Both the position numbers and the translations under genes were made by a program. A stretch of DNA of 64,000 bases, from positions 3,424,001-3,488,000 of the forward strand of contig OZ220741.1 in assembly GCA_965116885.1 (NCBI GenBank), read 5' to 3'. The notes beneath the pieces are model-generated. The model had not been told where the DNA came from, searched no databases, and saw only the letters and a list, made by a program, of their open reading frames with translations. The stretch's first letter is position 1; each line of letters begins with the position of its first letter. The stretch comes from Candidatus Latescibacterota bacterium (GTDB lineage Bacteria; Latescibacterota; UBA2968). Below are positions 1 to 64,000 of this stretch, piece by piece.

Positions 1-1
1 A

Positions 2-913
2 ACCGAAACCATATCGGTCGTTGCTGTAATGCCCCTTCGCCGACTCGCTGATCCAGGCTGCCGATACTACCTGCCTACCGTGAAAACGCCCGTTATCCAC
101 ATAGAGTTGGCCGATCTTGGCCATGTCGCGCGGACTGAGTCGCAAGCCAGCATGCGTTTGGGGCAAGCCATTTTTGGTGTACCACCATTCTGAGTGATCT
201 ATTCCGAGCGGCGCAAAGAGATATTTATCTGCGAATTTGTCCACATGCATACCCGATGCCCGCTTGATTACGCCAGCGAGCAAGATGAAGCAACCGCTGT
301 TGTAGTTGAATCGTGAACCTGGTTCGTCCGACAGTTCTCTGGAAAGCACATACTCTATAAAGTCGCTGGCGTTCTCCATCTGCGCTTCGGAATTGAGAGA
401 ACCCGGCTCGGAGCTATGTGTACCAGATTGATCCCAGTTGAATCCGGCGGTCATCGTCAGTAGGTGCTTCAGGGTAATTCGCCCTTTTTCCTCCGTCAGG
501 TGGTGGGCATACTCTGAAAAAAAACGAGCCATTGGCATATCCACAGAATCAATATATCCACGATCAATGGCGATGCCGATTAGTGTAGATGTGATGCTCT
601 TGGTAACGGATCGTGTATCATGCAGGGTTTGCTCGCCGAACTCGACCACGCCCCTCGCACCATCTGTGCCGGTGTAATACGCTTCGAATACCAGCTTGCC
701 ATTTCTGACGATCAGAAAGCTATGGATGTTCTTATACGCCTGGCTGCGTATCTGGTTTGCAACCTGAACAATCGGTTCTGGATTGATCCCCTCCGATTCA
801 AGTGTTGATAAGGGCCAGTCATCGGGTAGGGTAGATTCGCTGGTTTCTTGTGCCATTGCGACGCTGGGAAGGCAAACGAACCATAGGAATAGGGCTAAAG
901 CTGGCTTTAACAT
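2..913 (-). CDS. Serine hydrolase, beta-lactamase class C/NylB-like (3' end runs off window)
   Basis: Manual translation from ATG 913: signal-peptide-like MLKPALALFLWFVCLPSVAMA, then SxxK (RSVTKS), LLTMTAG and FNYNSG motifs; absent from ORF track because there is no stop in the window. Confidence 0.85.
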   Translation of the reverse strand, partial: MLKPALALFLWFVCLPSVAMAQETSESTLPDDWPLSTLESEGINPEPIVQVANQIRSQAYKNIHSFLIVRNGKLVFEAYYTGTDGARGVVEFGEQTLHDTRSVTKSITSTLIGIAIDRGYIDSVDMPMARFFSEYAHHLTEEKGRITLKHLLTMTAGFNWDQSGTHSSEPGSLNSEAQMENASDFIEYVLSRELSDEPGSRFNYNSGCFILLAGVIKRASGMHVDKFADKYLFAPLGIDHSEWWYTKNGLPQTHAGLRLSPRDMAKIGQLYVDNGRFHGRQVVSAAWISESAKGHYSNDRYGFG

Positions 914-925
914 GTGGAATCTCTA

Positions 926-1564
926 CTACGTATTTTCGACTCGAAAACCACTAACGAATTCGCGAATCATCCAAAGATGCTGATCTGGTTTATAAAGCGT
1001 TTGAATGTATCCTGTATCCCCAAAAGAAAATTCAATACCCTGACCACTGACTGGTGGCTGTGCACCAACTATGCATCGCAACGCGGCATTTAAAATACCT
1101 CCGTGTGCGACCACCAAGTAGTGCCCTCTTCCCAGTCTGATCACTTTCTCCAGCGCCCGTGCGGCTCGACAGTGAAATGCCCAGGCGCTCTCCCCTGCAT
1201 CTGCACTTACAACATGGGGTTGAAAGGGGTTGTGAAAATCAGGTAATGGATACTTGGCTCTAGCGACCTGATGTGACAAACCCGCAATCGGACCATTATC
1301 CTTTTCCATCCAGTCTTCATCGAACTCGACACCTATACTCAGGATCTTGCCCACAATTTGGGCTGTCTCGCAGGCACGCTTTAATGGACTCGCAATAATC
1401 CTGTCAAATTTGATCTTTCTCGCCTTCAGTTCCTTTGCCCGGACTTCAGCTTGTTCACGACCCACGTCTGTAAGAGGTGCATCATATCGGCCCTCAATGA
1501 CATTCTCGTCATCTGCGCGAGAGCGTCCGTGGCGCATGAACATAATCTTGATATCACCATTCAT
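926..1564 (-). CDS. Histidine phosphatase (phosphoglycerate mutase) family protein
   Basis: RHG, SPLKRACETA and VAHGG motifs. Confidence 0.9.
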   Translation of the reverse strand: MNGDIKIMFMRHGRSRADDENVIEGRYDAPLTDVGREQAEVRAKELKARKIKFDRIIASPLKRACETAQIVGKILSIGVEFDEDWMEKDNGPIAGLSHQVARAKYPLPDFHNPFQPHVVSADAGESAWAFHCRAARALEKVIRLGRGHYLVVAHGGILNAALRCIVGAQPPVSGQGIEFSFGDTGYIQTLYKPDQHLWMIREFVSGFRVENT

Positions 1565-1731
1565 AAAATAACTCCATCATCAATGCTTTTTCGCCATTGA
1601 GGGATATGTTCGGGTTCGCATCGTAGAACGAAATCAACATTTCCACTATCCGTTTTTGCATAGATATAGTAATTGCGATTCTCTATATTCATGCGTACCG
1701 TAGCTATTCACGCTATTAGCCGGAGGCCCAT

Positions 1732-2394
1732 CTACAAGTCATCTCTTTTGATGGCGAAGAAAAATGGGTGAACCTCTTCCGGCGCATTAGCACTTTTGGA
1801 TCCTCCTCCTATGGTACCTTCCCGTTCAATCTGAAACCCAGTTTCAGTGAGAAAATTCTTGTAGGTCGAGGGGCCAAAGTTGCTCCAGTACATGGTCTCG
1901 CCGAAGAAGTCATCTTCGGTATATCCCGGCCCATCGTCGTACCTTGCAACCGTAAATAGAAGGAGGCCGCCGGGCCGAAGCCATTGTGCAAATCTACGAA
2001 AGAGGTCCTGGTGCTCCTGTCTCGGGATATGGAATATGGCGTAAAAGCTGATAATTGCATCGAAGCTACCTGCGGGGAATTCGGTCTCCATTACGTCGGC
2101 GATGATGAATTTGGCTGCAGGGACGTTTTTATTAGCTAAAGCGATCATGTTAGAGGAGATGTCGATCCCCGTGAGGCTGAACGTCTCTGCAAGATGCTGT
2201 GCAACCGGGATACCAGCGCCACATCCAACGTCAAGGACCTTTGAGTCAGGTATCAGATGTTTAGTTATCAAGTCGAGCTCCGCTTCAGGCGTGGTACGTC
2301 TTTGCCCAGCGTAATCCCTCGCACACCGGTTATAGGCGTTTCTTACCAGTTCCCGATAATCGGTCTCTGGATCGTTAGCAATCTTGAATGGCAT
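1732..2394 (-). CDS. Class I SAM-dependent methyltransferase
   Basis: VLDVGCGAG motif I, GIDIS, LRPGG; RBS AAAGGAG. Confidence 0.9.
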   Translation of the reverse strand: MPFKIANDPETDYRELVRNAYNRCARDYAGQRRTTPEAELDLITKHLIPDSKVLDVGCGAGIPVAQHLAETFSLTGIDISSNMIALANKNVPAAKFIIADVMETEFPAGSFDAIISFYAIFHIPRQEHQDLFRRFAQWLRPGGLLLFTVARYDDGPGYTEDDFFGETMYWSNFGPSTYKNFLTETGFQIEREGTIGGGSKSANAPEEVHPFFFAIKRDDL

Positions 2395-2428
2395 GGGTCT
2401 CCTTTGTAATCTGAGTTATGTGTTTCCT

Positions 2429-3337
2429 CTATCCGGTTCCGACGAGCACAAGCCCTGTGAAGATGATGGCGGTCCCGAGATATTTGGGCGTGTAGCCGGG
2501 TTCTTTGAGAAGTAGGATACCGAAAATAGTACCCAGGGGAATGCTGATCTGGCGAAAAGTAACGACATAGCTGACGTTTGAGACAAAGGCCAGGCTGATC
2601 AGGACCAGAGTATAAGCGACGGCCATGCCAGCACCCGCCAGCAGGGCGCGAGATGCCCGCGTTTTCAGGATTTCCCACATAAGAATGCGACCGCGTTTTT
2701 GAAATAGAACCCAAATGCCCAGCCAGAGGGAGGTAATGAGGCCTTCGAAAAAGGCATAGAGGATCGTAGCCTGCCAGCCTGCAATGGGAAGGGCGGGAGT
2801 ATCTCTGAGGAAGCGCAAAGCCTCGTCGTCGATGATCGAATAACCGGCTGAGGCGAAGGCGGCCATCAATGCAAACAATACCGATGAAGTCAGGTAGTTG
2901 TCAATATGGAAATCACTCAGATGCTTCATGGGCAGGATAAACATCCCAATGACAACCAGGGCAATGCCCCAAATGCACTGTGCGCTGACCTGGTCGGCAC
3001 GGTCAAAAAAAAGCGTCACGATGATGACCACGATGACCGGGGATGACCGGGCGATGGGGTAGAGGATGGACAGGTCTCCTCTCTGGTAGGCGTTGGCCAA
3101 GCCGAGGATATAGATGGTCTGAAAAATACCTGTTGCGATGAGCAAGAGCCATACGGAGGTAGGGAATGTGGGAATTGTCGAACCGAATAGGATGAGTGCA
3201 GGAATCAGGCACAGAGTCCCAAATGTGTTGACCAGGAGGAAGAAGGCGGAGGACGGGTGTTCCCGCTTACACAACAGGTTCCAGCCTACGTGAGTGAAGG
3301 CGGAGATGAGGATGAGGATGACGGCGGTGAGGGTCAT
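2429..3337 (-). CDS. DMT/EamA family transporter
   Basis: About 10 hydrophobic helices, HVGWN, GDLSILYPIAR, LLKE; start moved to ATG 3337 to avoid overlap with the upstream gene. Confidence 0.85.
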   Translation of the reverse strand: MTLTAVILILISAFTHVGWNLLCKREHPSSAFFLLVNTFGTLCLIPALILFGSTIPTFPTSVWLLLIATGIFQTIYILGLANAYQRGDLSILYPIARSSPVIVVIIVTLFFDRADQVSAQCIWGIALVVIGMFILPMKHLSDFHIDNYLTSSVLFALMAAFASAGYSIIDDEALRFLRDTPALPIAGWQATILYAFFEGLITSLWLGIWVLFQKRGRILMWEILKTRASRALLAGAGMAVAYTLVLISLAFVSNVSYVVTFRQISIPLGTIFGILLLKEPGYTPKYLGTAIIFTGLVLVGTG

Positions 3338-3365
3338 GGCGGTATTGTAGGAATATCCGAGGTAT

Positions 3366-4631
3366 TCAGACCTCTGCCAACTCGAACTCACCCTCAAATG
3401 CAGTTAAGGATGCCTGCATTTCACCTGATAATGCCTTCGAGTTAGACGATTCCGCCAGGTTTCTGGTTTCCCAGGGATCCGCTTCCATATCGAAGAGCTG
3501 GATGACTGGATCGCCCTGATATGTAATGAGCTTATGTGTGTTGGTGCGGAGCATTTTACCGCCTCCGGTGGCGTGTGCAACCACAAAATCCCGCCAAGCT
3601 GGATTTTTCCCCTCAGCAATCGCACGCAGGCTGTATCCCCGCATCATAGGGGGCGGCGAGATCCCGGCATAATCACAAACTGTCGGAAACACATCTACGC
3701 CCGATACGAGATGCTCCTGGTCGATTACCTGTTCTTTGATGTGACCGGGCCAGCTCATGATAAAGGGCACTCGCACAGCCTCATCGTATAGAAAGCTCTT
3801 AAAGACCATCTTGTGTCGAATATGCCCATCCCCATGGTCGGACGTAAGGATCACGACCGTATTTTCCTTAAACGCTGAGTTCTCGAGCGCGTCCAGGATC
3901 AAGCCGATCTGCCCATCCACCTTTTCAATGTAGCGGTAGTAGGTCCAGATATAGTACCGGTAGAGTTTCTCCTCCCACTTTTCCATACCTGATTCTTCGC
4001 CTCGATCTGCCAGTTTCTGATTCCGAGAGCTTATGATTTTTTCCGGTTCCGCCATGTTTGTCTCGAAATTGGGAGGCAGCGGAGGAAGGTCGTCAATCTC
4101 GGGGAACGGCATTTTCCCATCGTGCATCGTATGCGTCAGTACGAAAGAGCAGATATCGTGCGGATTCAAGAGTCCGACTGACAGGAAGAAGGGCTCTTTC
4201 TCCTGGTAGTTCTGGAGAAATCCGATCGCACTGCGGGTCGAAGCAATGTCTCCGGTCTCTGCCGTATTCCGCGGATCGGGGCAGATATGGTGGAAACTCT
4301 GTGCGACATCTCTGCCGGGAATATGCCATTTTCCGCTGTAGTAGGCGTTGTAACCATTTTTGTTCAGCCATTGTCCAAGGTCCGGCATGGTCGGAACCAT
4401 GTTGGCACCATTGGCCACGACTCCGTTTTCGGGGGTGTGGCGTCCGGTAAACCAACTCGCACGCGCCGGACAGCAGACTGGATTGGCGCTATAGGATTTT
4501 GTAAAGCTGATTCCCCTTGCTGCAAGCCGGTCCATACCGGGTGTCTTCACGTCATTGCATCCCAGATGTCCAAGGGCTTCCGCGCTATGCTGGTCGGTCG
4601 TAATCAGAAGAATATTCGGTCTCTGTTCCAT
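3366..4631 (-). CDS. Sulfatase (Cys-type)
   Basis: PNILLITTDQ, CCPAR, GKWH, SDHG. Confidence 0.92.
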   Translation of the reverse strand: MEQRPNILLITTDQHSAEALGHLGCNDVKTPGMDRLAARGISFTKSYSANPVCCPARASWFTGRHTPENGVVANGANMVPTMPDLGQWLNKNGYNAYYSGKWHIPGRDVAQSFHHICPDPRNTAETGDIASTRSAIGFLQNYQEKEPFFLSVGLLNPHDICSFVLTHTMHDGKMPFPEIDDLPPLPPNFETNMAEPEKIISSRNQKLADRGEESGMEKWEEKLYRYYIWTYYRYIEKVDGQIGLILDALENSAFKENTVVILTSDHGDGHIRHKMVFKSFLYDEAVRVPFIMSWPGHIKEQVIDQEHLVSGVDVFPTVCDYAGISPPPMMRGYSLRAIAEGKNPAWRDFVVAHATGGGKMLRTNTHKLITYQGDPVIQLFDMEADPWETRNLAESSNSKALSGEMQASLTAFEGEFELAEV

Positions 4632-4634
4632 CGC

Positions 4635-5354
4635 TTATGACGCCTCCCTCTTGAGAATCACTGTCCGACGCGTACTTACCACGAGAAATAATCTTCCATT
4701 CGCATCTACATAATAACAGGTGGGAATAACGGATTCTCCATAGTGGCAATACACATCTGCAGTCACAGCACTTTGATCTGTTGTGATCTCCGATGTCCCG
4801 CGATAAATTAGAAACTGGTTTTCCCGGATCATCGAGAACTCTTCTATCAGGTCAAATGTGTGCTTTGCAGTGTCCTTTCTGGCACTTAGTCGCTGGACTG
4901 CATCAAAAAGACACCAGTCGGCGGTATAGGGCCCAAGCGTTTTTGAGCGCACAGGCTCTTTGCCATCCATCAAAAGTCGGCTATTTTGGATTTCCCCTTT
5001 CTGGGTGTATCCAACCAGTCCTTTTCCCGCCAGGCTCCCGTTGGAATACTTCAGCGTCCAGGTCTTTGGAGATGTGAGTGCGTTGTTCTCGCATTGTGCA
5101 TTAATTTTTGTCGTGTTATCGAACTTAAGGTCCGAGCAGGTGATTCCCAAATGACGGTCTTCACCTTCATTCCTGGCGGAAATCCTGAGTGTAGCTTCAG
5201 GTTCGTGAGACCTGCTCCCTCGCTTCGTCCGTATATTCATCCAGTAGATGTCGTATGTCTGCTCTCCCGGTGTCTCCGGATCAAAGGTTTCGGCAGGCAA
5301 ACCGTATTTGTTCAATACCCTCTTTGTGTGGATATACTCCCATGGCTCAGCCAT
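4635..5354 (-). CDS. Hypothetical protein
   Basis: 239-aa ORF with RBS AAAGGAG, ending 3 bp before the sulfatase start. Confidence 0.7.
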   Translation of the reverse strand: MAEPWEYIHTKRVLNKYGLPAETFDPETPGEQTYDIYWMNIRTKRGSRSHEPEATLRISARNEGEDRHLGITCSDLKFDNTTKINAQCENNALTSPKTWTLKYSNGSLAGKGLVGYTQKGEIQNSRLLMDGKEPVRSKTLGPYTADWCLFDAVQRLSARKDTAKHTFDLIEEFSMIRENQFLIYRGTSEITTDQSAVTADVYCHYGESVIPTCYYVDANGRLFLVVSTRRTVILKREAS

Positions 5355-5554
5355 TACCGTGCTCCTTTCTAAGAAAGGCTTTCAATGAACGACATGCAGA
5401 TTCTACGACATACTGAAGGGAAGAGCAAGCATCATCTGGTAGGGATTTCGAAAGAGGGTTGGAAAACGCTCTATGCCCTACTTTGGCTGGGCTTGACCTG
5501 CAAAGGCTAAGTTGCTATTGTATCGGGACGCGAATTGTACTGCAGGAGCGACTG

Positions 5555-6877
5555 ATGATGTCGAATGAAAAGCCGAATGTGCTGGTGATTCAGCCCGACC
5601 AGCACCGCGGAACTGTGATGGGTTGTGCTGGTGACTCGCAGGTGAAAACGCCGAATCTGGACCGCCTTGCGTCGGAGGGGATTCGGTTCTCGCGCTGCGC
5701 CTCGTCCAGCCCTGTGTGTTCCCCCTTTCGGGGGACGATGCAGACCGGATTGTATTGCCATACCCACGGCGTGGATAGGAACAGTATTCTGCTGGATCCC
5801 GAGTTGATCACGTTCGCCGACCTGTTTGCGGACGCCGGATACGCCACAGGCTATATCGGAAAGTGGCATCTGGATGGGGGCAAGCCCAGGGGAGGCGGTG
5901 GATTTATTGAGCCAGGTCCCAGGCGAGCGGGGTGGCAGGAATGGCACGGATACCAGAAGGGACACAAGTTTTTCGAAGTCTGGGACTACGACGAGAATCG
6001 CGAGAGGGTGCGGATCGAAGGCTACGACTGGGAGCCGACGTGGCATACGGATATGGCTCTGGACTTTGCAAAACGAAATCGCGACGCCGGTCGTCCATGG
6101 CTTTACTATTTGGGATATGGCCCGCCGCACAAGCCCGAACAGTGCCCGCAGAAGTACCTGGATATGTACGATCCGGATACCTTTGAATTGCCGGATGATG
6201 TGAAGGGGCGATTCGGAGATCGGGAACACGAGCTTCGGTGGCTTTACCAGATGTATTACGGTCAGGTAACGGCGGTGGATGTGGAGATCGGACGTGTGAT
6301 GGACGGCCTGGAGGAACTGGGAATTGCAGACAATACGATCGTGGTCTATGTAAGTGATCACGGCGACAGGCTGGGCAGTCACTGCGAACCCGATGAGCAT
6401 AACTTTCGAGGCAAGGGAAGTCCTTTTGCGACCGCGTTTCGCATTCCGTTCATTGTGCGATGGCCCAATCGCATTGAGCCAAATCAGGTGTGTGACGCGC
6501 TAGTGAGCAGCGTGGATCTCACGCCCACGATTCTGGACCTGGCGGGATTGGGGATTCCCGATGTGATGCAGGGCGACAGTATGGCGAACTGGTGCCTGGA
6601 GGAGAAAGGCGTGGAGAACGAGTGTGTATATATGGGACTCCGCGGCGCGACCCAGCCCGGTGGATGGCGTGCCGTATGGGATGGCCGCTATGTGTTTTCA
6701 CCAGGGATTTACAATGTCCTGTATGACCATGAATCCGATCCGCTGGAGATGGAAAATCTCATCGACGCGCCACAGATTTCGGGTGAGAAGAAGCGGTTAG
6801 AGGGGCTACTCGTACAGATGGCCGAGAGGACGGGAGATCCGATGCTGCAGGAGGTGAAGGGGCTTTGCGATGTGTGA
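5555..6877 (+). CDS. Sulfatase (Cys-type)
   Basis: PNVLVIQPDQHR, CSPFR, GKWH, SDHG; RBS AGGAG before ATG 5555/5558. Confidence 0.92.
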   Translation: MMSNEKPNVLVIQPDQHRGTVMGCAGDSQVKTPNLDRLASEGIRFSRCASSSPVCSPFRGTMQTGLYCHTHGVDRNSILLDPELITFADLFADAGYATGYIGKWHLDGGKPRGGGGFIEPGPRRAGWQEWHGYQKGHKFFEVWDYDENRERVRIEGYDWEPTWHTDMALDFAKRNRDAGRPWLYYLGYGPPHKPEQCPQKYLDMYDPDTFELPDDVKGRFGDREHELRWLYQMYYGQVTAVDVEIGRVMDGLEELGIADNTIVVYVSDHGDRLGSHCEPDEHNFRGKGSPFATAFRIPFIVRWPNRIEPNQVCDALVSSVDLTPTILDLAGLGIPDVMQGDSMANWCLEEKGVENECVYMGLRGATQPGGWRAVWDGRYVFSPGIYNVLYDHESDPLEMENLIDAPQISGEKKRLEGLLVQMAERTGDPMLQEVKGLCDV

Positions 6878-8179
6878 TCATCCCTGACCGTCATCACGGC
6901 CATACGCGCGTTCCCACGCCTTCACCTGTTCGAACAATACGCCCACGCGTTCTTGATATCTTTCATCCTCGATCCGATTATAAAACTCCTTCGGATCCTC
7001 CGATAGATCAAAATACTCTCCTGCTTCACTCTGATATACATTCAACTTTTCCGTCTCCGTCCGAATCATCTGGGTATCACCAATCTGACTGAATACCGCA
7101 TCCCGCCAATCATCAGGAGTCGGCTCTCCATCCAGCAATGGTTTCAGCGACCGTCCGTGTGCAGAGTCGGGAACCTCAGCCCCAATCAAATCACAAATCG
7201 TCGGAAACAAATCAATATGTTCTACCAGTTCATCCCGCACCCCTGATTGACTTCTTGGATCAGAAATCAACAATGGCACATGCACCGAAGCCTCTCGCAT
7301 ATTGAACTTCAAAAACATCTCGTGTTCCCACATCTGATCGCCGTGATCTGCCGTCCAGATCACAATTGTCTCGTCTCTAATTCCCAACCTATCCAACGTA
7401 TCTAAAACCATCCCACAATATCCATCCACAAGCTCTATCATCCCATAATATCCCGCAATCACCTGCCGCAGTTCCACGGGTGTCAGATGCGCCCACTCTT
7501 TCCTTTTTCTCAAAATATCGTTGTGAGGCAAGGGCGCGTCAGCAGGTGCTTGCTCTGGTAATTCGATCTTTGACTGATCGATCTTTTCATAAATCTCTTT
7601 GGGCGGATAAAATGGGGGATGAGGCTCCGTAAAACTCGTCCAGGATAGAAATTTCTCCCCTTTACTGACGGCTTCTTCAATCTGTCGAATCGACTCTGTC
7701 GCCACATGATATCCCCAATACTGATCCCGACTTCTCGGGCTTGGCCCGCCAGATGACCGCCGCAATACGCCCTCATTTTCCCAATCGTATCGGGCGAGCA
7801 TATTCTCAGGCATTGTCTCGCGCCACATCTGTTGTGTAATTTCTGGCTCATAGCCATTATCCATATCGGGATCTTTCCAGTGCATATGTCCCAGATGAAA
7901 CCGGCGATAATTCAGGGGTTGCACGGCGTGAGCAATCGTGTACATACCCGGATAAGGCATTGAGTTATTGGTAAAAACGCCATGTGCATGGACATATTTG
8001 CCGGTTGCCAAACTGTGCCGCGCTGGCGAACACACTGGCGACTGTGTATAACACTGGTCAAATCGCACACTCTTTTCAGCCAGACGATCCAGATTGGGCG
8101 TATGAGCCAGTGGATTCCCCAGGCACCCCAACGCATCAAATCTGTGATGATCACTCATCAAAACAAGCACATTCATCAA
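6878..8179 (-). CDS. Sulfatase, choline-sulfatase-like
   Basis: NVLVLMSDHHR, CSPAR, PHPP, ADHG. Confidence 0.9.
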   Translation of the reverse strand: MMNVLVLMSDHHRFDALGCLGNPLAHTPNLDRLAEKSVRFDQCYTQSPVCSPARHSLATGKYVHAHGVFTNNSMPYPGMYTIAHAVQPLNYRRFHLGHMHWKDPDMDNGYEPEITQQMWRETMPENMLARYDWENEGVLRRSSGGPSPRSRDQYWGYHVATESIRQIEEAVSKGEKFLSWTSFTEPHPPFYPPKEIYEKIDQSKIELPEQAPADAPLPHNDILRKRKEWAHLTPVELRQVIAGYYGMIELVDGYCGMVLDTLDRLGIRDETIVIWTADHGDQMWEHEMFLKFNMREASVHVPLLISDPRSQSGVRDELVEHIDLFPTICDLIGAEVPDSAHGRSLKPLLDGEPTPDDWRDAVFSQIGDTQMIRTETEKLNVYQSEAGEYFDLSEDPKEFYNRIEDERYQERVGVLFEQVKAWERAYGRDDGQG

Positions 8180-8194
8180 TCAATCTCCTTTCAA

Positions 8195-9442
8195 TCAATT
8201 CCTCGTTCGGTTTCTCCATTGGTTAAGCGCGTTGAGCATGCTGTCTCTGGTTTCGCGGTTCAGACTCTGAGCCAGGTTGTCGAGTTCATACGGATCGTCC
8301 GCCAGATCAAAGCAATGCGTAATGTCATTCTCGTTTCGCTTTGTAATTAGCTTTACATCGCCCCTGATAATGCAATCATCTCTGTGTTCGATGAAGACAT
8401 CGGTTGAGATATCTGGCTCTCCGGTCATGCAGGGGAGTAGAGAGCCACCTTCAGTTTCTCCTGAATTTTCAGCATCGGCCAGATGGAGAATCGTGGCGAA
8501 TAGATCTACTGTGGATACAGGACTTTCAATAACGCGTTGTGCTGTTCCAGGTACGCGGATGAGCAGGGGCACGCGAACGGACTCATCGAACATAACGCCT
8601 TTTCCGAACAAGCCATGACAACCGGCCATATCGCCATGGTCCGATGTGAAGATGACTACAGTATCATCTGCCAGTCCGGTCTTTTCCAGTGTTTTCAATA
8701 CGCGGCCAAATGCGGTGTCCAACTGAGAGATTTCCCCAAAGTACCGCTTCCTGAATTCTTCAACACCGTAGTCCGCATTCCAGCCTCTGTTCTTGAACCA
8801 GGCGTCGCGGTCCGTGCTGGGGGGACCATCCAGTACGGACTTATCATATCGCTGCATGTCGGTCAGGGGAGGCGAACACGGGGGATGGGGCGCTTGATAC
8901 GACACGGCCATGAAGAATGGGGATTCCGGGGATGATAGAGATTCCAGTTCTTCGCAGACAATATCTGTCAAGCCATCGGTTTCGTGTCCACGAAGTTTTA
9001 TGGCGTTGTCGGGATCATCGTACCAGATCAGTCCGGCATCGTGATCTACATGGTGGCTTTCCCATCCAATGAAGTGTTGAAAGCCTCCGCGCAGTTCTGG
9101 CGGGACCCACCCGTTCTGTTGTTTACCGCTCAAATGCCATTTCCCGATATAGTGCGTGTCATAACCCGCCTGGTTCAGGTGATGGGCAATGGTCAGTTGA
9201 TTCACGGGGAGGCGCATACCATTCCCTGTAACGCCGGTCTGGCTCGGGTATTGACCGGTGAGCAGGCAAGCCCTGTATGGGGTGCATAGCGGTACATTCG
9301 TATAAGCGCGATTGAATTGTACGTTTTGTGCGGCGAATTGTGATAGGTTGGGGGCGTGAACGAGATGATTCCCATAGAACGGCAACCATCTGGCACTAAG
9401 CTGGTCGGGAAAAATGAACAGGATGTTTGGTCTGTGTATCAT
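8195..9442 (-). CDS. Sulfatase (Cys-type)
   Basis: PNILFIFPDQ, CTPYR, GKWH, SDHG. Confidence 0.92.
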   Translation of the reverse strand: MIHRPNILFIFPDQLSARWLPFYGNHLVHAPNLSQFAAQNVQFNRAYTNVPLCTPYRACLLTGQYPSQTGVTGNGMRLPVNQLTIAHHLNQAGYDTHYIGKWHLSGKQQNGWVPPELRGGFQHFIGWESHHVDHDAGLIWYDDPDNAIKLRGHETDGLTDIVCEELESLSSPESPFFMAVSYQAPHPPCSPPLTDMQRYDKSVLDGPPSTDRDAWFKNRGWNADYGVEEFRKRYFGEISQLDTAFGRVLKTLEKTGLADDTVVIFTSDHGDMAGCHGLFGKGVMFDESVRVPLLIRVPGTAQRVIESPVSTVDLFATILHLADAENSGETEGGSLLPCMTGEPDISTDVFIEHRDDCIIRGDVKLITKRNENDITHCFDLADDPYELDNLAQSLNRETRDSMLNALNQWRNRTRN

Positions 9443-9479
9443 GTATTCGGGGTGGGGGAGAGGTCGGTTGGTCTTTTTA

Positions 9480-11936
9480 TCAGTTGTTTTTGAAAGGGTC
9501 GCTCAAAACAACGAGGGTGATAAGATCGCGCAGGCCCTTATTTGTTTCCTGTACATCTTGCACTATTGTATCAATCGCTGGTCGATCAGTAATTCCCAAC
9601 TCGCGACCAATTGCGTAGGTCAGCAATTTTTCTGTCAGACAACGCGTGAATTCTGCGTGGCGCTTTGCCACTATCTTGCGAAATTCGACGAAGGATTGAA
9701 AGGTCTCGCCGCTCGGCAATTGTCCCGAAGGATCAATCGCTGCGCTTCTGGTATAGTGGGTTCGCCAACCGCCGATCGCATCAAAGTTTTCCAGCGCGAA
9801 ACCAGGGGGATCGATTTTGTTATGGCATTGGGCGCAGGTCGGCATCTCGCGGTGCTTGACCAGTTGATCTCTGATGGTCGTTGCGCCGCGCGTGTCTGGC
9901 TCAATCTCGGGCACATCGTCCGGCGGTGGCGGTGGTGTGTATCCCAGCAGATTTTCCAGCACGTAAATCCCGCGCACCACAGGCGACGTATCTACGCCAT
10001 TGGCCGAAGCCATGAGAAAACTGCCCTGGCCCAACAGACCACCGCGTGGTGTCCCTGTGAGCGGAACCCGGCGAAAATGATCGCCCTCAATATCTTCTAT
10101 TCCATAATGTCGGGCGAGTTCCCGATTGAGAAAGGAATAATCGGCAGAAAGAAATTCGCGGGGCGAGAGATTGTTGTCGAGTACGTGCCGAAAAAACGTC
10201 TCTGTTTCGGTCGCCATAGCAGGGCCGAGATTGTCGCGAAAATAGACTCTAAAATCGGGGGAGGGTGGCATCTCACCAATGTTGTCATAGTGGAGCCATA
10301 CGCGAATGAAATTTTTAACAAAGCGGTGCGACTTTGTATCTTGGAGCATGCGATGGATCTGCTTACTGAGCGTGGCCGGGGCGCTTAGTTTTTTCTGTTG
10401 AGCAAGTGATAGCAGTTCATCATCTGGCACAGAAGACCACAAAAAATAGGATAGCCGGGCAGCCAGAGAATAATCATCCAGAGCGCCTTCGCCTTCATGC
10501 AAAAACAGAAAAGCAGGCGAACTGAGAATGGCCTGAAAACCCAGTTGTAATGCGGTCAACGGCGCCATGCCATTGCGGAGTTTTTCATGTGCAAGCGATT
10601 CAAATGGTGCCAGTTCTCCGGGCCGCAAGGGCCTGCGAAAAGCGGCTGTGGCAAATGCACGCAAACGCTCAGAAATGCGCTTTTGATCCAGGTCCTCGGG
10701 TTTTAGGTCGCCATACATCAACTGATGTCCGCGTGGAGGCCAGTCTTTTTCTTGAGGTCCGCTAACCTGAATTTCCCAAACCCTCAGCTTGGGCCCGCGG
10801 TAAATTTTGAGCAGCGCGTGATTTCTTTTATTTCCCGCTTTCTGATCCACAAAGGGCAGGATTTCGGGTTTTGGATCTTTTGCCTTAGTAAGTTTGCGAA
10901 CCAGGGCTTTGGTTGCCAGCGTTCCATTGCGAAACCGAACCTCGGGCTCAAATCCTTTTTCCAGATAAACATCCCATTCAAACCACTGAGGCTCTTCACG
11001 GGTCAGTTCAACAGTTGCAAGCGTGTATTCACGAGTAATATTGCCCGTGCTCACTACACTGCCTTTGCGATCTACAGCCGCTAACTCCAGCACAAGCGGG
11101 TCGCCTGTGGGAAAATCGTTGAGTTCTCTGTCATAATGGTGATTGCGATCAATTGCTGCCGCCTGTACCCTTATGGTGTAGGTACCACTGACAGGGGCAC
11201 CACCATCCACCAGCGGATAAAAGCCAATATGACCACCCCGGTAGTGACGTCCAGTCAGATCATCGTATCCCGTATCTGACACAAACCGAAAGCGGTCCTC
11301 TCTAAAGACCTTGGGCAAGGAACTGGCCTGTTTGCCTTTAAAATAGAAAGGGGATTTCTGTACGTAAGTTTTGGCTTCGGGTCTGGCTTCAAAATGCGTG
11401 GCGCGTGTGATGGCTTCTTCTGCAACGCGCAAATAGTGATCGAGCAACATGCCCGACGTGACAAGCCCGGCAGCATTGTTATCAAAGCCCTTGATTTTCA
11501 CTTCGGGTGGAAAGTCCTCCGTTGGATCCCAGGCTTCCATATTCAGACCGAGTAAATCGCCGAGTGTTTGGCGGTATTCCCAGGCGTTGAGCCGTCTCAG
11601 GGGTGTGTGCTGTCCTTTGCCCGACAATCGCATACGCGCTTCAGCAATTGATGCTGTAATCACCTGAACAGTAGCGAGCGCCTCATCTTTACCCGGCTGC
11701 ATCTGGCGCTTTGGTGGCATCGACTGCAGGTTGAGCTGATCGACAATATCCTGCCAGAGTTCTAATTCTTTGAAGTTGGCTATTGTCTCGGAGAACTGAT
11801 CAAAGCGCCGGTCGGCTTTTTGTACGCTTGGACCGTGACATTTTACACAATATTGTGTGAGAAATGCCCTGGGTAGTTCTGCCCAGACAGAATGCGCGCA
11901 TAGCGTGAAGACAATGACCATCAAAATCCGTTTCAT
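9480..11936 (-). CDS. DUF1592/PSD-domain protein with N-terminal cytochrome c-like domain
   Basis: Signal peptide, CVKCH and CAQCH, LRRLN, RLSYFLWSS, TSPVVRG, GFALENFDAIG; ATG 11936 overlaps the upstream stop (ATGA). Confidence 0.88.
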   Translation of the reverse strand: MKRILMVIVFTLCAHSVWAELPRAFLTQYCVKCHGPSVQKADRRFDQFSETIANFKELELWQDIVDQLNLQSMPPKRQMQPGKDEALATVQVITASIAEARMRLSGKGQHTPLRRLNAWEYRQTLGDLLGLNMEAWDPTEDFPPEVKIKGFDNNAAGLVTSGMLLDHYLRVAEEAITRATHFEARPEAKTYVQKSPFYFKGKQASSLPKVFREDRFRFVSDTGYDDLTGRHYRGGHIGFYPLVDGGAPVSGTYTIRVQAAAIDRNHHYDRELNDFPTGDPLVLELAAVDRKGSVVSTGNITREYTLATVELTREEPQWFEWDVYLEKGFEPEVRFRNGTLATKALVRKLTKAKDPKPEILPFVDQKAGNKRNHALLKIYRGPKLRVWEIQVSGPQEKDWPPRGHQLMYGDLKPEDLDQKRISERLRAFATAAFRRPLRPGELAPFESLAHEKLRNGMAPLTALQLGFQAILSSPAFLFLHEGEGALDDYSLAARLSYFLWSSVPDDELLSLAQQKKLSAPATLSKQIHRMLQDTKSHRFVKNFIRVWLHYDNIGEMPPSPDFRVYFRDNLGPAMATETETFFRHVLDNNLSPREFLSADYSFLNRELARHYGIEDIEGDHFRRVPLTGTPRGGLLGQGSFLMASANGVDTSPVVRGIYVLENLLGYTPPPPPDDVPEIEPDTRGATTIRDQLVKHREMPTCAQCHNKIDPPGFALENFDAIGGWRTHYTRSAAIDPSGQLPSGETFQSFVEFRKIVAKRHAEFTRCLTEKLLTYAIGRELGITDRPAIDTIVQDVQETNKGLRDLITLVVLSDPFKNN

Positions 11937-13186
11937 GCTATCTCCATCGCAGAAAAGGTCCCTGTGCTTTTGCCAAAGTTCTCTCGCTCTACACCAAACC
12001 ACTGCAAGACGGAAAGCCAGAGGTTTGACAGTGGAATCCGCTTGTGTGCCTCAGCAGGACACACGAGATGCCCCTGATGTTTCAAACCGCCCCCAGCGAG
12101 AATCACAGGCAAATTCCTATTGGAATGCCTTGAGCCATCGCCCATGCCACTTCCCAGAACGACCAGCGTGTCGTCAAACACATTTGCTTCTTTGAGGCGA
12201 TCCAGAAACCGACCAAACTGAGTCAACAAGTATTTTTCCACAATCTGCAGGTCTTTCAATCGCCCCTCGTCCTTGCCGTGATGCGAAAGGCCGTGATATC
12301 CTCCGAGGTTGAGTTCGGATGTCTTAAAGCCCATGGGGATTTCAAAGGTCACAACCCGTGTCGAGTCTGTCTGTAATGCCAGTGTTAGCAGGTCATAAAA
12401 AAGCGGCATTTCCTCAATTTGCATCCTTTCGAGGTCTTCCACAGGTTCAATTGGGGATTCTGGCTTGGGTTTGTCGAGCCATTCGCGCGACATTTGCAGG
12501 CGACGCTCGACGTCGCGTACCGAAGTCAGATATTGATCGAGCTTTCCGCGATCTGACGCATTTAACTGACCATCGAGTGTCTTTGCCGACGCGAGTAAGG
12601 CGTCGAGCACACTGCCCCGATTTGATAACGTGCGACGCTCTGCGCTTCGCATAGCTTCATCATTTTGCACAAATAAAGCCTGAAAAATGCGGGCGGGATT
12701 GTTAATCGGTGCCACGTTTACGCCCGACCGCGTCCAGACCATGTCTGTACCTCTGCCCAGCCCTGCAGTAATTGAGGGAAAGCGCGTTGTGCTGCCCACA
12801 TGCTCAGCCGCGACCTGATCCAGCGTCATATTCTTTTCGGGGAAGCCTGCGGCTTCTTCCTTGCGTATGCTGCTCAGAAAAACATGTACGCCGGAGTGCC
12901 CACCGCCCGTACCGTGATCGAGATTTGAAAAGATAGTAAAATCATTTCGATGTGAATCGATATACTTCAGCGTCAGGCTCGTCTCATAGTCCTTGCCGGA
13001 CTGCTCGGGAAAAAGTCCGCCCGGCCAAAATCCCAGATGATTGCCCACGAAGACCAGACGCCTCGGATTTGCCGCTCCGTACACCATGCTGCTTTCTAAG
13101 AAAGGCAAAGATAGTGCTACGCCTGCACCCTTTAAGAAGTGTCGGCGATTAACCTGCGCTTGCAAAAGTTCAGAAATGACGTTCAT
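11933..13186 (-). CDS. DUF1552 (HXXSHH) family protein
   Basis: Tat-like RRHFLK, YHGLSHH, LDQYLTSVRDVERR, NLPVILAGG. Confidence 0.9.
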   Translation of the reverse strand: MNVISELLQAQVNRRHFLKGAGVALSLPFLESSMVYGAANPRRLVFVGNHLGFWPGGLFPEQSGKDYETSLTLKYIDSHRNDFTIFSNLDHGTGGGHSGVHVFLSSIRKEEAAGFPEKNMTLDQVAAEHVGSTTRFPSITAGLGRGTDMVWTRSGVNVAPINNPARIFQALFVQNDEAMRSAERRTLSNRGSVLDALLASAKTLDGQLNASDRGKLDQYLTSVRDVERRLQMSREWLDKPKPESPIEPVEDLERMQIEEMPLFYDLLTLALQTDSTRVVTFEIPMGFKTSELNLGGYHGLSHHGKDEGRLKDLQIVEKYLLTQFGRFLDRLKEANVFDDTLVVLGSGMGDGSRHSNRNLPVILAGGGLKHQGHLVCPAEAHKRIPLSNLWLSVLQWFGVERENFGKSTGTFSAMEIA

Positions 13187-13232
13187 GCCTTATCCTCTTC
13201 TATTAAGTTAAAATCTCCACGCCAAAATCTGT

Positions 13233-13265
13233 TCTAATATAGCAGGTAATCAAATCTTTTGTCAA
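13233..13265 (-). promoter_or_regulatory. Sigma70-type promoter for the DUF1552-DUF1592-sulfatase run
   Basis: TTGACA (13265-13260), 18-nt spacer, TGc-TATATT extended -10 (hexamer 13241-13236). Confidence 0.6.
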
Positions 13266-13305
13266 GCCGGCGATTGATGTCTTCGCCTTGCGCTTCACTT
13301 AGATA

Positions 13306-13338
13306 TTGACAAAATGCTCGGTTGATTCAAACTATATA
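13306..13338 (+). promoter_or_regulatory. Possible promoter of the fucosidase gene
   Basis: TTGACA at 13306-13311; AT-rich -10 candidates at 13328-13338 are imperfect. Confidence 0.4.
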
Positions 13339-13391
13339 GCCGAGATAAACTATTGAATATGTCGAACCAAACGCCCAAAAGGAGTAGAGAG

Positions 13392-14867
13392 ATGGCAGAT
13401 CAATATGAACCCAATTGGGAATCACTCACCAGTTATGAAATACCCGATTGGGTAAATGATTCTAAGTTTGGCATTTATGCACACTGGGGACCATACTCGG
13501 CAGCGGCATTTGGCAACGAGTGGTATGCACGCAATATGTATATCGAAGGTTCACCTGAGCACACGCATTTTGTGTCGCGATTTGGAGATCTTTCAAAGGC
13601 GGGATACAAAGAATGGATTCCACGGTTTACAGCAGAAAAATTCGATCCAGAGCAGTGGGCTGAAATTATTGCTGGCTCAGGTGCGCAGTACGCAGGTATT
13701 TCACTGGTTCATCACGATGGGTTTTTGCTGTGGGATTGCAAAGTGAATCGATGGAATGCTGCAAACATGGGGCCCAAACGCGATTTGTATGGTGATCTGG
13801 TTGCAGAACTCAGAAAAAAGGGCTTGCGCATTTCAGCCACGTTTCACCATATGCGCACGTTTAACTGGTATTTGCCAGGTAGCAGCACCTTAGGCGAAGC
13901 GCCTTCTGAATCGGAGATTGAGCAGGCAAAGAGTAAGGGATGGGATCTCTTTGATCCAGAGTATGCAGACTTGTACTGGAATGCTGTGACGGGTAAGTAC
14001 GAAGATTTTCTGGAAGAGTGGAAAAAGAAAATCATAGAAGTGTTTGACAACTATCAACCAGATCTCACCTGGTTTGATGGTGGACGTTTCCGTGAGGGGC
14101 CAGCACAAGATGCAGTTTGTACTGTGCTGGCACATTATTTTAACAAGAGCCTGGAATGGGGCAAAGGCGTTACTGTGCTGAATAAGCTGCCTACGAATGG
14201 GAAGTTTAATTTTCCACGAGAATTGGGTATGTTGACATTTGAGCAGGGCCGTGATCGTTTGCCGGGAATAGAGCGACCCTGGATTGATGACATCAATATC
14301 GCAGAACGTTCGTGGGGATATATTGAAGGACAAACGTATCGTTCTGCTGCATACATTTTAAAGAGCCTGATTGATGCCGTAAGCCGAGGTGGCGGTATTT
14401 TTCTTTCTCTTGCACCTATGGCAGATGGCACGATTCCCAATGAGCAGGTGAAGGTGTTGGGTGAGATCGGCGAATGGCTCAGTGTAAATAGCGAGGCGAT
14501 TCACGGTACGCGTCCATGGCGCATACAAACGGAGGGCAATGTCGAGCGAATATGGGAGCAGGGCAAGAGATGGCGGTATCATTTGTGCGATGAAACAGAT
14601 ATTCGATTTACCTGTACAAAAGATGCGCTCTATGCCATTGTAATGGGGTGCCCAAAGGACGACACATATCACATTGAAACACTCCGCCCGATCACTCGCA
14701 TTGGCGATGGCGATATTCGATCTGTTCGATTGCTTGGATGCGATCAGCCCTTGACCTGGAATCAGGATAACGATGGTTTGCACATCGATTTGCCCAACGA
14801 GAAACCAAATGATCAGGCGTATGCATTTAAGATTGAGATAGATGGTGAGATTGATTTAGAGATGTAA
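13392..14867 (+). CDS. Alpha-L-fucosidase, GH29
   Basis: KFGIYAHWG, HHDGF, WFDG nucleophile motif, EAIHGTRPW; RBS AAGGAG. Confidence 0.92.
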   Translation: MADQYEPNWESLTSYEIPDWVNDSKFGIYAHWGPYSAAAFGNEWYARNMYIEGSPEHTHFVSRFGDLSKAGYKEWIPRFTAEKFDPEQWAEIIAGSGAQYAGISLVHHDGFLLWDCKVNRWNAANMGPKRDLYGDLVAELRKKGLRISATFHHMRTFNWYLPGSSTLGEAPSESEIEQAKSKGWDLFDPEYADLYWNAVTGKYEDFLEEWKKKIIEVFDNYQPDLTWFDGGRFREGPAQDAVCTVLAHYFNKSLEWGKGVTVLNKLPTNGKFNFPRELGMLTFEQGRDRLPGIERPWIDDINIAERSWGYIEGQTYRSAAYILKSLIDAVSRGGGIFLSLAPMADGTIPNEQVKVLGEIGEWLSVNSEAIHGTRPWRIQTEGNVERIWEQGKRWRYHLCDETDIRFTCTKDALYAIVMGCPKDDTYHIETLRPITRIGDGDIRSVRLLGCDQPLTWNQDNDGLHIDLPNEKPNDQAYAFKIEIDGEIDLEM

Positions 14868-14884
14868 CATCATTGGATAGGGGG

Positions 14885-15883
14885 TCAGATTGTCGTTCTT
14901 CCCTGATACAGTAATGGATGTATGATCCCAATCGCGTCAATCTCAGACTGGAGATCGGCGGGGAGGGGACCACGCTCAATGGCGTCGATATTCGATTCGA
15001 TTTCATGCGGATTTTTGAAGCCAGTCACAATACATTTGAGACGCTGCTCAGGCAGTAGCCAGCGCAGGGTGAGTTCCGGCAACTCCAGGCCCGATGATGC
15101 CTGGATGTCCAGGTATTTGCAATACGCGCGGTGGAAGCCTTCATCCATCCATTCGGGAAGATGGTTACGCCAGTCTGACCTGGCAACGGCAAGCCAGCCC
15201 TTCATAAACATCGCACCACCAACCACTCCTACGCCCTCTTCTTCAGTAAGGGGAAGCAGAAAGCGAGCAGCGTTGCGATAAATCGGATTGTATTGGTGTG
15301 CGACCATCATTGAGTCCAATTCCGTGGCGCTGACCAGCCGAGCAAGGCGTCGTGCATCTTTACCAGTGATGCCGATGAAGCGTGCCTTGCCTTGTTTCTT
15401 TGCAATGCGAAGAAAGTCCAAACAAGGTGCCGCCGGAAAGTCATACTCTTCCTCGTCTATGATCAGCGGTCCTCCGTGGGATATGGCAATCTCTTTGGAC
15501 ACAGGATCATCTGACCACCACTTCCGCTGATCTGCCTCATGTAGCTGGATCAGATCCACATAGTCGGTCTGAAGCCTGCCCAGACTCTCTTCAAATTGTC
15601 GCATGAGAGAATTGACTGTGCGGTGTCCCCCCGGGTCTTCTACGCCCCCCACCTTGGTCGCCAAGAATACCTTTTCCCGGCGACCTCGCAATGCCTCACC
15701 TAACATACGCTCATCTTTGCCTTTGCCATAGGCGGCAGCCGTATCGAAGTAATTGATCCCCCGGTCAACTGCCAGGGCAATACATTCGTTTACTCCCTGT
15801 TGGCTCTGGCCAGACATAAAAGCTGTGCCCAGACCGAGTTCGCTGACATTCACTCCTGTATTTCCAAGTGCTCGACGCTTCAT
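14885..15883 (-). CDS. Aldo/keto reductase
   Basis: LGLGT, GINYFDTAAAYG, LATK, DYVDLIQLH. Confidence 0.9.
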   Translation of the reverse strand: MKRRALGNTGVNVSELGLGTAFMSGQSQQGVNECIALAVDRGINYFDTAAAYGKGKDERMLGEALRGRREKVFLATKVGGVEDPGGHRTVNSLMRQFEESLGRLQTDYVDLIQLHEADQRKWWSDDPVSKEIAISHGGPLIIDEEEYDFPAAPCLDFLRIAKKQGKARFIGITGKDARRLARLVSATELDSMMVAHQYNPIYRNAARFLLPLTEEEGVGVVGGAMFMKGWLAVARSDWRNHLPEWMDEGFHRAYCKYLDIQASSGLELPELTLRWLLPEQRLKCIVTGFKNPHEIESNIDAIERGPLPADLQSEIDAIGIIHPLLYQGRTTI

Positions 15884-15907
15884 ATGAATACCCTGCTCCT
15901 TTCGCCG

Positions 15908-16051
15908 TCATGTTGCTTTTCTCGCATACACGCCGGCAGGGGATATTTCGGCCATCTCTTCCGACGAGTACACGTCGAGATGGATGTCGCAGTCTGTCGT
16001 CTTCTTGAAAGCGTAGGTTCGGCGTAGAAGTGTAAAAATAGGTTCCGGCAA
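15908..16051 (-). pseudogene. Probable N-terminal stump of an alpha/beta-hydrolase (esterase)
   Basis: RBS GGAGAGG + TTG, MPEPIFTLLRRTYAFKKTTDCDIHLDVY resembles lipase/esterase N-termini; stops after 47 codons. Confidence 0.35.
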
Positions 16052-16090
16052 AGTTATCCTCTCCAATTTCTTCTGCGTTCTTTCGCGATC

Positions 16091-18535
16091 TCACTCCGTC
16101 TTTAACGTCTCTACAGGATCGGCCTGTACCGCTTTAAGTGTATGTAAAAAAACAGTAATCAACGCAATCACCAACGCCACAAAACCTGCCAAAGCAAATG
16201 TGCCCACACCCAAATCAACTCGATACGTAAATGAAGCAAGCCACGTTTGCGCCATATAAAAGCCAATAGGCCAGGCCACAAAATTCGCAATCAAAATTAG
16301 AACAATATACTCTTTGGTCAAAAGCGTCAAAAGGTGGTATGAACTTGCGCCCAAGACCTTCCGAATACCAATTTCTTTCGTGCGACGCGCAACCGAAAAA
16401 GATACCAACCCCAGCAAACCAAATGAGGCGATGAGTACTGCAAGCATCGAAAAAACAACCACCAATTTCTGCTGCCTCACTTCGCCTTGATACCAGAGGG
16501 CTATTTCCTCATCTACAAAGGTATATTGAAACGGATGATCAGGCAAAAATGTTGCCCACGCCTCTTCGAGAAAAGCAATGGTCTCAGGCAAGTTTTCCAG
16601 GTTAACACGCACATAAAGATGCTTGAGATTCCACAGTTCGGGCACAAATATAATAGGCTCAGTTTGATCGTGTAACGAACCAAAGTGGATGTCATCAACA
16701 ACACCCACAATAGGTCCTCTTTTATTGTAAAAAGGCCATTCTACTATTTTTCCAATAGGTTCTTTCCAGTTCATTTTTTTCACAAGAGATTTGGAAACGA
16801 TAAACTCCATTTCTTTATTTTCATCCCACTGGTCAATAAACGTAGGCGGGAACGTTCGGCCTTCAAGTATCGGAATATCCAATAACCTCAAAAACCGATC
16901 GTCAATGCCCATAAACCGAAGTTGCTGATCAGGTAGCGTGGTTTCAGGAAAACGAAAAGCCTGTCGGTTGCGGGCAGCAATAGTAAACCGGGACACACTT
17001 GCATCTAACACATTGGGGTGTTCGAGAAACCGTGTCTTCACCCGATCGTTTTGAAGTTTAAGCTCACCACCAAAATTTCCCCATTGGCTTGATTTATTTG
17101 CAATATTAAAAATCGGCAAACTGATGATTCCTTCACGACGATACCCCAGGTCTTTTTCTGCTATTAATTTCATTTGATCAGCAATGACAAGGGTCAAAGA
17201 AATGAAGACGATAGATACCGTAAATTGAAAAACAACCAATGTCTGACGAAAGAAACCGCTGCTCGCAGATGTCGTTTCACTTTTCAGTACAGAAATGGGC
17301 TTAAATGTTGATAGTACAAAAGCAGGATACAACCCTGAAAGCAACCCGATGAAGACAGCAGCAGAAAAGGATATGGCCAAAAATGCTGTATCAAAAGGAA
17401 TTTCCATTTGTACCTGAAGTAAATTACTGAAAGCGCCAAACAAAAAACGAGAAAAACAAAATGCCAGGAGCAAAGCAATCGTAGAGATCAGAATCGACTC
17501 AGTAAGAAATTGAGCAACAAGATTGTTTGGGTGTGCACCAACAACCTTTCGAACCCCTATTTCTTTTGCCCGAAGTGTCGCCCGCCCTGTCGAGAGATTG
17601 ACAAAATTAAAACAGGCAATGACCAATAAAAAGCTGCTGATCAACCCCGCAAAATACAAACGATTGATGTCTCCATAATCAAAAGTCAATCCACCGCCGG
17701 GGCGACGAATGTTGTACGTTTGGGACGAATAGAGATATATTTGATTAAAAGGCTGAAGATGATATGCGTTTCTCGCAGCAACCTCTTTATCCATATACTG
17801 CGTGAAAATACGCTGAATGTTTTTTTCAAAAGCTGCAATGTCAACACCTTCACGCGCGCGCAAAAATGTTTCTATAAAACAGTACCCTCTGGTACGCCAA
17901 TTTGCCCAATGATGATGAACCCGAGCAGCAGATGACTGCGTGGCCAGGAGATCAAATTGAATCGTGCTGTTGTTGGGTTTAAAAAATACACCACAAATAC
18001 GATAATCAGCACTCAAGCCTGTTTCTTCAATTCTAAGGGTTTGACCAATCGGATCACGATCTTCAAAGAGTTTCTCCGCCAATGTTTGAGAAATCACCAA
18101 AGAACCTGGCGAACGCACCAGGGTTGCTGCATCACTCCTCGCAAAAACATGTGGAAACGTATCCAATACGTTGTCATCAGCCAGACAAAAAATCTGAGAA
18201 AGGACTTTGTCTCCCGAACTCACGAAAACCTCTCGGCGCAACAATCGGGTGACATCCAATACTTCCGGGTATTCATTCCGCAAAACGCCTGCTAATGCAC
18301 CAGAAGTACGGGTCGTGTAAAGCAGTTGATTTTCGTTGCCCACCGTTGAGCGAATTACCCGATATAAATTTTCCGTATTTGGAAATTGTGTATTAAAACT
18401 GAGTTCCCAACGAATGTACATTGCTATGAGAATGACACACGTCATACCAATTGCAAGCCCCAAAACATTAATCGCCGCATGAAATCGCTGACGCAACGAA
18501 CTGCGAATTGCAATCGTCAAATAACTCTTAAACAT
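16091..18535 (-). CDS. ABC transporter permease, MacB/FtsX family (two repeats)
   Basis: MFKSYLTIAIR, INVLGLAIG, two KEIG(V/I)RKV motifs, DPVETLKTE. Confidence 0.92.
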   Translation of the reverse strand: MFKSYLTIAIRSSLRQRFHAAINVLGLAIGMTCVILIAMYIRWELSFNTQFPNTENLYRVIRSTVGNENQLLYTTRTSGALAGVLRNEYPEVLDVTRLLRREVFVSSGDKVLSQIFCLADDNVLDTFPHVFARSDAATLVRSPGSLVISQTLAEKLFEDRDPIGQTLRIEETGLSADYRICGVFFKPNNSTIQFDLLATQSSAARVHHHWANWRTRGYCFIETFLRAREGVDIAAFEKNIQRIFTQYMDKEVAARNAYHLQPFNQIYLYSSQTYNIRRPGGGLTFDYGDINRLYFAGLISSFLLVIACFNFVNLSTGRATLRAKEIGVRKVVGAHPNNLVAQFLTESILISTIALLLAFCFSRFLFGAFSNLLQVQMEIPFDTAFLAISFSAAVFIGLLSGLYPAFVLSTFKPISVLKSETTSASSGFFRQTLVVFQFTVSIVFISLTLVIADQMKLIAEKDLGYRREGIISLPIFNIANKSSQWGNFGGELKLQNDRVKTRFLEHPNVLDASVSRFTIAARNRQAFRFPETTLPDQQLRFMGIDDRFLRLLDIPILEGRTFPPTFIDQWDENKEMEFIVSKSLVKKMNWKEPIGKIVEWPFYNKRGPIVGVVDDIHFGSLHDQTEPIIFVPELWNLKHLYVRVNLENLPETIAFLEEAWATFLPDHPFQYTFVDEEIALWYQGEVRQQKLVVVFSMLAVLIASFGLLGLVSFSVARRTKEIGIRKVLGASSYHLLTLLTKEYIVLILIANFVAWPIGFYMAQTWLASFTYRVDLGVGTFALAGFVALVIALITVFLHTLKAVQADPVETLKTE

Positions 18536-18626
18536 AAGTCTATCCCCAATAATATTAGAAATCGTTCAATGAGCTATATCTATATTTGATCATTCTATAG
18601 AATTTCTTGTTTCATGACATTCCGAG

Positions 18627-19235
18627 TTATTGAAGAAGTCCCAGATGATCCAGCTTTTGCCGAAGGTTGTCGGCTCCAGTATAGGTGTGTCCAGCTATAC
18701 CCAATCTGGTCGCCGATGCCACATGCCCGGCATTGTCGTCTATGAACAGAGTCTGATCTGGAGATGCGTCCACGGTATCTAAGGCTGCGAAGTAGATGTT
18801 GGGATCGGGTTTTGCAAATCCGACCTCTGAGGAGTTGATGATGTAGTCGAAATCCTCGGCGATGCCCAATCGCCGAAGGTCTGAGGGTAATCTCGATGTC
18901 GCATTGCTGATGAGGACTAACTTAGCCTTTTCCCGACAAGCCCGCAAAATCTCCAGGACTTCCGTATCGACTTCCCCTGGCGATGCGGACCAGAGTTCGA
19001 CCGCGCGCTCTGCGTTGGTGTTAGGGAAGTCCTTGCTGAGCAGGTCCGCAATTCTCCGGCGCCACTCACCGTCAGAGATTCGTCCTGTGATTACCAGGGG
19101 GAGCAAGTCATCTGAGAATGCAATCCCGAAGATGGCGCCTTCGGGAAGTCCGGTTGCGCGCTCAGCCTTCCGATGTATTTCAGGGGACCAGATACGAATT
19201 ACCCCATCGAGGTCTGTCAAGATTACGTTCGTCAT
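18627..19235 (-). CDS. HAD family hydrolase
   Basis: DLDGV, SN, KPDP, FIDD motifs; start placed at ATG 19235. Confidence 0.9.
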   Translation of the reverse strand: MTNVILTDLDGVIRIWSPEIHRKAERATGLPEGAIFGIAFSDDLLPLVITGRISDGEWRRRIADLLSKDFPNTNAERAVELWSASPGEVDTEVLEILRACREKAKLVLISNATSRLPSDLRRLGIAEDFDYIINSSEVGFAKPDPNIYFAALDTVDASPDQTLFIDDNAGHVASATRLGIAGHTYTGADNLRQKLDHLGLLQ

Positions 19236-19236
19236 T

Positions 19237-20298
19237 TCAATCAGGTTTGACCGCATTCTCCAAAATGGTAAATTTGCGCCGATCAGAGTCGATTTCTGCT
19301 TGAATCCCATACGGAAGAACGAACATCGGATCTGTGTGCCCGAAATCCATCTGCGTAATTATGGGGAGCGAAGTCAATCCTTCCTCGTCAGCGACTATCT
19401 GAAGTATGGCGTCGTCATAAGCGTGAAACGAATCAGGCGACAACTCGTGGCCACCTGGTCTTCCAAAGAGAATCCCACTCAAAGATGGAAGAATATCCAT
19501 CGCAGCAAGAGACCGAAAAAATCGGGTTACCGTACTTGGCGGCGGTGTTTCTTCAGACGTTTCGATAAAGAGTATCGCGCCTTCCCACACTTCCTTGTTA
19601 GGCCAAACGTCTGTACTTCTTATCCAGTCGAGAACTTCGAGGCAACCACCTATGAGGTGTCCTTCCGTTTGCCCTTCTCCCTGGAGATACTGCCAACCCG
19701 CAGAGCCTTGAAGGGTCCTCTTTCTTTTTTGATTTGCAGGATTTGCCCACTCAAGACGTTCGACGGTCCAGCCATCTCGATTCTCCGGTATTTCACCAAT
19801 ATTTCCAGAATCAAATAAGGTCCGTCTAACGGAGTTCACCATGTAGGGAAACAACCCACCGTTCTCGGCAAATCCTGCCATAATTGCTGGACCATAAAAG
19901 GAGACAATGCCCGCCTTTAGGCACGCAAAGTGGGAAACGGTCGTATCGGAATATCCCACGAAGGGCTTCGGATTCTTCCCGATAAGATCAAGGTCTAAGT
20001 GACGAAGAATTCTAATCGAGTCATCGCCGCCAATAGTCGATATAATTCCTTTGATTTCTGAGTTTGAAAAGGCTTCCATCAAGTCATCCGCACGCGCTTT
20101 TGGATTCTCAGAGAGCCATTTTGGCTCTTTGAGTGTATGAGGCATCTCAATCACGACCAGGCCAAATGCTTCTTCCAGTTGCTTTTTTCCAGCTTCATAT
20201 CGATGTGGAATTAGCCCCGGTCCACCCCATGACAGAGATACGGTGGCTACCTTATCTCCCTCTTGAAGCTTTGGTGGTTTAGTAAGCGATGGTTTCAT
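19237..20298 (-). CDS. S66 peptidase (LD-carboxypeptidase/MccF-like)
   Basis: IGGDDS, GYSD, ILFIETSE, DFGHTDP; ATG overlaps the upstream stop. Confidence 0.9.
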   Translation of the reverse strand: MKPSLTKPPKLQEGDKVATVSLSWGGPGLIPHRYEAGKKQLEEAFGLVVIEMPHTLKEPKWLSENPKARADDLMEAFSNSEIKGIISTIGGDDSIRILRHLDLDLIGKNPKPFVGYSDTTVSHFACLKAGIVSFYGPAIMAGFAENGGLFPYMVNSVRRTLFDSGNIGEIPENRDGWTVERLEWANPANQKRKRTLQGSAGWQYLQGEGQTEGHLIGGCLEVLDWIRSTDVWPNKEVWEGAILFIETSEETPPPSTVTRFFRSLAAMDILPSLSGILFGRPGGHELSPDSFHAYDDAILQIVADEEGLTSLPIITQMDFGHTDPMFVLPYGIQAEIDSDRRKFTILENAVKPD

Positions 20299-21032
20299 TT
20301 TAATCTGTCCGGTTTCACCCAGACTGAAACATGGCTGTGACTTACGCCAGTAAATGGCTCTTGATCCCAACCTGCCCAGCGTTCCACTAATGTCATTCCA
20401 GCCAGCTGAGCCATCAAATCGAGCTCCGCTGGCCAGACGTATCTAAATGGTGTAGAAAACAGCTCTATATTGCCATCGACGATTCGGGCGTGATGAGACG
20501 TTAGACCCTGCGAGACAACATCATACTCATCAACACCCCAATGCTTTTCGCTGAGGTCGTAAGCGAGTAACGTCTCACTTTTCGCCAGGCGCTGAAGCTG
20601 AGGAACCATAACTTCGATAACGAAATGGCCTCCAGGCTTGAGATGCGCTGCCGCATTACGAAAGCAAGCTACTTGAGACGTCTGTGTCGTGAGGTTCATG
20701 ATTGTGTTGAACACGAGGTATACCAAAGAGAACGAGCCATCAACAATAGTTGTCGAAAAATCGCCAATCGTTACATCAACTTCTTCGCCATCTTGCTTCA
20801 ACTTGAGCCTCTCGATCATTGCCTTGGACATGTCCACACCATGCACAGGGACTCCTCGCCGGGCAAGTGGCAATGCGATTCGCCCTGTGCCAATGCCGAA
20901 CTCAAGGGCACTTCCATCACCCGAAAGCTTGAAAAGAAAATTGACGACAGGATCAACTACTGCAGGATCGAACATCTCGGCATCATCATCGTACGTCGCC
21001 GCTCTTCGTTCATTAAAGTAGCCGTCATCCAT
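20295..21032 (-). CDS. Class I SAM-dependent methyltransferase
   Basis: ALEFGIGTGR, VFNTIMNL, WPAELDLMA. Confidence 0.9.
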   Translation of the reverse strand: MDDGYFNERRAATYDDDAEMFDPAVVDPVVNFLFKLSGDGSALEFGIGTGRIALPLARRGVPVHGVDMSKAMIERLKLKQDGEEVDVTIGDFSTTIVDGSFSLVYLVFNTIMNLTTQTSQVACFRNAAAHLKPGGHFVIEVMVPQLQRLAKSETLLAYDLSEKHWGVDEYDVVSQGLTSHHARIVDGNIELFSTPFRYVWPAELDLMAQLAGMTLVERWAGWDQEPFTGVSHSHVSVWVKPDRLK

Positions 21033-21070
21033 AATCTACCTCTACGAGAATTATCCAAAAAAATATTGCT

Positions 21071-21094
21071 TGTAGCTCCACCAAAACGGGTCAA
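21071..21094 (+). mobile_element. Possible orphan IS3-like terminal inverted repeat (copy A)
   Basis: TGTAGCTCCACCAAAACGGGTCAA shares CAAAACGGGTCAA with 54945-54957; starts with TG; no transposase nearby. Confidence 0.3.
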
Positions 21095-21106
21095 GCCCAC
21101 TTGACT

Positions 21107-21144
21107 AAACGAAAACCCCGTGCATGGAAAATACACACGGGGCT
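21107..21144 (-). terminator. Intrinsic terminator after the NDT-like gene
   Basis: CCCCGTG/CACGGGG stem followed by TTTTCGTTT on the minus strand. Confidence 0.6.
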
Positions 21145-21174
21145 GAAAACACGAATCCATCCTCAGGCTTCTAT

Positions 21175-21792
21175 TCATCTTACCCACTCCTCAATGAACC
21201 CGACATACTCAGGCACAGGCATCATTTGTAGATCTTTATCCCTAAAGCCCTCGGCCTCTCTCTTTTGATAAAAGTCCGCCATAAATTCGTTGAATTGGTC
21301 CCAAATTACGGTCCCGCTGGGCAGACCTTCAATGCCTACCTCAACAAACCAGTTCCTCACTTGACGGATGACTTCCTCAGGCTCATTCTGGTGGCGCTTA
21401 ATGTCGGAGTTCGACAGATCAGACAATGCCTTTTGGTAATCGTACTGTTCAGTTTCCAGGATCAAACACCGCTTTTGACTCAGTGGGCCGTTAGAGAAGA
21501 CCCTGCAGCCGATGTCGAGACCCAGTTCGAAGGGCATGTTCATCCTGTGAATTTCGCCCTCGAATGACGCTCGCATCCTCGAAAGATCATGCACACTGTA
21601 TTTTGACTCACGTATCAATTCACAGATTCGATTGATCCTCGCAGATCCAGAGTCAAAAGTCTCCGAAGCAATCCTCACCGTCATACCTGCTCGAACAACA
21701 CTGAATAGCAGAGGTCTCAAGAGAGGAATATACTCGTCGTCGAAGGGGCAGTTGATAAAGACGTTGGTATGAAATTCTCCTCCGCTGTTCAC
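21175..21792 (-). CDS. Conserved hypothetical protein, NDT/TIR-like Rossmannoid fold
   Basis: NVFINCPFD, SVHDLS, NMPFELG motifs; GTG overlaps the upstream stop (GTGA). Confidence 0.65.
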   Translation of the reverse strand: MNSGGEFHTNVFINCPFDDEYIPLLRPLLFSVVRAGMTVRIASETFDSGSARINRICELIRESKYSVHDLSRMRASFEGEIHRMNMPFELGLDIGCRVFSNGPLSQKRCLILETEQYDYQKALSDLSNSDIKRHQNEPEEVIRQVRNWFVEVGIEGLPSGTVIWDQFNEFMADFYQKREAEGFRDKDLQMMPVPEYVGFIEEWVR

Positions 21793-22004
21793 TTAGCCCG
21801 TTTCCATTTTTGTATGGATCCATCTCGTTCGTGGATGACGACATCCCTACCCTTCGAAATCTTGCTTGCGCTTCTTTCGGCATCGGACTTAGTGCTGTAG
21901 ATTTTTGAAGCTTTGGAATTCCCTTCCTTCTTGACTGCCCAACCATCTTTTCTTGAGATGACATGCACTCTTTCGCCATTGGTTGCTTGTGAATTTCTTG
22001 CCAT
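21789..22004 (-). CDS. DUF2188 family protein
   Basis: HVISRKDGWAVKKEG...TKSDA...VVIHERDGSIQ; RBS AAAGGA. Confidence 0.85.
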   Translation of the reverse strand: MARNSQATNGERVHVISRKDGWAVKKEGNSKASKIYSTKSDAERSASKISKGRDVVIHERDGSIQKWKRAK

Positions 22005-22125
22005 GGCAGGTCCTTTCTCATCTTCGCAGGTGCCTATCTAAGTCTCCTGACAATATATCAAAATGTGTAGATAAACAAAAGCGATTAGCCTCATTTTTTT
22101 ATTTTTTTACACACTATGCTTGCTG

Positions 22126-22260
22126 TCACTTATCCCTATTCTTGGTAGCAACGAAGATCATCTCTTTTTCGTGTTCGGAATTCAGGGTCGCGTCTGTCCA
22201 ATCCCCTTTGACATCGACATCTTGAAAGCCTGCCAATTCCAGCATCCACATCAGTTCATT
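22126..22260 (-). pseudogene. C-terminal remnant of a methyltransferase
   Basis: NELMWMLELAGFQDVDVKGDWTDATLNSEHEKEMIFVATKNRDK* is homologous to the C-terminus of 34930-35733; no start. Confidence 0.8.
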
Positions 22261-22272
22261 CGCTCGGAAGGC

Positions 22273-23058
22273 TCATTCCGGCTTTCGCGCTGATACGAAA
22301 AAGTCGGATGGTAGTGTTCCCTGTCCGGAGCCACGGACCTCCTCATCCGTCCGCTCCAGCATCCGATCCACGATCAGACCCGAGGCGAAAACCGCGTTCA
22401 AGATGTCCGCCAGGGTGTGCGGAAACTCGACGGCGACCAGGTCTGGGTTTCCATACTGGTAGGGACCGGAACTCTCATTGCATTGAGAATACTCCGGTGT
22501 ACGGTCGCCATACACCCGATTTACCGTCCAGGTCCTACCGTCCTCGCTGTTGAGGGTCCAGGCTGAAATCGGATGCATTTCCCGCAAGACGAGTCGTCCG
22601 CCCGGCCGGAGTACGCGACACCAGTTCCGGCACGCCGTCGGTATGTCTTCATACATCCAGAAGTTGTAGTCCGCATAGACCAGGTCGAATCGATTGTCCT
22701 CGATCTTCGACAAACGTTGGGAGTCATCGACGAAGAAGTTGACATCAAGGTCTACCTTGAGAGCGTTCTCTTTTGCCAACTCAATCGCTGCCGCACTGAA
22801 GTCACATCCCCAAACGTTGGCGCCGAGGATGCTCAGAGAAAAGACCTGACTGGCGTCTCCAGCACAGCTCAACACGAGCACGTCGAGGCCACGCACATCG
22901 CCGAGCATGTCCAGCTCGTCCTGATCGAAGTCGTGCTCGCGGTTTCGGTACTGTGCGTAGTATCGCGGTTTGTTGGTGCTGGCTTCGAACCAGCCCCGAT
23001 GGCACGCTTCCCAGGCGGCGCGGTTCATCTCCAGATGTTCTCGTTTGGATCGCGTCAT
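22273..23058 (-). CDS. Class I SAM-dependent methyltransferase
   Basis: Variant motif I VLVLSCAGD, GCDFS, VLRPGG, EMHP. Confidence 0.85.
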   Translation of the reverse strand: MTRSKREHLEMNRAAWEACHRGWFEASTNKPRYYAQYRNREHDFDQDELDMLGDVRGLDVLVLSCAGDASQVFSLSILGANVWGCDFSAAAIELAKENALKVDLDVNFFVDDSQRLSKIEDNRFDLVYADYNFWMYEDIPTACRNWCRVLRPGGRLVLREMHPISAWTLNSEDGRTWTVNRVYGDRTPEYSQCNESSGPYQYGNPDLVAVEFPHTLADILNAVFASGLIVDRMLERTDEEVRGSGQGTLPSDFFVSARKPE

Positions 23059-23203
23059 AGATGATGTTCTCCAGCAAACTGGTTTCTAACGATCTACCCA
23101 GTCAAGAATGGCTTGCCTGAGAGGAACAGCGCGAACATCGATTGGTTGTATCTATCGAATCGTTTGAAGCTCAGACTCGGATCGTCTTCCAACTTCGCCC
23201 AAG

Positions 23204-23299
23204 CCGGTAAGCGAAATTATTTAGTCACCATCCCATAGCAAAGTATGTTGCAGCCAGGCAATCAAATTTGCCGCAATAATCCATCTTAGAAAAGTCATC
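23204..23299 (-). pseudogene. Degenerate fragment of a MacB/FtsX permease
   Basis: With frameshifts and a stop reads FLRWIIAANLIAW(P)ATYFAMGW*LNNFAYR, matching FLKWVLLANVIAYPVSYQLVSYWLAEFAYR in 29839-32244. Confidence 0.6.
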
Positions 23300-23332
23300 G
23301 CATGGCTCTCCATTTATGTGTCGTGCGATTCT

Positions 23333-24148
23333 CTATCCGTCGCCGAATGTGCCAATTGCGATTTCGTAATCGTGCCTGTCGGCGAACCCCACCTTTTCTG
23401 CCACCCTGATTGACGGTATGTTGCTTGCCCAACAGTCCCAGTAGGGATTTATTCCAGAAGCGAGGGCGTACCTGACAAACTCTCCAGCCACCGCAGTGGC
23501 AATGCCCCTTCTCTCGTATGCTTCAATCGTCTCGATGCCTATGCCGCACTTGCCTTCGCTCACGTATTCTGCTGTACACCAACAGACAACTGAAGTTCCA
23601 TCGAGCATCGCAAAGCCGAATCCCTGGTCGAGAAATATTTCAAGGGATGGCCAGCCTCCCAGGATCTCATCTTTGACCGAGCCAATGTGTACAAAGTCAC
23701 TTTGGAGCAATTGGGTGTCGATCTGCCTGAGCTTCAGCGGGGGCGATGGGACTTCAATTCTCGATGAGCTGTCCCGAACAGAGCAGTAAATCCGTCTTTC
23801 CACGTTCTTGTGCGAGAGCGGGCCGAAAATCTCCTCCAGCCGGAGGCTCCATGCATCTGGTGAATAGTAGAGCTTGAAGAACCCGAGTTCTCTTGACTGA
23901 CCCTCTGGCTGGATTTCAGTCGAGAAGATCTCTCGCAGCCCATTGTTGGCTTCAACGCCTTCAAAGTCTCCTACGAGGTAGATACACCGGCCTTCCCAGG
24001 CTAATACGGTCCGCGGGGTAGCTGGATCGTCTGCCCAGACTCTGGCAGGGGTTTTGCCATCGATAATGCTATCTACAACGAGGCGGAGGTTGGGCGTATT
24101 AAAATGAGGCGGAATTGACGAGGTCTCTTTACTGTGAAGTAGGTGCAT
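23333..24148 (-). CDS. GNAT acetyltransferase (GNAT_acetyltran-like)
   Basis: GIGIETIEAYERRGIA, WDCWASNIPSIRVAEKVGF. Confidence 0.88.
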   Translation of the reverse strand: MHLLHSKETSSIPPHFNTPNLRLVVDSIIDGKTPARVWADDPATPRTVLAWEGRCIYLVGDFEGVEANNGLREIFSTEIQPEGQSRELGFFKLYYSPDAWSLRLEEIFGPLSHKNVERRIYCSVRDSSSRIEVPSPPLKLRQIDTQLLQSDFVHIGSVKDEILGGWPSLEIFLDQGFGFAMLDGTSVVCWCTAEYVSEGKCGIGIETIEAYERRGIATAVAGEFVRYALASGINPYWDCWASNIPSIRVAEKVGFADRHDYEIAIGTFGDG

Positions 24149-24189
24149 GGTGTCTCACTCTGTCTGCTTTTGTTAGCCGAATGCGGGTT

Positions 24190-24996
24190 CTAATCAGCCG
24201 GTTTCGTGGCTATGAAAACCATGTCCTTATGCTCAGCGTTCAGGGGCTCGTCCGAGAAGTTACCCTTCACCTCCACGTCGGCAAATCCCGCCAACTGTAG
24301 CATCCAGAGTACCTCATTGCGATGATACCAGCGCGTCTGACCCACATGCACCTCTTCCTCGGTAATCTGATTACCGTCATGAATCTCGTATCGGCGTTCC
24401 TGCATCTGGATCTGTTCAACTGGATCCTCTCCCGTGTCTCGTATATATACCAACAATCGTCGGCCATCTGGAAGCACCTTGTTTGATCGCTATGTCCATT
24501 CTCCCGGATAGGTCTTCGCTTCTTCTTTGCTGCCGTAGTAGTTCCGGTTTCCCGGAGAACAGGCGAATACGAGTTGTCCTTTCGGTTTTAGGTGGGTGAA
24601 ACAACGTCGCAATGTCTCCAATGCCTCGGCGCGATCCATGACACACTCGAAGCTCCCGCAGGGGATGTAAATGGTCCTGTACCTATGCGGCACGTCGAAC
24701 GCCTGCATAGATTGCCCATAAAGGACTGGTTTGACTCCGACGCGCTCTGCATCCCGGCGGCACACTGTTAGTTGATCTGCTGATATGTCTATTCCCTCAA
24801 CGTCAAGGCCCTCCTGCAAATAGGCGATCAACAAGCGACCCGCACCACACCCCAATTCGAGTGCTTTGTCCGAATTTTTCACGATTATGGAACGATAAAA
24901 TTCCTGATCTCTACGGGGGTCGGTAACCGATATTGTGGCCCAATGGACGGACGCCAGGCCGGTGTATAGATCGCGTTCGTCGTATCGCTGTTGCAT
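24190..24996 (-). pseudogene. Methyltransferase with premature amber stop (paralog of 34930-35733)
   Basis: Near-identical to 34930-35733; TAG at 24490-24492 where the paralog has TTG; frame continues to 24190. Confidence 0.88.
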
Positions 24997-25030
24997 TGTG
25001 TTGTCCTCGAGAAAATGGTCAGTCTGGTCC

Positions 25031-25942
25031 TTATAGCTGCTTTGTCATAACGACATACTCGCGGTTGACACGCCATCCATTGACTTCGTAGAACTTTCGG
25101 GGAACAATGGGAGCAAACATGGATGTCGCTCCTCTTTGCTTGAGAACTCTCGCGGCTTCCCTCAGAAGGCTGGAGCCAATCCCCTGGCGACGATAGTCGG
25201 GAAGCAAAGCGATGTAGCTTATACCTGCGACTCCGCTTGGGCTAATCAACGCATCAATACAACCGATCAACTCGCCATCTACACGCACCAGTAATCGAAC
25301 CCGCTTCGGATTATAATGGCGGTATTGATCGATCCAGTCGGGCCAGACCCACACTTTCTTCCCAAGTCGCTTGACAAACGCCATCATATCTTCCAGCTCT
25401 TCAATGCGGTATTCCAAGATCACATGCTTCAAGGACCGGGGTTGGGGTGCGGCCTCAATGTCCTGAAAATCGGCCTCAACATCGGTTATGATCCTGCCCC
25501 TCTCGAAACCGTGATGCCCAAGAAAGCGAATGGCCTCTGCATGGCAGACGTCGATTCCCTTTACCGTCCCAACCCAGGCATGCGATGTTGCAACATTTAG
25601 ATGCCTGCCCCCCTTCGATTGGACGGATTCAATCATCTCGGATAACAGAGCAGTCCCAATGCCCTGTCGTCGGTATTTATCTCCCACGTAGATCGCGCGA
25701 AGTGCTTCCCCTAATACGCTGGCAAAACCGATGATTTTTCTATCGAGTACTGCAATTTTTGAAAATCCCTTTTCTTTTTTTGGCAGAACAAAGTCCCTGA
25801 ATGGCTCCAACCAGCTTTCGAGTGGGGCAAAGGGCACTGCCTTGTTCCAGCCAGCCTGAATTGTCTCGAGATCATCGGGAACAGGTGTTCTAAAAATTAC
25901 ATCAACAGGCATAACAGGGTGCTTCTGTTTACTCAATTCCAT
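25031..25942 (-). CDS. Tandem GNAT acetyltransferase
   Basis: Two YRRQGIG motif A copies. Confidence 0.88.
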   Translation of the reverse strand: MELSKQKHPVMPVDVIFRTPVPDDLETIQAGWNKAVPFAPLESWLEPFRDFVLPKKEKGFSKIAVLDRKIIGFASVLGEALRAIYVGDKYRRQGIGTALLSEMIESVQSKGGRHLNVATSHAWVGTVKGIDVCHAEAIRFLGHHGFERGRIITDVEADFQDIEAAPQPRSLKHVILEYRIEELEDMMAFVKRLGKKVWVWPDWIDQYRHYNPKRVRLLVRVDGELIGCIDALISPSGVAGISYIALLPDYRRQGIGSSLLREAARVLKQRGATSMFAPIVPRKFYEVNGWRVNREYVVMTKQL

Positions 25943-26050
25943 GAGACGCCCTTATACTGAGCAGATTGCGCGCATAGCGTTTCCTTTTCTTTTTCTTGAT
26001 CCAAAAGTGCATCCGTTCTTGGGTATAAGGTGAGAAAGAGTCTAAGCCGA

Positions 26051-26216
26051 AAAGGAGGTGAGGCACTTGTGTAAAATGATGACGGTTCCTCTATGAGGAA
26101 GAGGCATGCGTATGCCACAAACGAGAATCGAACAGAAAAAACAGGTTGCGCTATTCGCTTTGAATGGCGTTTTTTTTTCGTCGGCCACTGCACCAATGGA
26201 TGCTGTGGCCTTTTTT
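26051..26216 (+). promoter_or_regulatory. Structured leader with uORFs and two intrinsic terminator-like hairpins
   Basis: RBS AAAGGAGGTGA + 9-codon uORF 26067-26096; hairpin 26149-26169 + T9; hairpin 26183-26210 + T6. Confidence 0.5.
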
Positions 26217-26230
26217 ATTTGGGGGTGCCT

Positions 26231-27193
26231 ATGAATATCCTGAAAGATGGTTGCTGTCCACGGCGACGTTGGGGAAAAACGGAGTTGTCCATCCCGGTAA
26301 TTGCCTTTGGAAGTGATGGCTTTGGCAATCGGTTCGGCCACGTAAGTGATGAAACTGCCATAAGGCTCATGCAACGCGCTGTAGAGTTAGGTGTCAATCA
26401 CTTTGACTGCGCTCGATGCTATGGAGATTCGCTACGCAAAATAGGATTGGCAATTAAGCAAAACGCAATCAAACGAGAGGATTTAATTATCACTGGCCGA
26501 ATATGTTGTCACGGTAGTGGCCAATGGGGTCTCTTTGGAAAAGGAGATCCTGAATATGCATCAGAAGTCGCTGATTATTCGTCAGATCGCGTGCTGCCAG
26601 ATATTGAAGATCAACTCAAACGCCTGGAAATCGACCGCTTCGATGCGCTGCTCGTTCACGGCCCCTGGCCTGTCGAACCATCCCTTGTACCGGGCGGTAT
26701 CCTCGAAGGTCTGGAACAAGCCCGAGATCGCGGTCTGGTAGATTTCATCGGTTATGGCATGCACCACCCTCCCTTTCATTTGAAAGCCATTGAATCGGGG
26801 CGGGTCGATGTCCTTTTGACCTACTCTGATTACAATCTGCTTCGCCAAAATGCAGCGGATGATATTCTGCCAGCGGCAGCAGCGCGTGACATTGGGGTAC
26901 TCAACGCCTGGTCTATTTTCAGAGGATGGCTAACGGGTTTACCCGTTGCGTCGTTTGTCCCTCGAAAGGAATGGAATGAAGATCATCACCGGGCTGAAAA
27001 TATCCGGCTCTGGTGTGAATCGCAAAATGTCGATATGCTCCAACTCTCTCTACAATTTTGCCTGCGGGAAGCTCGAATACACGGCAATCCAATTGGCATG
27101 ATGAACATTGAACAGTTGGAAATGAACGTGGCTGCTGTATTAAAACCACTGCCCGATGAAGTCTTCGACGCTTTCAAACTGGCGCACTTGTGA
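26231..27193 (+). CDS. Aldo/keto reductase
   Basis: GVNHFDCARCYG, DRFDALLVH; start placed at ATG 26231 after GGGGG. Confidence 0.88.
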   Translation: MNILKDGCCPRRRWGKTELSIPVIAFGSDGFGNRFGHVSDETAIRLMQRAVELGVNHFDCARCYGDSLRKIGLAIKQNAIKREDLIITGRICCHGSGQWGLFGKGDPEYASEVADYSSDRVLPDIEDQLKRLEIDRFDALLVHGPWPVEPSLVPGGILEGLEQARDRGLVDFIGYGMHHPPFHLKAIESGRVDVLLTYSDYNLLRQNAADDILPAAAARDIGVLNAWSIFRGWLTGLPVASFVPRKEWNEDHHRAENIRLWCESQNVDMLQLSLQFCLREARIHGNPIGMMNIEQLEMNVAAVLKPLPDEVFDAFKLAHL

Positions 27194-27319
27194 CCATAGG
27201 AGAAATCTCAGCGAGCCCCATGAAGAAATTTGGATGACTTGTGTATCGGTTTCACACACGGGACATCGATTTGATGGCGGCATGGTATTCTAATAGCAGT
27301 CATCGTCTGCACAATATAC

Positions 27320-28039
27320 TCAGATAGCATCAAGCAACCGAGCAACAGCCGTCTTCGGGTCGTCCCAGAAAGGGATACCGTGGGCACCACAGATGGCGTC
27401 AAAGCTCTCTTCGAACAAGCTGTGCAGGCTTTGCTTTAACCCTTCGGGGTCTTCATGGCGCTCGATGTAATTGGGTCGCGCTCCGAAATACAAACCCGAT
27501 AAGTAGCGGTAGTGGTCAGGCTGCGTCAAACTCTGTTCGACTTGACCGTTTAGGATGTCGCCTGTGAACAGCAACCGTTGACCGTTGGATGCGTGCCATA
27601 GTAGTGCGTGATCACCACCCCACGCACCCCGGAGTTTAATTGGCCTTAGACCACCGGGCAGGGTCTGGTTTGCTTCATAAAAATGGTCTGGCTTGCCCTC
27701 ATAGGCTATCCCGCGCCTCGATGGACCTACCACTGGTGCCCACACAGGGATACCCCATCGCTCGCGTATCATATAGCAAGCACGTTCGTGTCCGTCGCTG
27801 GTGAGCACAGAGGCTATTGGTATATCGCTGATCAAATCACACAAGTGCTCCTTGGCTTGTGCTTCTGGCTCCTCTGGATCAATCAGCACCCAGCCTTCTT
27901 CAGTACACAACGCATAAGACTCAAAGGGACTATAAGAAGCCAAGAGGATAGACCATCGCACCAGGAACGGCTCGGTCTCTGTCCCGAGTTCGATCACCAC
28001 GCGCGATTTTCTGTTCGGTTGGTTCTCCTGTTTTACCAT
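27320..28039 (-). CDS. MBL-fold-like hypothetical protein
   Basis: VLIDP, VLTSDGHER, LLFTGD, GAHG; canonical HxHxDH not intact; RBS AAAGGA before ATG 28039. Confidence 0.6.
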   Translation of the reverse strand: MVKQENQPNRKSRVVIELGTETEPFLVRWSILLASYSPFESYALCTEEGWVLIDPEEPEAQAKEHLCDLISDIPIASVLTSDGHERACYMIRERWGIPVWAPVVGPSRRGIAYEGKPDHFYEANQTLPGGLRPIKLRGAWGGDHALLWHASNGQRLLFTGDILNGQVEQSLTQPDHYRYLSGLYFGARPNYIERHEDPEGLKQSLHSLFEESFDAICGAHGIPFWDDPKTAVARLLDAI

Positions 28040-28074
28040 CAACATATCCTTTAGAAACAATTAGGGAGCAACAC

Positions 28075-29802
28075 ATGACCCAAGCAAGCAAATGGCGGAT
28101 AGAATTAGCTCGAAAAATCACCCCTATCTATGCTAATAACCCAAAAGTAAAAGCCGTCATAGTCGGCGGCTCTGTCAGTTATGGGGTGGCAGATCGGTAT
28201 TCCGATGTCGAAATTGGTGTCTTCTGGTCTGAACCACCGTCAGAAGATGAGCGGAAAGCCGCTGCTAACCTGATCGGCGTATATCGTGTTATTAAGCCGT
28301 TTTCTGAAAATGCTGAAGATCCTGATGCAGGGGCTAATGAAGACATTTACATTGCCGGTAACCGAGAAACAGGCTTCCAGGTCGATATCAAGCACAGATT
28401 AGCAGATGCAATAGAAAAAAATCTGAACAATCCTGAGAGTGATGCAGGCCACGTCATCCAAAATGCCATCCCATTATATGGGCATGCCCTGATTAAGCAA
28501 TGGAAAGCTGGTATTGTCCCTTACCCGAAGGAATTGAAAAAAAAGGAAATAGAAAATCGCTTTGGGAAATTAGGACCTTGGTGGCTGTGGGAAAAACTGG
28601 TTCAGGAAGATGAGAGAGTACTCATTTGCTTGAAATTCAACGGCATCTTGGAAGATATTACTGTGACGCTAAGATGGCTTAATAACGCTCACGACATTAA
28701 CTACATCAAATGGCCAGAACGCGCCATCCAAGAATTCCAGATTGTGCCCCGTGATTACTGGGCTCGATACCAGCTTATCTGTCGAGAATCTCCAAAAATT
28801 GGGATTCAGCAGCTTCGTTTACTCGTTGAGGAAACGCTTGATCTTGTGGAAACATACCTGCCGGAGATAGAAGTGGCAAGCATCAAAGAAAAAACTTTCA
28901 ACCAAAGACCCAAATGGGTTATAAGATCGGCAGTCAAAAAAAGTGAATTAAGCCTCTGGCAACATGATCTGCTAAACACTCTGACCCGAACTTACACCTC
29001 TATTCACAAAGTAAAGGCTATATTGTTAAGTGGAGCCATCTCTCAAAAGACTGAGGAGGACATCGAAATCACCATCTTCTGGTCCGAATCACCGTCGGAT
29101 GAGGATCGAAAGATCGCCAGTGGAGGAAGGCTCCAAAACCTTCATCCGTATGATGCAGAAAAGCAAATGAGGGAAGACAAATATAGGTTCAAGGGCGTCA
29201 ACATTCTCATCAGACACTACACGCTTGAAAGCGTGCAAAACATACTTATCAGTGTGATTGATCAATATGACCCTGCCCACTTTAAACAGACCGTAATTGC
29301 AACCCTCCAGCATGGCATACCATTGTATGGCGACGCAATTATACAAAAATGGCAAAACAAAGCGAGAGCCTATTCCAGAGAACTCGCACAAAATCGAGTG
29401 CGTCTGATCCTTTCAGAAATACCTTGGCAATGGTGCAACCGTATAGAAATTTATGCCCATCGCCAAGCTTTACCATTTTTCTCCTACCTATTATACTATC
29501 ACGCAATACATATGCTTCGTATATTGACGGCTTTGAATCGGATCTATATTCCTGGCGACTTGAACCGAATGAACCCATTCATAGAAAAATTTCAAATTGC
29601 CCCACCTGATTTCTCTGCTCGCTTAAAATCTATGTTCTTTTCGGAACCGATAACAGGTGTCAAACAACTCAATGGTCTGATAGAACACCTGTTTACCTGT
29701 ATCGAGTCCTATATGCCAGAAGTGGATACCACAGAAGCCCGAAATGGATACAAAAAAGAGCGACGAAAAGCTTGGGATCATCCCCCAGAAGGGGTATTGT
29801 AA
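28075..29802 (+). CDS. Protein with two nucleotidyltransferase-like repeats (DUF4037-associated type)
   Basis: VKAVIVGGSVSYGVADRYSDVEIGVFWSEPPS and a degenerate repeat VKAILLSGAISQKTEEDIEITIFWSESPS; IPLYG occurs twice. Confidence 0.65.
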   Translation: MTQASKWRIELARKITPIYANNPKVKAVIVGGSVSYGVADRYSDVEIGVFWSEPPSEDERKAAANLIGVYRVIKPFSENAEDPDAGANEDIYIAGNRETGFQVDIKHRLADAIEKNLNNPESDAGHVIQNAIPLYGHALIKQWKAGIVPYPKELKKKEIENRFGKLGPWWLWEKLVQEDERVLICLKFNGILEDITVTLRWLNNAHDINYIKWPERAIQEFQIVPRDYWARYQLICRESPKIGIQQLRLLVEETLDLVETYLPEIEVASIKEKTFNQRPKWVIRSAVKKSELSLWQHDLLNTLTRTYTSIHKVKAILLSGAISQKTEEDIEITIFWSESPSDEDRKIASGGRLQNLHPYDAEKQMREDKYRFKGVNILIRHYTLESVQNILISVIDQYDPAHFKQTVIATLQHGIPLYGDAIIQKWQNKARAYSRELAQNRVRLILSEIPWQWCNRIEIYAHRQALPFFSYLLYYHAIHMLRILTALNRIYIPGDLNRMNPFIEKFQIAPPDFSARLKSMFFSEPITGVKQLNGLIEHLFTCIESYMPEVDTTEARNGYKKERRKAWDHPPEGVL

Positions 29803-29815
29803 AATTCGTATCGTC

Positions 29816-29830
29816 ACCCGCAAAGCGGGT
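29816..29830. terminator. Hairpin between convergent genes
   Basis: ACCCGC-AAA-GCGGGT. Confidence 0.4.
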
Positions 29831-29838
29831 TGCCTCGT

Positions 29839-32244
29839 TTACTCACGCTTCAACACTTCCACGGGATTTGTCATGGCAGCTTTAAATACCTGATAGCTCG
29901 TAGTACCGAGCGCAACAGCCCATATGAGCACGCCACTTGCGAAAAATGTCCATATATCCATGTCAATACGATAGGCAAATTCTGCTAACCAATAGGATAC
30001 CAATTGATAGGACACGGGATACGCAATCACATTGGCCAGCAATACCCATTTCAGAAAGTTCCAGGATAACAGTTGTACAAGATGGGCAACTGATGCACCC
30101 AAGACCTTGCGAATACCCACTTCTCTTGTGCGCTGTTCGGTGTCAAAAGAGGCCAGCCCAAACAGACCCAAACAGGCCAGGAAAATGGCCAAACCCGCAA
30201 AGACATTGGTCACACGCCACACGCGCCAATCGTGTTGATAATGCCAGTTTAAACGATCATTGAGCATTTCCCAGAAAAAGGGTCGATCTGGAATGAATTG
30301 CTTCCAGGTTTTTTCTAAAAAGGGGAGGGTTTCCGGGATATCTTCTGGTCGAATTCTCAGAGACAATCGGTTCCACTTGTCCTGCCACATGCAAAACATA
30401 ACCGGACCAACTTTGTCGTGTAATGAGCGGTCGTGAAAATCTCTTACGACACCCACGACTTTTCCCTTTCTTTTTCCCCAGCCAAATGTTTTGCCTACTG
30501 GGTCTGACCAGCCCAATTCTTTGACTGCTGATTCATTCAGTACAAAGGCTTCCAATTTGTCACTTTCAATTGCACCAGATAAAAATCGGCCTGTTACAAG
30601 CTCAATACCGTAAGTGTCTGCAAAGTCCTCATCCACGGGCAGGACGTGGATGCGCCAGTCTTCATTTTTCCACCCCTCTGGATAGACCCGCTCAGGTGAC
30701 CAACCGTCGCCTGGCATTGAATTTGCCGCTGAGGCTTTTAATACGTTGGGATGTGCCAGGAAGGCCTGTTTCACTACGTTATAGCGCTGAGTCAGAGGGT
30801 TATCGAGATTGGTTCGAGAGCCCCGGTCAACGCCAAATATTGGCAGCACAACGATATGATCGCGCTCAAAACCCAGGTCTTTCTGATTTATAAATTGCAA
30901 CTGGCGAGAGATAAAGAGCGTGCATACAATTAAAATCGTACAGATTGAAAACTGTATCACCACCAACCCTTTGCGCAGTGTGGTCTTGCTGGTCGCGCGT
31001 TGACCTTTTAAAACATCAATGGGATGGAAGGCAGATAAAAATAGGGCGGGATAAGCACCTGCCAATAGACCAATGACGCTGGTAAAAACAATGAGCACCA
31101 GGCCCGTTTTGAGATCCCAGAAAACGGAGAGGGAACGCGACATAAAGTTGCCAAATGTGGGCAGCACCAATGCGACACATCCGATTGCAATGGCAAGGGA
31201 CAAAAATGATAGGAGGGTAGATTCGGACAAAAATTGGTGCATCAGTTGCCAGCGTTGTGCCCCTACAACTTTTCGCAATCCCACTTCTTTGACGCGGCCT
31301 GTATAGCGTGCGGTGCTCAAGTTCATAAAATTGAAGCACGCAATAAGCACAACAAAACCGCCCACAGATAGGAGCAAATAGAGCTGTGAAATGTCACCGC
31401 GCCATAAAAATCCGAAATCTCGTTTGGAATAGAGATGGATACGTTTTAAGGGTTGTAGATGATAGTCGTTGGTTGCACGGATTTCTTTCCCCATATATCG
31501 CGCCAGCAAATCTGGAAACTTTTGAGATAGTTGTTCTGGTTCGGTGCCTTCTTTTAACAACACGAAATTTTGAACTGTTCGCCACTCGCCTGTTCTCCAT
31601 TCTTCCCAGGGTATCAAAGTCCATCGTTTTGGCGTTGGGGTGGTGGTCAAAAAATCCATCTGCAAAGTACCATAAGGTGGCAAATCAGCCATAATTCCAG
31701 TGACCGTATATGTGCCACCCAGGAACGCATGTTCTGCAATCACGGTTTGGCCTATGGGATCTGTGCGGCCAAAAAATTTACGGGCAGCAGATTCGGAAAT
31801 GATGAGTGAAGATGGGTTTTGAAATACGGTTTTTGGATCCCCTTTCACCATTGGCAAATCAAATACCGTGAGAATTTCTGGGTCGGCCAGGGAAAATTTT
31901 TCGCTGAATACCCGATTGCCCACTTTGACCCATACACCGTCTCCCTGCCAGACGCGAACGGCTTGTTCAACTTCGGGAAAGTCATTCTTGAGCGCACTTG
32001 CCAGACCACCTGATGTTCTGTTCGAGTAATAGGGTTTGTTCCCTTCACTGCGTGTTTCTCGAATGACGCGATAAATTCGCTCTGCTTTTGGATAATGGCG
32101 ATCAACAAGCCATTCTGCCCGCACAAAACACAGCACCAATAGGCAACAGGCTATACCTACAGCCAATCCCAAAAGATTAATCGCCGAATAGAGTTTGTGT
32201 CGCAAAAGGTTGCGCGTTGCAACCATAAGATAATTTTTCAGCAT
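29839..32244 (-). CDS. ABC transporter permease, MacB/FtsX family
   Basis: MLKNYLMVATRNL, KEVGLRKV, REVGIRKV, NPVEVLKRE. Confidence 0.92.
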   Translation of the reverse strand: MLKNYLMVATRNLLRHKLYSAINLLGLAVGIACCLLVLCFVRAEWLVDRHYPKAERIYRVIRETRSEGNKPYYSNRTSGGLASALKNDFPEVEQAVRVWQGDGVWVKVGNRVFSEKFSLADPEILTVFDLPMVKGDPKTVFQNPSSLIISESAARKFFGRTDPIGQTVIAEHAFLGGTYTVTGIMADLPPYGTLQMDFLTTTPTPKRWTLIPWEEWRTGEWRTVQNFVLLKEGTEPEQLSQKFPDLLARYMGKEIRATNDYHLQPLKRIHLYSKRDFGFLWRGDISQLYLLLSVGGFVVLIACFNFMNLSTARYTGRVKEVGLRKVVGAQRWQLMHQFLSESTLLSFLSLAIAIGCVALVLPTFGNFMSRSLSVFWDLKTGLVLIVFTSVIGLLAGAYPALFLSAFHPIDVLKGQRATSKTTLRKGLVVIQFSICTILIVCTLFISRQLQFINQKDLGFERDHIVVLPIFGVDRGSRTNLDNPLTQRYNVVKQAFLAHPNVLKASAANSMPGDGWSPERVYPEGWKNEDWRIHVLPVDEDFADTYGIELVTGRFLSGAIESDKLEAFVLNESAVKELGWSDPVGKTFGWGKRKGKVVGVVRDFHDRSLHDKVGPVMFCMWQDKWNRLSLRIRPEDIPETLPFLEKTWKQFIPDRPFFWEMLNDRLNWHYQHDWRVWRVTNVFAGLAIFLACLGLFGLASFDTEQRTREVGIRKVLGASVAHLVQLLSWNFLKWVLLANVIAYPVSYQLVSYWLAEFAYRIDMDIWTFFASGVLIWAVALGTTSYQVFKAAMTNPVEVLKRE

Positions 32245-32298
32245 GGCGATCCCGTTTTAATTGAGGGGTGTGTATAACATCCCAAAAAGAATGAGATC

Positions 32299-33336
32299 CT
32301 AAAGGCTATCTTCGGCACTAGCACTTGCCAGAGCGCGATCTTCTGCGTCATAGTCGAAGATGGACTGGTCGTATTCCTCCGGTGGGTTCTCGCGTTCCCA
32401 GTCAACCGTACGCTTCATGCCCACGTTCAAATCCGTTCTGTGTTCCCAGCGCAGTTCGTCGCGAATCCTGCTGACGTCGTAGATCAGGTCTTGCGCGGGG
32501 TTCGCCAGTTGTCCGAGATGGTCGGGCAGCTTGTCCTCGGGAAGCGTTCTGATTTCACCCTTCCAGCCCGCAGCTTTTGCAATTGATTCAACCCATTCTC
32601 GCTCCGTGCAGTAATTTCCGTCTCCCACGTTGTAGATGCGTCCGGTAGCTGAGGCGTTTACTGTTGCGGCGACAATGGCCTCGGCGACATCGTCGATATA
32701 TCCGCGGATGAAGCGCCAGTGGGTGCTCTCTTCACCCAGCAAAATCACTGGCCGCCCGTCGAGCATCTTTTTGAGGTATCCCCAGGGACGGTGATCGCCG
32801 GGACCATAAACGGCTGGCAATCTGAGAATCGTCGTGTCGAACGCCTGTGAAAGTATTCGCTCCACGGGGATCTTATCGTAGAAATCCATGTGCTTGTGCG
32901 GGTCGTCGTCAGACCGAAGCGACTCGCCGCGGTAGGGATACAGTCTCGGTCGGAGGTCTCCGTCTTCTCGGATGGGGACTTCCTGAAGCGGACCTGTTCC
33001 GTATCCTCTCATGATGTCATAGGCGCGATAGACGTCACCGCTTGAGAGGACGACAACTCTGGGCGCGACATCCTGCATGGTGTCGGTGAATGTCTGCGCG
33101 AATTGTTCGTTCATGGCAATCGTGTCAAGGAGGACATCCACCTTCAGCGACAGGAACTGTTCACGGAAGTCGCCCAGATCCAGTCGATTGCCGTGAATAT
33201 GTTCGACGCTGTCCGGAACGAGATCGGCGTTGTGCTTCCCCCGGTGGAAGACGGTGACAGTATGACCGGCTTCAGCCAGCCTGGCGACAACATGGGCACC
33301 GATAAAGCGCGTGCCACCGATGACGAGTATGTTCAT
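32299..33336 (-). CDS. NAD-dependent epimerase/dehydratase
   Basis: GGTRFIG, SSGDVY, LRLPAVYGPGD. Confidence 0.9.
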   Translation of the reverse strand: MNILVIGGTRFIGAHVVARLAEAGHTVTVFHRGKHNADLVPDSVEHIHGNRLDLGDFREQFLSLKVDVLLDTIAMNEQFAQTFTDTMQDVAPRVVVLSSGDVYRAYDIMRGYGTGPLQEVPIREDGDLRPRLYPYRGESLRSDDDPHKHMDFYDKIPVERILSQAFDTTILRLPAVYGPGDHRPWGYLKKMLDGRPVILLGEESTHWRFIRGYIDDVAEAIVAATVNASATGRIYNVGDGNYCTEREWVESIAKAAGWKGEIRTLPEDKLPDHLGQLANPAQDLIYDVSRIRDELRWEHRTDLNVGMKRTVDWERENPPEEYDQSIFDYDAEDRALASASAEDSL

Positions 33337-33370
33337 GATATCATTGCCTTATCTAATAGACCTGTTTTTT

Positions 33371-33490
33371 TTATATTTTGCTGTTTAAATGGATTTCGAA
33401 TCCCCACCAATGTTCCGTCTGCTTGTAGTGCGCTCTCTCGAAGGCATTGACCATCGGGAAATTAGTCGCCGCCGTCGTTTGTGGGCAATT
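33371..33490 (-). pseudogene. Probable C-terminal remnant of a GNAT
   Basis: ...TTAATNFPMVNAFERAHYKQTEHWWGFEIHLNSKI* resembles the GNAT N-x-PM...F-x-R-x-G-Y end. Confidence 0.5.
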
Positions 33491-33589
33491 GCCTCTAAAC
33501 GTTCTCGTTACTTGCGAACTTGCCGAAGGCTAAGCAACGGCTTCACAGCGCACCACCGTGTTGTCAGCCGAAGATGAGGGCTGACTTGC

Positions 33590-34864
33590 CTATTGTGTCA
33601 CAACCGCTTCAGGTGAGACGCGAACTGATGAAAATATCAAATAGGTAAAAGCCACCATCATTACAGCAGCTGAAATCAATAGTGTTGCCTCCCAGCCAAA
33701 AGTTTCACCAAGGTAGCCACCTGACAATGCCGCAATCGGAATTATTCCGAATACAACGAGACGCCTGGTGGCATTGATTCTACCTAACAGTCTATCTGGA
33801 GTCACTGCTTGCCTCAGACTAATCTGGCTTATGCTAAAGAGGGTCAAGGCCAGGCTAAAGACTGCCTGGATAGCAATGACGACTGGGAGCTTCATCCAAC
33901 CGAAGTGGCCTGCGAAAGGAAGCACACCCATCGCAATGCCCTCAAGTAGCAACGCAATAATCATCAACCAGCCTGTACCCATCCGCTTTGCAAGTGGAAC
34001 AGCGGATAGGGCCCCGATAATCGAGGCACCTCCTGCAACAGATCCGATGATTCCCAGCCAGATCGGCGTAATGCCCAGGGTGCGAACAAGAAAAAGTGTC
34101 CAAACTGTATGTTGTACAGCACCTGCTGCACTTGCAAGAGCGGTCCCGACAGTCATGGCTCTCAGAATAGGGTGACTAAATAGAGTCGATATTCCCTCCT
34201 TGATGGCAGCTATCACCCCTTGGTCCATCCTGGTCTTGATAGCATCAGATTCATCAAATCGGATCCTCAATAGGAATAGACCAGATAAAAAGTATGAAAT
34301 TGAGTCCACAAGTATTGCCAACGGCGCACCGAGAATATCGACAAGGTATCCAGCTGCTCCGGGCCCTGCTACATTCGTTGTTGAAGTGCTTAGCTGAAGT
34401 CGGGCATTCCCCTCGACCAGATCTTCCCGTTTCACGATAGAAGGCAAAAACGATGTTGAGGCAAGGACGTAAATCATCGCGAGTGTACCACTTATAAAAG
34501 CCACAATATATAGCAACTCTATGGATAGCCAGCTAACCAAAGCTGCTATGGGGACCAGACCTATGATCAATCCCTGTCCGAACGCACTCGCGACCAGTAT
34601 GGGCTTTCGTTTGGCCCGATCAATCCAGACGCCAGTCAGGAGAGCGAAGAGCAGTACTGGAAGATGCGTTGCCGCGTTGAGGAATCCCATTTCCTTCGCG
34701 CCAACCTGAAGCGTTATCACCGCAACAAGGGGAAGCGCAAGGTTGGTGACAGATGAGCCGAGATCCGAAATAGTGACGCCGCCCCAGAGCTTGGCAAAGT
34801 CAGAATTGGAACGCGCCAGCCGGAAGAGGCCGCCCTCAGGTGCTATACTCATTTGCTTACTCAT
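33590..34864 (-). CDS. MFS transporter
   Basis: About 12 TM helices, GVWIDRAKRK, LRQAVTPDRLLGR. Confidence 0.9.
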   Translation of the reverse strand: MSKQMSIAPEGGLFRLARSNSDFAKLWGGVTISDLGSSVTNLALPLVAVITLQVGAKEMGFLNAATHLPVLLFALLTGVWIDRAKRKPILVASAFGQGLIIGLVPIAALVSWLSIELLYIVAFISGTLAMIYVLASTSFLPSIVKREDLVEGNARLQLSTSTTNVAGPGAAGYLVDILGAPLAILVDSISYFLSGLFLLRIRFDESDAIKTRMDQGVIAAIKEGISTLFSHPILRAMTVGTALASAAGAVQHTVWTLFLVRTLGITPIWLGIIGSVAGGASIIGALSAVPLAKRMGTGWLMIIALLLEGIAMGVLPFAGHFGWMKLPVVIAIQAVFSLALTLFSISQISLRQAVTPDRLLGRINATRRLVVFGIIPIAALSGGYLGETFGWEATLLISAAVMMVAFTYLIFSSVRVSPEAVVTQ

Positions 34865-34878
34865 TTCGTATGGTCGTG

Positions 34879-35771
34879 TTATGTGTCGTGCGATCCTCTA
34901 TCCGTCGCCGAATGTGCCAATTGCGGGTTCTAATCAGCCGGTTTCGTGGCTATGAAAACCATGTCCGTATGCTCAGCGTTCAGAGGCGCGTCCGAGAAGT
35001 TCCCCTTCACCTCCACGTCGGCGAATCCTGCCAGCCGTAGCATCCAAAGCACCTCATTGCGGTGATACCAACGCGTCTGCCCCACATGCACCTCTTCCTT
35101 GATAATCTGATTACCGTCATGAATCTCGTATCGGCGTTCCTGCATCTGGATCTGTTCAACTGCATCCTCTCCCGTGTCTCGTATATATACCAACAATCGT
35201 CGGCCGTCTGGGAGTTCTTTGTTTGATCGCAATGTCCATTCTCCTGGGTAGGTCTTCGCTTCTTCGCTGCCGTAGTAGTTCCGGTTTCCCGGAGAACAGG
35301 CGAATACGAGTTGTCCTTTCGGTTTCAGGTGGGTGAAACAACGTCGCAATGTCTCCAATGCCTCGGCGCGATCCATGACACACTCGAAGCTCCCACAGGG
35401 GATGTAAATGGTACTGTAGCTATGCGGCACATCGAATGTCTGCATAGATTGCTCATAGAGGACCGGTTTGACTCCGACACGCTCTGCATCCCGGCGGCAC
35501 ACTGTTAGTTGATCTGCTGATATATCTACGCCCTCAACATCAAGTCCATCCTGCAGATAGGCGATCAACAAGCGACCTGCGCCACACCCTAATTCGAGTG
35601 CTTTTCCTGAGTTCTTCACGATTATGGAACGATAGAATTCCTGGTCTCTACGGGGGTCGGTGACCGATATTGTGGCCCAATGGACAGACGCCAGGCCAGT
35701 GTACAGATCGCGTTCGTCGTATCGCTGTTGCATTGCGTTGTCCTTGAAAAAGTGGTCGGTCTGGTCCTTAT
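34879..35771. repeat. Second copy of block 23314-25034 with the GNAT deleted
   Basis: 34879-34925 matches 23314-23360 (46/47) and joins via TGCG to the match of 24182-25034. Confidence 0.9.
34930..35733 (-). CDS. Class I SAM-dependent methyltransferase (intact copy)
   Basis: ALELGCGAGR, GVDIS, PCGSF. Confidence 0.9.
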   Translation of the reverse strand: MQQRYDERDLYTGLASVHWATISVTDPRRDQEFYRSIIVKNSGKALELGCGAGRLLIAYLQDGLDVEGVDISADQLTVCRRDAERVGVKPVLYEQSMQTFDVPHSYSTIYIPCGSFECVMDRAEALETLRRCFTHLKPKGQLVFACSPGNRNYYGSEEAKTYPGEWTLRSNKELPDGRRLLVYIRDTGEDAVEQIQMQERRYEIHDGNQIIKEEVHVGQTRWYHRNEVLWMLRLAGFADVEVKGNFSDAPLNAEHTDMVFIATKPAD

Positions 35772-35814
35772 GACGTGATTGCTTTCAGAGAACCGAATGT
35801 TGAATGCTCTTTAA

Positions 35815-36717
35815 TTACAGCCTCTTTACGTACGCCGAAGAGACATCACCGATGCGGAATCCAACTTCGGTATAGAGCGAGACTGCAGCTATGTTGTTTT
35901 CGCGGCAGTTCAGAATCACGCGCTCATATCCTTCCTCATGTGCCTCAGACAGTGCGCGATTGAGCAGATGGTGCCCTATGCCTTGCCGTCGGTGCTCCTG
36001 ATCTACCCCAAGCCATCGCAAGTAACAGCAAGAGGCGAGTTCGTCAAGGTGGGCGTAAGCTTGACAACTGAACATGCGGCATATTCCGATTCTGGAATCA
36101 CCAGAGAACGCCCTCACAAATATGTTGGGTCGTTCTGCATGTGTCGGGACTTTCTCGACATTCACCTGCGCTGCAATTGGAGTTGGGGTCACTCCTCCTA
36201 TTCGTCGCTCCAAGGTCAGATGGGCATCGTGGGGCGTGTATCCATTCTCACTGAAAAGTTGGCGGACGTGGGCGAGCCGATTAGAAAGGACACCAACCTT
36301 ATAGTTGTGAAACGAGTATCCGTGATAGAGCGGAAACGCATCAATGTACCCATAGTCCGATAGCAAGTCTTCTGCGCTCTCCAGCAACAACTGCCCGACT
36401 GCTGGGAAATCTGGCACAAACGCCAGGCAACGGATGATTCCGCATTCGATGTCTTCGCCACGTACTTCGGCCGGGCCAGCACAAATGTGCGCGAACCCAA
36501 CTGGCTCGGTATCTATAGACGCAACAAGCAACTTCTGCTCCCTATCTGTTGCCAGTGACTCGCTGTCTTCCAGATTTGGTACAAGACCACTTGCGAAGTC
36601 TTCGGGAACAACCGAATAGCTGAAAGGAACCTTTGCCGCTGATTCTGACCAGACTTCGAAGAGGCTACCCGCACGATACAGGGGCCACTCCCCAATCGTA
36701 GGTGAGCGCTTGTTCAT
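35815..36717 (-). CDS. Tandem GNAT acetyltransferase
   Basis: HRRQGIG, NIAAVSLYTEVGF. Confidence 0.85.
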   Translation of the reverse strand: MNKRSPTIGEWPLYRAGSLFEVWSESAAKVPFSYSVVPEDFASGLVPNLEDSESLATDREQKLLVASIDTEPVGFAHICAGPAEVRGEDIECGIIRCLAFVPDFPAVGQLLLESAEDLLSDYGYIDAFPLYHGYSFHNYKVGVLSNRLAHVRQLFSENGYTPHDAHLTLERRIGGVTPTPIAAQVNVEKVPTHAERPNIFVRAFSGDSRIGICRMFSCQAYAHLDELASCCYLRWLGVDQEHRRQGIGHHLLNRALSEAHEEGYERVILNCRENNIAAVSLYTEVGFRIGDVSSAYVKRL

Positions 36718-36822
36718 TCACTGCCCTCTTTGCTGTCGATAGGAACACGTTCGGCTAACATTTGGCATCTGCGACGGCGAAAGTAGTTACGTACTATTTC
36801 TTTGACATCTTTCAGAGCAATC

Positions 36823-36936
36823 TTAAGCCTGCACATTGGCATAGAAATTGACGATGTTTCCATCCGGGTCACGAAACCAAACGGATCGGCGCCCCCACGA
36901 TTGGGTTGTAGGCGGTTTAACAATCTCAACATTCAT
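36823..36936 (-). pseudogene. C-terminal remnant of a VOC/glyoxalase protein
   Basis: MNVEIVKPPTTQSWGRRSVWFRDPDGNIVNFYANVQA* carries the WG-x-R...F-x-DPDGN signature; N-terminal part absent. Confidence 0.8.
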
Positions 36937-36937
36937 G

Positions 36938-37753
36938 TCATAGGTCAGATTCGAGATTCGGCGCTGCATCGCTCTGGCTGATTCCCTTCGCTGTCATGAA
37001 CCGCGGTCGATCCAGGACGTTAAAGCTCCTTGAGTGCAGAGCCGACATGTTCGTGACATACGCCTCACCCGGGTCTCCTGTCAGTTCCACCACACGCAGA
37101 GGATGACCCCAAACGTCGGTGAATTTCTCCATGAATCGTTGCCTGCGATCCTCGGAGTCCCTTTTATGAATTAGATTTCGCAACCAGGTGTGAGAGGCAA
37201 AGAACCTTTGCTTTATGTGCCTGACCTTCAGGTCAAGCTGCTGCGGGGAGAGCTCGCTGTAGAACTTGCACACAACATGGTGTGAACCCTCAACCAGAAC
37301 CGTGCCTCCGCCTTCCGGATCGACCTTACTCAGAAAGCAGAAAATGAAGATGTCGCGGAGCTGGTCAACATTGCGAAGCGGGTTTCCGTGCCAGTGCCAG
37401 TCGGTTGCGATGTCCCAACTTTCTCGCTGCTGGGGGAAGGTGTACAGCACAATGCCGCGATCTTTCGGGGGACGCCACTGTCCCTGACCGAGCAACTGAT
37501 CTACCACTGCTGCAAATTCTGCCGTCATGGCTTCTCGAAAGATGCGAGATTTTCTCACGGATCGGCTGACTCCACCCGGATATTTTCGCCAGGTCGCAGG
37601 ATCATCCCGCAATACGTCCTCTCTCTCCAGCCGACGCCAGATCGTTGATTCCATCTCAGCGGCGTCTTCGGCCGTAAAGGCGCGCACCTTGACGTAGCCA
37701 CGGGTGCAGAGCTGCTCAAGGTCTTGTTCGTTCAGTGGTCCATCAGTCGTCAT
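36938..37753 (-). CDS. Phytanoyl-CoA dioxygenase (PhyH)-like protein
   Basis: GGTVLVEGSH, GDPGEAY, ALHSRSFN, PRFM; HxD appears as HWH. Confidence 0.75.
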   Translation of the reverse strand: MTTDGPLNEQDLEQLCTRGYVKVRAFTAEDAAEMESTIWRRLEREDVLRDDPATWRKYPGGVSRSVRKSRIFREAMTAEFAAVVDQLLGQGQWRPPKDRGIVLYTFPQQRESWDIATDWHWHGNPLRNVDQLRDIFIFCFLSKVDPEGGGTVLVEGSHHVVCKFYSELSPQQLDLKVRHIKQRFFASHTWLRNLIHKRDSEDRRQRFMEKFTDVWGHPLRVVELTGDPGEAYVTNMSALHSRSFNVLDRPRFMTAKGISQSDAAPNLESDL

Positions 37754-37792
37754 GGAATTGCCTTTCTATATCGGTGAATAAAATGAAGAAGT

Positions 37793-37897
37793 TGGCAGAG
37801 GGTGTGGGGATCGAACCCATATACGGGATATCCCACAGGATACCCGTAGCCCTCGGTTTGGAAGCCTCGGGGCCAGCACCACTGGCTCTCACCCCCT
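37793..37897 (-). tRNA. Non-canonical tRNA-like RNA (8/4 allo-tRNA/tRNA-Sec-like), 8-nt anticodon loop CUUCCAAA
   Basis: Acceptor AGGGGGTG/CACCCTCT + G + CCA; D arm GCCAG-TGGTG-CTGGC; long V arm TACGGGTATCC-TGTG-GGATATCCCGTA; T arm TGGG-TTCGATC-CCCA; TATTAT 5 nt upstream. Confidence 0.8.
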
Positions 37898-38016
37898 GCT
37901 CAATAATACGACGATGTCACAAAATGGAATGTTTCGGGTGGGATAGGGGAGACTACATCTTATTCGTCTCGAAGCGCTTGCGTCTAACGATGGGTGTGGT
38001 TGATGTGGCAGGGCTT

Positions 38017-38778
38017 TTATTCAGGCTTACGACAGGAAAAAACGACGATATCATGCTCCGATGGTTCGGTGTCCCCGTAAGCTTTCGTCATTTGTATATC
38101 CATAAAGCCTGCGGTAAGCAGCATTTCTTCAAATTCAACTATGTCATAAAACCGTTCATTATAGTCGAACAGTTCAGTCGTAGTGAGCTCTCCATTTATA
38201 TACACTTCATATTTGGTCAGGTTGCGAATGACTCGTCCACCGTCTCTTTCAGACCATAATGAAGTAATCCAAACAGTCGAACCATCAGGCCGGTCTTCGA
38301 TTTCAATTTCCGTTTCACCTGATTTTCCAAACTCATCTTCTTCGGGTGGTGTCTTGACGTCCAGAACAAACCATCCACCGGGCAAGAGATAGTCCCAGAG
38401 TTTCTGGAGAGATTTCTGAGCAGCTTCCCGTTCATAGAGATGACCAAAAGAACGGTCCGGGATGAAAATGAATCCATATTGTCGCGACAGGTTGATTTCT
38501 TCAATCAATTGTTGATACAGCGAGGGCTCTAAGCCCTTTTCTGTGCATTTCTTACGACATTCAGCCAGCATATATGGTGAAGCATCTACCCCCTCAATAT
38601 CCGCTCCTGCTTCCAGAAAAGGGATTAGAAAATATCCTGTTCCACACATCGGTTCAAGGACCGGGCCTGGTCTTCCAGCTTTCTTCCACTTATCCAGGTA
38701 GAACGGAAGCATATCGCCGCGTCTTCCTTCCAGGTCGTAGCCTTGAGAGTAGATTCTTCCGTAAAAGGACTGCTTCAA
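38017..38778 (-). CDS. Class I SAM-dependent methyltransferase
   Basis: VLEPMCGTG, GVDAS, LLPGG; TTG start with RBS GAGGAG. Confidence 0.9.
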   Translation of the reverse strand: MKQSFYGRIYSQGYDLEGRRGDMLPFYLDKWKKAGRPGPVLEPMCGTGYFLIPFLEAGADIEGVDASPYMLAECRKKCTEKGLEPSLYQQLIEEINLSRQYGFIFIPDRSFGHLYEREAAQKSLQKLWDYLLPGGWFVLDVKTPPEEDEFGKSGETEIEIEDRPDGSTVWITSLWSERDGGRVIRNLTKYEVYINGELTTTELFDYNERFYDIVEFEEMLLTAGFMDIQMTKAYGDTEPSEHDIVVFSCRKPE

Positions 38779-38802
38779 GTTTGGGTCTCCTCAACAAAGC
38801 TG

Positions 38803-38892
38803 TTATTTCATATTTCGCCTGAGGTTTATGCAAGTGTACTCTTTTTCCATGAGGAGAGTTCGAGTGGTAATCAGTACATAGTTTCTCAACAT
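38803..38892 (-). pseudogene. N-terminal stump of a MacB/FtsX permease
   Basis: RBS GGGAG + MLRNYVLITTRTLLMEKEYTCINL, compare MLRNYLVVAVRNLLKNKILSMINV of 52438-54846; stops after 29 aa. Confidence 0.7.
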
Positions 38893-38913
38893 GGTAGTGC
38901 TCCCGAGAGATAC

Positions 38914-39330
38914 CTATATGATCGTCGGATCAACGCCTGGGGGATACGCTTCGTGTTGAGGTTTGTCATCCGTGATTTCCCACCAGGGTGCTTTGTCCCC
39001 AACGAATATGTGCTGCGAAGGTATAACCTGGGGATCATCATCGAGAAGCCCGCCAGGTATCCCGATCTGAGGGTACCAATCTTGTCTCAGTGGCAGCGGC
39101 GATCCGCACACCCCACAAAATTCGCGCGTGATCCGTTCCGATTGTTTGTATGACGAAATCAACTCTTCTCCTTTGACATACCTGAAGTCCTCCTTCTCGC
39201 ACAGAGCTTCTGTCCCGAATGCGGAACCATAAGCTTTTCTGCAATCCGAACAGTGGCAGTTCACCATGCCCAGGATCGGGCCATCCACCACGAACTGGAT
39301 CTTACCACACAGACAACCTCCTTTGATCAT
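38914..39330 (-). CDS. GFA/CENP-V family protein
   Basis: GGCLCG, CHCSDCRK, FCGVCGSPL. Confidence 0.92.
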   Translation of the reverse strand: MIKGGCLCGKIQFVVDGPILGMVNCHCSDCRKAYGSAFGTEALCEKEDFRYVKGEELISSYKQSERITREFCGVCGSPLPLRQDWYPQIGIPGGLLDDDPQVIPSQHIFVGDKAPWWEITDDKPQHEAYPPGVDPTII

Positions 39331-39466
39331 GTCTGACTCCTATCACATTGTCGGTTAGATGCGTGTTGCGTTGTCCGCGATATGCTATTGGGATGGGGTT
39401 CAGGGGATATGCCAATGCCTTACCGTGCTGTCAGCCGCTGGTACCTGTCGATCTCCCCAATCATTT

Positions 39467-40600
39467 CTATGGCGTGTCGATCCACCAGTGATACACGTTC
39501 GTCAAGTGCTGTTCATACGCATGCGACGCCTGTAGCAGCAACCGATTCCGCTTGTGTGGATTCAGCGATCCGACCACGATGCTGTTCGAATATGCTGCGA
39601 TTCCCTCCTCGCGCATCCTCAAGTAGATGCCGTCATCCCAGGCAAAGCCATCTCGTGAAGCATACAGAACAAAGTGACCTTTTTCCTCTTTCTTACCCTG
39701 CAAGAATGCACTGCGTCCGTGCATGAAATAACAGCCGTTTAGCACGGCCATCTGAGGGTTTCGGATCTTCTTTTTAAAGTGTGCGATCCTTGGTTCGGAC
39801 CAGGTCCGACCGTCGTCGCTCACCACATAGTCCATCGTGTGCTCAGCCTTGCTGTTGTATATGTACACAATGATGTTTCCGTTATCGCGTATCCCCATGG
39901 TTCCATACGATTTCCCGATGGTGTCGAAGGGAAGCTCGCTGCGCTTCACGAACGTCCGGCCGCTGTCTCGGCTCACGTGCAACTCGTACACATGCTCGGG
40001 CTTGTTGCCCAGGAAATTGATCTCATTGTCGTTCCTGAAGTGGAGCGCGAGTATCTCTCCGTTGTGATACTTTGCATCGTAGAGCCTGCCCCGACTGTCG
40101 CACAGTGCAGATGGCTCACTCCATGTGTACCCTCCATCCGGACTGCTGATGTATGTCGGCACCTGAAATTGCCTCCAAATGACATTGGTCGTGATGTCAC
40201 ACACAAGGAAAAAGAGGACGATTTCACCCTTGTCCGTTCGAATTGCCTTCTCGGCGAAGGCGGACAATTTCTTGCTGGTCTTCCCGCTCTGTCCGGTGTC
40301 GAACAAGTTTTTCGAATAGGCGACCACGTTCCGATCGCTCCAGGTCTCGCCGCCGTCTTCCGATCGCTTGTATTCCATCCAGCCTCTGGCCGAGTGGCCC
40401 TTGTCAGACTTCTTCGGGTTGTGGCTTTCGGCGGAGCAGTTCGGATAGAAGGCGAGGATCTTCCCGTCTTCATACTCTACCAGTGCGTGCCCGAGATTTC
40501 CACCTCTTTTTGCCGGGGCGTGATCGACAAAGAGAATCCCATCGTTCGGTGGGTTTTTGGGGGTGATTTTATAATCTGCTTTGTTTGGGTTTCCGGCCAT
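39467..40600 (-). CDS. BNR/Asp-box sialidase-like protein
   Basis: Five Asp boxes: SEDGGETW, SPDGGYTW, SRDSGRTF, SDDGRTW, SRDGFAW. Confidence 0.8.
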   Translation of the reverse strand: MAGNPNKADYKITPKNPPNDGILFVDHAPAKRGGNLGHALVEYEDGKILAFYPNCSAESHNPKKSDKGHSARGWMEYKRSEDGGETWSDRNVVAYSKNLFDTGQSGKTSKKLSAFAEKAIRTDKGEIVLFFLVCDITTNVIWRQFQVPTYISSPDGGYTWSEPSALCDSRGRLYDAKYHNGEILALHFRNDNEINFLGNKPEHVYELHVSRDSGRTFVKRSELPFDTIGKSYGTMGIRDNGNIIVYIYNSKAEHTMDYVVSDDGRTWSEPRIAHFKKKIRNPQMAVLNGCYFMHGRSAFLQGKKEEKGHFVLYASRDGFAWDDGIYLRMREEGIAAYSNSIVVGSLNPHKRNRLLLQASHAYEQHLTNVYHWWIDTP

Positions 40601-40620
40601 AAGTGCCTCCCTGGACGAAG

Positions 40621-42069
40621 TTAAGTGCCTTTGTAGATATTGGAGGAATACATTTCAAAGCCTTCGGGGCCAGGGTAGCCGTCGAAGAGATTGCATTCGG
40701 GTACATTGCCGGAGGCGCCATTTTTGAGCCAGTTGATGAAGATGGGGTCGGCATTGCGGTGTTCGAGTTCGGCGAGACCCGAGGCGTGAAGGTCTTGAAC
40801 GCGACTGGGATTTTCAGAAGCGATATTGTCCAGAGAGCCGTAGGGCGTGAGGATGCTGTCTTCGGGGTTGGGATGCCATTCGAGATAGCCTTCCTGATCG
40901 AAGACGGTAAAGTAGCCGCGTTGAAGATGTCGCATCGCTTTGCCGCGCGCCACGCCTGATAGGGCGATTTCGCGGTTGCCCAGGCTGTTTTCACGCGCAG
41001 CTTTGAGGATGTCGTAACTTTCGATATTGTCGGGAACAGGCGCGCCTGATAGGTTGGCGATGGTGGCGAAGAAATCTTGTGGTTGAAAGATGGCAGAACT
41101 GCGACCTGTGTCGCCTTCGGGTGTTTTGATGAAAAGTGGGATGTGGATTTCTTGTTCGCGAACGGGTGCGCCTTTGCCAAATCTGCCGCGTTCACCGACG
41201 TTGGTGCCGTGATCGCCTGCGACGAGTATGGCGGTGTTTTTGGATAGACCCGTGGCTTCAAAGGCTTCGAGGAAGCGGCCAAAGCAGTGGTCCATCCAGG
41301 TGACTTTGGCTGCATAACTGGCTTTGATGCGTGCTCTGGCTTCGTCGGGCAGGTTGGGATTGCTGCGGGCTTGTGTTCCGCCCTTGAATATGCGAGGATC
41401 GAGGCGCCCATCATAACCAGGCGTTTTGTCGTATTTGAGCATGAATTCGGGGGGTACGTCCCAGGGTTCGTGGGGGTCGAAGCAGTCGATCCAGAGGAAG
41501 AAATTTTCCCGGTTTTTATTGTCGCGAAGAAACTCGGCGGCGGTGTTGAAGAGTTTGGCGCAGTTCCAGTCGTCTAAGTTTTCGCGGCCTCTGTTGGTGC
41601 GGGCATATTGAATGGTTGGTATTGGGAGTTCGTCTTCGAGGATGTCAAAGAGCGGGTCTTTTGCCCAGTTGCTGGGCCATTTGGCTTCGTCATTTATCCA
41701 GGCGCGGTCAATTTCGGCACCGCGGATGAAGGTCCAGGTGTGAAAGGGATAATCGAAGGCATGGCCCCCGTTGACGAGGTGGGGGGTGTCGTGCAGGAGT
41801 TGCGTTGCGTAGCCTGCTTCGCCGAGGACATACGGCAGTGCATTGGTGTTGAAGGGCAGGGGTTTCCAGGCGTGAAAGGGACTGCCGTATTTGCCGGTCA
41901 TGACGTCGGTGCGATAGGGGATGGTGGGAAAGCTCGCTGCGAAAGCACGGTCGAAACACCAGGATTGTGAGGATAGGCGGTCGAGGTTGGGTGTTTCGAT
42001 CCAGTCATTGCCGTTGGCACCGATATAGTCGTAGCGCATGGTGTCGATGATTAAGAGAATGATGTTCAT
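40621..42069 (-). CDS. Sulfatase-like hydrolase with Thr in the nucleophile motif
   Basis: MNIILLIIDTMRYD, TIPYR, FDPHEPW, GDHG; start placed at ATG 42069. Confidence 0.85.
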   Translation of the reverse strand: MNIILLIIDTMRYDYIGANGNDWIETPNLDRLSSQSWCFDRAFAASFPTIPYRTDVMTGKYGSPFHAWKPLPFNTNALPYVLGEAGYATQLLHDTPHLVNGGHAFDYPFHTWTFIRGAEIDRAWINDEAKWPSNWAKDPLFDILEDELPIPTIQYARTNRGRENLDDWNCAKLFNTAAEFLRDNKNRENFFLWIDCFDPHEPWDVPPEFMLKYDKTPGYDGRLDPRIFKGGTQARSNPNLPDEARARIKASYAAKVTWMDHCFGRFLEAFEATGLSKNTAILVAGDHGTNVGERGRFGKGAPVREQEIHIPLFIKTPEGDTGRSSAIFQPQDFFATIANLSGAPVPDNIESYDILKAARENSLGNREIALSGVARGKAMRHLQRGYFTVFDQEGYLEWHPNPEDSILTPYGSLDNIASENPSRVQDLHASGLAELEHRNADPIFINWLKNGASGNVPECNLFDGYPGPEGFEMYSSNIYKGT

Positions 42070-42252
42070 TGTAAATCTCCGAAGACGGATGGACGAATTA
42101 AAACTCTTGAGGCCGAAATAAGCTATAGACCCATTTGTTCCGACACAATAGAAATACATACCGGTTGGGCTGCCATTTCTTCATTGCTTTCTCTCGCGGA
42201 TTTGTTCATATAAACAAGCCGTTGTTATCTTTTTGAAACAGGAGGTTATCGG

Positions 42253-43233
42253 ATGTCCAAACCGCTTTATCAACTGGACTGGCAGCGTTGGGAGCAGCCG
42301 ATTCTGTCGGGGATGACCACAAACCAGGACTGGTGCCGGGTGACGTTGTACAGCCCGACTGTTCTCCGTATGGGCGATACGTACAAAATGTGGTATCTGG
42401 GCAACCGAACGGCCACGCGTACGAGCGATATGGATCTGGGGTATGCCGAGTCCCCGGATGGGCTGACCTGGACGCCACATCCGGACAATCCGATCCTCAG
42501 CGGCGGGTTGCCGTGGGGCCGTGCGTGGCAAACGCCGCATGTGATCTTCGACAGCGATGAGAATCTTTACAAGATGTGGTTCGTGATGGCTGATAGCCGT
42601 CCGGGTGAAGGGGGCAGGGCGATCGTTCTGGGACAGAAGCTGGGGTATGCGACCAGTTCCGACGGTCTGGCATGGGAGGCCTACTCCGAGTCGATCTATC
42701 CGAGCGGGCGGGGGCCATGCGTGTTGAAGGAGGGACCAAATGCCTACCGCATGTGGATGTGTTCATCCCCCAGTCCGGACGGAGAATTTGGAGATCTGGT
42801 AGGGAATATCTACCACTTCGAATCGACCGACGGCATCGCCTGGACGCGGAACTCCGAACCGATGATCCGGGCCACGGAAACGCGCCAGAGTGTGGTCTAT
42901 CCGAGCGTTTTGCGGGATGAGCAGGGATATACGATGTGGTACGGATGCCATGTGGAGGGGGGAATCTTTGAGATTTTCTGTTCAACGTCGGAGGACGGGC
43001 TGAATTGGACGCACCACCTGAAGGAGCCTTCGTTTCCCGCAACACGCAATCCAAACGATTTCGACGGACGATACACATCCACGCCATGCGTGCTGGACGA
43101 CGGTGACCGCTACCTGATGTACTATTCCGCCCGAGACTGGGGAAACCTCTACCGGGCTGGGGACGGGACGATTAAGACCGACGGCGCGGGTATTTACCGC
43201 CACATCGGAGTGGCCGTATGTCCGAAGGAATGA
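42253..43233 (+). CDS. Five-bladed beta-propeller glycosidase-like protein (GH32/43/130 fold)
   Basis: Repeats of P-x-V(L/I)...(M/Y)W(Y/F) and S-x-DG-x-x-W; RBS AGGAGG. Confidence 0.7.
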   Translation: MSKPLYQLDWQRWEQPILSGMTTNQDWCRVTLYSPTVLRMGDTYKMWYLGNRTATRTSDMDLGYAESPDGLTWTPHPDNPILSGGLPWGRAWQTPHVIFDSDENLYKMWFVMADSRPGEGGRAIVLGQKLGYATSSDGLAWEAYSESIYPSGRGPCVLKEGPNAYRMWMCSSPSPDGEFGDLVGNIYHFESTDGIAWTRNSEPMIRATETRQSVVYPSVLRDEQGYTMWYGCHVEGGIFEIFCSTSEDGLNWTHHLKEPSFPATRNPNDFDGRYTSTPCVLDDGDRYLMYYSARDWGNLYRAGDGTIKTDGAGIYRHIGVAVCPKE

Positions 43234-43264
43234 ACCGCTTTAACAGGTCAAGTCCACTCAGACT

Positions 43265-45244
43265 TTAACGTTGTTCCGACGACTTTATTCGTTTCACGAC
43301 GGGCGCTCTCTTCCTTGGAGGATAATCTGGGTGCAACCCGGCCATTCGCGGCGTCTGGGGACGGATCGGTCCCCAGTTGATCGCATAGGGGTGATCCTTA
43401 CAGAGTTGCTCGATCTTTTCCCAGGTGGCGAGTACGTTCGCCTGTTCGCTTTTGTCTCCGTTCCAATACCGGGTCATTCCAGCGCGAATGTCGATCATGT
43501 GGCGGGTGTGATCCAGGCCTATGCGGACGAAATCGATCCGCGCCCCGAACCGCTCCGGTTCGTCCGTAACCTTGCGTGACGCCTGTTCGAGTAGCGCGTA
43601 AGCGCGGTCGAAGAACGCATTGTCATAGACATCCGGGTATGCTCGTTTACTTGCCCAAAAGATGTTGCGCGTCTCCTCCATCAGATTCCAATAGGTCTCG
43701 AGTTCCGTAGCTGCTGGGCCGAATGCACGTTGATAGTAATTCTGTAGAATCGTCTGCCCATCCTGCGACGGATCCCACAAGAGATGCGCCATGAGATAGT
43801 ATTGTGGCCCGTGCGTTGCCCAGTGTTCCCATACCATATCGACAAAGATGCCCATCGCTTTTTCACCGATCAGTTTGAAGTCCTCAATCGCTTGTGTGAG
43901 AGCCACATCCGGCTGCCCCTGAGGCCAGCCCGCGGGGTCACCGACATTGGGTCGCCACATCATGTGCTTCGCGACCTTCGACCACGCGATGTATTGCTCT
44001 TTGTGTGTGGAACCCCTGGTCGAACCACGGTCGATCAGGCCGTCTCGGTTGAGGAAATTCGCCACGCTTGCCACAATGACATTCTCTGCCGGAACTTCGC
44101 GAATCGGAGCAGGCCGGGAATGCCCGTAGGCGAGCATCATGACATAGTAGTCTCGATCCGGATAGCGCTGCTTGAGTAGCCGCGCACATGTGTTAGCAAA
44201 CCGGACGTGCCGATCAGATAGTGCGGGCAGTTCCTGCCTGGTCCCTTTCCAGTGAAACGAACGGAGTTCGCCATCCGGATGGTCCCAGGCGCGACAGGGC
44301 TTACAAACACAATGCCCGCTAGCCCAGCTGTCGTTAGGCGACGCATTGAAGACGCGTTGATTTGGGTTTTGTTTTAGTGCTTTCTCGACATCCGCGAGCC
44401 ATTGCTGCGGCACCTCCGGATTCGATTGGCAGAGCTTGGCGTATTTGGGTTGTGGAAATCCGCTCCGCGTTCCGTCAGGCTGAAGTGCGAAGAATTCGGG
44501 GTGTGTTTCGTGAAATCGCTCCCACCAGTTGCGGAATCCATGCCCCCCTTCCATTTCGAGGGAACCCAACTGTAGCCGTTGACGACGTGTCCACTTCTGG
44601 GATCGACCGTATGATCCCCTGGGCGCCAGCCTGGAGTAACTGAACAGTCCGGCCCGGAAACGAAGACTGGGATGGTAGCGATAGCTGAAGGTCGCGAAGC
44701 GGATGGATTCCTGAGGGATGATATCCTCGCCGAGATCGCCAGGCCAGAACCAACGCACGCCGAGTCGGTCGTGCAGAAACGTATAGATCGCATTTACAGT
44801 CCCATACTCTTGCTGGATTCCCTCGATTCGTTTTCCGTTGATCTGTGCAATCAGGTGGTTGGGATCCCAACGGTCTCGCCCCGCGATTACGAGGTGCTTT
44901 TCGCTCGCCGCGATGACGATTTCCTCGGGGTGTCGGAAGTCGAAGTCGATCTTTGGAAACAGCGAATCAAGCGCCGGTTGATAACCCACCCAGATGGCCC
45001 GATCTGGGAATTGGCGGGGTGGACCGTCGATCCATTCCGGTCGAGTGCCACAGGTTTTCTCGATGTAATCGGCAAGATCAATCGCGGCTTTGCGCGTGAA
45101 AGGTGGTGCATCTGGAAAGAGGATCAGCGGCGCCGGTTTGATCCCGGCTTTTTTATCGACGAGGGTGAACTCGGCGGTATCGGCTGCTGAAATCGAGGTT
45201 AGCACGATGGAAACGGTGCGGAGCAGCTTTATTTTTTTTAACAT
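43265..45244 (-). CDS. DUF4838 domain protein
   Basis: Signal peptide, LGVRWFWPG, HPEFFAL, LCQSNPEV, SPND, CVCKPC. Confidence 0.8.
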   Translation of the reverse strand: MLKKIKLLRTVSIVLTSISAADTAEFTLVDKKAGIKPAPLILFPDAPPFTRKAAIDLADYIEKTCGTRPEWIDGPPRQFPDRAIWVGYQPALDSLFPKIDFDFRHPEEIVIAASEKHLVIAGRDRWDPNHLIAQINGKRIEGIQQEYGTVNAIYTFLHDRLGVRWFWPGDLGEDIIPQESIRFATFSYRYHPSLRFRAGLFSYSRLAPRGSYGRSQKWTRRQRLQLGSLEMEGGHGFRNWWERFHETHPEFFALQPDGTRSGFPQPKYAKLCQSNPEVPQQWLADVEKALKQNPNQRVFNASPNDSWASGHCVCKPCRAWDHPDGELRSFHWKGTRQELPALSDRHVRFANTCARLLKQRYPDRDYYVMMLAYGHSRPAPIREVPAENVIVASVANFLNRDGLIDRGSTRGSTHKEQYIAWSKVAKHMMWRPNVGDPAGWPQGQPDVALTQAIEDFKLIGEKAMGIFVDMVWEHWATHGPQYYLMAHLLWDPSQDGQTILQNYYQRAFGPAATELETYWNLMEETRNIFWASKRAYPDVYDNAFFDRAYALLEQASRKVTDEPERFGARIDFVRIGLDHTRHMIDIRAGMTRYWNGDKSEQANVLATWEKIEQLCKDHPYAINWGPIRPQTPRMAGLHPDYPPRKRAPVVKRIKSSEQR

Positions 45245-45303
45245 GTTTTATTCCTTTCAGCAGGCGTTCAGTCAGTTTTTCCATATAGAAAGGCCATTTT
45301 GAA

Positions 45304-45828
45304 TTACGTTTGGAGCCTTTGAAAGGCTTTAAGAGTTGCAGGATCAGTGACTATTTCCCTTGCGGCTTCAATAGTCAACCATTTGGCAGCATAGAATTCC
45401 TGCATATCAATATTGAAATTGCTGCCATCTGTAAGAAGCAAATACCAGATGTCATAATGAGACTGACAGGGTTGCACAGGATTTTCTATTGGTGTAATGG
45501 TCAACAAAAACGGTTGTGGTTCGAATTTAAAAAAGCGCCATATTCCCAATTCTTCACCTATCTCACGGTTCAAAGCTGCCAGAAGCGTCTCGTCTTTATC
45601 TATATGACCGCCGGGAGAAAGCCAGAGGCCAGACTTTTTATGGTGGATGACAAATACCTTTTTGCTCTGGGAATCATAGGGGAGAAAATAGACACAAAAA
45701 TGGGTCTCCGGATTTTCATCTCGCGTTGGTTTTCCTTCTTTCACTCTTTGTTTATAGCGACTATAGGTTTCCCCATTGTCACATATATCACGGTCGATAA
45801 CTTTTGCAATTGATTCTTGTGTTTTCAT
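45304..45828 (-). CDS. NUDIX hydrolase
   Basis: PGGHIDKDETLLAALNREIGEELGI NUDIX box. Confidence 0.9.
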   Translation of the reverse strand: MKTQESIAKVIDRDICDNGETYSRYKQRVKEGKPTRDENPETHFCVYFLPYDSQSKKVFVIHHKKSGLWLSPGGHIDKDETLLAALNREIGEELGIWRFFKFEPQPFLLTITPIENPVQPCQSHYDIWYLLLTDGSNFNIDMQEFYAAKWLTIEAAREIVTDPATLKAFQRLQT

Positions 45829-45960
45829 AGCGGCTTTTCGGGTAGGTTCCGTTGAGTAATGGGTTATGCGTTTCTAAAGAATACTGTAGTTTCATGGGCC
45901 TTTATTTGTTGAGCATACTATACAGGCGTGGGATCTGTTCGACCAGGATTTCTGCCCTGG

Positions 45961-46739
45961 TCATCTTTTTTTGTCTTCGATACTAACAACAGACGGGATC
46001 ATCCGAGCAGTTGTTCCAAGAACGAGGGTCAGTAATCCCCCTGTTAGGAACCACGGCTGCGGGCCAAATACATCGGTTACAGGACCTATCACGATGAGCC
46101 CAAGCATAGTTGTAAATTGCACGGAACTATGGAGAGCACCAAATACGCGGCCTTGTAGATGGGGAGCGACATTGGCCTGAAGGAGTGCGCGGAGAGGCGC
46201 GTTAATTAGCGAGCTACCGACACCGCTTAAAGCTATGCCCGTGATGGCTAAAGCAAAGCGGGTATGAGGGGTGATACCTACGAGTATTGTTCCAATGCCA
46301 TACACAATCCAGCCGAAGATCGTCGTCATGATTCGGCGACGGAATCCACCCCAGGCCCCGACCAGAAGACCTCCCAGGACAATGCCCACTCCCCAGGCAG
46401 AATTAAACCAACCAAGTTCGGTAGCACCTCCATTGAAGTGATCTGTTATCAAGAGGGGCGAGATGGTCATCTTCGTGTTCCCAAATATGTTTAATACGGC
46501 AGCAATTAAGATTAAGTTCCGAAGACCAATCCATCTCCACTGATGGGAGCCAAAAAGACTTCTGGTAGGTAGGCGACAAGGACTGAGGTCGCGAGAATGG
46601 TCGCAGATCCCGTCTTTTCCGTAAGCCACCACACCAGGGCAAATTGTGCAACTTGGGTTCCAAGAGACGACAGCGTTTGTCCTGTCCAGATGGTAAAGAA
46701 TCCACCAGCCCATGAACCGTCTCTATTCAGATGAATCAA
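45961..46739 (-). pseudogene. MFS transporter (MefA-like) with internal deletion and frameshift
   Basis: N-part FFTIWTGQTLSSLGTQVAQFALVWW...APISG and C-part WRWIGLRNL...LQGRVFG lie in different frames; total about 260 codons, middle helices missing. Confidence 0.8.
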
Positions 46740-46742
46740 TCA

Positions 46743-47324
46743 TTACTCCTTTTGACCTGAATCGGCGAGAAAGAACGTTCCCCTCTTTTTAAACCGAAAA
46801 CTCTCATCGGGTACGATAAACTCCAGTTTATCACACAAAAAAGAGCCAGATGGAACTGAATTTTGGAGCTGTGCACAAAGCTCAAGGCTCTCGTCTATGG
46901 ATATGAACTCTGCAATGGTCATGTGCGGAGCTATGTTGCGCCTGTGATACGCTTCGCCGGAAAATGCCGATGTACCGTGGAGGATCTGCTTTAAATTATC
47001 GATAGGCTCTCGTGGCCTTATAGGATACGAGACGCCAGGGTGCTTGGTTGAGGCATGCGGCTTGTCGTAATGAAGCGTGAATGGCTGAACATCAGTAAGG
47101 ACGTTGTTGATTTCATCAATAAGATCAGGCGTCATTTCCCGACCCAAGGGATCCGACAAAGAGATGTGCGTCGAACAGGAGTCAGCAGAGCGGGGATCAT
47201 ATTTTGCTCGCAAGAGATCGATCTCCTGAGATACCTCTGGAGGGGGCATGATAAGGATGAGGCCAAATCGGTAGTCGCGTTGCCAATCTTCCCACTTCGA
47301 TGTGTTTTTTACGTATGAAATCAT
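46743..47324 (-). CDS. 2H phosphoesterase (2'-5' RNA ligase family)
   Basis: HISL and PHMTIAEF motifs. Confidence 0.85.
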   Translation of the reverse strand: MISYVKNTSKWEDWQRDYRFGLILIMPPPEVSQEIDLLRAKYDPRSADSCSTHISLSDPLGREMTPDLIDEINNVLTDVQPFTLHYDKPHASTKHPGVSYPIRPREPIDNLKQILHGTSAFSGEAYHRRNIAPHMTIAEFISIDESLELCAQLQNSVPSGSFLCDKLEFIVPDESFRFKKRGTFFLADSGQKE

Positions 47325-47487
47325 GAGGAACTCTCACAGGGTGCTGGTATCGGCGTAATTAGCAATGAAATCCGCGTGATTTTTCTATGAGATAGCCTGT
47401 GTAATCCGAATAGAGCCTTCCAACAGAATCTCTCCGTGTTCGTCTTTTCTCTCAGTTCTCCCCTGTTTTTTTCCTGTTTTGCTGTCT

Positions 47488-48288
47488 TTACTTGGTTACC
47501 GACCAGTAGGTATTGGTGATATGTGGCGAACCCACGTAGGGTTTGCCGTCGTGGCTCCCGTATAATTCCCACTGGTCAAATCCACTCAACCGTAGTAGTA
47601 ACTGAAATTCTTCCTTGTGAATCCAGCGAGTCTGCATTGGCACTTTGGCCGTTTCCCCGTCATACTCAAATGTCCAGGTGTAGGTTTCCGTCTGCGATGT
47701 CAGATCACATATTTTTGAGTAATTAACCTGAATCGGCTTCCCTGTCTCGGGGTGCATGCACTCGCCGAACTCCTCCTCTGCTGGCGGGATATTTTGGTGA
47801 AGGAGTATGTCTTCTGTATAGGAGGGAATGTAGAAGTTCAGGAGCAGGCGTCCCCCTGGCTGCAGATGCTCATAGACACGTCGAAGGCAGTCTATTTGGC
47901 TTTGTTGAGTCGGCAGCATCATGAAGGAACTGGCAGGTATGAGAACCGCTACAAATTGGCAGTCATAGATGAAATCGGCAAGATCCTGTTGTGAGATTCG
48001 AGAATCTATATCTGAAATTCCCAAATTTATTGCTTTGTGCCTGAGCACTTCCAACATGGGAAGCGAAATATCAAACCCAAAGATATCAAGCCCATCCAGC
48101 AGCAGAGGCAGCATTTTACAACCCGTTCCACAGGCAGCCTCCAATATCGCACCGCGCGTGTTCTGCAATTGATTTCGGTAAAAATGTAACTCCCGTTCAT
48201 TTAGTGCAGAGCGGCCACCAGTCTCGTTCCATTGGTCATAGATTAGCGCCCACCAATGGGTATCATAGTTACTTCCAGTCTCTTGCAT
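47488..48288 (-). CDS. Class I SAM-dependent methyltransferase
   Basis: ILEAACGTG, GFDIS, HLQPGG. Confidence 0.9.
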   Translation of the reverse strand: MQETGSNYDTHWWALIYDQWNETGGRSALNERELHFYRNQLQNTRGAILEAACGTGCKMLPLLLDGLDIFGFDISLPMLEVLRHKAINLGISDIDSRISQQDLADFIYDCQFVAVLIPASSFMMLPTQQSQIDCLRRVYEHLQPGGRLLLNFYIPSYTEDILLHQNIPPAEEEFGECMHPETGKPIQVNYSKICDLTSQTETYTWTFEYDGETAKVPMQTRWIHKEEFQLLLRLSGFDQWELYGSHDGKPYVGSPHITNTYWSVTK

Positions 48289-48367
48289 GAGTACCCCTAT
48301 GCAAAGAGTTGAGAATGACTTGTCCTCAGTCTCTTTAAAAGGTCTGCTTCAACCTCAACAAATCGGT

Positions 48368-48919
48368 TCAGTAGTCTGTATTATGCCTGGATTCAAATTC
48401 TGCTCGCAATATCCCGAATAAGAGCCTATCCCAACGCCGGTTGGACCAATATATAGCCTCGCGCTCGCACCCTTCCTGAGTAAACCCGAGTTTTTCGAGA
48501 ACTCGGATGGCACCCGTATTATTGGCGGCTGTCACAGCCGAAATTCTGTACAGGTCCAAATGCTCAAATCCAAAGCGAAGGATTACCAGTGCAGCATCTG
48601 TGCAGTACCCTTTACCTCTATCCCTCCTGCGAGCAATGCCAGCACCGAGGCTGGCGGTACGATTTCTCAAGTCGATTTCCGACAACTGAATATCGCCAAG
48701 GAGATTTCCATCTGGACTGAAAATGCCCAGGTAAATTTGACTCTTGCCTTGTTGCTCCTGGATTTCCTCGAACCATTTGTCCGAACCCTCGAGTGAATGA
48801 CCGGGCCTGACTGGTTCTGTCGGGATTGGCTCCTCGAGCTCATAATGCTCCCAAAGGGTGCGGCAATGCTCGCGTTCCATTGTCCGCAATACCACTTTTT
48901 TACCACGTAACTCGATCAT
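48368..48919 (-). CDS. GNAT acetyltransferase, RimJ/RimL family
   Basis: RGKGY, NTGAIRVLEKLGFTQEG, DRLLFGIL. Confidence 0.9.
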   Translation of the reverse strand: MIELRGKKVVLRTMEREHCRTLWEHYELEEPIPTEPVRPGHSLEGSDKWFEEIQEQQGKSQIYLGIFSPDGNLLGDIQLSEIDLRNRTASLGAGIARRRDRGKGYCTDAALVILRFGFEHLDLYRISAVTAANNTGAIRVLEKLGFTQEGCEREAIYWSNRRWDRLLFGILRAEFESRHNTDY

Positions 48920-48961
48920 GATAGGGATCCCCGATTTAGTTCAAACATCGTGCAGACTGTC

Positions 48962-49663
48962 TCAACTGCCGACTACCTTATTTTTTCTAAGAATCGGAAA
49001 TTCGGCACCTTTCATTCCGGTGTCTGTCAAATATGTAAGGTTGCAATGATGATACGCACAGATATAGCTTCTACGTAATTTATCAGATGAATTGGAGCCG
49101 CTTCTATGTAGAACATGCGAATGAAAAATAGCGATTTCACCTGCGTGCATTTCGATGGGGACCTGATTTTTATCATCCACATCTTGCGCGAACCGACCTG
49201 CGTAGAATGTTTCCGTTTCTCTCAAGAATACATGATCAAGTCGTCCCCATTTGTGTGAGCCTGGTATCACCCATAAACATCCATTGCGGATAGTAACAAC
49301 ATCAAGGGCAACCCAACAAGTGATGTAATGTTCCGGCTCTGTCAGACCGTACTGAGCATCTTGATGCCAATAAAATTCTTTGCCTTGAAACGGAGGTTTA
49401 TGAGCTATTAAATTCCAATGAAGATCGGCATTGGGCCCAACCAGTTTCTTACAAGCTTCGACAAAGAGCGGTTGTTTTACGAACTCTGCAAATAGGCCAC
49501 TCTTCAAATGAGGATTGCGTTGAAACCATTTGGGATTGTCTGCGTTATATTTTTCACATTCCTTGGTCAGCTTGTCGAGCCACTCACCTGAGACTTTTTG
49601 TCCAACAATGAAAAACCCTTTCTCATCAAAGTCACGAAGATTACGGCTGGTTATGATATCCAT
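48962..49663 (-). CDS. Phytanoyl-CoA dioxygenase family protein
   Basis: WHQD, NGCLWVIPGSH, HRSGSN. Confidence 0.9.
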   Translation of the reverse strand: MDIITSRNLRDFDEKGFFIVGQKVSGEWLDKLTKECEKYNADNPKWFQRNPHLKSGLFAEFVKQPLFVEACKKLVGPNADLHWNLIAHKPPFQGKEFYWHQDAQYGLTEPEHYITCWVALDVVTIRNGCLWVIPGSHKWGRLDHVFLRETETFYAGRFAQDVDDKNQVPIEMHAGEIAIFHSHVLHRSGSNSSDKLRRSYICAYHHCNLTYLTDTGMKGAEFPILRKNKVVGS

Positions 49664-49679
49664 TTTAGCCTTTCCCAAT

Positions 49680-50138
49680 TCATAGCCTCTTTTCAAAAAA
49701 AATCACATCGAACTCGGACACCCTTTGTCGTTCTATTTCACAATATCCGTTCTTTTCATATAGCTTGCGAGCCGCAATCTGCTGCACTGTTGTATCCAGG
49801 CAGAGTATTTTATAATTCAAATCATTAGCTCTCATCTCAAGTCTATTCAGAATCGTCTGACCAAATCCCCGTCTTTGAAAATTGGGATGAACGCGCATCC
49901 TTTTAATTTCTGCCTTATCATCTGATATTCGTTGCAAGGCACCCATTGCTACCAATTTCTTTTCGCAGAATCCTGTCAAAAACTCGCCTTTGTCAGATAG
50001 ATATGTCTCTTCAATAGTGTGAAGGTCATTGTCTTGAGCGCCACTGCCTGCATTCGCTCCAACCTGATCCAGTGCTAAGTTGTGTAGATTCCAGACTTCA
50101 TTGTGGTCAGAAGCCTGATAACGACGAATTTTTAACAT
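49680..50138 (-). CDS. GNAT acetyltransferase
   Basis: EIKRMRVHPNFQRRGFG, ARKLYEKNGY. Confidence 0.9.
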   Translation of the reverse strand: MLKIRRYQASDHNEVWNLHNLALDQVGANAGSGAQDNDLHTIEETYLSDKGEFLTGFCEKKLVAMGALQRISDDKAEIKRMRVHPNFQRRGFGQTILNRLEMRANDLNYKILCLDTTVQQIAARKLYEKNGYCEIERQRVSEFDVIFFEKRL

Positions 50139-50162
50139 GAATGTTTCCCTCTTTTTTCTTTA

Positions 50163-50885
50163 TCAGAGTTTCTTGCCTATCGCGCAGAAGACATTGTCGT
50201 AGGATTCACCCAGATCCGAGGCGCGAAATATGTGGATGTCCTGGAACCCGGCCGCTAAGTACAGGTTCTGGACTTCCTTCTCGTCAAAATAGTGCCAGAA
50301 GACCGGGCCATCCCCGTCCTCACTCTTGAGAATTAAGTCACCTTCTTCCAGGCCTTCGTTCTGGTCAATCCCCTCGTATCTCATGTCATCGGTAACTCGG
50401 GGTAGTGTAGAGGCACCATCGTGAACCGAAAGGGACATAAGTCCGGCAGAGGTGAGAACTCGAAAGGCTTCGTTTGCGAGGGTCTTGCGAGCTCGCGCAG
50501 TGGGGACGTTGGCAAGAACCTGACTCCATAAAGTAACGATGTCATATGAATCATCCGGTTCTGAAAATATGGCTCCATCAGTGACTTCAAACTCGACCTG
50601 GCTACCGGATTCAGCGGCTATACTTCGGGCCGCTGAAATAAGCGTATCGGATATGTCAATTCCCTTTACACGAAAGCCCAGGCTTTCAAGAGCAAAGGCT
50701 TCACGTCCAGCGCCACATCCTACGACCAGAGCACGACCGACATCCGGAAAGAATCGGTCAATCATGGTCTGTTCCCATCGGCGCAGTCCTTCGCTGACCC
50801 TCCGTACGTACTTCTCAGTTGCCTGAACGGTAGAGTAGCTATGTCGAACCTGACGGGCCAACTCATTTTTCTTTCCTCTGTTCAC
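50163..50885 (-). CDS. Class I SAM-dependent methyltransferase
   Basis: ALVVGCGAGRE, GIDIS; GTG 50885 overlaps the upstream stop. Confidence 0.85.
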   Translation of the reverse strand: MNRGKKNELARQVRHSYSTVQATEKYVRRVSEGLRRWEQTMIDRFFPDVGRALVVGCGAGREAFALESLGFRVKGIDISDTLISAARSIAAESGSQVEFEVTDGAIFSEPDDSYDIVTLWSQVLANVPTARARKTLANEAFRVLTSAGLMSLSVHDGASTLPRVTDDMRYEGIDQNEGLEEGDLILKSEDGDGPVFWHYFDEKEVQNLYLAAGFQDIHIFRASDLGESYDNVFCAIGKKL

Positions 50886-51667
50886 TTCTTTCGAGCGAGC
50901 CAAATCTGTTCACCTCGATAAAGATAAGGACCCCGATGAAAGTTTCCATACAATTCCTGAATCTGATATCCACACAATTCTAGTAGATATTGCATTTCGT
51001 TCTTATAGATATGTCGTGTCTTATCGACATTATGAATCCTTGAAATCGTCTCGCCAGATTTGCTAATTTCTTCATAAGTATAATGCCATTCTGAAATTTG
51101 GGTCTCAAGATCACATTTCCGACTTCCCCAAAGAATAACACGATTTCCCGTCTCTGGATGATTTAACTCTTGTAGTTTTTTTATTGCTGTACCTCCACCA
51201 GATGCGGAGACAAGCTCATCCAAACTGGGATCACCATTATGTATTATCAAAAGTCCATTATCTAAAAGATGCTCATTGATGCATAGAAGAGACTTTCTTT
51301 GGTCTTCTGGTGTTAAGATGTGGTGGAAAGCTCTGTAGGGAATCAAGATGGTATTGAATCGGTTATTTAGCGAAAAATTACGCATGTCGCCTGAAACAAG
51401 GTTTATACTCTCCTGAACTTCATTACTGAGCTTCGAGACATTTTCTCTCGCTAATTCAAGCATATCAGAAGATGGCTCAAGCCCAAAAATATCTAAACCG
51501 GATTCAGCTATTGGGATCAACACTCGCCCTGTCCCACATCCGAGCTCCAAAACTGGGCCTCCCTCATTCTGGGCTTCTTGAATATAAAATGCTATATCAT
51601 CTTTCGTTTTTAGGGCGTCTTCTCGGGCATCATAAAGTTTAGCTCTGATACCTTGATAACTTTCCAT
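50882..51667 (-). CDS. Class I SAM-dependent methyltransferase
   Basis: VLELGCGTGR, GDMRNF; RBS GGAGG. Confidence 0.9.
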   Translation of the reverse strand: MESYQGIRAKLYDAREDALKTKDDIAFYIQEAQNEGGPVLELGCGTGRVLIPIAESGLDIFGLEPSSDMLELARENVSKLSNEVQESINLVSGDMRNFSLNNRFNTILIPYRAFHHILTPEDQRKSLLCINEHLLDNGLLIIHNGDPSLDELVSASGGGTAIKKLQELNHPETGNRVILWGSRKCDLETQISEWHYTYEEISKSGETISRIHNVDKTRHIYKNEMQYLLELCGYQIQELYGNFHRGPYLYRGEQIWLARKK

Positions 51668-51736
51668 AAATCCTCCATAAAATCACACATCAAGTAATTA
51701 GTATAAGGTTGAAAATAAACACTTTACAAGAAATAC

Positions 51737-51768
51737 TGCTTGATGCTAAATTGAAAACCAGCTATATT
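51737..51768 (+). promoter_or_regulatory. Sigma70 promoter, repeat copy 1 (upstream of TA module)
   Basis: TTGATG-17nt-TATATT; these 32 bp are identical to 55098-55129. Confidence 0.65.
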
Positions 51769-51862
51769 TTTTATAATCATTAGAGATGGATTGCAAGTAT
51801 CTTGTTTCTGGATTGGCTTAAAAGTTCTCAACTATTTTAATGGGAGGGAGGTGCGGGACACG

Positions 51863-52099
51863 ATGAAACAGACCATGGATGCCGTATATGAAAATGGAGT
51901 CTTCAAACCTTTGAATCCTCCTAAACTGTCTGAGGGTCAGCACGTCCGTATTGAAATAGAAATGTCTTTTGAAGAAAATTTCGATGATCTTCTTGAACTG
52001 GCTGCAAAGGTCTATGAGGGACTCTCCGATGACGATATCGACAGCATTGAGAAGATTGCACATGACCGTCGGGACTTTTTGGGATATAGAACCCAATAA
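51863..52099 (+). CDS. Antitoxin, AF2212-like (DUF104)
   Basis: MKQTMDAVYENGVFKPL...LSEGQHVRI; RBS GGAGG. Confidence 0.85.
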   Translation: MKQTMDAVYENGVFKPLNPPKLSEGQHVRIEIEMSFEENFDDLLELAAKVYEGLSDDDIDSIEKIAHDRRDFLGYRTQ

Positions 52100-52295
52100 T
52101 GGCGTTACCCAAAGTGATATTGGATACGGACATTCTCAGTGCTATTATGCGCCGACAATCCGCGGTCATTCCCACTGCTCGGGCCTATCTCAGAGAGCAC
52201 CATCAATAATGGTTCACAGACTTGGGATCGTTATCAACAATGAGAGACATTTTCAACGGATTGCCGATCTTCATGTAGAGAACTGGATAAAATAA
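52099..52295 (+). pseudogene. vapC: VapC/PIN toxin with internal deletion
   Basis: MALPKVILDTDILSAIMR...HHQ*, then in another frame VHRLGIVINNERHFQRIADLHVENWIK*; central part missing; ATG overlaps the antitoxin stop. Confidence 0.8.
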
Positions 52296-52437
52296 AGAAA
52301 TGGTGAAGCAGACAAGGAGGCATTGCAGGTTTTTAAGGTAGGTATCTCTGAAAGTGATTTGATATGGGATCTGACACACGACAACTCAGGACATGAAGTA
52401 TGGAACATTGCTGTCCAACAATGTCTATTCGTCAGCT

Positions 52438-54846
52438 CTATAAACGTCTGAGTGCCTTTACTGGGTCGGAATTCGCTGCACGAAGCGTCTGCGACCCAAC
52501 TACTGTGAGAACAACTGCTGCCATCACGGCAACAACACCACCGAACAGCCACAGACTCATTGTGGTCCGGAGGGGGAACTGGTTTAACCAGAGGTGGTTT
52601 GCAAACCACGCAGCAGGCGCTGCAAGTAGAACCGCCACAACAAGCATCAAGAGAAAATCCTTTGACAAGAGCACAGCGATCTGCCAAGAACTCGCTCCCA
52701 GAACCTTACGTATTGCAACTGCCTTGACCTGCATTTCCGTGACATGCATAGCTATTCCCAACATGCCAAGTAAGGCCAAAAGCACCCCGAAAGCGCTAAT
52801 CAGAGCAATGATATGCAAAACATCGGAATAGATTCTAGCGAGCATTCCTTTTTGGATTTGCGTCGTAAACAGATCGTACTCCACTTTCCAAGGACTTCCT
52901 AACTCAGCCCAGACCTGTTCGAGGTGCGCAACCGCCTCAGGCATATGGCCGGGTAACACGCGCACGTTTGCCCAATGTATGCCCGCTGGCTCACAGAGCA
53001 GTATGACAGGATCAATATCCATGCCTATGCCATATGTCTGAAAGTCTTCCAGAATCCCCACAATGGTAGGTTTCGTGTTCTTCCCTGACACGTTCAAGAT
53101 TTGACCTATCGCTTGCTCTTCGTTTTCCAGACCCAGCAGCCGAGTAGCGGTTCTATTGAGCAGCACACTCCTGTGAATATCCGATGGGCGATTGAAGTAA
53201 CGGCCTGCAAATAGCTTGAGTTTCAGGTTCGAAACAAAATTGTAGTCCACTATTAATTCGGAAACTGAAACTGTCTTAGGATCACCTCTCCCAATCGTCA
53301 CCGAACGTTCTGATCGCTCACCCTGCATCAGAATCTGTGAGGAACCAGAAATGAGCTCCACTGAGGGCGATTGCTCCATCGCCTGCCGGAACACGTCGTA
53401 GCCCACTCCCTGAAGCCGTACGTTCACTATATTTTCATGATCAAATCCATAGTCGGACGATACCATATATCGGAACTGCTGGTACACGAACAGGGTCGAG
53501 AGGACGAAGAATAACGACATGCCAAACTGCCCCACCACAAACATCCGATTGAATGACTTGGCTCGATCCTTTGTAAAACTTCCTCCCTTCAAGATCAAGA
53601 CTGGGACGAATCGGGAAAGATGAAGTGCGGGGTAGGTGCCCGCAAGAATGCCTACGCCTACGCTGAAGCCAAGGACAGTGAGATAGACCGTCAGATCTTT
53701 GAGAACGTCGAGCTTGATGCGGGCCAAGGGAAAAAATGAAGTAAAGAACATCTCGTTGAAAGCAGGAATTAACCATACCAACAGCCACATGGCAAAAAAC
53801 GTCGCCAGCAATACTGTTAGAATCGACTCCACCAATATTTGGCCAATGATCTGTCTGCGATATGCACCTACGACTTTCCGAATTGCCACCTCGTGGGCTC
53901 TGGCCATTGCTCTGGCCACAATTAAGTTGGTATAATTGTAGCACGCCCCTATCAGTATTATAGCGGCCAGAACACTAACAAAATAAACAGCCATGATAGG
54001 AACCATCCAACTAAGTTGGTTAACTCTCATGACGCTCAGGTTGACGTCGGTCAGTAAGTGGGCACTTGCCCTCTCTATCTGTCGATCTGTACCAGGAGGG
54101 TAGTGGTCTTGAATGATCTGTGTGAAGTATCTTTCCAGGACCGTTGGGTGGGTACCTTCTCGTAAGACCAGGAATGTGTATGTATCATTCAGGCCATCGC
54201 TCCACTGAGGAATGCCGCGGGGTGGCGCAAATTTCAAGGTCTCAAACGACACCAGGATCTGAAACCGTACATAGCTGGCCCCTAACGGATCCGCCAGGAC
54301 GCCCGTTACCTTGTATGGCGTCTGTCCGATCATCACAGTCTGATTCAGTGGGCTGGAATCTCCAAAGAATGCAACCGACTTGTTCTGCGAAAGCACGATG
54401 GAATTGGGTTCGGAAAGCGCGGTAGCGGGATTCCCCTCCACAAGAGCGAAATCGAATACCTCGAAAAACGACGGCTCGGCATAAAGGCCAGACACTTTAA
54501 TTTGACTTTGACTGCCGGGAAAGCCCATGGAACCACGGAATCTGCGTAACCGTGTCGTCACTTCTACATCTGGGCAGATATCTTGAAGAAGCGAAGCAAG
54601 ACTCGCAGGTGTCGTTGCGTAGGAGCGAACACGATCAGGCTGGGTGGGCGAACGGTAGTCGCAGATGGTGAGATAGATACGATCTGCCTTCTTGTGCCAT
54701 GCATCAGACGTTTTTTGGTATGACACAAACAAGATGATCAGCAGGCAGATCGACAGACTTGCTCCTAGTCCTAAAACGTTGATCATTGACAAGATTTTAT
54801 TCTTCAACAGATTCCGAACCGCTACAACCAGATAATTACGCAGCAT
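52438..54846 (-). CDS. ABC transporter permease, MacB/FtsX family
   Basis: MLRNYLVVAVRNL, HEVAIRKV, KAVAIRKV, DPVKALRR. Confidence 0.9.
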   Translation of the reverse strand: MLRNYLVVAVRNLLKNKILSMINVLGLGASLSICLLIILFVSYQKTSDAWHKKADRIYLTICDYRSPTQPDRVRSYATTPASLASLLQDICPDVEVTTRLRRFRGSMGFPGSQSQIKVSGLYAEPSFFEVFDFALVEGNPATALSEPNSIVLSQNKSVAFFGDSSPLNQTVMIGQTPYKVTGVLADPLGASYVRFQILVSFETLKFAPPRGIPQWSDGLNDTYTFLVLREGTHPTVLERYFTQIIQDHYPPGTDRQIERASAHLLTDVNLSVMRVNQLSWMVPIMAVYFVSVLAAIILIGACYNYTNLIVARAMARAHEVAIRKVVGAYRRQIIGQILVESILTVLLATFFAMWLLVWLIPAFNEMFFTSFFPLARIKLDVLKDLTVYLTVLGFSVGVGILAGTYPALHLSRFVPVLILKGGSFTKDRAKSFNRMFVVGQFGMSLFFVLSTLFVYQQFRYMVSSDYGFDHENIVNVRLQGVGYDVFRQAMEQSPSVELISGSSQILMQGERSERSVTIGRGDPKTVSVSELIVDYNFVSNLKLKLFAGRYFNRPSDIHRSVLLNRTATRLLGLENEEQAIGQILNVSGKNTKPTIVGILEDFQTYGIGMDIDPVILLCEPAGIHWANVRVLPGHMPEAVAHLEQVWAELGSPWKVEYDLFTTQIQKGMLARIYSDVLHIIALISAFGVLLALLGMLGIAMHVTEMQVKAVAIRKVLGASSWQIAVLLSKDFLLMLVVAVLLAAPAAWFANHLWLNQFPLRTTMSLWLFGGVVAVMAAVVLTVVGSQTLRAANSDPVKALRRL

Positions 54847-54931
54847 TATAGCCTCTTAGAGTTTGACTCGATTTGGTGTGTACCTTAGATCCTATATGAA
54901 AGATAAGAAGAAGAGACTGCGAATACAAACC

Positions 54932-54957
54932 TGAAGTTACCCCACAAAACGGGTCAA
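54932..54957 (+). mobile_element. Possible orphan IS3-like terminal inverted repeat (copy B)
   Basis: TGAAGTTACCCCACAAAACGGGTCAA; 13 bp shared with 21082-21094. Confidence 0.3.
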
Positions 54958-55097
54958 ATCCAGGCTGTTACACAATGGCATGCTTAGGGTAGGGGGAGGC
55001 TTGGCAGGACGTCAAGCTTGGGGAAGCGCTTTTAAATAATAAAAATGACAGCTATTGTCAGTATGAACATAAAAAATAAATATCTTACAAGGAGCAT

Positions 55098-55129
55098 TGC
55101 TTGATGCTAAATTGAAAACCAGCTATATT
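55098..55129 (+). promoter_or_regulatory. Sigma70 promoter, repeat copy 2 (upstream of LamG gene)
   Basis: Identical to 51737-51768; TGACA-N5-TGTCA palindrome at 55046-55060. Confidence 0.65.
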
Positions 55130-55211
55130 CTCTTACATCTCATTAGAGCACGATATCTACGAAGAACTTGGCCTTATCGCCACCCAGAAGTTACTTTAGG
55201 AGTAAAACACT

Positions 55212-56810
55212 ATGGATCGCGACTTAATCGCCCACTGGCCGTTCCGAGAAAACCTGAAAGACCATTCCGAAAGTGGTCTGCCCATCCAAAATCACGGTGT
55301 TGAAATCGGGGAATCAGGTGGACGAAGAAGCGCCCAATTCAACGGGGCGGAAACCTTTCTGGAAGTTCCCTGCAACCTGTCTATAGGGACAGGCGATTTT
55401 TCATGCGCGGGATGGATCTATACGGAAGAAACCGAAGTGGTCGGCGACATCCTCAGCCAATTCGATCCGGAAACCCGCCATGGATGGCAGGTCTCGGTCC
55501 TCACCAATACCGGAATGACTTCCACCGCTCAATCGAATTGCCGCAATCTCCACTTCGGCATCGACAATGGGCATCTCGGGTCCTGGACGGATTGTGGGCG
55601 TCCCGGTCAGGCGGTCAAAATATCTGCACTTTCAACACTGGGCGGACACCTGTACGCCGGGACCTTCGAGAACGGCAAAGAAGAGGTCGGTCACCTGTGG
55701 CGCTACGAAGGGGAAAACCGCTGGACCGACCTGGGCAATCCAGTGGGGTGCAACTCCGTCAACGCCGTCGTCGAATTTCAAGGCGCGCTCTACTGTGCTC
55801 TTGGCCGGTATAATTCCAGCGGATCCGCCATGGGCGATCCCCTGAATACCACACCGGGCGGCCAGGTTTATCGGGTCGATGCCGACGGTCAATGGACCTT
55901 CTGCGGGCATCCAGGCATCGAAGACGCCACACCCGAAGAAACACCCACCACGGGACATAACACGGGCAAAGCCGATAACGCCACCGCCCTCACAGTTTAT
56001 CAGGGGCGGCTCTACGCCACCAGCCTCTACCGCGAGGGTGCCTTTGTCTATGATGGCGGCACCACCTGGACGCCCATAGGTCCAGACGTGCGGCTGATGA
56101 GTTTCACCGTCTATCGGGACCGGCTCTACACCCTCGTCAACGGCGGCCCGGTTCTTCGCTACGAAGGCAATGCTGAATGGACCGACTGCGGTTGTCCCGA
56201 AACCTCCACCCAGACCTACTCGGCGGTTACTTTCAAGGGGCAACTCTATGTCGGCACCTGGCCTCAGGGCGAAGTCTATCGATATGACGGCAACAAGACC
56301 TGGACCTGTTTGGGTCGGGCTGGGTACGAACGCGAAATCATGGCCATGGGACTTTACAACGGCAAGGTCTATATCGGCTCGCTCCCAATGGCCAATGTCT
56401 GGCGGATGGACGGCAATCAATTCACATTTCTGGAGTCTCTGGACCGCACGTCCGCGCCCCTGCGGCGGGTCTGGTCCATGGCCGTTTATCAGGGTCGCCT
56501 CTATGCCGGCACCCTGCCGTCCGGACATGTCTATTCGGTCGAAGCCGGAAAAGTCGCCACCTGGGACCACGCATTTCCCAAAGGATGGCGACACGTAGCC
56601 GCTGTCAAGCAGGGCGGCGTTCTGACCCTGTACGTCGATGGAACCCCTGTCGCTACAACAGACAGCTTCAATCCAAAACGCTACGATCTCAATCCCAATT
56701 GTCCCCTCTTAATCGGCTTTGGTGCCCACGACTATTTCAAAGGCGCCCTGCGAGACATTCGTATCTATCGCCGGGGCCTCACACAACGGGAAATCCAGCG
56801 CCTTCAGTGA
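55212..56810 (+). CDS. LamG-like jellyroll protein with inserted beta-propeller repeats
   Basis: LIAHWPF and FSCAGWI at the N-terminus; WRHVAAV, LYVDG, FKGALRDIRIY at the C-terminus; central repeats of (Y/F)xG(R/Q)LYxG. Confidence 0.75.
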   Translation: MDRDLIAHWPFRENLKDHSESGLPIQNHGVEIGESGGRRSAQFNGAETFLEVPCNLSIGTGDFSCAGWIYTEETEVVGDILSQFDPETRHGWQVSVLTNTGMTSTAQSNCRNLHFGIDNGHLGSWTDCGRPGQAVKISALSTLGGHLYAGTFENGKEEVGHLWRYEGENRWTDLGNPVGCNSVNAVVEFQGALYCALGRYNSSGSAMGDPLNTTPGGQVYRVDADGQWTFCGHPGIEDATPEETPTTGHNTGKADNATALTVYQGRLYATSLYREGAFVYDGGTTWTPIGPDVRLMSFTVYRDRLYTLVNGGPVLRYEGNAEWTDCGCPETSTQTYSAVTFKGQLYVGTWPQGEVYRYDGNKTWTCLGRAGYEREIMAMGLYNGKVYIGSLPMANVWRMDGNQFTFLESLDRTSAPLRRVWSMAVYQGRLYAGTLPSGHVYSVEAGKVATWDHAFPKGWRHVAAVKQGGVLTLYVDGTPVATTDSFNPKRYDLNPNCPLLIGFGAHDYFKGALRDIRIYRRGLTQREIQRLQ

Positions 56811-57814
56811 CGGCTCTTCAGCCACCAGCGCATGGTATTACTGACCATATCCGCCGCGTCTCGTTGAACCCAATGGCCGCTGCTGGGGATGGTGACGAGT
56901 GTGTAGTCTTTGTTGATCCAATTCCACGTGTCGCGTAACCCGTCTTTGTCAACAGCCTTGTCTTTCAACCCGTGGAATTGCAATACGGGCATGGTGAGAT
57001 TGGGCATCTTCATGCTCTGGCCAGACCCCGCAGTTAGACCGCTATAGGCCGCCCGGTAGTAGTCGAGCATGCCCTTGACCGAGGATTGGGAGAACGCATT
57101 GATGTAGCGCTGCCGCACTTCGTCTGAGGCATTACCCACCGAAATACGTGTAAGCACCTCGGGCGAGAACCGTTTTTCGTATCCAGGCGTTTGAAAGTCG
57201 GTAATGTATTGCGTATTCCTCTTTTGCTCTGCCGTCGCGTTACGCAGCACGGTGCCGTAGCCCTTCGGATGAGTCAGATTGCAGATCACCAGCTTGTTGA
57301 CGAGTTGCGGATAGTGCATGGCGAATCGCCACGAAATAGCGCCACCCCAATCGTGACCAACGAGGGTGACCGAGTTGACCGCCAGATCCTTGATTACAGC
57401 TTCGACATCCGACATGAGATGGGACATGGTGTAGTGTTCCACGCCTTCGGGCTTGCCGCTCTTGTTGTAGGCGCGTGTGTCCATAGCGACGGTCTTATAG
57501 CTGTCGGAAAGAGCGGCCATCTGTTCGCGCCAGGTGTACCAAAAATCGGGAAAGCCATGGACAAAGAGAATAACGGGGCCTTCGCCCAGGGTGACGTAGT
57601 GGAGTGTCACCCCGTCGTTATCCGTCTCATGGTGCTCGACGCGGTCGAATACATCTGCCTTGACGTTAGCTATCGGGGATTTGACAGCACCTTTTAGGCG
57701 TTCCTGCTGCGCCTGCCCCTGGGCGAAGAAAATGCAGGAGCAATAGGCAGTGACCACCAGTATTGAGCGTGTCATGCGTTGTTTGGTTCGTTGTGATAGT
57801 TTCATGGCGTTCAT
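56804..57814 (-). CDS. Alpha/beta hydrolase, epoxide hydrolase-like
   Basis: HGFPDFWYTW, GHDWGG, GHWVQ. Confidence 0.9.
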   Translation of the reverse strand: MNAMKLSQRTKQRMTRSILVVTAYCSCIFFAQGQAQQERLKGAVKSPIANVKADVFDRVEHHETDNDGVTLHYVTLGEGPVILFVHGFPDFWYTWREQMAALSDSYKTVAMDTRAYNKSGKPEGVEHYTMSHLMSDVEAVIKDLAVNSVTLVGHDWGGAISWRFAMHYPQLVNKLVICNLTHPKGYGTVLRNATAEQKRNTQYITDFQTPGYEKRFSPEVLTRISVGNASDEVRQRYINAFSQSSVKGMLDYYRAAYSGLTAGSGQSMKMPNLTMPVLQFHGLKDKAVDKDGLRDTWNWINKDYTLVTIPSSGHWVQRDAADMVSNTMRWWLKSRH

Positions 57815-57834
57815 CGTTCCAATGGTTTGAGGGA

Positions 57835-59037
57835 TCAGGCTTTTGATGTTTGTTGGGCTTTACACGCTTGTTTCCAGACATGGTGTTCTGCCATCATCTT
57901 TTCAACTTTTTCAGGGGCGGTCGTACGCAGGTCGCGTTGTTCGTCGGGATCGGTGCTCAGATCGAACAGGCCATCTGGTTTGCCGTCTGTGGCGTGGAGT
58001 TTTAGATTGCCCTCACGGACCGCGTCCTCTGTTCTATACGTCCAGTGCAAGGTGCGATCCAGGGGTTGCTCTTTGCCTTCGAAGAGTGACCACACGTTTT
58101 GGGCGTCAATGATGCGGTCGTTGGGTACAGTTGCACCGGCGAGAGCAGCGAATGTGGCGTAGAGATCGTAGTGTACCCAGGGGGTATGGATTTTTGTATT
58201 TGGAGCGATTTTTCCCGGCCAGACCGCGTTGCAGATGACCCTTAGTGAACGTTCCCAGAGAGTTCGGCCATAACCATTGGTCCGGCTGCCTCCCTGGTCG
58301 CTCAGGAATACGATGAGCGTGTTTTCCGCAATACCGGCATGGAGTACTGCATCCAGCACGCGCCCCACGCACAGGTCCAGGTATTCGACCATATACTGGT
58401 AGTTTACCATTGGGTCATCGCTGTGATAGTATCCGGGTGGGGCCTGATAGGGGCCGTGTGGGGCATAAAAGGCGAGATTCAGGTAGAAGGGCTTGGCCTT
58501 TTGGGATTGGCGGTTGATAAATTTGATGGCTTCATCCGTAAACAGGGTGTCGAAGTAACCCTCGTCCGCTATGGGTTCCAGGCCGCGAAAAAAGTGGCTT
58601 TTCATGTCGCGGTTGTACAGGTGGGTGTAGTAGTCGGCATGGCCTGCGTTGCTGCCGTAAAATTGATGAAAGCCGTGGTGTAACGGATTAAATTTTGCGG
58701 CATATCCCAGGTTCCATTTTCCAAACAGCCCTGTTGTGTATCCGGCATTTCGCAAAAGTCTGGCTATAGAGACTTCCCGGAGTGAGAGTCCGGATTCCGG
58801 ATCGTCTGGGCGTGTCTGTGAGTTGATGCCAACCCGATACGGATGCCTGCCCGTGTTCCAGGCACAACGCGCGGGTGAACACAGCGGGGTTGCGATCAGG
58901 CAGTTGTCGAATACAACGCCCTCGCTCGCCATTGTGTTCAGTCTGGGAGTTTCGAATATCCCTTCGCCATAATAATCAACTGCTTCGCAACCGAGGTTGT
59001 CGGCGACCATGAAGATGATATTGGGCTTGTTTTTCAT
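57835..59037 (-). CDS. Sulfatase (Cys-type)
   Basis: PNIIFMVADNLG, CSPAR, GKWNLG, SDQG. Confidence 0.9.
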   Translation of the reverse strand: MKNKPNIIFMVADNLGCEAVDYYGEGIFETPRLNTMASEGVVFDNCLIATPLCSPARCAWNTGRHPYRVGINSQTRPDDPESGLSLREVSIARLLRNAGYTTGLFGKWNLGYAAKFNPLHHGFHQFYGSNAGHADYYTHLYNRDMKSHFFRGLEPIADEGYFDTLFTDEAIKFINRQSQKAKPFYLNLAFYAPHGPYQAPPGYYHSDDPMVNYQYMVEYLDLCVGRVLDAVLHAGIAENTLIVFLSDQGGSRTNGYGRTLWERSLRVICNAVWPGKIAPNTKIHTPWVHYDLYATFAALAGATVPNDRIIDAQNVWSLFEGKEQPLDRTLHWTYRTEDAVREGNLKLHATDGKPDGLFDLSTDPDEQRDLRTTAPEKVEKMMAEHHVWKQACKAQQTSKA

Positions 59038-59097
59038 TGGTATTTCCTTAATTGCTTGAAAAATATAAATTTATGGTTATGGAGATCAGAGACAATA

Positions 59098-60519
59098 TCA
59101 GTTCTGGGGCTCGGGATGGCTCGCATTGGCCAGTTCGCGCAGTACATCGACCGCGAGGAGGACATCTTTCCTTCTACAGTCGAACTGACCGACCTGGAAG
59201 CGAATGACGAACTGTCCTTCATGGATCGTCTGCGTCAGGTAGATTCGGCCGTCATCATTGACCGCGCGGAGCAGGCGTTCGGTGGCGTCGTTGGCATTCT
59301 CACTGTTGGGGGCGTACTGGAACGTGAAGAGCGAAAGGTGGCAGTCCGTTGTCAGGCGAAAGCCGTCCAGAGATGCGATCGCGGCAGCGGCCTCTTCAGC
59401 CCAGGCAATATGGTTTCGGATGCGCTGTCGGAGGTCTTTGAGGCCGTGGGCGCGGAGCAGGAACCAGAGCTTTAAGGCTCGGAATCGACGTCCCAGGGGG
59501 ATCGTCCACTCGCTGTAATTGGTGATCTCGGTTTGACCGAGGGTCTGGAGGTAATCCGGACGGATGCCGAGGGTGCGAACCTGTGGTTCCGGGTCCGCGA
59601 GAAACTGGATTGAGCAGTCGAACTGCGCACCGAGCCACTTGTGGGGGTTGAAGGCGATGCTGTCGGCTTCCTCGACACCCGCCCACAACTCCCGTAGCTC
59701 GGGACAGATCATCGCGGAACCGGCCCACGCGGCGTCGATGTGGACGTAGAGATCATGCTCTCGTGCCACTTCGATGGTCTGGCGCACATGGTCGGACGCG
59801 CCAATTGATGTGCCTCCAACACAGAGGACGACACCGGCCGGGAGAAAACCCGCGGCGCGATCTGCGTTGATTGCCCGACGGAGTGCCTCCGGGTCGAGTG
59901 CCCAGGAACCATCGGTCGGAACTTTGACCAGATTTCGTTGGCCGATACCGGCGATGCGAATCGCCTTGTCAACCGACGAGTGGGTCTCCGGTGATGCGTA
60001 GATCCGGAGTTGTTTCTCTCCCGCTATTCCAGAGTCGATTCCTCGCCAGCCGAGTGTGCGCTCGCGCATCGTCAGTACGGCGCAGACATTTGCCGACGTT
60101 CCCGCATCCTGGATAACCCCCTGGAACCCTTCTGGTAGCCCGAGTGCCTGACGCATCCAGTCGGTCATTCGAGTTTCAATCTCCGTAGCTGCGGGTGAGG
60201 TCTGCCAGAGCATGCACTGGGCCGCCATGACCGCCGTCAGATTCTCGGCGATCATCGAAACCGGCGCAGCATTGGCGCTGAAGTACGCAAAAAAGCGCCG
60301 GTGTTGCCAGTGCGTCATGCCGTCCGGCACAATGCGCTCGAAGTCGGCAAAGATCGTTTCCATGCCTGCTGGCTCTTCCGGTGGCGATAGAGGCAGCATC
60401 GCAGCGATCTCGCCTGGTTCGGTCTGCGCTCGTACGGGCCGCTCTTCGAGCGTGGTCAGGTATTCGGCGCCCCACTGTGCTGCTCGTTCAGCCCATTGAT
60501 AGTAGTCTTCTCGTTTCAA
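59098..60519 (-). CDS. PLP-dependent aromatic-L-amino-acid decarboxylase family
   Basis: GMTHWQH, SPAATE, HIDAAWAG, FNPHKW, RRFRALKLW. Confidence 0.92.
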   Translation of the reverse strand: MKREDYYQWAERAAQWGAEYLTTLEERPVRAQTEPGEIAAMLPLSPPEEPAGMETIFADFERIVPDGMTHWQHRRFFAYFSANAAPVSMIAENLTAVMAAQCMLWQTSPAATEIETRMTDWMRQALGLPEGFQGVIQDAGTSANVCAVLTMRERTLGWRGIDSGIAGEKQLRIYASPETHSSVDKAIRIAGIGQRNLVKVPTDGSWALDPEALRRAINADRAAGFLPAGVVLCVGGTSIGASDHVRQTIEVAREHDLYVHIDAAWAGSAMICPELRELWAGVEEADSIAFNPHKWLGAQFDCSIQFLADPEPQVRTLGIRPDYLQTLGQTEITNYSEWTIPLGRRFRALKLWFLLRAHGLKDLRQRIRNHIAWAEEAAAAIASLDGFRLTTDCHLSLFTFQYAPNSENANDATERLLRAVNDDGRIYLTQTIHEGQFVIRFQVGQFDCRRKDVLLAVDVLRELANASHPEPQN

Positions 60520-60601
60520 TGCATTGCGTCCAGGTTTTTAGAAATTGAGTTCTTCAAAGGTAGTTGTGGCGTCAGCATTTTGTTGTCCTTCAATAAATCG
60601 C

Positions 60602-62134
60602 CTAAATTTCATCGTCATCCAGAGCGCGCTGTCCTTCAAACGGTCCCCAGCGAATACGCGCTCTGGTTCTTCTATCGCTCTTGTAAATCTCTGGATCATA
60701 ATCCGGGTTTACCTTCGGGAATCGCGCCTCGACCAGTTCGAGATAGCGCATCATCTCATCGTAGAGTTTCTGGTGTGTTTCCGGATTTTGCTTTGCAATA
60801 TTGGCAACCTCGCCAATGTCGCCAGAAAGGTCGAACAACATCGGGATATCTGGTCGTTCGTAAAAATGGATCACTTTGGATGAACCGGAAATAATGACCG
60901 AATGCGGTACAGAATTTCGATAATGGGGATAATGGAAATAGAGATAGCGATTTAGAAAGGCATCGTCCGGCTCTTTTCCCGCCATGTAATCCGCGAGGCT
61001 GACACCGTCGATGTTTTGCAATTCTGCCGAGTCGCCACCAGCCCAATCGACGAAGGTGGGTAAGAAGTCATAGTTGATCACGTTGCCGGTAAAAGCTGAA
61101 CCAGGTTTGATCCCGGGACCTTTGACTATCATAGGTACCCGGATGCCGCCATCCCACAACCACCACTTTGTCGCGTGTAACGGTTGCTTGTAGTCCGGTA
61201 TGATTTCGACTTCTTCGTGTCGGTAGCCGTTGTCACCCACTACGATGACATAGGTGTTATCCTCGATTCCCAGTTCCCTGAGCTTGTCGAGCACTGCGCC
61301 GATCCGACCATCCAGGTCCTCACCCATTCCCAACCAGATTGCGGGATCATCTCCCCGGTTGACTGTGTCGGGATGTTTGTTGTTTTTCTTGTACCACTCC
61401 TGCACCAGTGGGTGATTCACATACTTTTCACGCGTTTTATCCAGGCATTCATAACCCGCATGCATGGCATAATGAGATATCTGAAGGTAAAAGGGATTGC
61501 TTTTTTCTACCTGTTCTTCCATGAAGCCGATAGCCTTTTCAGTAATGCTGAACATCAACTTGGGATCGGCCATATCTTTGGGCAGGCGCCTGGGCGTCCG
61601 CTCGCCTCTCTCCAGGTCGTACTTCAGGGTATTGCCGGGATTATTATCGGTAGCACCATCGTGTAATACGTAGCCCGCCTTTGCAGGATCGCCCCTCATG
61701 TGCCATTTGCCAATGTGGGCGCTGACATAACCCAGTGGCTTGAGAGCTTTGGGAATGGTAACTGCGTCTTCGTCGAGTTCTCGGTCGGACACGTTCGGAA
61801 CCAGCGGAAAATGCCGATATTCCCTTTTCGTGTCGTAGTAAGGCTCTCTTGCCCCCAAATATACCGTGAAACCACTGTGTGGCGCAGACTGTCCCGTCTG
61901 CACACACACACGAGCAGGTGCACATTGCGGTGCTCCATAGGCATTGCCAAATTTCATTCCGTCATTTGCCAGTTTTTGGATGTTCGGCATTTGCAAGACC
62001 GGCATGAGGGAATTCTCCATGGTGTCATCCATGGCAACCGGTGATCCGTTCCAGGCCCAGTCGTCTATATAAAACATGACAATGTTGGGCCTCGCTTGTT
62101 GCTCCTTCAAACAATTTTTCTTTGGCATTATCAC
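60602..62134 (-). CDS. Sulfatase (Cys-type)
   Basis: [28 protein letters not shown]. Confidence 0.9.
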
Positions 62135-62159
62135 AATCCTCTAATCCTCAAAATAGACA

Positions 62160-63434
62160 TCAGTTCATCTTCAATTCATCAATATTATTCCGCAATTTTT
62201 GGAACGCTTCGAGAATGAGGTCCATGTTTTCGCGCGGTCCGAGAAGTATGCGATGCGTGAGATCAAGGGCTTCGGTTTCGTGAATGCGCTCGGCTTCGGG
62301 ACAATAGACTTTGGTGTAGTCGATGGGATCCGCCTGGTACAATGGGCAGCGGATTGGACAGCCTGTTTCGCCCCATTTGCCGCTGGCAAACATGCTAAAT
62401 TGATAGAGGGGCTTTGTCGGGCCAATGCCACAGGGTACGCCTTCGGCCTGGAGTGCTTTGCGGAATCGTTCGCGGTGGATGCCTTCAAATTCTTCGGAGA
62501 TAAATTTGAAGTGCCAGCGATAGGGGTTCCAGCGGGTGACGCGCTCGTCAATGTCGAGGCCAGTGAGTCCGGGAATAGATTCCATTCCTTTGTGGAGATA
62601 CTTGAGATTTTCCCACCGGATTTCTGCCTGTTCTTCGAGGCGGGTGAGTGCGATCAGGCCGATGGCCGCTTCAAATTCGCCCAGTCTCAAGGTTGTGGCA
62701 GGCCAGGTGAAGTTCATACTTTCTTCGCCTCTGTCTCGGCCTGCGTGATGATACCGAAAGGCTTTTTCGTACAGGCTTTCGTCTTTGGTCATCACCACGC
62801 CGCCTTCGCCTATGGCGAGCACTTTGCCGGGCATGCAGGAGAAGCCAGCAATGTCGGCTTGAGAGCCCACGCCTTTGCCTCTCCATTGTCCGCCGTGCGC
62901 ATGAGAACAGTCGCTGACCAGGCCGATGTTGTGTTTGCGGCAGATGTCACTTAGAGCATCTGTGTCGCAGGGCATGCCGCCCATATCTACGGCAACGACT
63001 GCCCGGGTGCGCGGCGTGATGAGGGCTTCTACGCTTTTGGGGTCGATGGTGTAGTTGCGTGGGTCGATGTCGGCAAAGATGGGAATGCCATTGCAAATCA
63101 TGACGCAGGACGCGGATGCGATATAAGTTGACGCGGGGACAATGACTTCACAGCCAGCTTCGACGCCGAGGGCGCGCAAGCAGGTTTCGAGTGCTGTGGT
63201 GCCTGTGGAGACAGCAAGCGCGTATTTGCTGTCGTGAAATTCTGCAAAGGCCTTTTCAAATGCGTAGAGTTTGCTGTCGCCATGGTTGTAATAGTCAAAG
63301 CCACTGCGTCCCCATTTGTGACTGCGAAGGACGCCGACAACGGCTTTTTCTTCGCGTTCATCGTGAACCGGCCAGGGTTGGCGCAGGTCTCTATTCACCG
63401 TTTTTGAACCACCGTTGATTGCGAGTTCAGGCAT
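62160..63434 (-). CDS. DegT/DnrJ/EryC1/StrS aminotransferase
   Basis: MPELAINGG, STGTTAL, DCSHAHG, FSCMPGKVLAIGEGG; start placed at ATG 63434. Confidence 0.9.
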   Translation of the reverse strand: MPELAINGGSKTVNRDLRQPWPVHDEREEKAVVGVLRSHKWGRSGFDYYNHGDSKLYAFEKAFAEFHDSKYALAVSTGTTALETCLRALGVEAGCEVIVPASTYIASASCVMICNGIPIFADIDPRNYTIDPKSVEALITPRTRAVVAVDMGGMPCDTDALSDICRKHNIGLVSDCSHAHGGQWRGKGVGSQADIAGFSCMPGKVLAIGEGGVVMTKDESLYEKAFRYHHAGRDRGEESMNFTWPATTLRLGEFEAAIGLIALTRLEEQAEIRWENLKYLHKGMESIPGLTGLDIDERVTRWNPYRWHFKFISEEFEGIHRERFRKALQAEGVPCGIGPTKPLYQFSMFASGKWGETGCPIRCPLYQADPIDYTKVYCPEAERIHETEALDLTHRILLGPRENMDLILEAFQKLRNNIDELKMN

Positions 63435-63999
63435 TGGAGTGTTCCTTGTGGGATGAATTATCGTGCAGTTTCGTGAGTAAGGTTTGTGTTTCGTCAATCC
63501 AGCGTTCACCTGTGCCGGGAACGACGCAGGCGCGGTTGTATTCGAGTGGGTCGCTTGGATAGGGGATAACGCCGTAGCCTCCGAAATTATACGCGCGGCG
63601 ATTTGGCACATAGCCACATGATCCCTGGGAATAGCCCATGACAATCGTGCGCGCAAAGGGGGATGACGATTGGGTGGATAGAGATAGCTCGATGAAGGGT
63701 TCACCTTGCCAGAAGACGAGTGATAGGTCGTCGCTTATGCAGATGACGGGGATTTCGATTCGGATGGTTTTTTCGTTTGTGTATCGGTTGGGGAGTGTGT
63801 CTTGCCAGCGCGCTACTTTAAGTGAAAGATTTGTTTCTGGCCTTGCTTGTGTCCAGGCAACGATGGCTTCTCTGGCGAGCGCTTTGCCCATTTCTTCGAC
63901 CGTATCGTAATTGTCTCTGGGTTCCTGAATCGGAAGGATGTTGCCACATGCCCCTTGTAGAAATATTGAGAAGGGTACAGATGTGCCTGCTTCAAAGTG
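63427..63999 (-). CDS. Neutral/alkaline ceramidase-like protein (C-terminal part; start outside window)
   Basis: Frame open to the window edge: FLQGACGNILP, GEPFIE, GYVPNRRAYNFGGY. Confidence 0.75.
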   Translation of the reverse strand, partial: HFEAGTSVPFSIFLQGACGNILPIQEPRDNYDTVEEMGKALAREAIVAWTQARPETNLSLKVARWQDTLPNRYTNEKTIRIEIPVICISDDLSLVFWQGEPFIELSLSTQSSSPFARTIVMGYSQGSCGYVPNRRAYNFGGYGVIPYPSDPLEYNRACVVPGTGERWIDETQTLLTKLHDNSSHKEHSNA

Positions 64000-64000
64000 G

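Follow-up and report, generated by a model that had tools for sequence, protein, structure and literature searches.

How does a bacterial genome come to carry a long, tight array of mostly co-oriented small genes whose spacers read like the ends of other genes? This question is raised by a 64,000-nucleotide stretch of DNA from a Candidatus Latescibacterota bacterium (GCA_965116885.1 OZ220741.1:3424001-3488000; the window, meaning this whole stretch), for which it had been proposed that genes come and go as units consisting of the tail of an old neighbour plus a gene, joined just after stop codons. Many of the spacers are scars of deletions that took most or all of a gene, and the region between 15.9 and 57.8 kb is likely to be a flexible island of accessory genes, the product of illegitimate deletion together with occasional direct duplication and with selection sparing the neighbouring genes. 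Ordinary deletion, not a new shuffling machine, is probably behind the gene loss.

The array (15884..57834) holds about 40 genes, mostly on the minus strand, and Pfam assigns to it small-enzyme and transporter genes, including SAM-methyltransferases (MTases), GNATs, MacB/FtsX, MFS, AKR, HAD, NUDIX, PhyH, GFA and sulfatases. Its genes, other than the lesioned ones described below, are mostly full length, and the genome is a single contig of 5.56 Mb. Spacers are short, with 15 of the 38 listed not exceeding 60 nt and many measuring 12-60 nt, and a supposed 770-nt spacer of the gene map contains an AF2212-like gene on the plus strand (51791..52099; Pfam E 1e-13). The stretch is represented in public sponge and reef metagenomes, in which contigs from runs of four studies carry alternative joints side by side (for example, the GFA-less form 38939>39403 in X18 and X19), a natural polymorphism. 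Planctomycete-specific domains encoded in the flank suggest that the genus, within which the array varies gene by gene from species to species, is of PVC type.

Comparison with 12 congeners showed a fixed locus with differing cassette sets between conserved flanks. Both flanks are common to all 12, collinear and 90-97% identical, while the array itself varies from 7.4 to 42.6 kb (about 42 kb in the window), and its interior is a mosaic of the same co-oriented, gene-sized modules, present or absent and sometimes duplicated or relocated. None of the 217 array matches is inverted. Most shared modules are collinear (for instance 12/13 in G003, 15/17 in G009, 18/23 in G015), the lowest value being 3/8 in contig G011a; relative to the window genome, gene order resolves into 1-6 increasing runs, a lower bound on the number of rearrangement steps, with up to six in G015, G006, G013 and contig G011a. 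The repeat pairs reported for the retrieved stretches number 21, every one in direct orientation; five of them lie in the arrays proper of the window and its relatives, and several others are internal repeats in flank genes. Because order differs and few duplicates are available to explain the reordering, translocation or import must have contributed to some extent, through a route that was not seen. Module identity to the relatives (86-98%) is close to that of the flanks, and no near-identical module was found across species (maximum 98.3% in the arrays of the 12 congeners), which argues against recent cassette traffic, while the GC spread between modules, from 42 to 56%, points to older foreign origins.

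The gene ends reported by the initial annotation were assessed by searching for an intact congener ORF that covers the spacer sequence, using tblastn and ORF context, with Pfam applied to the parent ORFs. Minus-strand translation reproduced all 12 claimed stretches as had been written; five were confirmed as stumps, one is probable, one marks a real scar although its frame was misread, one spans a junction only and four found no support. The general claim largely holds, and five further remnants or lesions came to light beyond these 12. Spacer peptides searched against the genome's own ORFs (E<0.01) gave 3/105 matches in sense, 0/112 in antisense and 7/1166 in shuffled sequence; the decisive evidence for stumps is the orthologous loci rather than such own-genome matches. 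Spacer sequence homologous to part of an orthologously placed intact gene was found for an esterase, an MTase, an APH-family enzyme, two GNATs, a VOC protein, an MbnB-like protein (head and tail), DUF2441 and PhyH, and several stumps recur in independently assembled congeners.

The individual remnants, all on the minus strand, illustrate how much of each gene was lost. The esterase-like head noted at 15908-16051 is indeed the N-terminus of an alpha/beta-hydrolase (BD-FAE/Abhydrolase_3; parent Pfam E 4e-36), about 44 codons at 15911..16054, whose gene is an intact ORF of 296-317 aa in six relatives; the 801-nt deletion (joint 15940|15939) ends exactly after the TGA of the lost gene. The MTase tail at 22126-22260 likewise stood, as the 44-47 final codons (22129..22260) of a 272-277-aa SAM-methyltransferase intact in G015, G009, G017 and G003, with an own-genome paralogue tail matching at E 1e-14 and a junction 10-12 nt past the point where the upstream MTase gene (22273-23058) ends in its stop codon. 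Absent from the earlier list is a 36-codon tail of an APH-family phosphotransferase (23097..23205; parent Pfam APH E 1.7e-7), left by a 1075-nt deletion (joint 23206|23205) of a gene that is a 338-aa intact ORF in G003. The GNAT tail placed at 33371-33490 proved to be the end (33374..33479, 35 codons) of a 320-aa Pfam-supported GNAT of G009, 100% identical over 35 aa and produced by a clean 887-nt deletion (joint 33480|33479) with AAC microhomology; this tail measures 35 codons in the window and G015 and 13 codons in G003 and G017. The VOC tail at 36823-36936 corresponds to the last 37 codons (36826..36936) of a 123-aa glyoxalase gene that is intact in the arrays of 8 of the 12 relatives (parent Pfam E 1.4e-15), and the fragment alone matches the C-terminal end of Pfam Glyoxalase at E 9e-5 and 23.3 bits. 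Beside it, 25-28 nt of filler DNA (36938..36965) replace 387 nt and provide a new C-terminus and stop for the gene at 36938-37753.

Other lesions preserve both ends of a gene, or almost nothing of it. An open frame left unassigned at 45902-45958 is a confirmed stump, now recognizable as an 18-codon MbnB/TglH/ChrH-like tail (45905..45958); the parent is a 337-aa gene in G003, G014 and G006, and a 30-codon head (47362..47451) maps with the tail to one ORF in G003 and G014, the interior having been replaced in the window genome by two genes (45961-47324). One of these is an MFS gene (45961..46713) shortened by an internal 460-nt deletion (46541|46540) to 250 aa; of the nine relatives having the gene, eight encode 412 aa and one encodes 474 aa. 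A 24-codon DUF2441 tail (47388..47461; parent 168-213 aa) marks a 448-nt deletion (joint 47462|47461). The frame at 48297-48365 is no stump of a gene end, although it does span a deletion junction (48308|48307, in the spacer 48289..48367) at which 674 nt were lost, including a whole AAA_33 kinase-like gene of which no stump remains. Similarly, the frame read at 60538-60600 is wrong, whereas the scar itself is real: 60520..60601 retains the leader of a gene for a 325-aa PhyH dioxygenase, with five codons from its head and two from its tail, after a 953-nt deletion (joint 60563|60562), and in 10 relatives the PhyH gene has the same neighbour on either side, according to match tables, with sequence inspection in G015. 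A direct duplication offers an internal reference. Copy A (23314..25034), 92-93% identical to copy B, contains an MTase pseudogene, interrupted by an in-frame TAG (24490-24492), and after it a GNAT gene that is intact at 271 aa (23333-24148), while comparison of the two shows that copy B (34879..35771) has an intact 267-aa MTase and lost its GNAT through an 825-nt deletion with CGCA microhomology, of which the last eight codons remain (about 34902-34925), beginning 4-8 nt beyond the stop codon of the MTase.

For the remaining stretches the picture is weaker. The permease head proposed at 38803-38892 is a probable MacB/FtsX-type N-terminus of about 24 codons (38806..38913), 13 of its 24 residues (54%) being identical to residues 1-24 of the window's MacB-type gene at 29839-32244 (E 1e-3), although an intact parent was not found in 20 congeners. 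The supposed permease fragment at 23204-23299 contains an internal stop, gives no protein match and is conserved as a spacer in G003; the first half of the RimJ-like tail at 32257-32298 is native 3' flank, which also follows the end of an epimerase paralogue located elsewhere in the genome; and at 35768-35812 and 39420-39464 the relatives show short ORFs only. These last four stretches find no support as gene ends.

That the array is deletion-sculpted, as had been claimed, is borne out by 10 junctions for which a congener, or the duplicate copy inside the window, retains a longer, intact state and at which the window carries the shortened state plus a remnant; for GFA it is G015 and G003 that carry the shortened state. 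Nine clean junctions show microhomologies of 3, 2, 1, 0, 0, 0, 0, 7 and 4 nt, a small sample in which the 'ancestral' sequences are relatives 5-8% diverged, and one more contains the 25-28 nt filler. On the other hand, the idea that units made of a neighbour's tail plus a gene are imported does not agree with the congeners, where the tail parents occupy the same relative place, so that the tails must be what stayed behind on site. Joining just after stop codons is not supported as a mechanism either: four of eight tails start no more than 12 nt from the upstream stop, the distances from the true junction to that stop among the eight verified tails being about 1, 8, 10-12, within +/-8, 26, 110 and 127 nt, with one case in which the gene was deprived of its own end. 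Edges are also staggered, as exemplified by the NUDIX 3' edge, which falls at 45259, 45285, 45297 or 45311 depending on the genome.

Breakpoints across the related genomes concentrate at spacers and ORF edges, yet they are not locked to stops. Among 127 breakpoint clusters, intergenic positions account for 64, where length alone would predict 12.7, and a margin of 30 nt at ORF ends for another 20, where 7.3 would be predicted; this makes 84 against 20 expected for both classes, a concentration explained by selection for intact neighbours that makes a targeted enzyme unneeded. Modules in new contexts bring 0-32 nt upstream of the start codon, mostly no more than 20 nt. Joints at stop codons, exact or within 1 nt, do occur: they are seen in the esterase deletion, at the 3' edge of the sulfatase (57835), at both ends of the A/B duplication and in the MacB module, which starts 1 nt beyond the stop codon of the HAD gene. 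A weak mechanistic bias toward stop codons may exist. Short tails are over-represented, since partial tails shorter than 20% of the gene number 16 of 22, and heads 12 of 23, these being raw counts uncorrected for shared ancestry and detection limits. Tails might persist by supplying start signals to the gene that follows; promoter and terminator scans gave no excess over shuffled sequence.

If a dedicated system were at work, an integrase-free cassette mechanism could move single-gene units joined at or just after stops, or an integron-like one could act through a hypothetical enzyme and site. The content is like that of integron cassette arrays (GNAT, VOC, NUDIX, MTase and aminoglycoside-modifying-like enzymes and an antitoxin-like gene), orientation is strict, modules begin and end no more than about 20 nt from the ends of ORFs, the joint is exactly at a stop in several cases, and the plus-strand Laminin_G_3 gene (55220-56798) occurs in four different contexts with the same edges. 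However, the best whole-genome match to the integron integrase model TIGR02249 scores 88.2 bits against a cut-off of 265 and lies at 1.06 Mb, 2.4 Mb away, with nothing near 3.44-3.48 Mb. Core pairs of the attC motif (RYYYAAC...GTTRRRY, 35-130 nt apart, both strands) number zero in the 41,952-nt array, in a scan of core motifs only for which the genome mean is 2.4 per 42 kb. No integrase or recombinase ORF was found among the scanned array ORFs of the 12 relatives, and 61 of 71 clusters of the relatives' extra array ORFs yielded two IS copies in G015 and no other mobile genes. By eye, no motif is shared by 64 module boundaries, and a given module has its edges at shifted positions from one genome to another. 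With stumps left in place and clean junctions that resemble illegitimate joins, a cassette mechanism appears very unlikely. The earlier statement that neither a transposase nor an att site remains agrees with the window, which has no integrase, attC core pairs or tRNA gene (ARAGORN), and no Rfam family at gathering score.

The initial annotation had overlooked an element (37796..37898, minus strand) that resembles a degenerate tRNA and has a long variable arm. It scores 34.6 bits (E 2.5e-5) with the Rfam tRNA-Sec model, whose gathering score is 47; the genome's true tRNA-Sec is located elsewhere. The element lies within a 166-nt block conserved in the arrays of all 12 relatives (14 copies aligned), homology of the differing contexts stops no more than about 10 nt from its CCA end, and G006 and G011b have two copies, all of which, together with the heterogeneous GC of the modules, would suit site-specific integration of islands at a tRNA, followed by integrase loss and decay with the stumps as secondary products. 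Against this, ARAGORN makes no call at the element and its anticodon stem is broken, the second copies retain the 5' part whereas integrases duplicate the 3' part, no integrase was found in any array, and variation is by single genes across the array instead of blocks beside the element; such an origin is therefore rather unlikely. It is likewise unlikely, and slightly more so, that the array reflects mostly gains, that is, single genes arriving by horizontal transfer and illegitimate insertion, as proposed for hotspots in Alteromonas, with deletion minor. A lower-GC stretch of about 5.1 kb (27211-32319) is absent from G015, G003 and others, and the MacB module at 16062-18625 is present in the window and G013 only, but 18 nt of the MacB head persist beside the epimerase in G004 and G014, implying loss there too, no module is near-identical between species, and polarity, where it can be read from the remnant of the missing gene, is loss at all 10 junctions. 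Assembly chimeras of co-existing strains would be conceivable from the alternative arrangements within the same samples. Several stumps are nevertheless common to independently assembled congeners, and contig X18 bridges the window junctions 47461/2 and 48307/8 with 0 differences, while X19 and X2, from other studies, bridge 38804 and the MacB-head/GFA region, so that among the matches listed bridging is seen at some junctions and an artefact of this kind is barely credible.

Placed beside known systems, the array resembles several. Integron cassette arrays, and attC clusters without integrase, are long co-oriented arrays of promoter-poor single genes; the window shares the co-oriented single genes, similar functions, few opposite-strand genes and variable content, but has no IntI or attC core pairs, and many of its spacers are too short for attC. 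Orphan toxin-immunity arrays downstream of CDI/Rhs loci consist of units in which a gene follows what is left of an upstream gene that was displaced, a layout comparable to that of the window; there the stump is a toxin C-terminus left by homologous displacement at a conserved motif, whereas here the stumps derive from unrelated enzyme families by in-place deletions. Reordering that avoids inversion, together with direct duplicates and with remnants of pseudogenes between genes, recalls mitochondrial tandem duplication and random loss, although duplicates are few in these arrays; its application to a bacterial array was not found among the matches listed, all of which concern mitochondrial genomes. 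In Rickettsia, the concept of 'deletional bias' describes spacers from which dead DNA is removed stepwise. Spacers of Buchnera contain decaying pseudogenes (PMC3164680). Those of the window similarly hold remains of genes that relatives still have, with dead DNA removed in steps, although erosion in Buchnera and Rickettsia is genome-wide in host-restricted, small populations whereas here it is confined to a single hotspot of a 5.6-Mb genome. The additive flexible genomic islands of Alteromonas have been described as cassette hotspots formed by illegitimate recombination, mostly at tRNA/tmRNA genes or an integron, with cassettes nearly identical across species (PMC4898812). The window shares with them a fixed place, conserved flanks, varying sets of small cassettes, accessory functions and fast turnover; it differs in having no functional tRNA gene, integrase or integron, modules 86-98% identical with none near-identical, single-gene grain, strict co-orientation and visible remnants, and these last three features indicate loss more than gain.

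In the flexible island favoured here, deletions would arise through illegitimate recombination, the ends being joined either bluntly or at microhomologies of a few bases, in some cases with filler DNA between them, while occasional direct duplications and translocations would alter gene order. Variants that persist would be those sparing neighbour genes and their start regions, and this filter may suffice to set breakpoints in spacers and at ORF edges, to keep the array tight and to leave mostly short tails before the next gene, with repeated trimming shortening the remnants further; a dedicated recombinase or recombination site would be unneeded. In conclusion, since many of its spacers are the ends of genes that are whole in related species, this region records gene-by-gene loss, and it is a good example of a flexible island of a kind already known.

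The genome under study (G000) is a single contig of 5.56 Mb with 51% GC, and the minus strand holds nearly all long ORFs between 14.9 and 63.7 kb of the window, whose products are, according to Pfam, small enzymes and transporters. In the array these comprise about ten class-I SAM methyltransferases (MTases), six GNAT acetyltransferases and three MacB/FtsX permeases of 800 aa, together with MFS, aldo-keto reductase (AKR), HAD, NUDIX, PhyH, GFA, LD-carboxypeptidase and sulfatase genes; genes for sulfatases, a fucosidase and planctomycete-type PSD/PSCyt/DUF1552 proteins occupy the left flank, and these families would place the organism in the PVC group. Window positions 20001-40000 were matched piecewise in all 18 same-genus genomes of the first draw, and the syntenic stretch from 12 of these congeners was compared with the window. 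The flanks (1 to ~13300-15939 and ~57835-64000) are collinear at ~90-97% identity, and between them the same gene-sized pieces recur at 86-98% identity, present or absent, some duplicated and some reordered, in an array whose length goes from 7.4 kb (G008) to 42.6 kb (G015). Inversions are absent from the 217 array matches, all repeat pairs reported in the fetched stretches are direct, and the shared modules are mostly collinear with G000; since one to six increasing runs are required to describe their order, some duplication-and-loss or translocation must have happened. Among the extra array ORFs of these relatives (61 of 71 clusters scanned, six others having been scanned earlier and four straddling the locus ends), the mobile genes are two IS copies in G015 only, an IS1-like element (L012:14215-15054) and an IS4/5-like element with DUF4096 (L013:4441-5311), both on stretches fetched from that genome, each breaking a gene (the orthologues of 36938-37753 and 43265-45244). 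The remaining extra ORFs encode GNATs, MTases, APH, an aminoglycoside-2''-adenylyltransferase-like protein, sulfotransferase and similar products.

Spacers between genes as first mapped range from 12 to 770 nt, and the supposed 770-nt spacer contains a genuine plus-strand AF2212-like gene recognized by Pfam. Within 51791-52295 (+), this antitoxin-type gene is followed by an overlapping 108-aa ORF without a Pfam match, with which it may form a toxin-antitoxin pair within the array; large cassette arrays often contain such pairs. Two plus-strand genes, AF2212-like (51791) and Laminin_G_3 (55212), are each closely preceded by one copy of a 57-nt direct repeat (51712-51768 and 55073-55129, 88% identical); the repeat contains several plus-strand promoter-like matches and might act as a promoter or leader common to both genes. 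A strong terminator-like hairpin (21114-21144, -; 12 pairs, then a T-rich run) in the 142-nt spacer that precedes the MTase at 20295-21032 is one of the rare indications that a transcript stops within the array. A second minus-strand run of small genes, at G000:C1:3610000-3646000, ~120-160 kb past the window end, contains distant paralogues of array HAD, MTase, AKR, sulfatase and MacB genes and an apparent epimerase 3'-end fragment (3625838-3625893).

The initial annotation proposed that 12 spacer stretches are stumps of lost genes, and all 12 translate as it wrote them. When compared with ORFs of the same genome, the MTase tail alone gave a strong match (E 1e-14, to the tail of a paralogue), the 'permease head' at 38803-38892 being borderline (E 1e-3); at E<0.01, matches were obtained for 3 of 105 sense, 0 of 112 antisense and 7 of 1166 shuffled peptides. 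Pfam matched one of 73 sense peptides of at least 20 aa, the VOC tail, which aligns with the final 30 positions of Glyoxalase (E 9e-5; its 23.3 bits exceed the family cut-off), and one of 76 antisense peptides, corresponding to the plus-strand AF2212-like gene. Support from G000 alone is thus thin, and the decisive evidence is comparative: it was asked whether the homologous sequence in a relative falls in a long ORF, which was then assigned by family. In this manner the VOC tail (36823-36936) was identified as the last 37 aa of a 123-aa glyoxalase kept whole in eight relatives, the MTase tail (22126-22260) as the end of a 272-277-aa methyltransferase kept whole in four, and the 'esterase-like head' (15908-16051) as the start of a 296-317-aa BD-FAE/Abhydrolase_3 gene that is whole in six. 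The 'GNAT tail' (33371-33490) is the end of a 320-aa GNAT of G009 (35 aa, 100% identical), and the frame at 45902-45958, left unassigned earlier, is the tail of a 337-aa MbnB/TglH/ChrH-like gene, the head of which also persists 1.4 kb away (47362-47451), with two other genes now lying between head and tail. The stretch at 60520-60601 is indeed a scar, of a 325-aa PhyH gene found between the same neighbours in 10 relatives (from match tables, the sequence being inspected in G015 only), but the frame translated earlier is not the PhyH frame.

Four other stretches are unsupported as stumps. One is the 'permease fragment' at 23204-23299; genus-wide searches found no parent of 23206-23332 and none of 32245-32330; the first half of the 'RimJ-like tail' (32257-32298) is a 3' flank also present at a paralogous epimerase end elsewhere in G000. 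The relatives lend no support to 35768-35812 as a stump, and 39420-39464 is instead the leader of the GFA gene, which is whole in G000 alone among 21 genus genomes, G015 and G003 retaining its last 33 nt. Some remnants and lesions are absent from the initial annotation. They are tails of an APH gene (23097-23205), of a DUF2441 gene (47388-47461) and, eight codons long, of a GNAT gene (~34902-34925), an internal 460-nt deletion in an MFS gene (250 aa here versus 412 aa in eight of nine relatives and 474 aa in the ninth) and, where an MTase is duplicated, a nonsense codon in one of the copies. At the joint 48307/8 an entire AAA_33 gene is gone with no stump left. Stop-codon read-through or recoding, considered because six of the 12 claimed tails share the reading frame of the gene before them, was rejected because all three stops end genes here, because the verified tails belong to other genes, and because the in-frame TAG of MTase copy A aligns with a Leu codon of copy B.

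These two copies provide a before-and-after pair inside the window. Copy A consists of MTase, GNAT and tail (25034-24186 plus 23360-23314), and copy B (35771-34879), 92-93% identical to it, lacks 825 nt and is joined at a CGCA common to both sides, 4-8 nt past the MTase stop, with the last eight GNAT codons remaining. Microhomology at nine clean junctions amounts to 3, 2, 1, 0, 0, 0, 0, 7 and 4 nt; given that ~0.67 nt is expected by chance under equal base use and at least 4 nt in ~1.6% of joints, two of nine at that length represent a modest excess in a small sample in which diverged relatives stand in for the ancestor. The VOC junction holds 25-28 nt of filler, by which the upstream gene gets a new end. 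The sulfatase at 57835-59037 (-) starts ~15 codons later than in three congeners (G004, G014 and G006), because the sequence upstream has been replaced up to the present start codon, and this junction created or exposed a new start. At the boundary between HAD (18626-19237) and LD-carboxypeptidase (19237-20299), identity to the same relatives rises from 86-90% to 97-98% exactly where one gene gives way to the other, a step that points either to the retention of different old copies or to recombinational replacement of one gene.

It had further been proposed that genes are joined just after stop codons by a dedicated shuffling mechanism. Certain joints do lie at stops: the esterase deletion ends exactly after TGA, the MacB module starts 1 nt past the HAD stop, and the 3' edge of the sulfatase is at its stop. 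However, the joints of the eight verified tails lie ~1, 8, 10-12, within +/-8, 26, 110 and 127 nt from the upstream stop, with one inside the end of the upstream gene, so the position is not fixed; the NUDIX 3' edge is staggered across genomes (45259, 45285, 45297 and 45311), and no shared motif was seen by eye at 64 printed boundaries. Homology ends in the array form 127 clusters. Length would predict 12.7 of them between genes, 7.3 within 30 nt of an ORF end and 107 deep in genes; the observed numbers are 64, 20 and 43, respectively, and 49 of the 51 clusters seen at least three times are intergenic or at ORF edges. This pattern is the mark of untargeted breaks that have been filtered by selection for keeping neighbouring genes intact, although taken alone it is also compatible with a targeted process. 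A site-specific system of the integron type was sought and ruled out, as the integron-integrase model gave at best 88 bits or less in the whole genome against a cut-off of 265, with nothing near the window, and a core-motif scan found no RYYYAAC...GTTRRRY pairs (the attC core motif) in the array, compared with 2.4 per 42 kb genome-wide. The window has no tRNA gene, none of its spacers matches an Rfam family at gathering score, and the array does not appear to be site-specific. A degenerate tRNA-like element (37796-37898, -) lies in a 166-nt block (37788-37953) and has a long variable arm and an encoded CCA, an anticodon stem broken by tandem mismatches and an 8-nt anticodon loop; it reaches 34.6 bits against the tRNA-Sec model (gathering score 47), is not called by ARAGORN, and is 90-99% conserved in the arrays of all 12 relatives, G006 and G011b each having two copies. 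G000 has its true tRNA-Sec at G000:C1:607506-607599, and the element may be left over from a tRNA integration site or may be an unusual functional tRNA.

Partial copies of G000 genes in the relatives are mostly short, comprising less than 20% of the gene in 16 of 22 tails and 12 of 23 heads (counts that ignore shared descent). Remnants would be shortened step by step until only the part that the following gene requires for its expression is left, a scheme that fits the nested GNAT-tail lengths, 35 codons in G000 and G015 and 13 in G003 and G017. Tails might carry promoters; promoter-like sites (16 and 24 versus 20.3 and 18.9 in shuffles) and terminator-like sites (21 and 22 versus 19.0 and 20.6) were uninformative.

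With regard to the authenticity of the junctions, part of window 33000-39500 occurs in 23 runs, which come from 12 studies and for the most part bear the label sponge, coral reef or marine metagenome; two of these runs, one possibly the source sample, contain most of it. Contigs of four runs were placed on 32500-49500: one contig of metagenome run X18 spans 47461/2 and 48307/8 without error, and, among the contigs listed, those of runs X19 and X2 span 38804 and the MacB-head/GFA region. The same runs carry alternative joints, including a GFA-less form in two runs, with the breakpoint region as in G015 and G003, forms in which GNAT B is absent or NUDIX is joined to the 47488 MTase, and loose contig ends at 36937 that continue into an intact VOC gene. 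The junctions, bridging being shown for some of them, are real, not chimeric, and polymorphic in nature.

The closest description of the array is that of an 'additive' flexible genomic island, a hotspot for gene cassettes arising by illegitimate recombination, as portrayed for Alteromonas (PMC4898812). In comparison with those islands, the array lacks a tRNA gene or integrase and near-identical cassettes, and visible losses dominate. Reductive genomes are well known to carry gene remnants in their spacers (PMC3164680). Integron arrays resemble the present one in content and layout, but the array fails both of their defining tests. The mitochondrial duplication/random-loss model would agree with its lack of inversions, and an application of this model to bacteria was not found among the matches listed. 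Further cases of spacer remnants in reductive genomes are also known. Overall, the initial observation was largely right and its family calls good: the description of the array as deletion-sculpted is supported, a special mechanism joining genes after stops is not, and the locus is a clear new example of an already known kind.

The locus provides an unusually clear natural record of single-gene loss: its breakpoints can be placed with single-base precision, the remnants reveal which way the change went, and natural samples contain alternative forms side by side. Tight, co-oriented, cassette-like arrays with integron-like content are thus possible without integron machinery, which bears on annotation and interpretation in poorly studied phyla; translating spacers recovers genes of the wider array, and the short ORFs of such gaps should not enter annotations as novel small proteins. 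A broader proposal, which we consider rather improbable, is that these PVC-type sponge-associated bacteria maintain an integron-like reservoir of small detoxifying or modifying enzymes without integrase or recombination site, in which a local duplication-and-loss 'accordion' reorders and prunes single genes, never inverting them, and retained tails provide the signals by which the following gene is expressed; the neighbourhood of the window suggests that a genome has more than one array of this type. If true, such a reservoir would represent a distinct, self-organising route to cassette-like arrays.

Follow-up and report, generated by a model that had tools for sequence, protein, structure and literature searches.

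Allo-tRNAs were found as sub-threshold matches to tRNA-Sec; their acceptor/T branches are of the 8/4 or 9/3 type, and they combine long variable arms with Sec-like D arms, longer anticodon stems and a G or a U at position 73 (Mukai et al., Nucleic Acids Res 2017, PMC5389517). Neither folding programs nor ARAGORN cope well with them, the hosts named are Clostridia, Proteobacteria and Acidobacteria, and the published table includes entries with A1, entries with G3:U70 and types listed under 'D-loop variation' (PMC5389517). In E. coli, allo-tRNAs of both kinds (8/4 and 9/3) undergo processing and charging and serve the ribosome; where they have G3:U70, alanine is inserted, and serine too when position 73 is a G (PMC5389517). 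Canonical tRNA-Sec follows an 8/5 rule, and minor 8/4 tRNA-Sec species are reported in the same paper (PMC5389517).

Anticodon loops of non-standard size are known as a few natural exceptions, in yeast mitochondria, sponge mitochondria and phage tRNAs; in the widened loop of a sponge mitochondrial tRNA-Gly, the four central bases match a UGGA +1 site (PMC5009743). The yeast mitochondrial tRNA-Thr(UAG) also has a widened loop and reads triplets (PMC3113583, PMC7609411), and tRNAs from all 20 isoacceptor classes can be made into quadruplet decoders (PMC9094753). In the literature searched, of which coverage is partial, we found no bacterial chromosomal tRNA described as having a conserved 8-nt loop. 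Finally, some tRNAs are non-proteinogenic, such as a set of S. aureus tRNA-Gly (PMC4574755) and the B. cereus tRNA-Other (PMC5389517).

We analysed a 64-kb window (the whole stretch of DNA considered, 64 000 nucleotides from a Candidatus Latescibacterota genome) that carries a tRNA-like gene (Table 1). The elements listed in the original prediction (acceptor, D, anticodon, variable and T arms, G73-CCA and a TATTAT hexamer) are all found where it had placed them, and its description of an 8/4, tRNA-Sec-like structure of the allo-tRNA type is supported by the Rfam match, by the comparison with allo-tRNAs and by the pairing among homologs. The acceptor stem (AGGGGGUG paired with CACCCUCU) has 8 bp, beginning with A1:U72 and with a lone G:U at 3:70, and is followed by a linker of 2–3 nt to the D arm. 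The 12-bp acceptor/T branch is split 8 + 4 with standard pairs throughout; a 7/5 register would require an A.C pair. The D stem has 5 bp plus an A.C tier and closes on a 5-nt loop (UGGUG), which Rfam aligns as six tiers with one inserted base. The anticodon stem exceeds 5 bp: in the arm CCCGAGG-CUUCCAAA-CCGAGGG it has seven tiers, two of them non-standard, G.A and A.G being the third and fourth tiers counted from the loop, and the isolated arm folds as (((..((........))..))) at −6.2 kcal/mol. The TATTAT hexamer (37908–37903) lies 5 nt ahead of A1; scans for a sigma-70 consensus promoter and for a terminator around the gene found none.

Table 1. Features of the tRNA-like gene and its immediate neighbours (positions in the window).
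Feature	Position	Strand	Description	Evidence or conservation
tRNA-like gene	37793..37897	minus	105 nt, 8/4 cloverleaf, encoded CCA	sequence, MFE fold, Rfam, five homologs
Acceptor 5' strand AGGGGGUG	37890..37897	minus	pairs with 37797–37804; includes A1:U72 and G3:U70	
D arm GCCAG-UGGUG-CUGGC	37872..37886	minus	GG in loop	two compensatory pair swaps in L007
Anticodon arm	37850..37871	minus	7-tier stem with tandem G.A/A.G, 8-nt loop	identical in 6/6 genomes
Anticodon loop CUUCCAAA	37857..37864	minus	8 nt; in Rfam, Sec loop consensus plus one inserted c	in 6/6 assemblies
Variable arm	37822..37848	minus	11 pairs, one bulged U, 4-nt loop UGUG	fold and homolog alignment
T arm UGGG-UUCGAUC-CCCA	37805..37819	minus	4 bp	one loop change (C to U) in L007
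Discriminator G73 and encoded CCA	37793..37796 (CCA 37795–37793)	minus		invariant in all copies
Upstream block with TATTAT (37903–37908)	37898..37944	minus	47 nt	smallest block common to six genomes
PhyH-like dioxygenase gene P0001	36938..37753	minus	40 nt downstream of the tRNA-like gene, same strand	
SAM methyltransferase gene P0004	38017..38778	minus	upstream of the tRNA-like gene	Pfam Methyltransf_25

The MFE fold computed with ViennaRNA is exactly the cloverleaf, with a z-score of only −1.5 and 17 of 200 shuffles folding equally well, so that thermodynamics alone is no evidence for a gene. ARAGORN reported no tRNA gene in the 64-kb window or in the five homolog loci described below, and Rfam none in the window at its gathering thresholds. 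Below threshold, the tRNA-Sec family (RF01852) matches the gene end to end with 34.6 bits against a cut-off of 47, the sole match in 64 kb, and the E-value of 0.0045 is that of the whole 64-kb window searched against 4227 families. For this alignment a base has to be inserted in the D loop and a c in the anticodon loop, the latter being exactly the Sec loop plus one C that the original prediction had read there. With a strict cloverleaf pattern there is a single match in the window and none in 100 shuffles. The gene scores 134.5 bits with our own covariance model (R1), which finds no second copy in the window, and fragments of the gene, including of its 3' part, are likewise absent from it.

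We may wonder at this stage whether the cloverleaf is an accident of an intergenic spacer and not an RNA gene at all. The modest z-score and the empty ARAGORN and threshold-level Rfam searches would fit such an accident, which is set against the Rfam E-value over the window and the conservation and covariation reported below; it is virtually untenable, and we judge it refuted already. The gene is beyond chance, by its Rfam E-value, the strict pattern, its invariance relative to the flanks and its compensatory changes. Finders built on a seven-base loop miss it: ARAGORN detects it in none of six genomes, and the Rfam tRNA-Sec match stays sub-threshold.

We sought homologs by scanning genome contigs once with a degenerate pattern. 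Its constraints were limited to the D loop, portions of the D stem and of the anticodon stem, the T loop, the 12-bp acceptor branch and K73-CCA; the anticodon was unconstrained, the loop could have 7 or 8 nt, and the G.A positions could hold any base. The scan returned 29 loci, five of which are true homologs (L007, L008, L016, L017 and L026), all from MAGs of Candidatus Latescibacterota, a phylum of the FCB group. Twenty of the off-target loci share one kind of pattern match, and the six of these checked with ARAGORN are all ordinary tRNA-Cys(GCA) genes; the remaining ones are a tRNA-Thr and three unrelated loci. It should also be noted that a Vineibacter terrae contig (L011, 5001–5076, minus strand) carries a 76-nt element with a tRNA-like acceptor, a T arm and CCA, and about 29 nt between them, which Rfam aligns weakly to both tmRNA ends (23.2 bits versus 47) and in which ARAGORN finds nothing. 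BLAST of the tRNA-like gene gave no match in E. coli genomes and only T-arm-sized matches, with 21–27% coverage, in plasmids and phages. The flanks of the homologs are 94–96% identical to those in the window, which is therefore from a close relative of those genomes.

Within this narrow clade, to which every homolog belongs, the 8-nt loop and the tandem G.A are kept in all five homologs, hence in six of six genomes with the window; the combination of a perfect stem with a 7-nt loop, which the original prediction had named as the mark of a decayed copy, is seen in none of the homologs found. The extra C is genuine and no sequencing error, since it is present in six of six independent assemblies. 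Three homologs (L008, L016 and L026) match the window at every one of the 105 nt, and the set of four intact close copies that they form with it has 0/105 variable columns in the gene and 16/130 in the flanks (Fisher p 8e-5).

The remaining intact homolog, L007, differs at eight positions: six of them make three compensatory pairs, two lie in loops, and no pair is broken. In its D stem, two adjacent pairs are swapped (A:U to G:C and G:C to A:U); its variable arm shows one compensatory change (G:C to A:U) and one loop change. In the alignment of homologs 86/86 pair cells are standard, against 22–54% in slid registers, which show no double change; the eight acceptor pairs of the intact copies are all standard and none of them varies. 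Five of the six copies have 100% standard pairs, L017 being the only broken one. The covariation rests on a single diverged homolog (L007), and the covariation tool had no more than three distinct rows to shuffle in its control, where the observed values were attained by 22 of 500 shuffles. Because such a control has little power, we simulated eight random substitutions (n = 300 000): 1.9% of the sets keep all pairs, and none does so with three double changes. L007 folds into the same cloverleaf with a z-score of −2.6. The tRNA-like gene is thus a real RNA gene that is selectively maintained, apart from L017, in which 13 nt comprising the entire 5' acceptor strand have been lost between short GAGC repeats; because of this deletion the locus is evidently dispensable in that genome.

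These data bear on the possibility that the gene is what is left of an opal-suppressor allo-tRNA or of selC, in decay since insertion of a C recently disabled it. A loop that differs from the Sec consensus by one added C, and a score below the Rfam threshold, would suit a relic, as would the genome with a 13-nt deletion and an insertion sequence (IS) next door and the presence of other broken genes in the island, such as a methyltransferase copy with an in-frame TAG. A relic is at odds, however, with the 0/105 variable gene columns against 16/130 in the flanks, with the three compensatory pairs and no broken one in L007, and with an insertion and a G.A tandem that are fixed in six of six genomes. 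Tested as a possible tRNA pseudogene, the gene shows neither broken stems nor drift at the rate of the flanks, except in the L017 copy, and we consider decay quite improbable.

Could the gene instead be the working selenocysteine tRNA of the clade, an 8/4 variant that reads UGA with one loop base bulged out? tRNA-Sec is its best Rfam family, and the two share the 8-bp acceptor, G73, the long variable arm and the loop CU-UC(c)A-AA; the minor 8/4 tRNA-Sec species mentioned above also lend this idea some plausibility. Unlike tRNA-Sec, however, the gene scores 34.6 bits in the window and 37 bits in L007 against the gathering cut-off of 47, and has a 12-bp (8/4) rather than a 13-bp (8/5) branch. 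Its anticodon loop is longer by a C and its D loop by one base, a 7-nt loop with UCA is lacking, and the acceptor stem has A1:U72 and G3:U70. Moreover, no selA, selB or selD is seen in the 64 kb or in the 10-kb loci, the window holds no convincing gene with an in-frame UGA, and the gene sits in an accessory island and is lost in one genome. A function as the tRNA-Sec of the clade is highly improbable. The one same-frame pair of open reading frames (at 42181–42183) that suggested read-through of an in-frame UGA was rejected, the upstream one being antisense to a real gene.

Concerning aminoacylation, the AlaRS mark G3:U70 is kept in all intact copies (columns 3 and 99 of the alignment are G:U). 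Position 73 is usually A in AlaRS substrates; here it is G. The original prediction proposed, among other possibilities, a serine-charged tRNA, and the marks on which it relied, a long variable arm and G73, are indeed present. It overlooked G3:U70 and is too narrow, because this pair gives alanine charging in published allo-tRNAs (PMC5389517).

Decoding was assessed over 114 kb, with codon counts from 51 window genes (18 956 codons). The original prediction had suggested, as one possibility, that a UCCA quadruplet reads UGGA; nothing in the 114 kb supports it. Of 423 in-frame UGG codons, 102 (24.1%) have A as the next base, compared with 24.7% for all codons, so that UGG-A is not depleted in these genes. 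In the same genes, GGA accounts for 25% of the glycine codons, and UGA is the stop codon of 27 of the 51. Junctions between open reading frames that a UGGA quadruplet could bridge number four in the window, where other 4-mers average 2.2 and reach 9 at most, and 0, 0, 0, 2 and 1 in the five homolog loci; none of the junctions inspected in the 114 kb reveals a convincing UGGA-dependent or frameshifted gene. Since nothing in these 114 kb depends on the tRNA or is adapted to it, any decoding by it must be weak, conditional or absent. Adding one U to the usual tRNA-Trp loop, or one A to the tRNA-Gly(UCC) loop, likewise gives CUUCCAAA, so that a triplet reading of UGG or GGA is as conceivable as that of UGGA. 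The tandem G.A in the anticodon stem may hinder ribosomal use. The specific proposal of a natural four-base UCCA/UGGA decoder or +1 suppressor, with an 8/4 body charged with alanine or serine, maintained by selection in a free-living bacterial lineage and used conditionally to recode or rescue genes, is improbable.

The best of the UGGA junctions (24495–24498) was discarded, as it reflects a TTG-to-TAG nonsense change in a duplicated methyltransferase gene and not a frameshift. The two copies of this gene (24176–24996 and 34916–35733, minus strand) share about 95% identity. At 24 kb, an in-frame TAG (24490–24492) stands in place of the TTG of the intact copy, and there is a 3-nt indel; this copy is probably a pseudogene.

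The absence of codon-usage adaptation and of a UGGA-dependent gene leads to the possibility that the RNA does not decode at all. It would keep a tRNA body, and perhaps aminoacylation, with an 8-nt loop and a G.A stem that bar decoding; it could be a decoy for, or a target of, a protein or nuclease that binds the anticodon arm, a regulator, or an alanine or serine donor for a non-ribosomal transferase. Non-proteinogenic tRNAs do exist (PMC4574755; B. cereus tRNA-Other), and the anticodon arm is unchanged in six of six genomes while the D and variable arms have changed, which fits sequence-specific recognition. This invariance is, however, weak evidence, because at 7.6% divergence a stretch of 22 nt has about an 18% chance of showing no change. 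In addition, no toxin–antitoxin pair, aminoacyl-tRNA-using transferase or aaRS paralog was found among the scanned open reading frames of the window and the loci, the neighbouring genes differ in every genome, and the window contains no complement of the anticodon arm, as an RNA target, beyond chance. A non-decoding RNA appears to us a doubtful reading, yet one to be taken seriously.

The original prediction described the gene as sitting alone among accessory genes, and correctly so: its neighbours are accessory and variable. It lies within a long run of same-strand accessory genes for SAM methyltransferases, GNAT acetyltransferases, an MFS exporter, ADOP/MacB-type permeases, NUDIX and glyoxalase-family proteins, sulfatases and BNR-repeat proteins. 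The downstream gene P0001 has no Pfam or NCBIfam match and no PDB relative by sequence, and 29 of its 30 nearest atlas clusters are PhyH (score 0.97); it is absent, truncated or IS-disrupted in L007, L016, L026 and L017. In the place of the upstream methyltransferase gene P0004, three homolog loci (L008, L016 and L026) have a BNR-repeat gene and L007 has an MFS gene. The order methyltransferase/tRNA/PhyH-like gene of the window thus reads BNR/tRNA/PhyH-like gene in L008, BNR/tRNA/truncated PhyH-like gene in L016, BNR/tRNA/GNAT in L026 and MFS/tRNA/LD-carboxypeptidase in L007. A conserved partner gene, of which none was found in the window and the five loci, was rejected because the neighbours differ in each genome. 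The tRNA-like gene and 47 nt upstream are retained while both neighbours change, and this smallest block common to all the genomes (the gene and about 47 nt) suggests that the gene has its own promoter, the upstream block being the presumed promoter region.

Several other features of the region were recorded. From 16000 to 52000 in the window and in the five homolog loci, the order and presence of the accessory genes are scrambled among the six genomes; the shared pieces are 94–96% identical, and the junctions resemble deletions between short direct repeats. In L017, an insertion of about 2.8 kb (1981–4746) with an IS1-family transposase open reading frame splits the PhyH-like gene, with about 10 bp of window sequence matched on both sides; this is the genome with the 13-nt deletion. 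A gene of the 2H-phosphoesterase/2'-5' RNA ligase family (46743–47324, minus strand) lies 9 kb from the tRNA-like gene, and a nucleotidyltransferase-domain protein is encoded 8 kb off its other side (28075–29802, plus strand). An MFS transporter open reading frame of 250 aa (45961–46713, minus strand) covers about half of the Pfam profile and is probably truncated. The stretches 3366–9442, 40621–42159, 57835–62134 and 9480–13186 hold many sulfatase genes, an α-L-fucosidase gene and paired Planctomycete-type DUF1552 and DUF1585-1595/cytochrome-domain proteins, which point to a sulfated-polysaccharide-degrading lifestyle. Neither two 271-aa proteins nor two GNAT proteins of about 300 aa proved to be paralogs among the neighbours.

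tRNA and selC genes serve as island insertion sites. One may thus ask whether this gene is chiefly an anchor for recombination or integration, the island being built and reshuffled at its borders and any RNA function being secondary. Homology to the window breaks within about 50–80 nt upstream of the gene in five of five comparisons, and within 5–70 nt downstream in several, and the surrounding same-strand accessory genes are reordered at 94–96% identity, all of which an anchor would account for. On the other hand, no integrase or recombinase was found among the open reading frames scanned in the window, nor any integrase in the five loci, the 3' part of the gene has no repeated copies, and the junction variants resemble deletions from one short direct repeat to the next. 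An anchor also leaves unexplained the compensatory changes across the whole cloverleaf, and we give it little credence. An integron cassette array was rejected as well, since the spacers have no common repeat and no paired RYYYAAC/GTTRRRY ends.

The reading that we favour, with a probability of roughly 0.4, is by analogy with allo-tRNAs: the gene would encode a weak suppressor-type adaptor chargeable with alanine or serine. The gene is carried, with its short upstream region, in the variable accessory island of closely related Latescibacterota. Transcription would start from the conserved block of 47 nt upstream, and the RNA would be processed to its encoded CCA end, then charged by AlaRS (through G3:U70) and/or by SerRS (through the long variable arm and G73), as allo-tRNAs bearing these marks are in E. 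coli. It might next reach the ribosome, since its 12-bp acceptor/T branch and T loop look compatible with EF-Tu, and there the widened loop would present UCCA. It would insert alanine or serine either at UGGA, shifting the frame by +1, or at an offset triplet (UGG or GGA). Its role would be an accessory recoding, outside the standard code, and its activity would be low or conditional, because host genes show no adaptation to such decoding. We hold to this suppressor-type adaptor with modest confidence, and place the non-decoding RNA close behind it, and decay, an island anchor or selC as less likely.

A chromosomal bacterial 8-base loop, fixed across species and accompanied by compensatory changes, is a natural object for the question of four-base or offset decoding, and a rare natural candidate for a non-triplet or off-ribosome function of a tRNA. 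With it one can ask whether four-base decoding occurs outside organelles and laboratory mutants, and what purpose allo-tRNAs serve. There is also a practical interest, because the gene bears dual alanine and serine marks on an orthogonal-looking scaffold and allo-tRNAs are already employed in genetic-code engineering.

How does the gene compare with the known systems? Like the widened-loop tRNAs, namely laboratory frameshift suppressors of the SufB2 type, the yeast mitochondrial tRNA-Thr(UAG) and the glass-sponge mitochondrial tRNA-Gly, it has one added base, and its central UCCA matches UGGA, the same quadruplet as at the sponge site (PMC5009743). These tRNAs are mutant, engineered or organellar and have 7/5 bodies, whereas the present one has an 8/4 body and a free-living bacterium as host. 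Like the S. aureus cell-wall tRNA-Gly and the B. cereus tRNA-Other, it is an extra gene outside the decoding set, which could be charged yet unused; those have known partner enzymes or synthetases, whereas no partner lies near this gene. Compared with allo-tRNAs, it differs by its loop of 8 nt instead of 7, every entry of the published table carrying a triplet anticodon, and by the tandem G.A in its anticodon stem, which distinguishes it from the allo-tRNA rows viewed; the string CTTCCAAA has no occurrence in the supplementary tables of that paper (PMC5389517). Its 5-nt D loop, its very long 11-pair variable arm, its Latescibacterota host and the lack of toxin–antitoxin genes alongside also set it apart. 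Yet it shares with the 8/4 allo-tRNAs the 8-bp acceptor and 4-bp T stem, the long variable arm, G73, the lengthened anticodon stem and the sub-threshold tRNA-Sec match missed by ARAGORN, its D arm may be akin to the tRNA-Sec-like type with a long stem and a tetraloop, and by eye its acceptor, D arm and T arm resemble a 'major' entry (row 8) of the table (PMC5389517). By these sequence features the gene is best classed with the 8/4 allo-tRNAs, from which it deviates at the loop, in a phylum new for the class.
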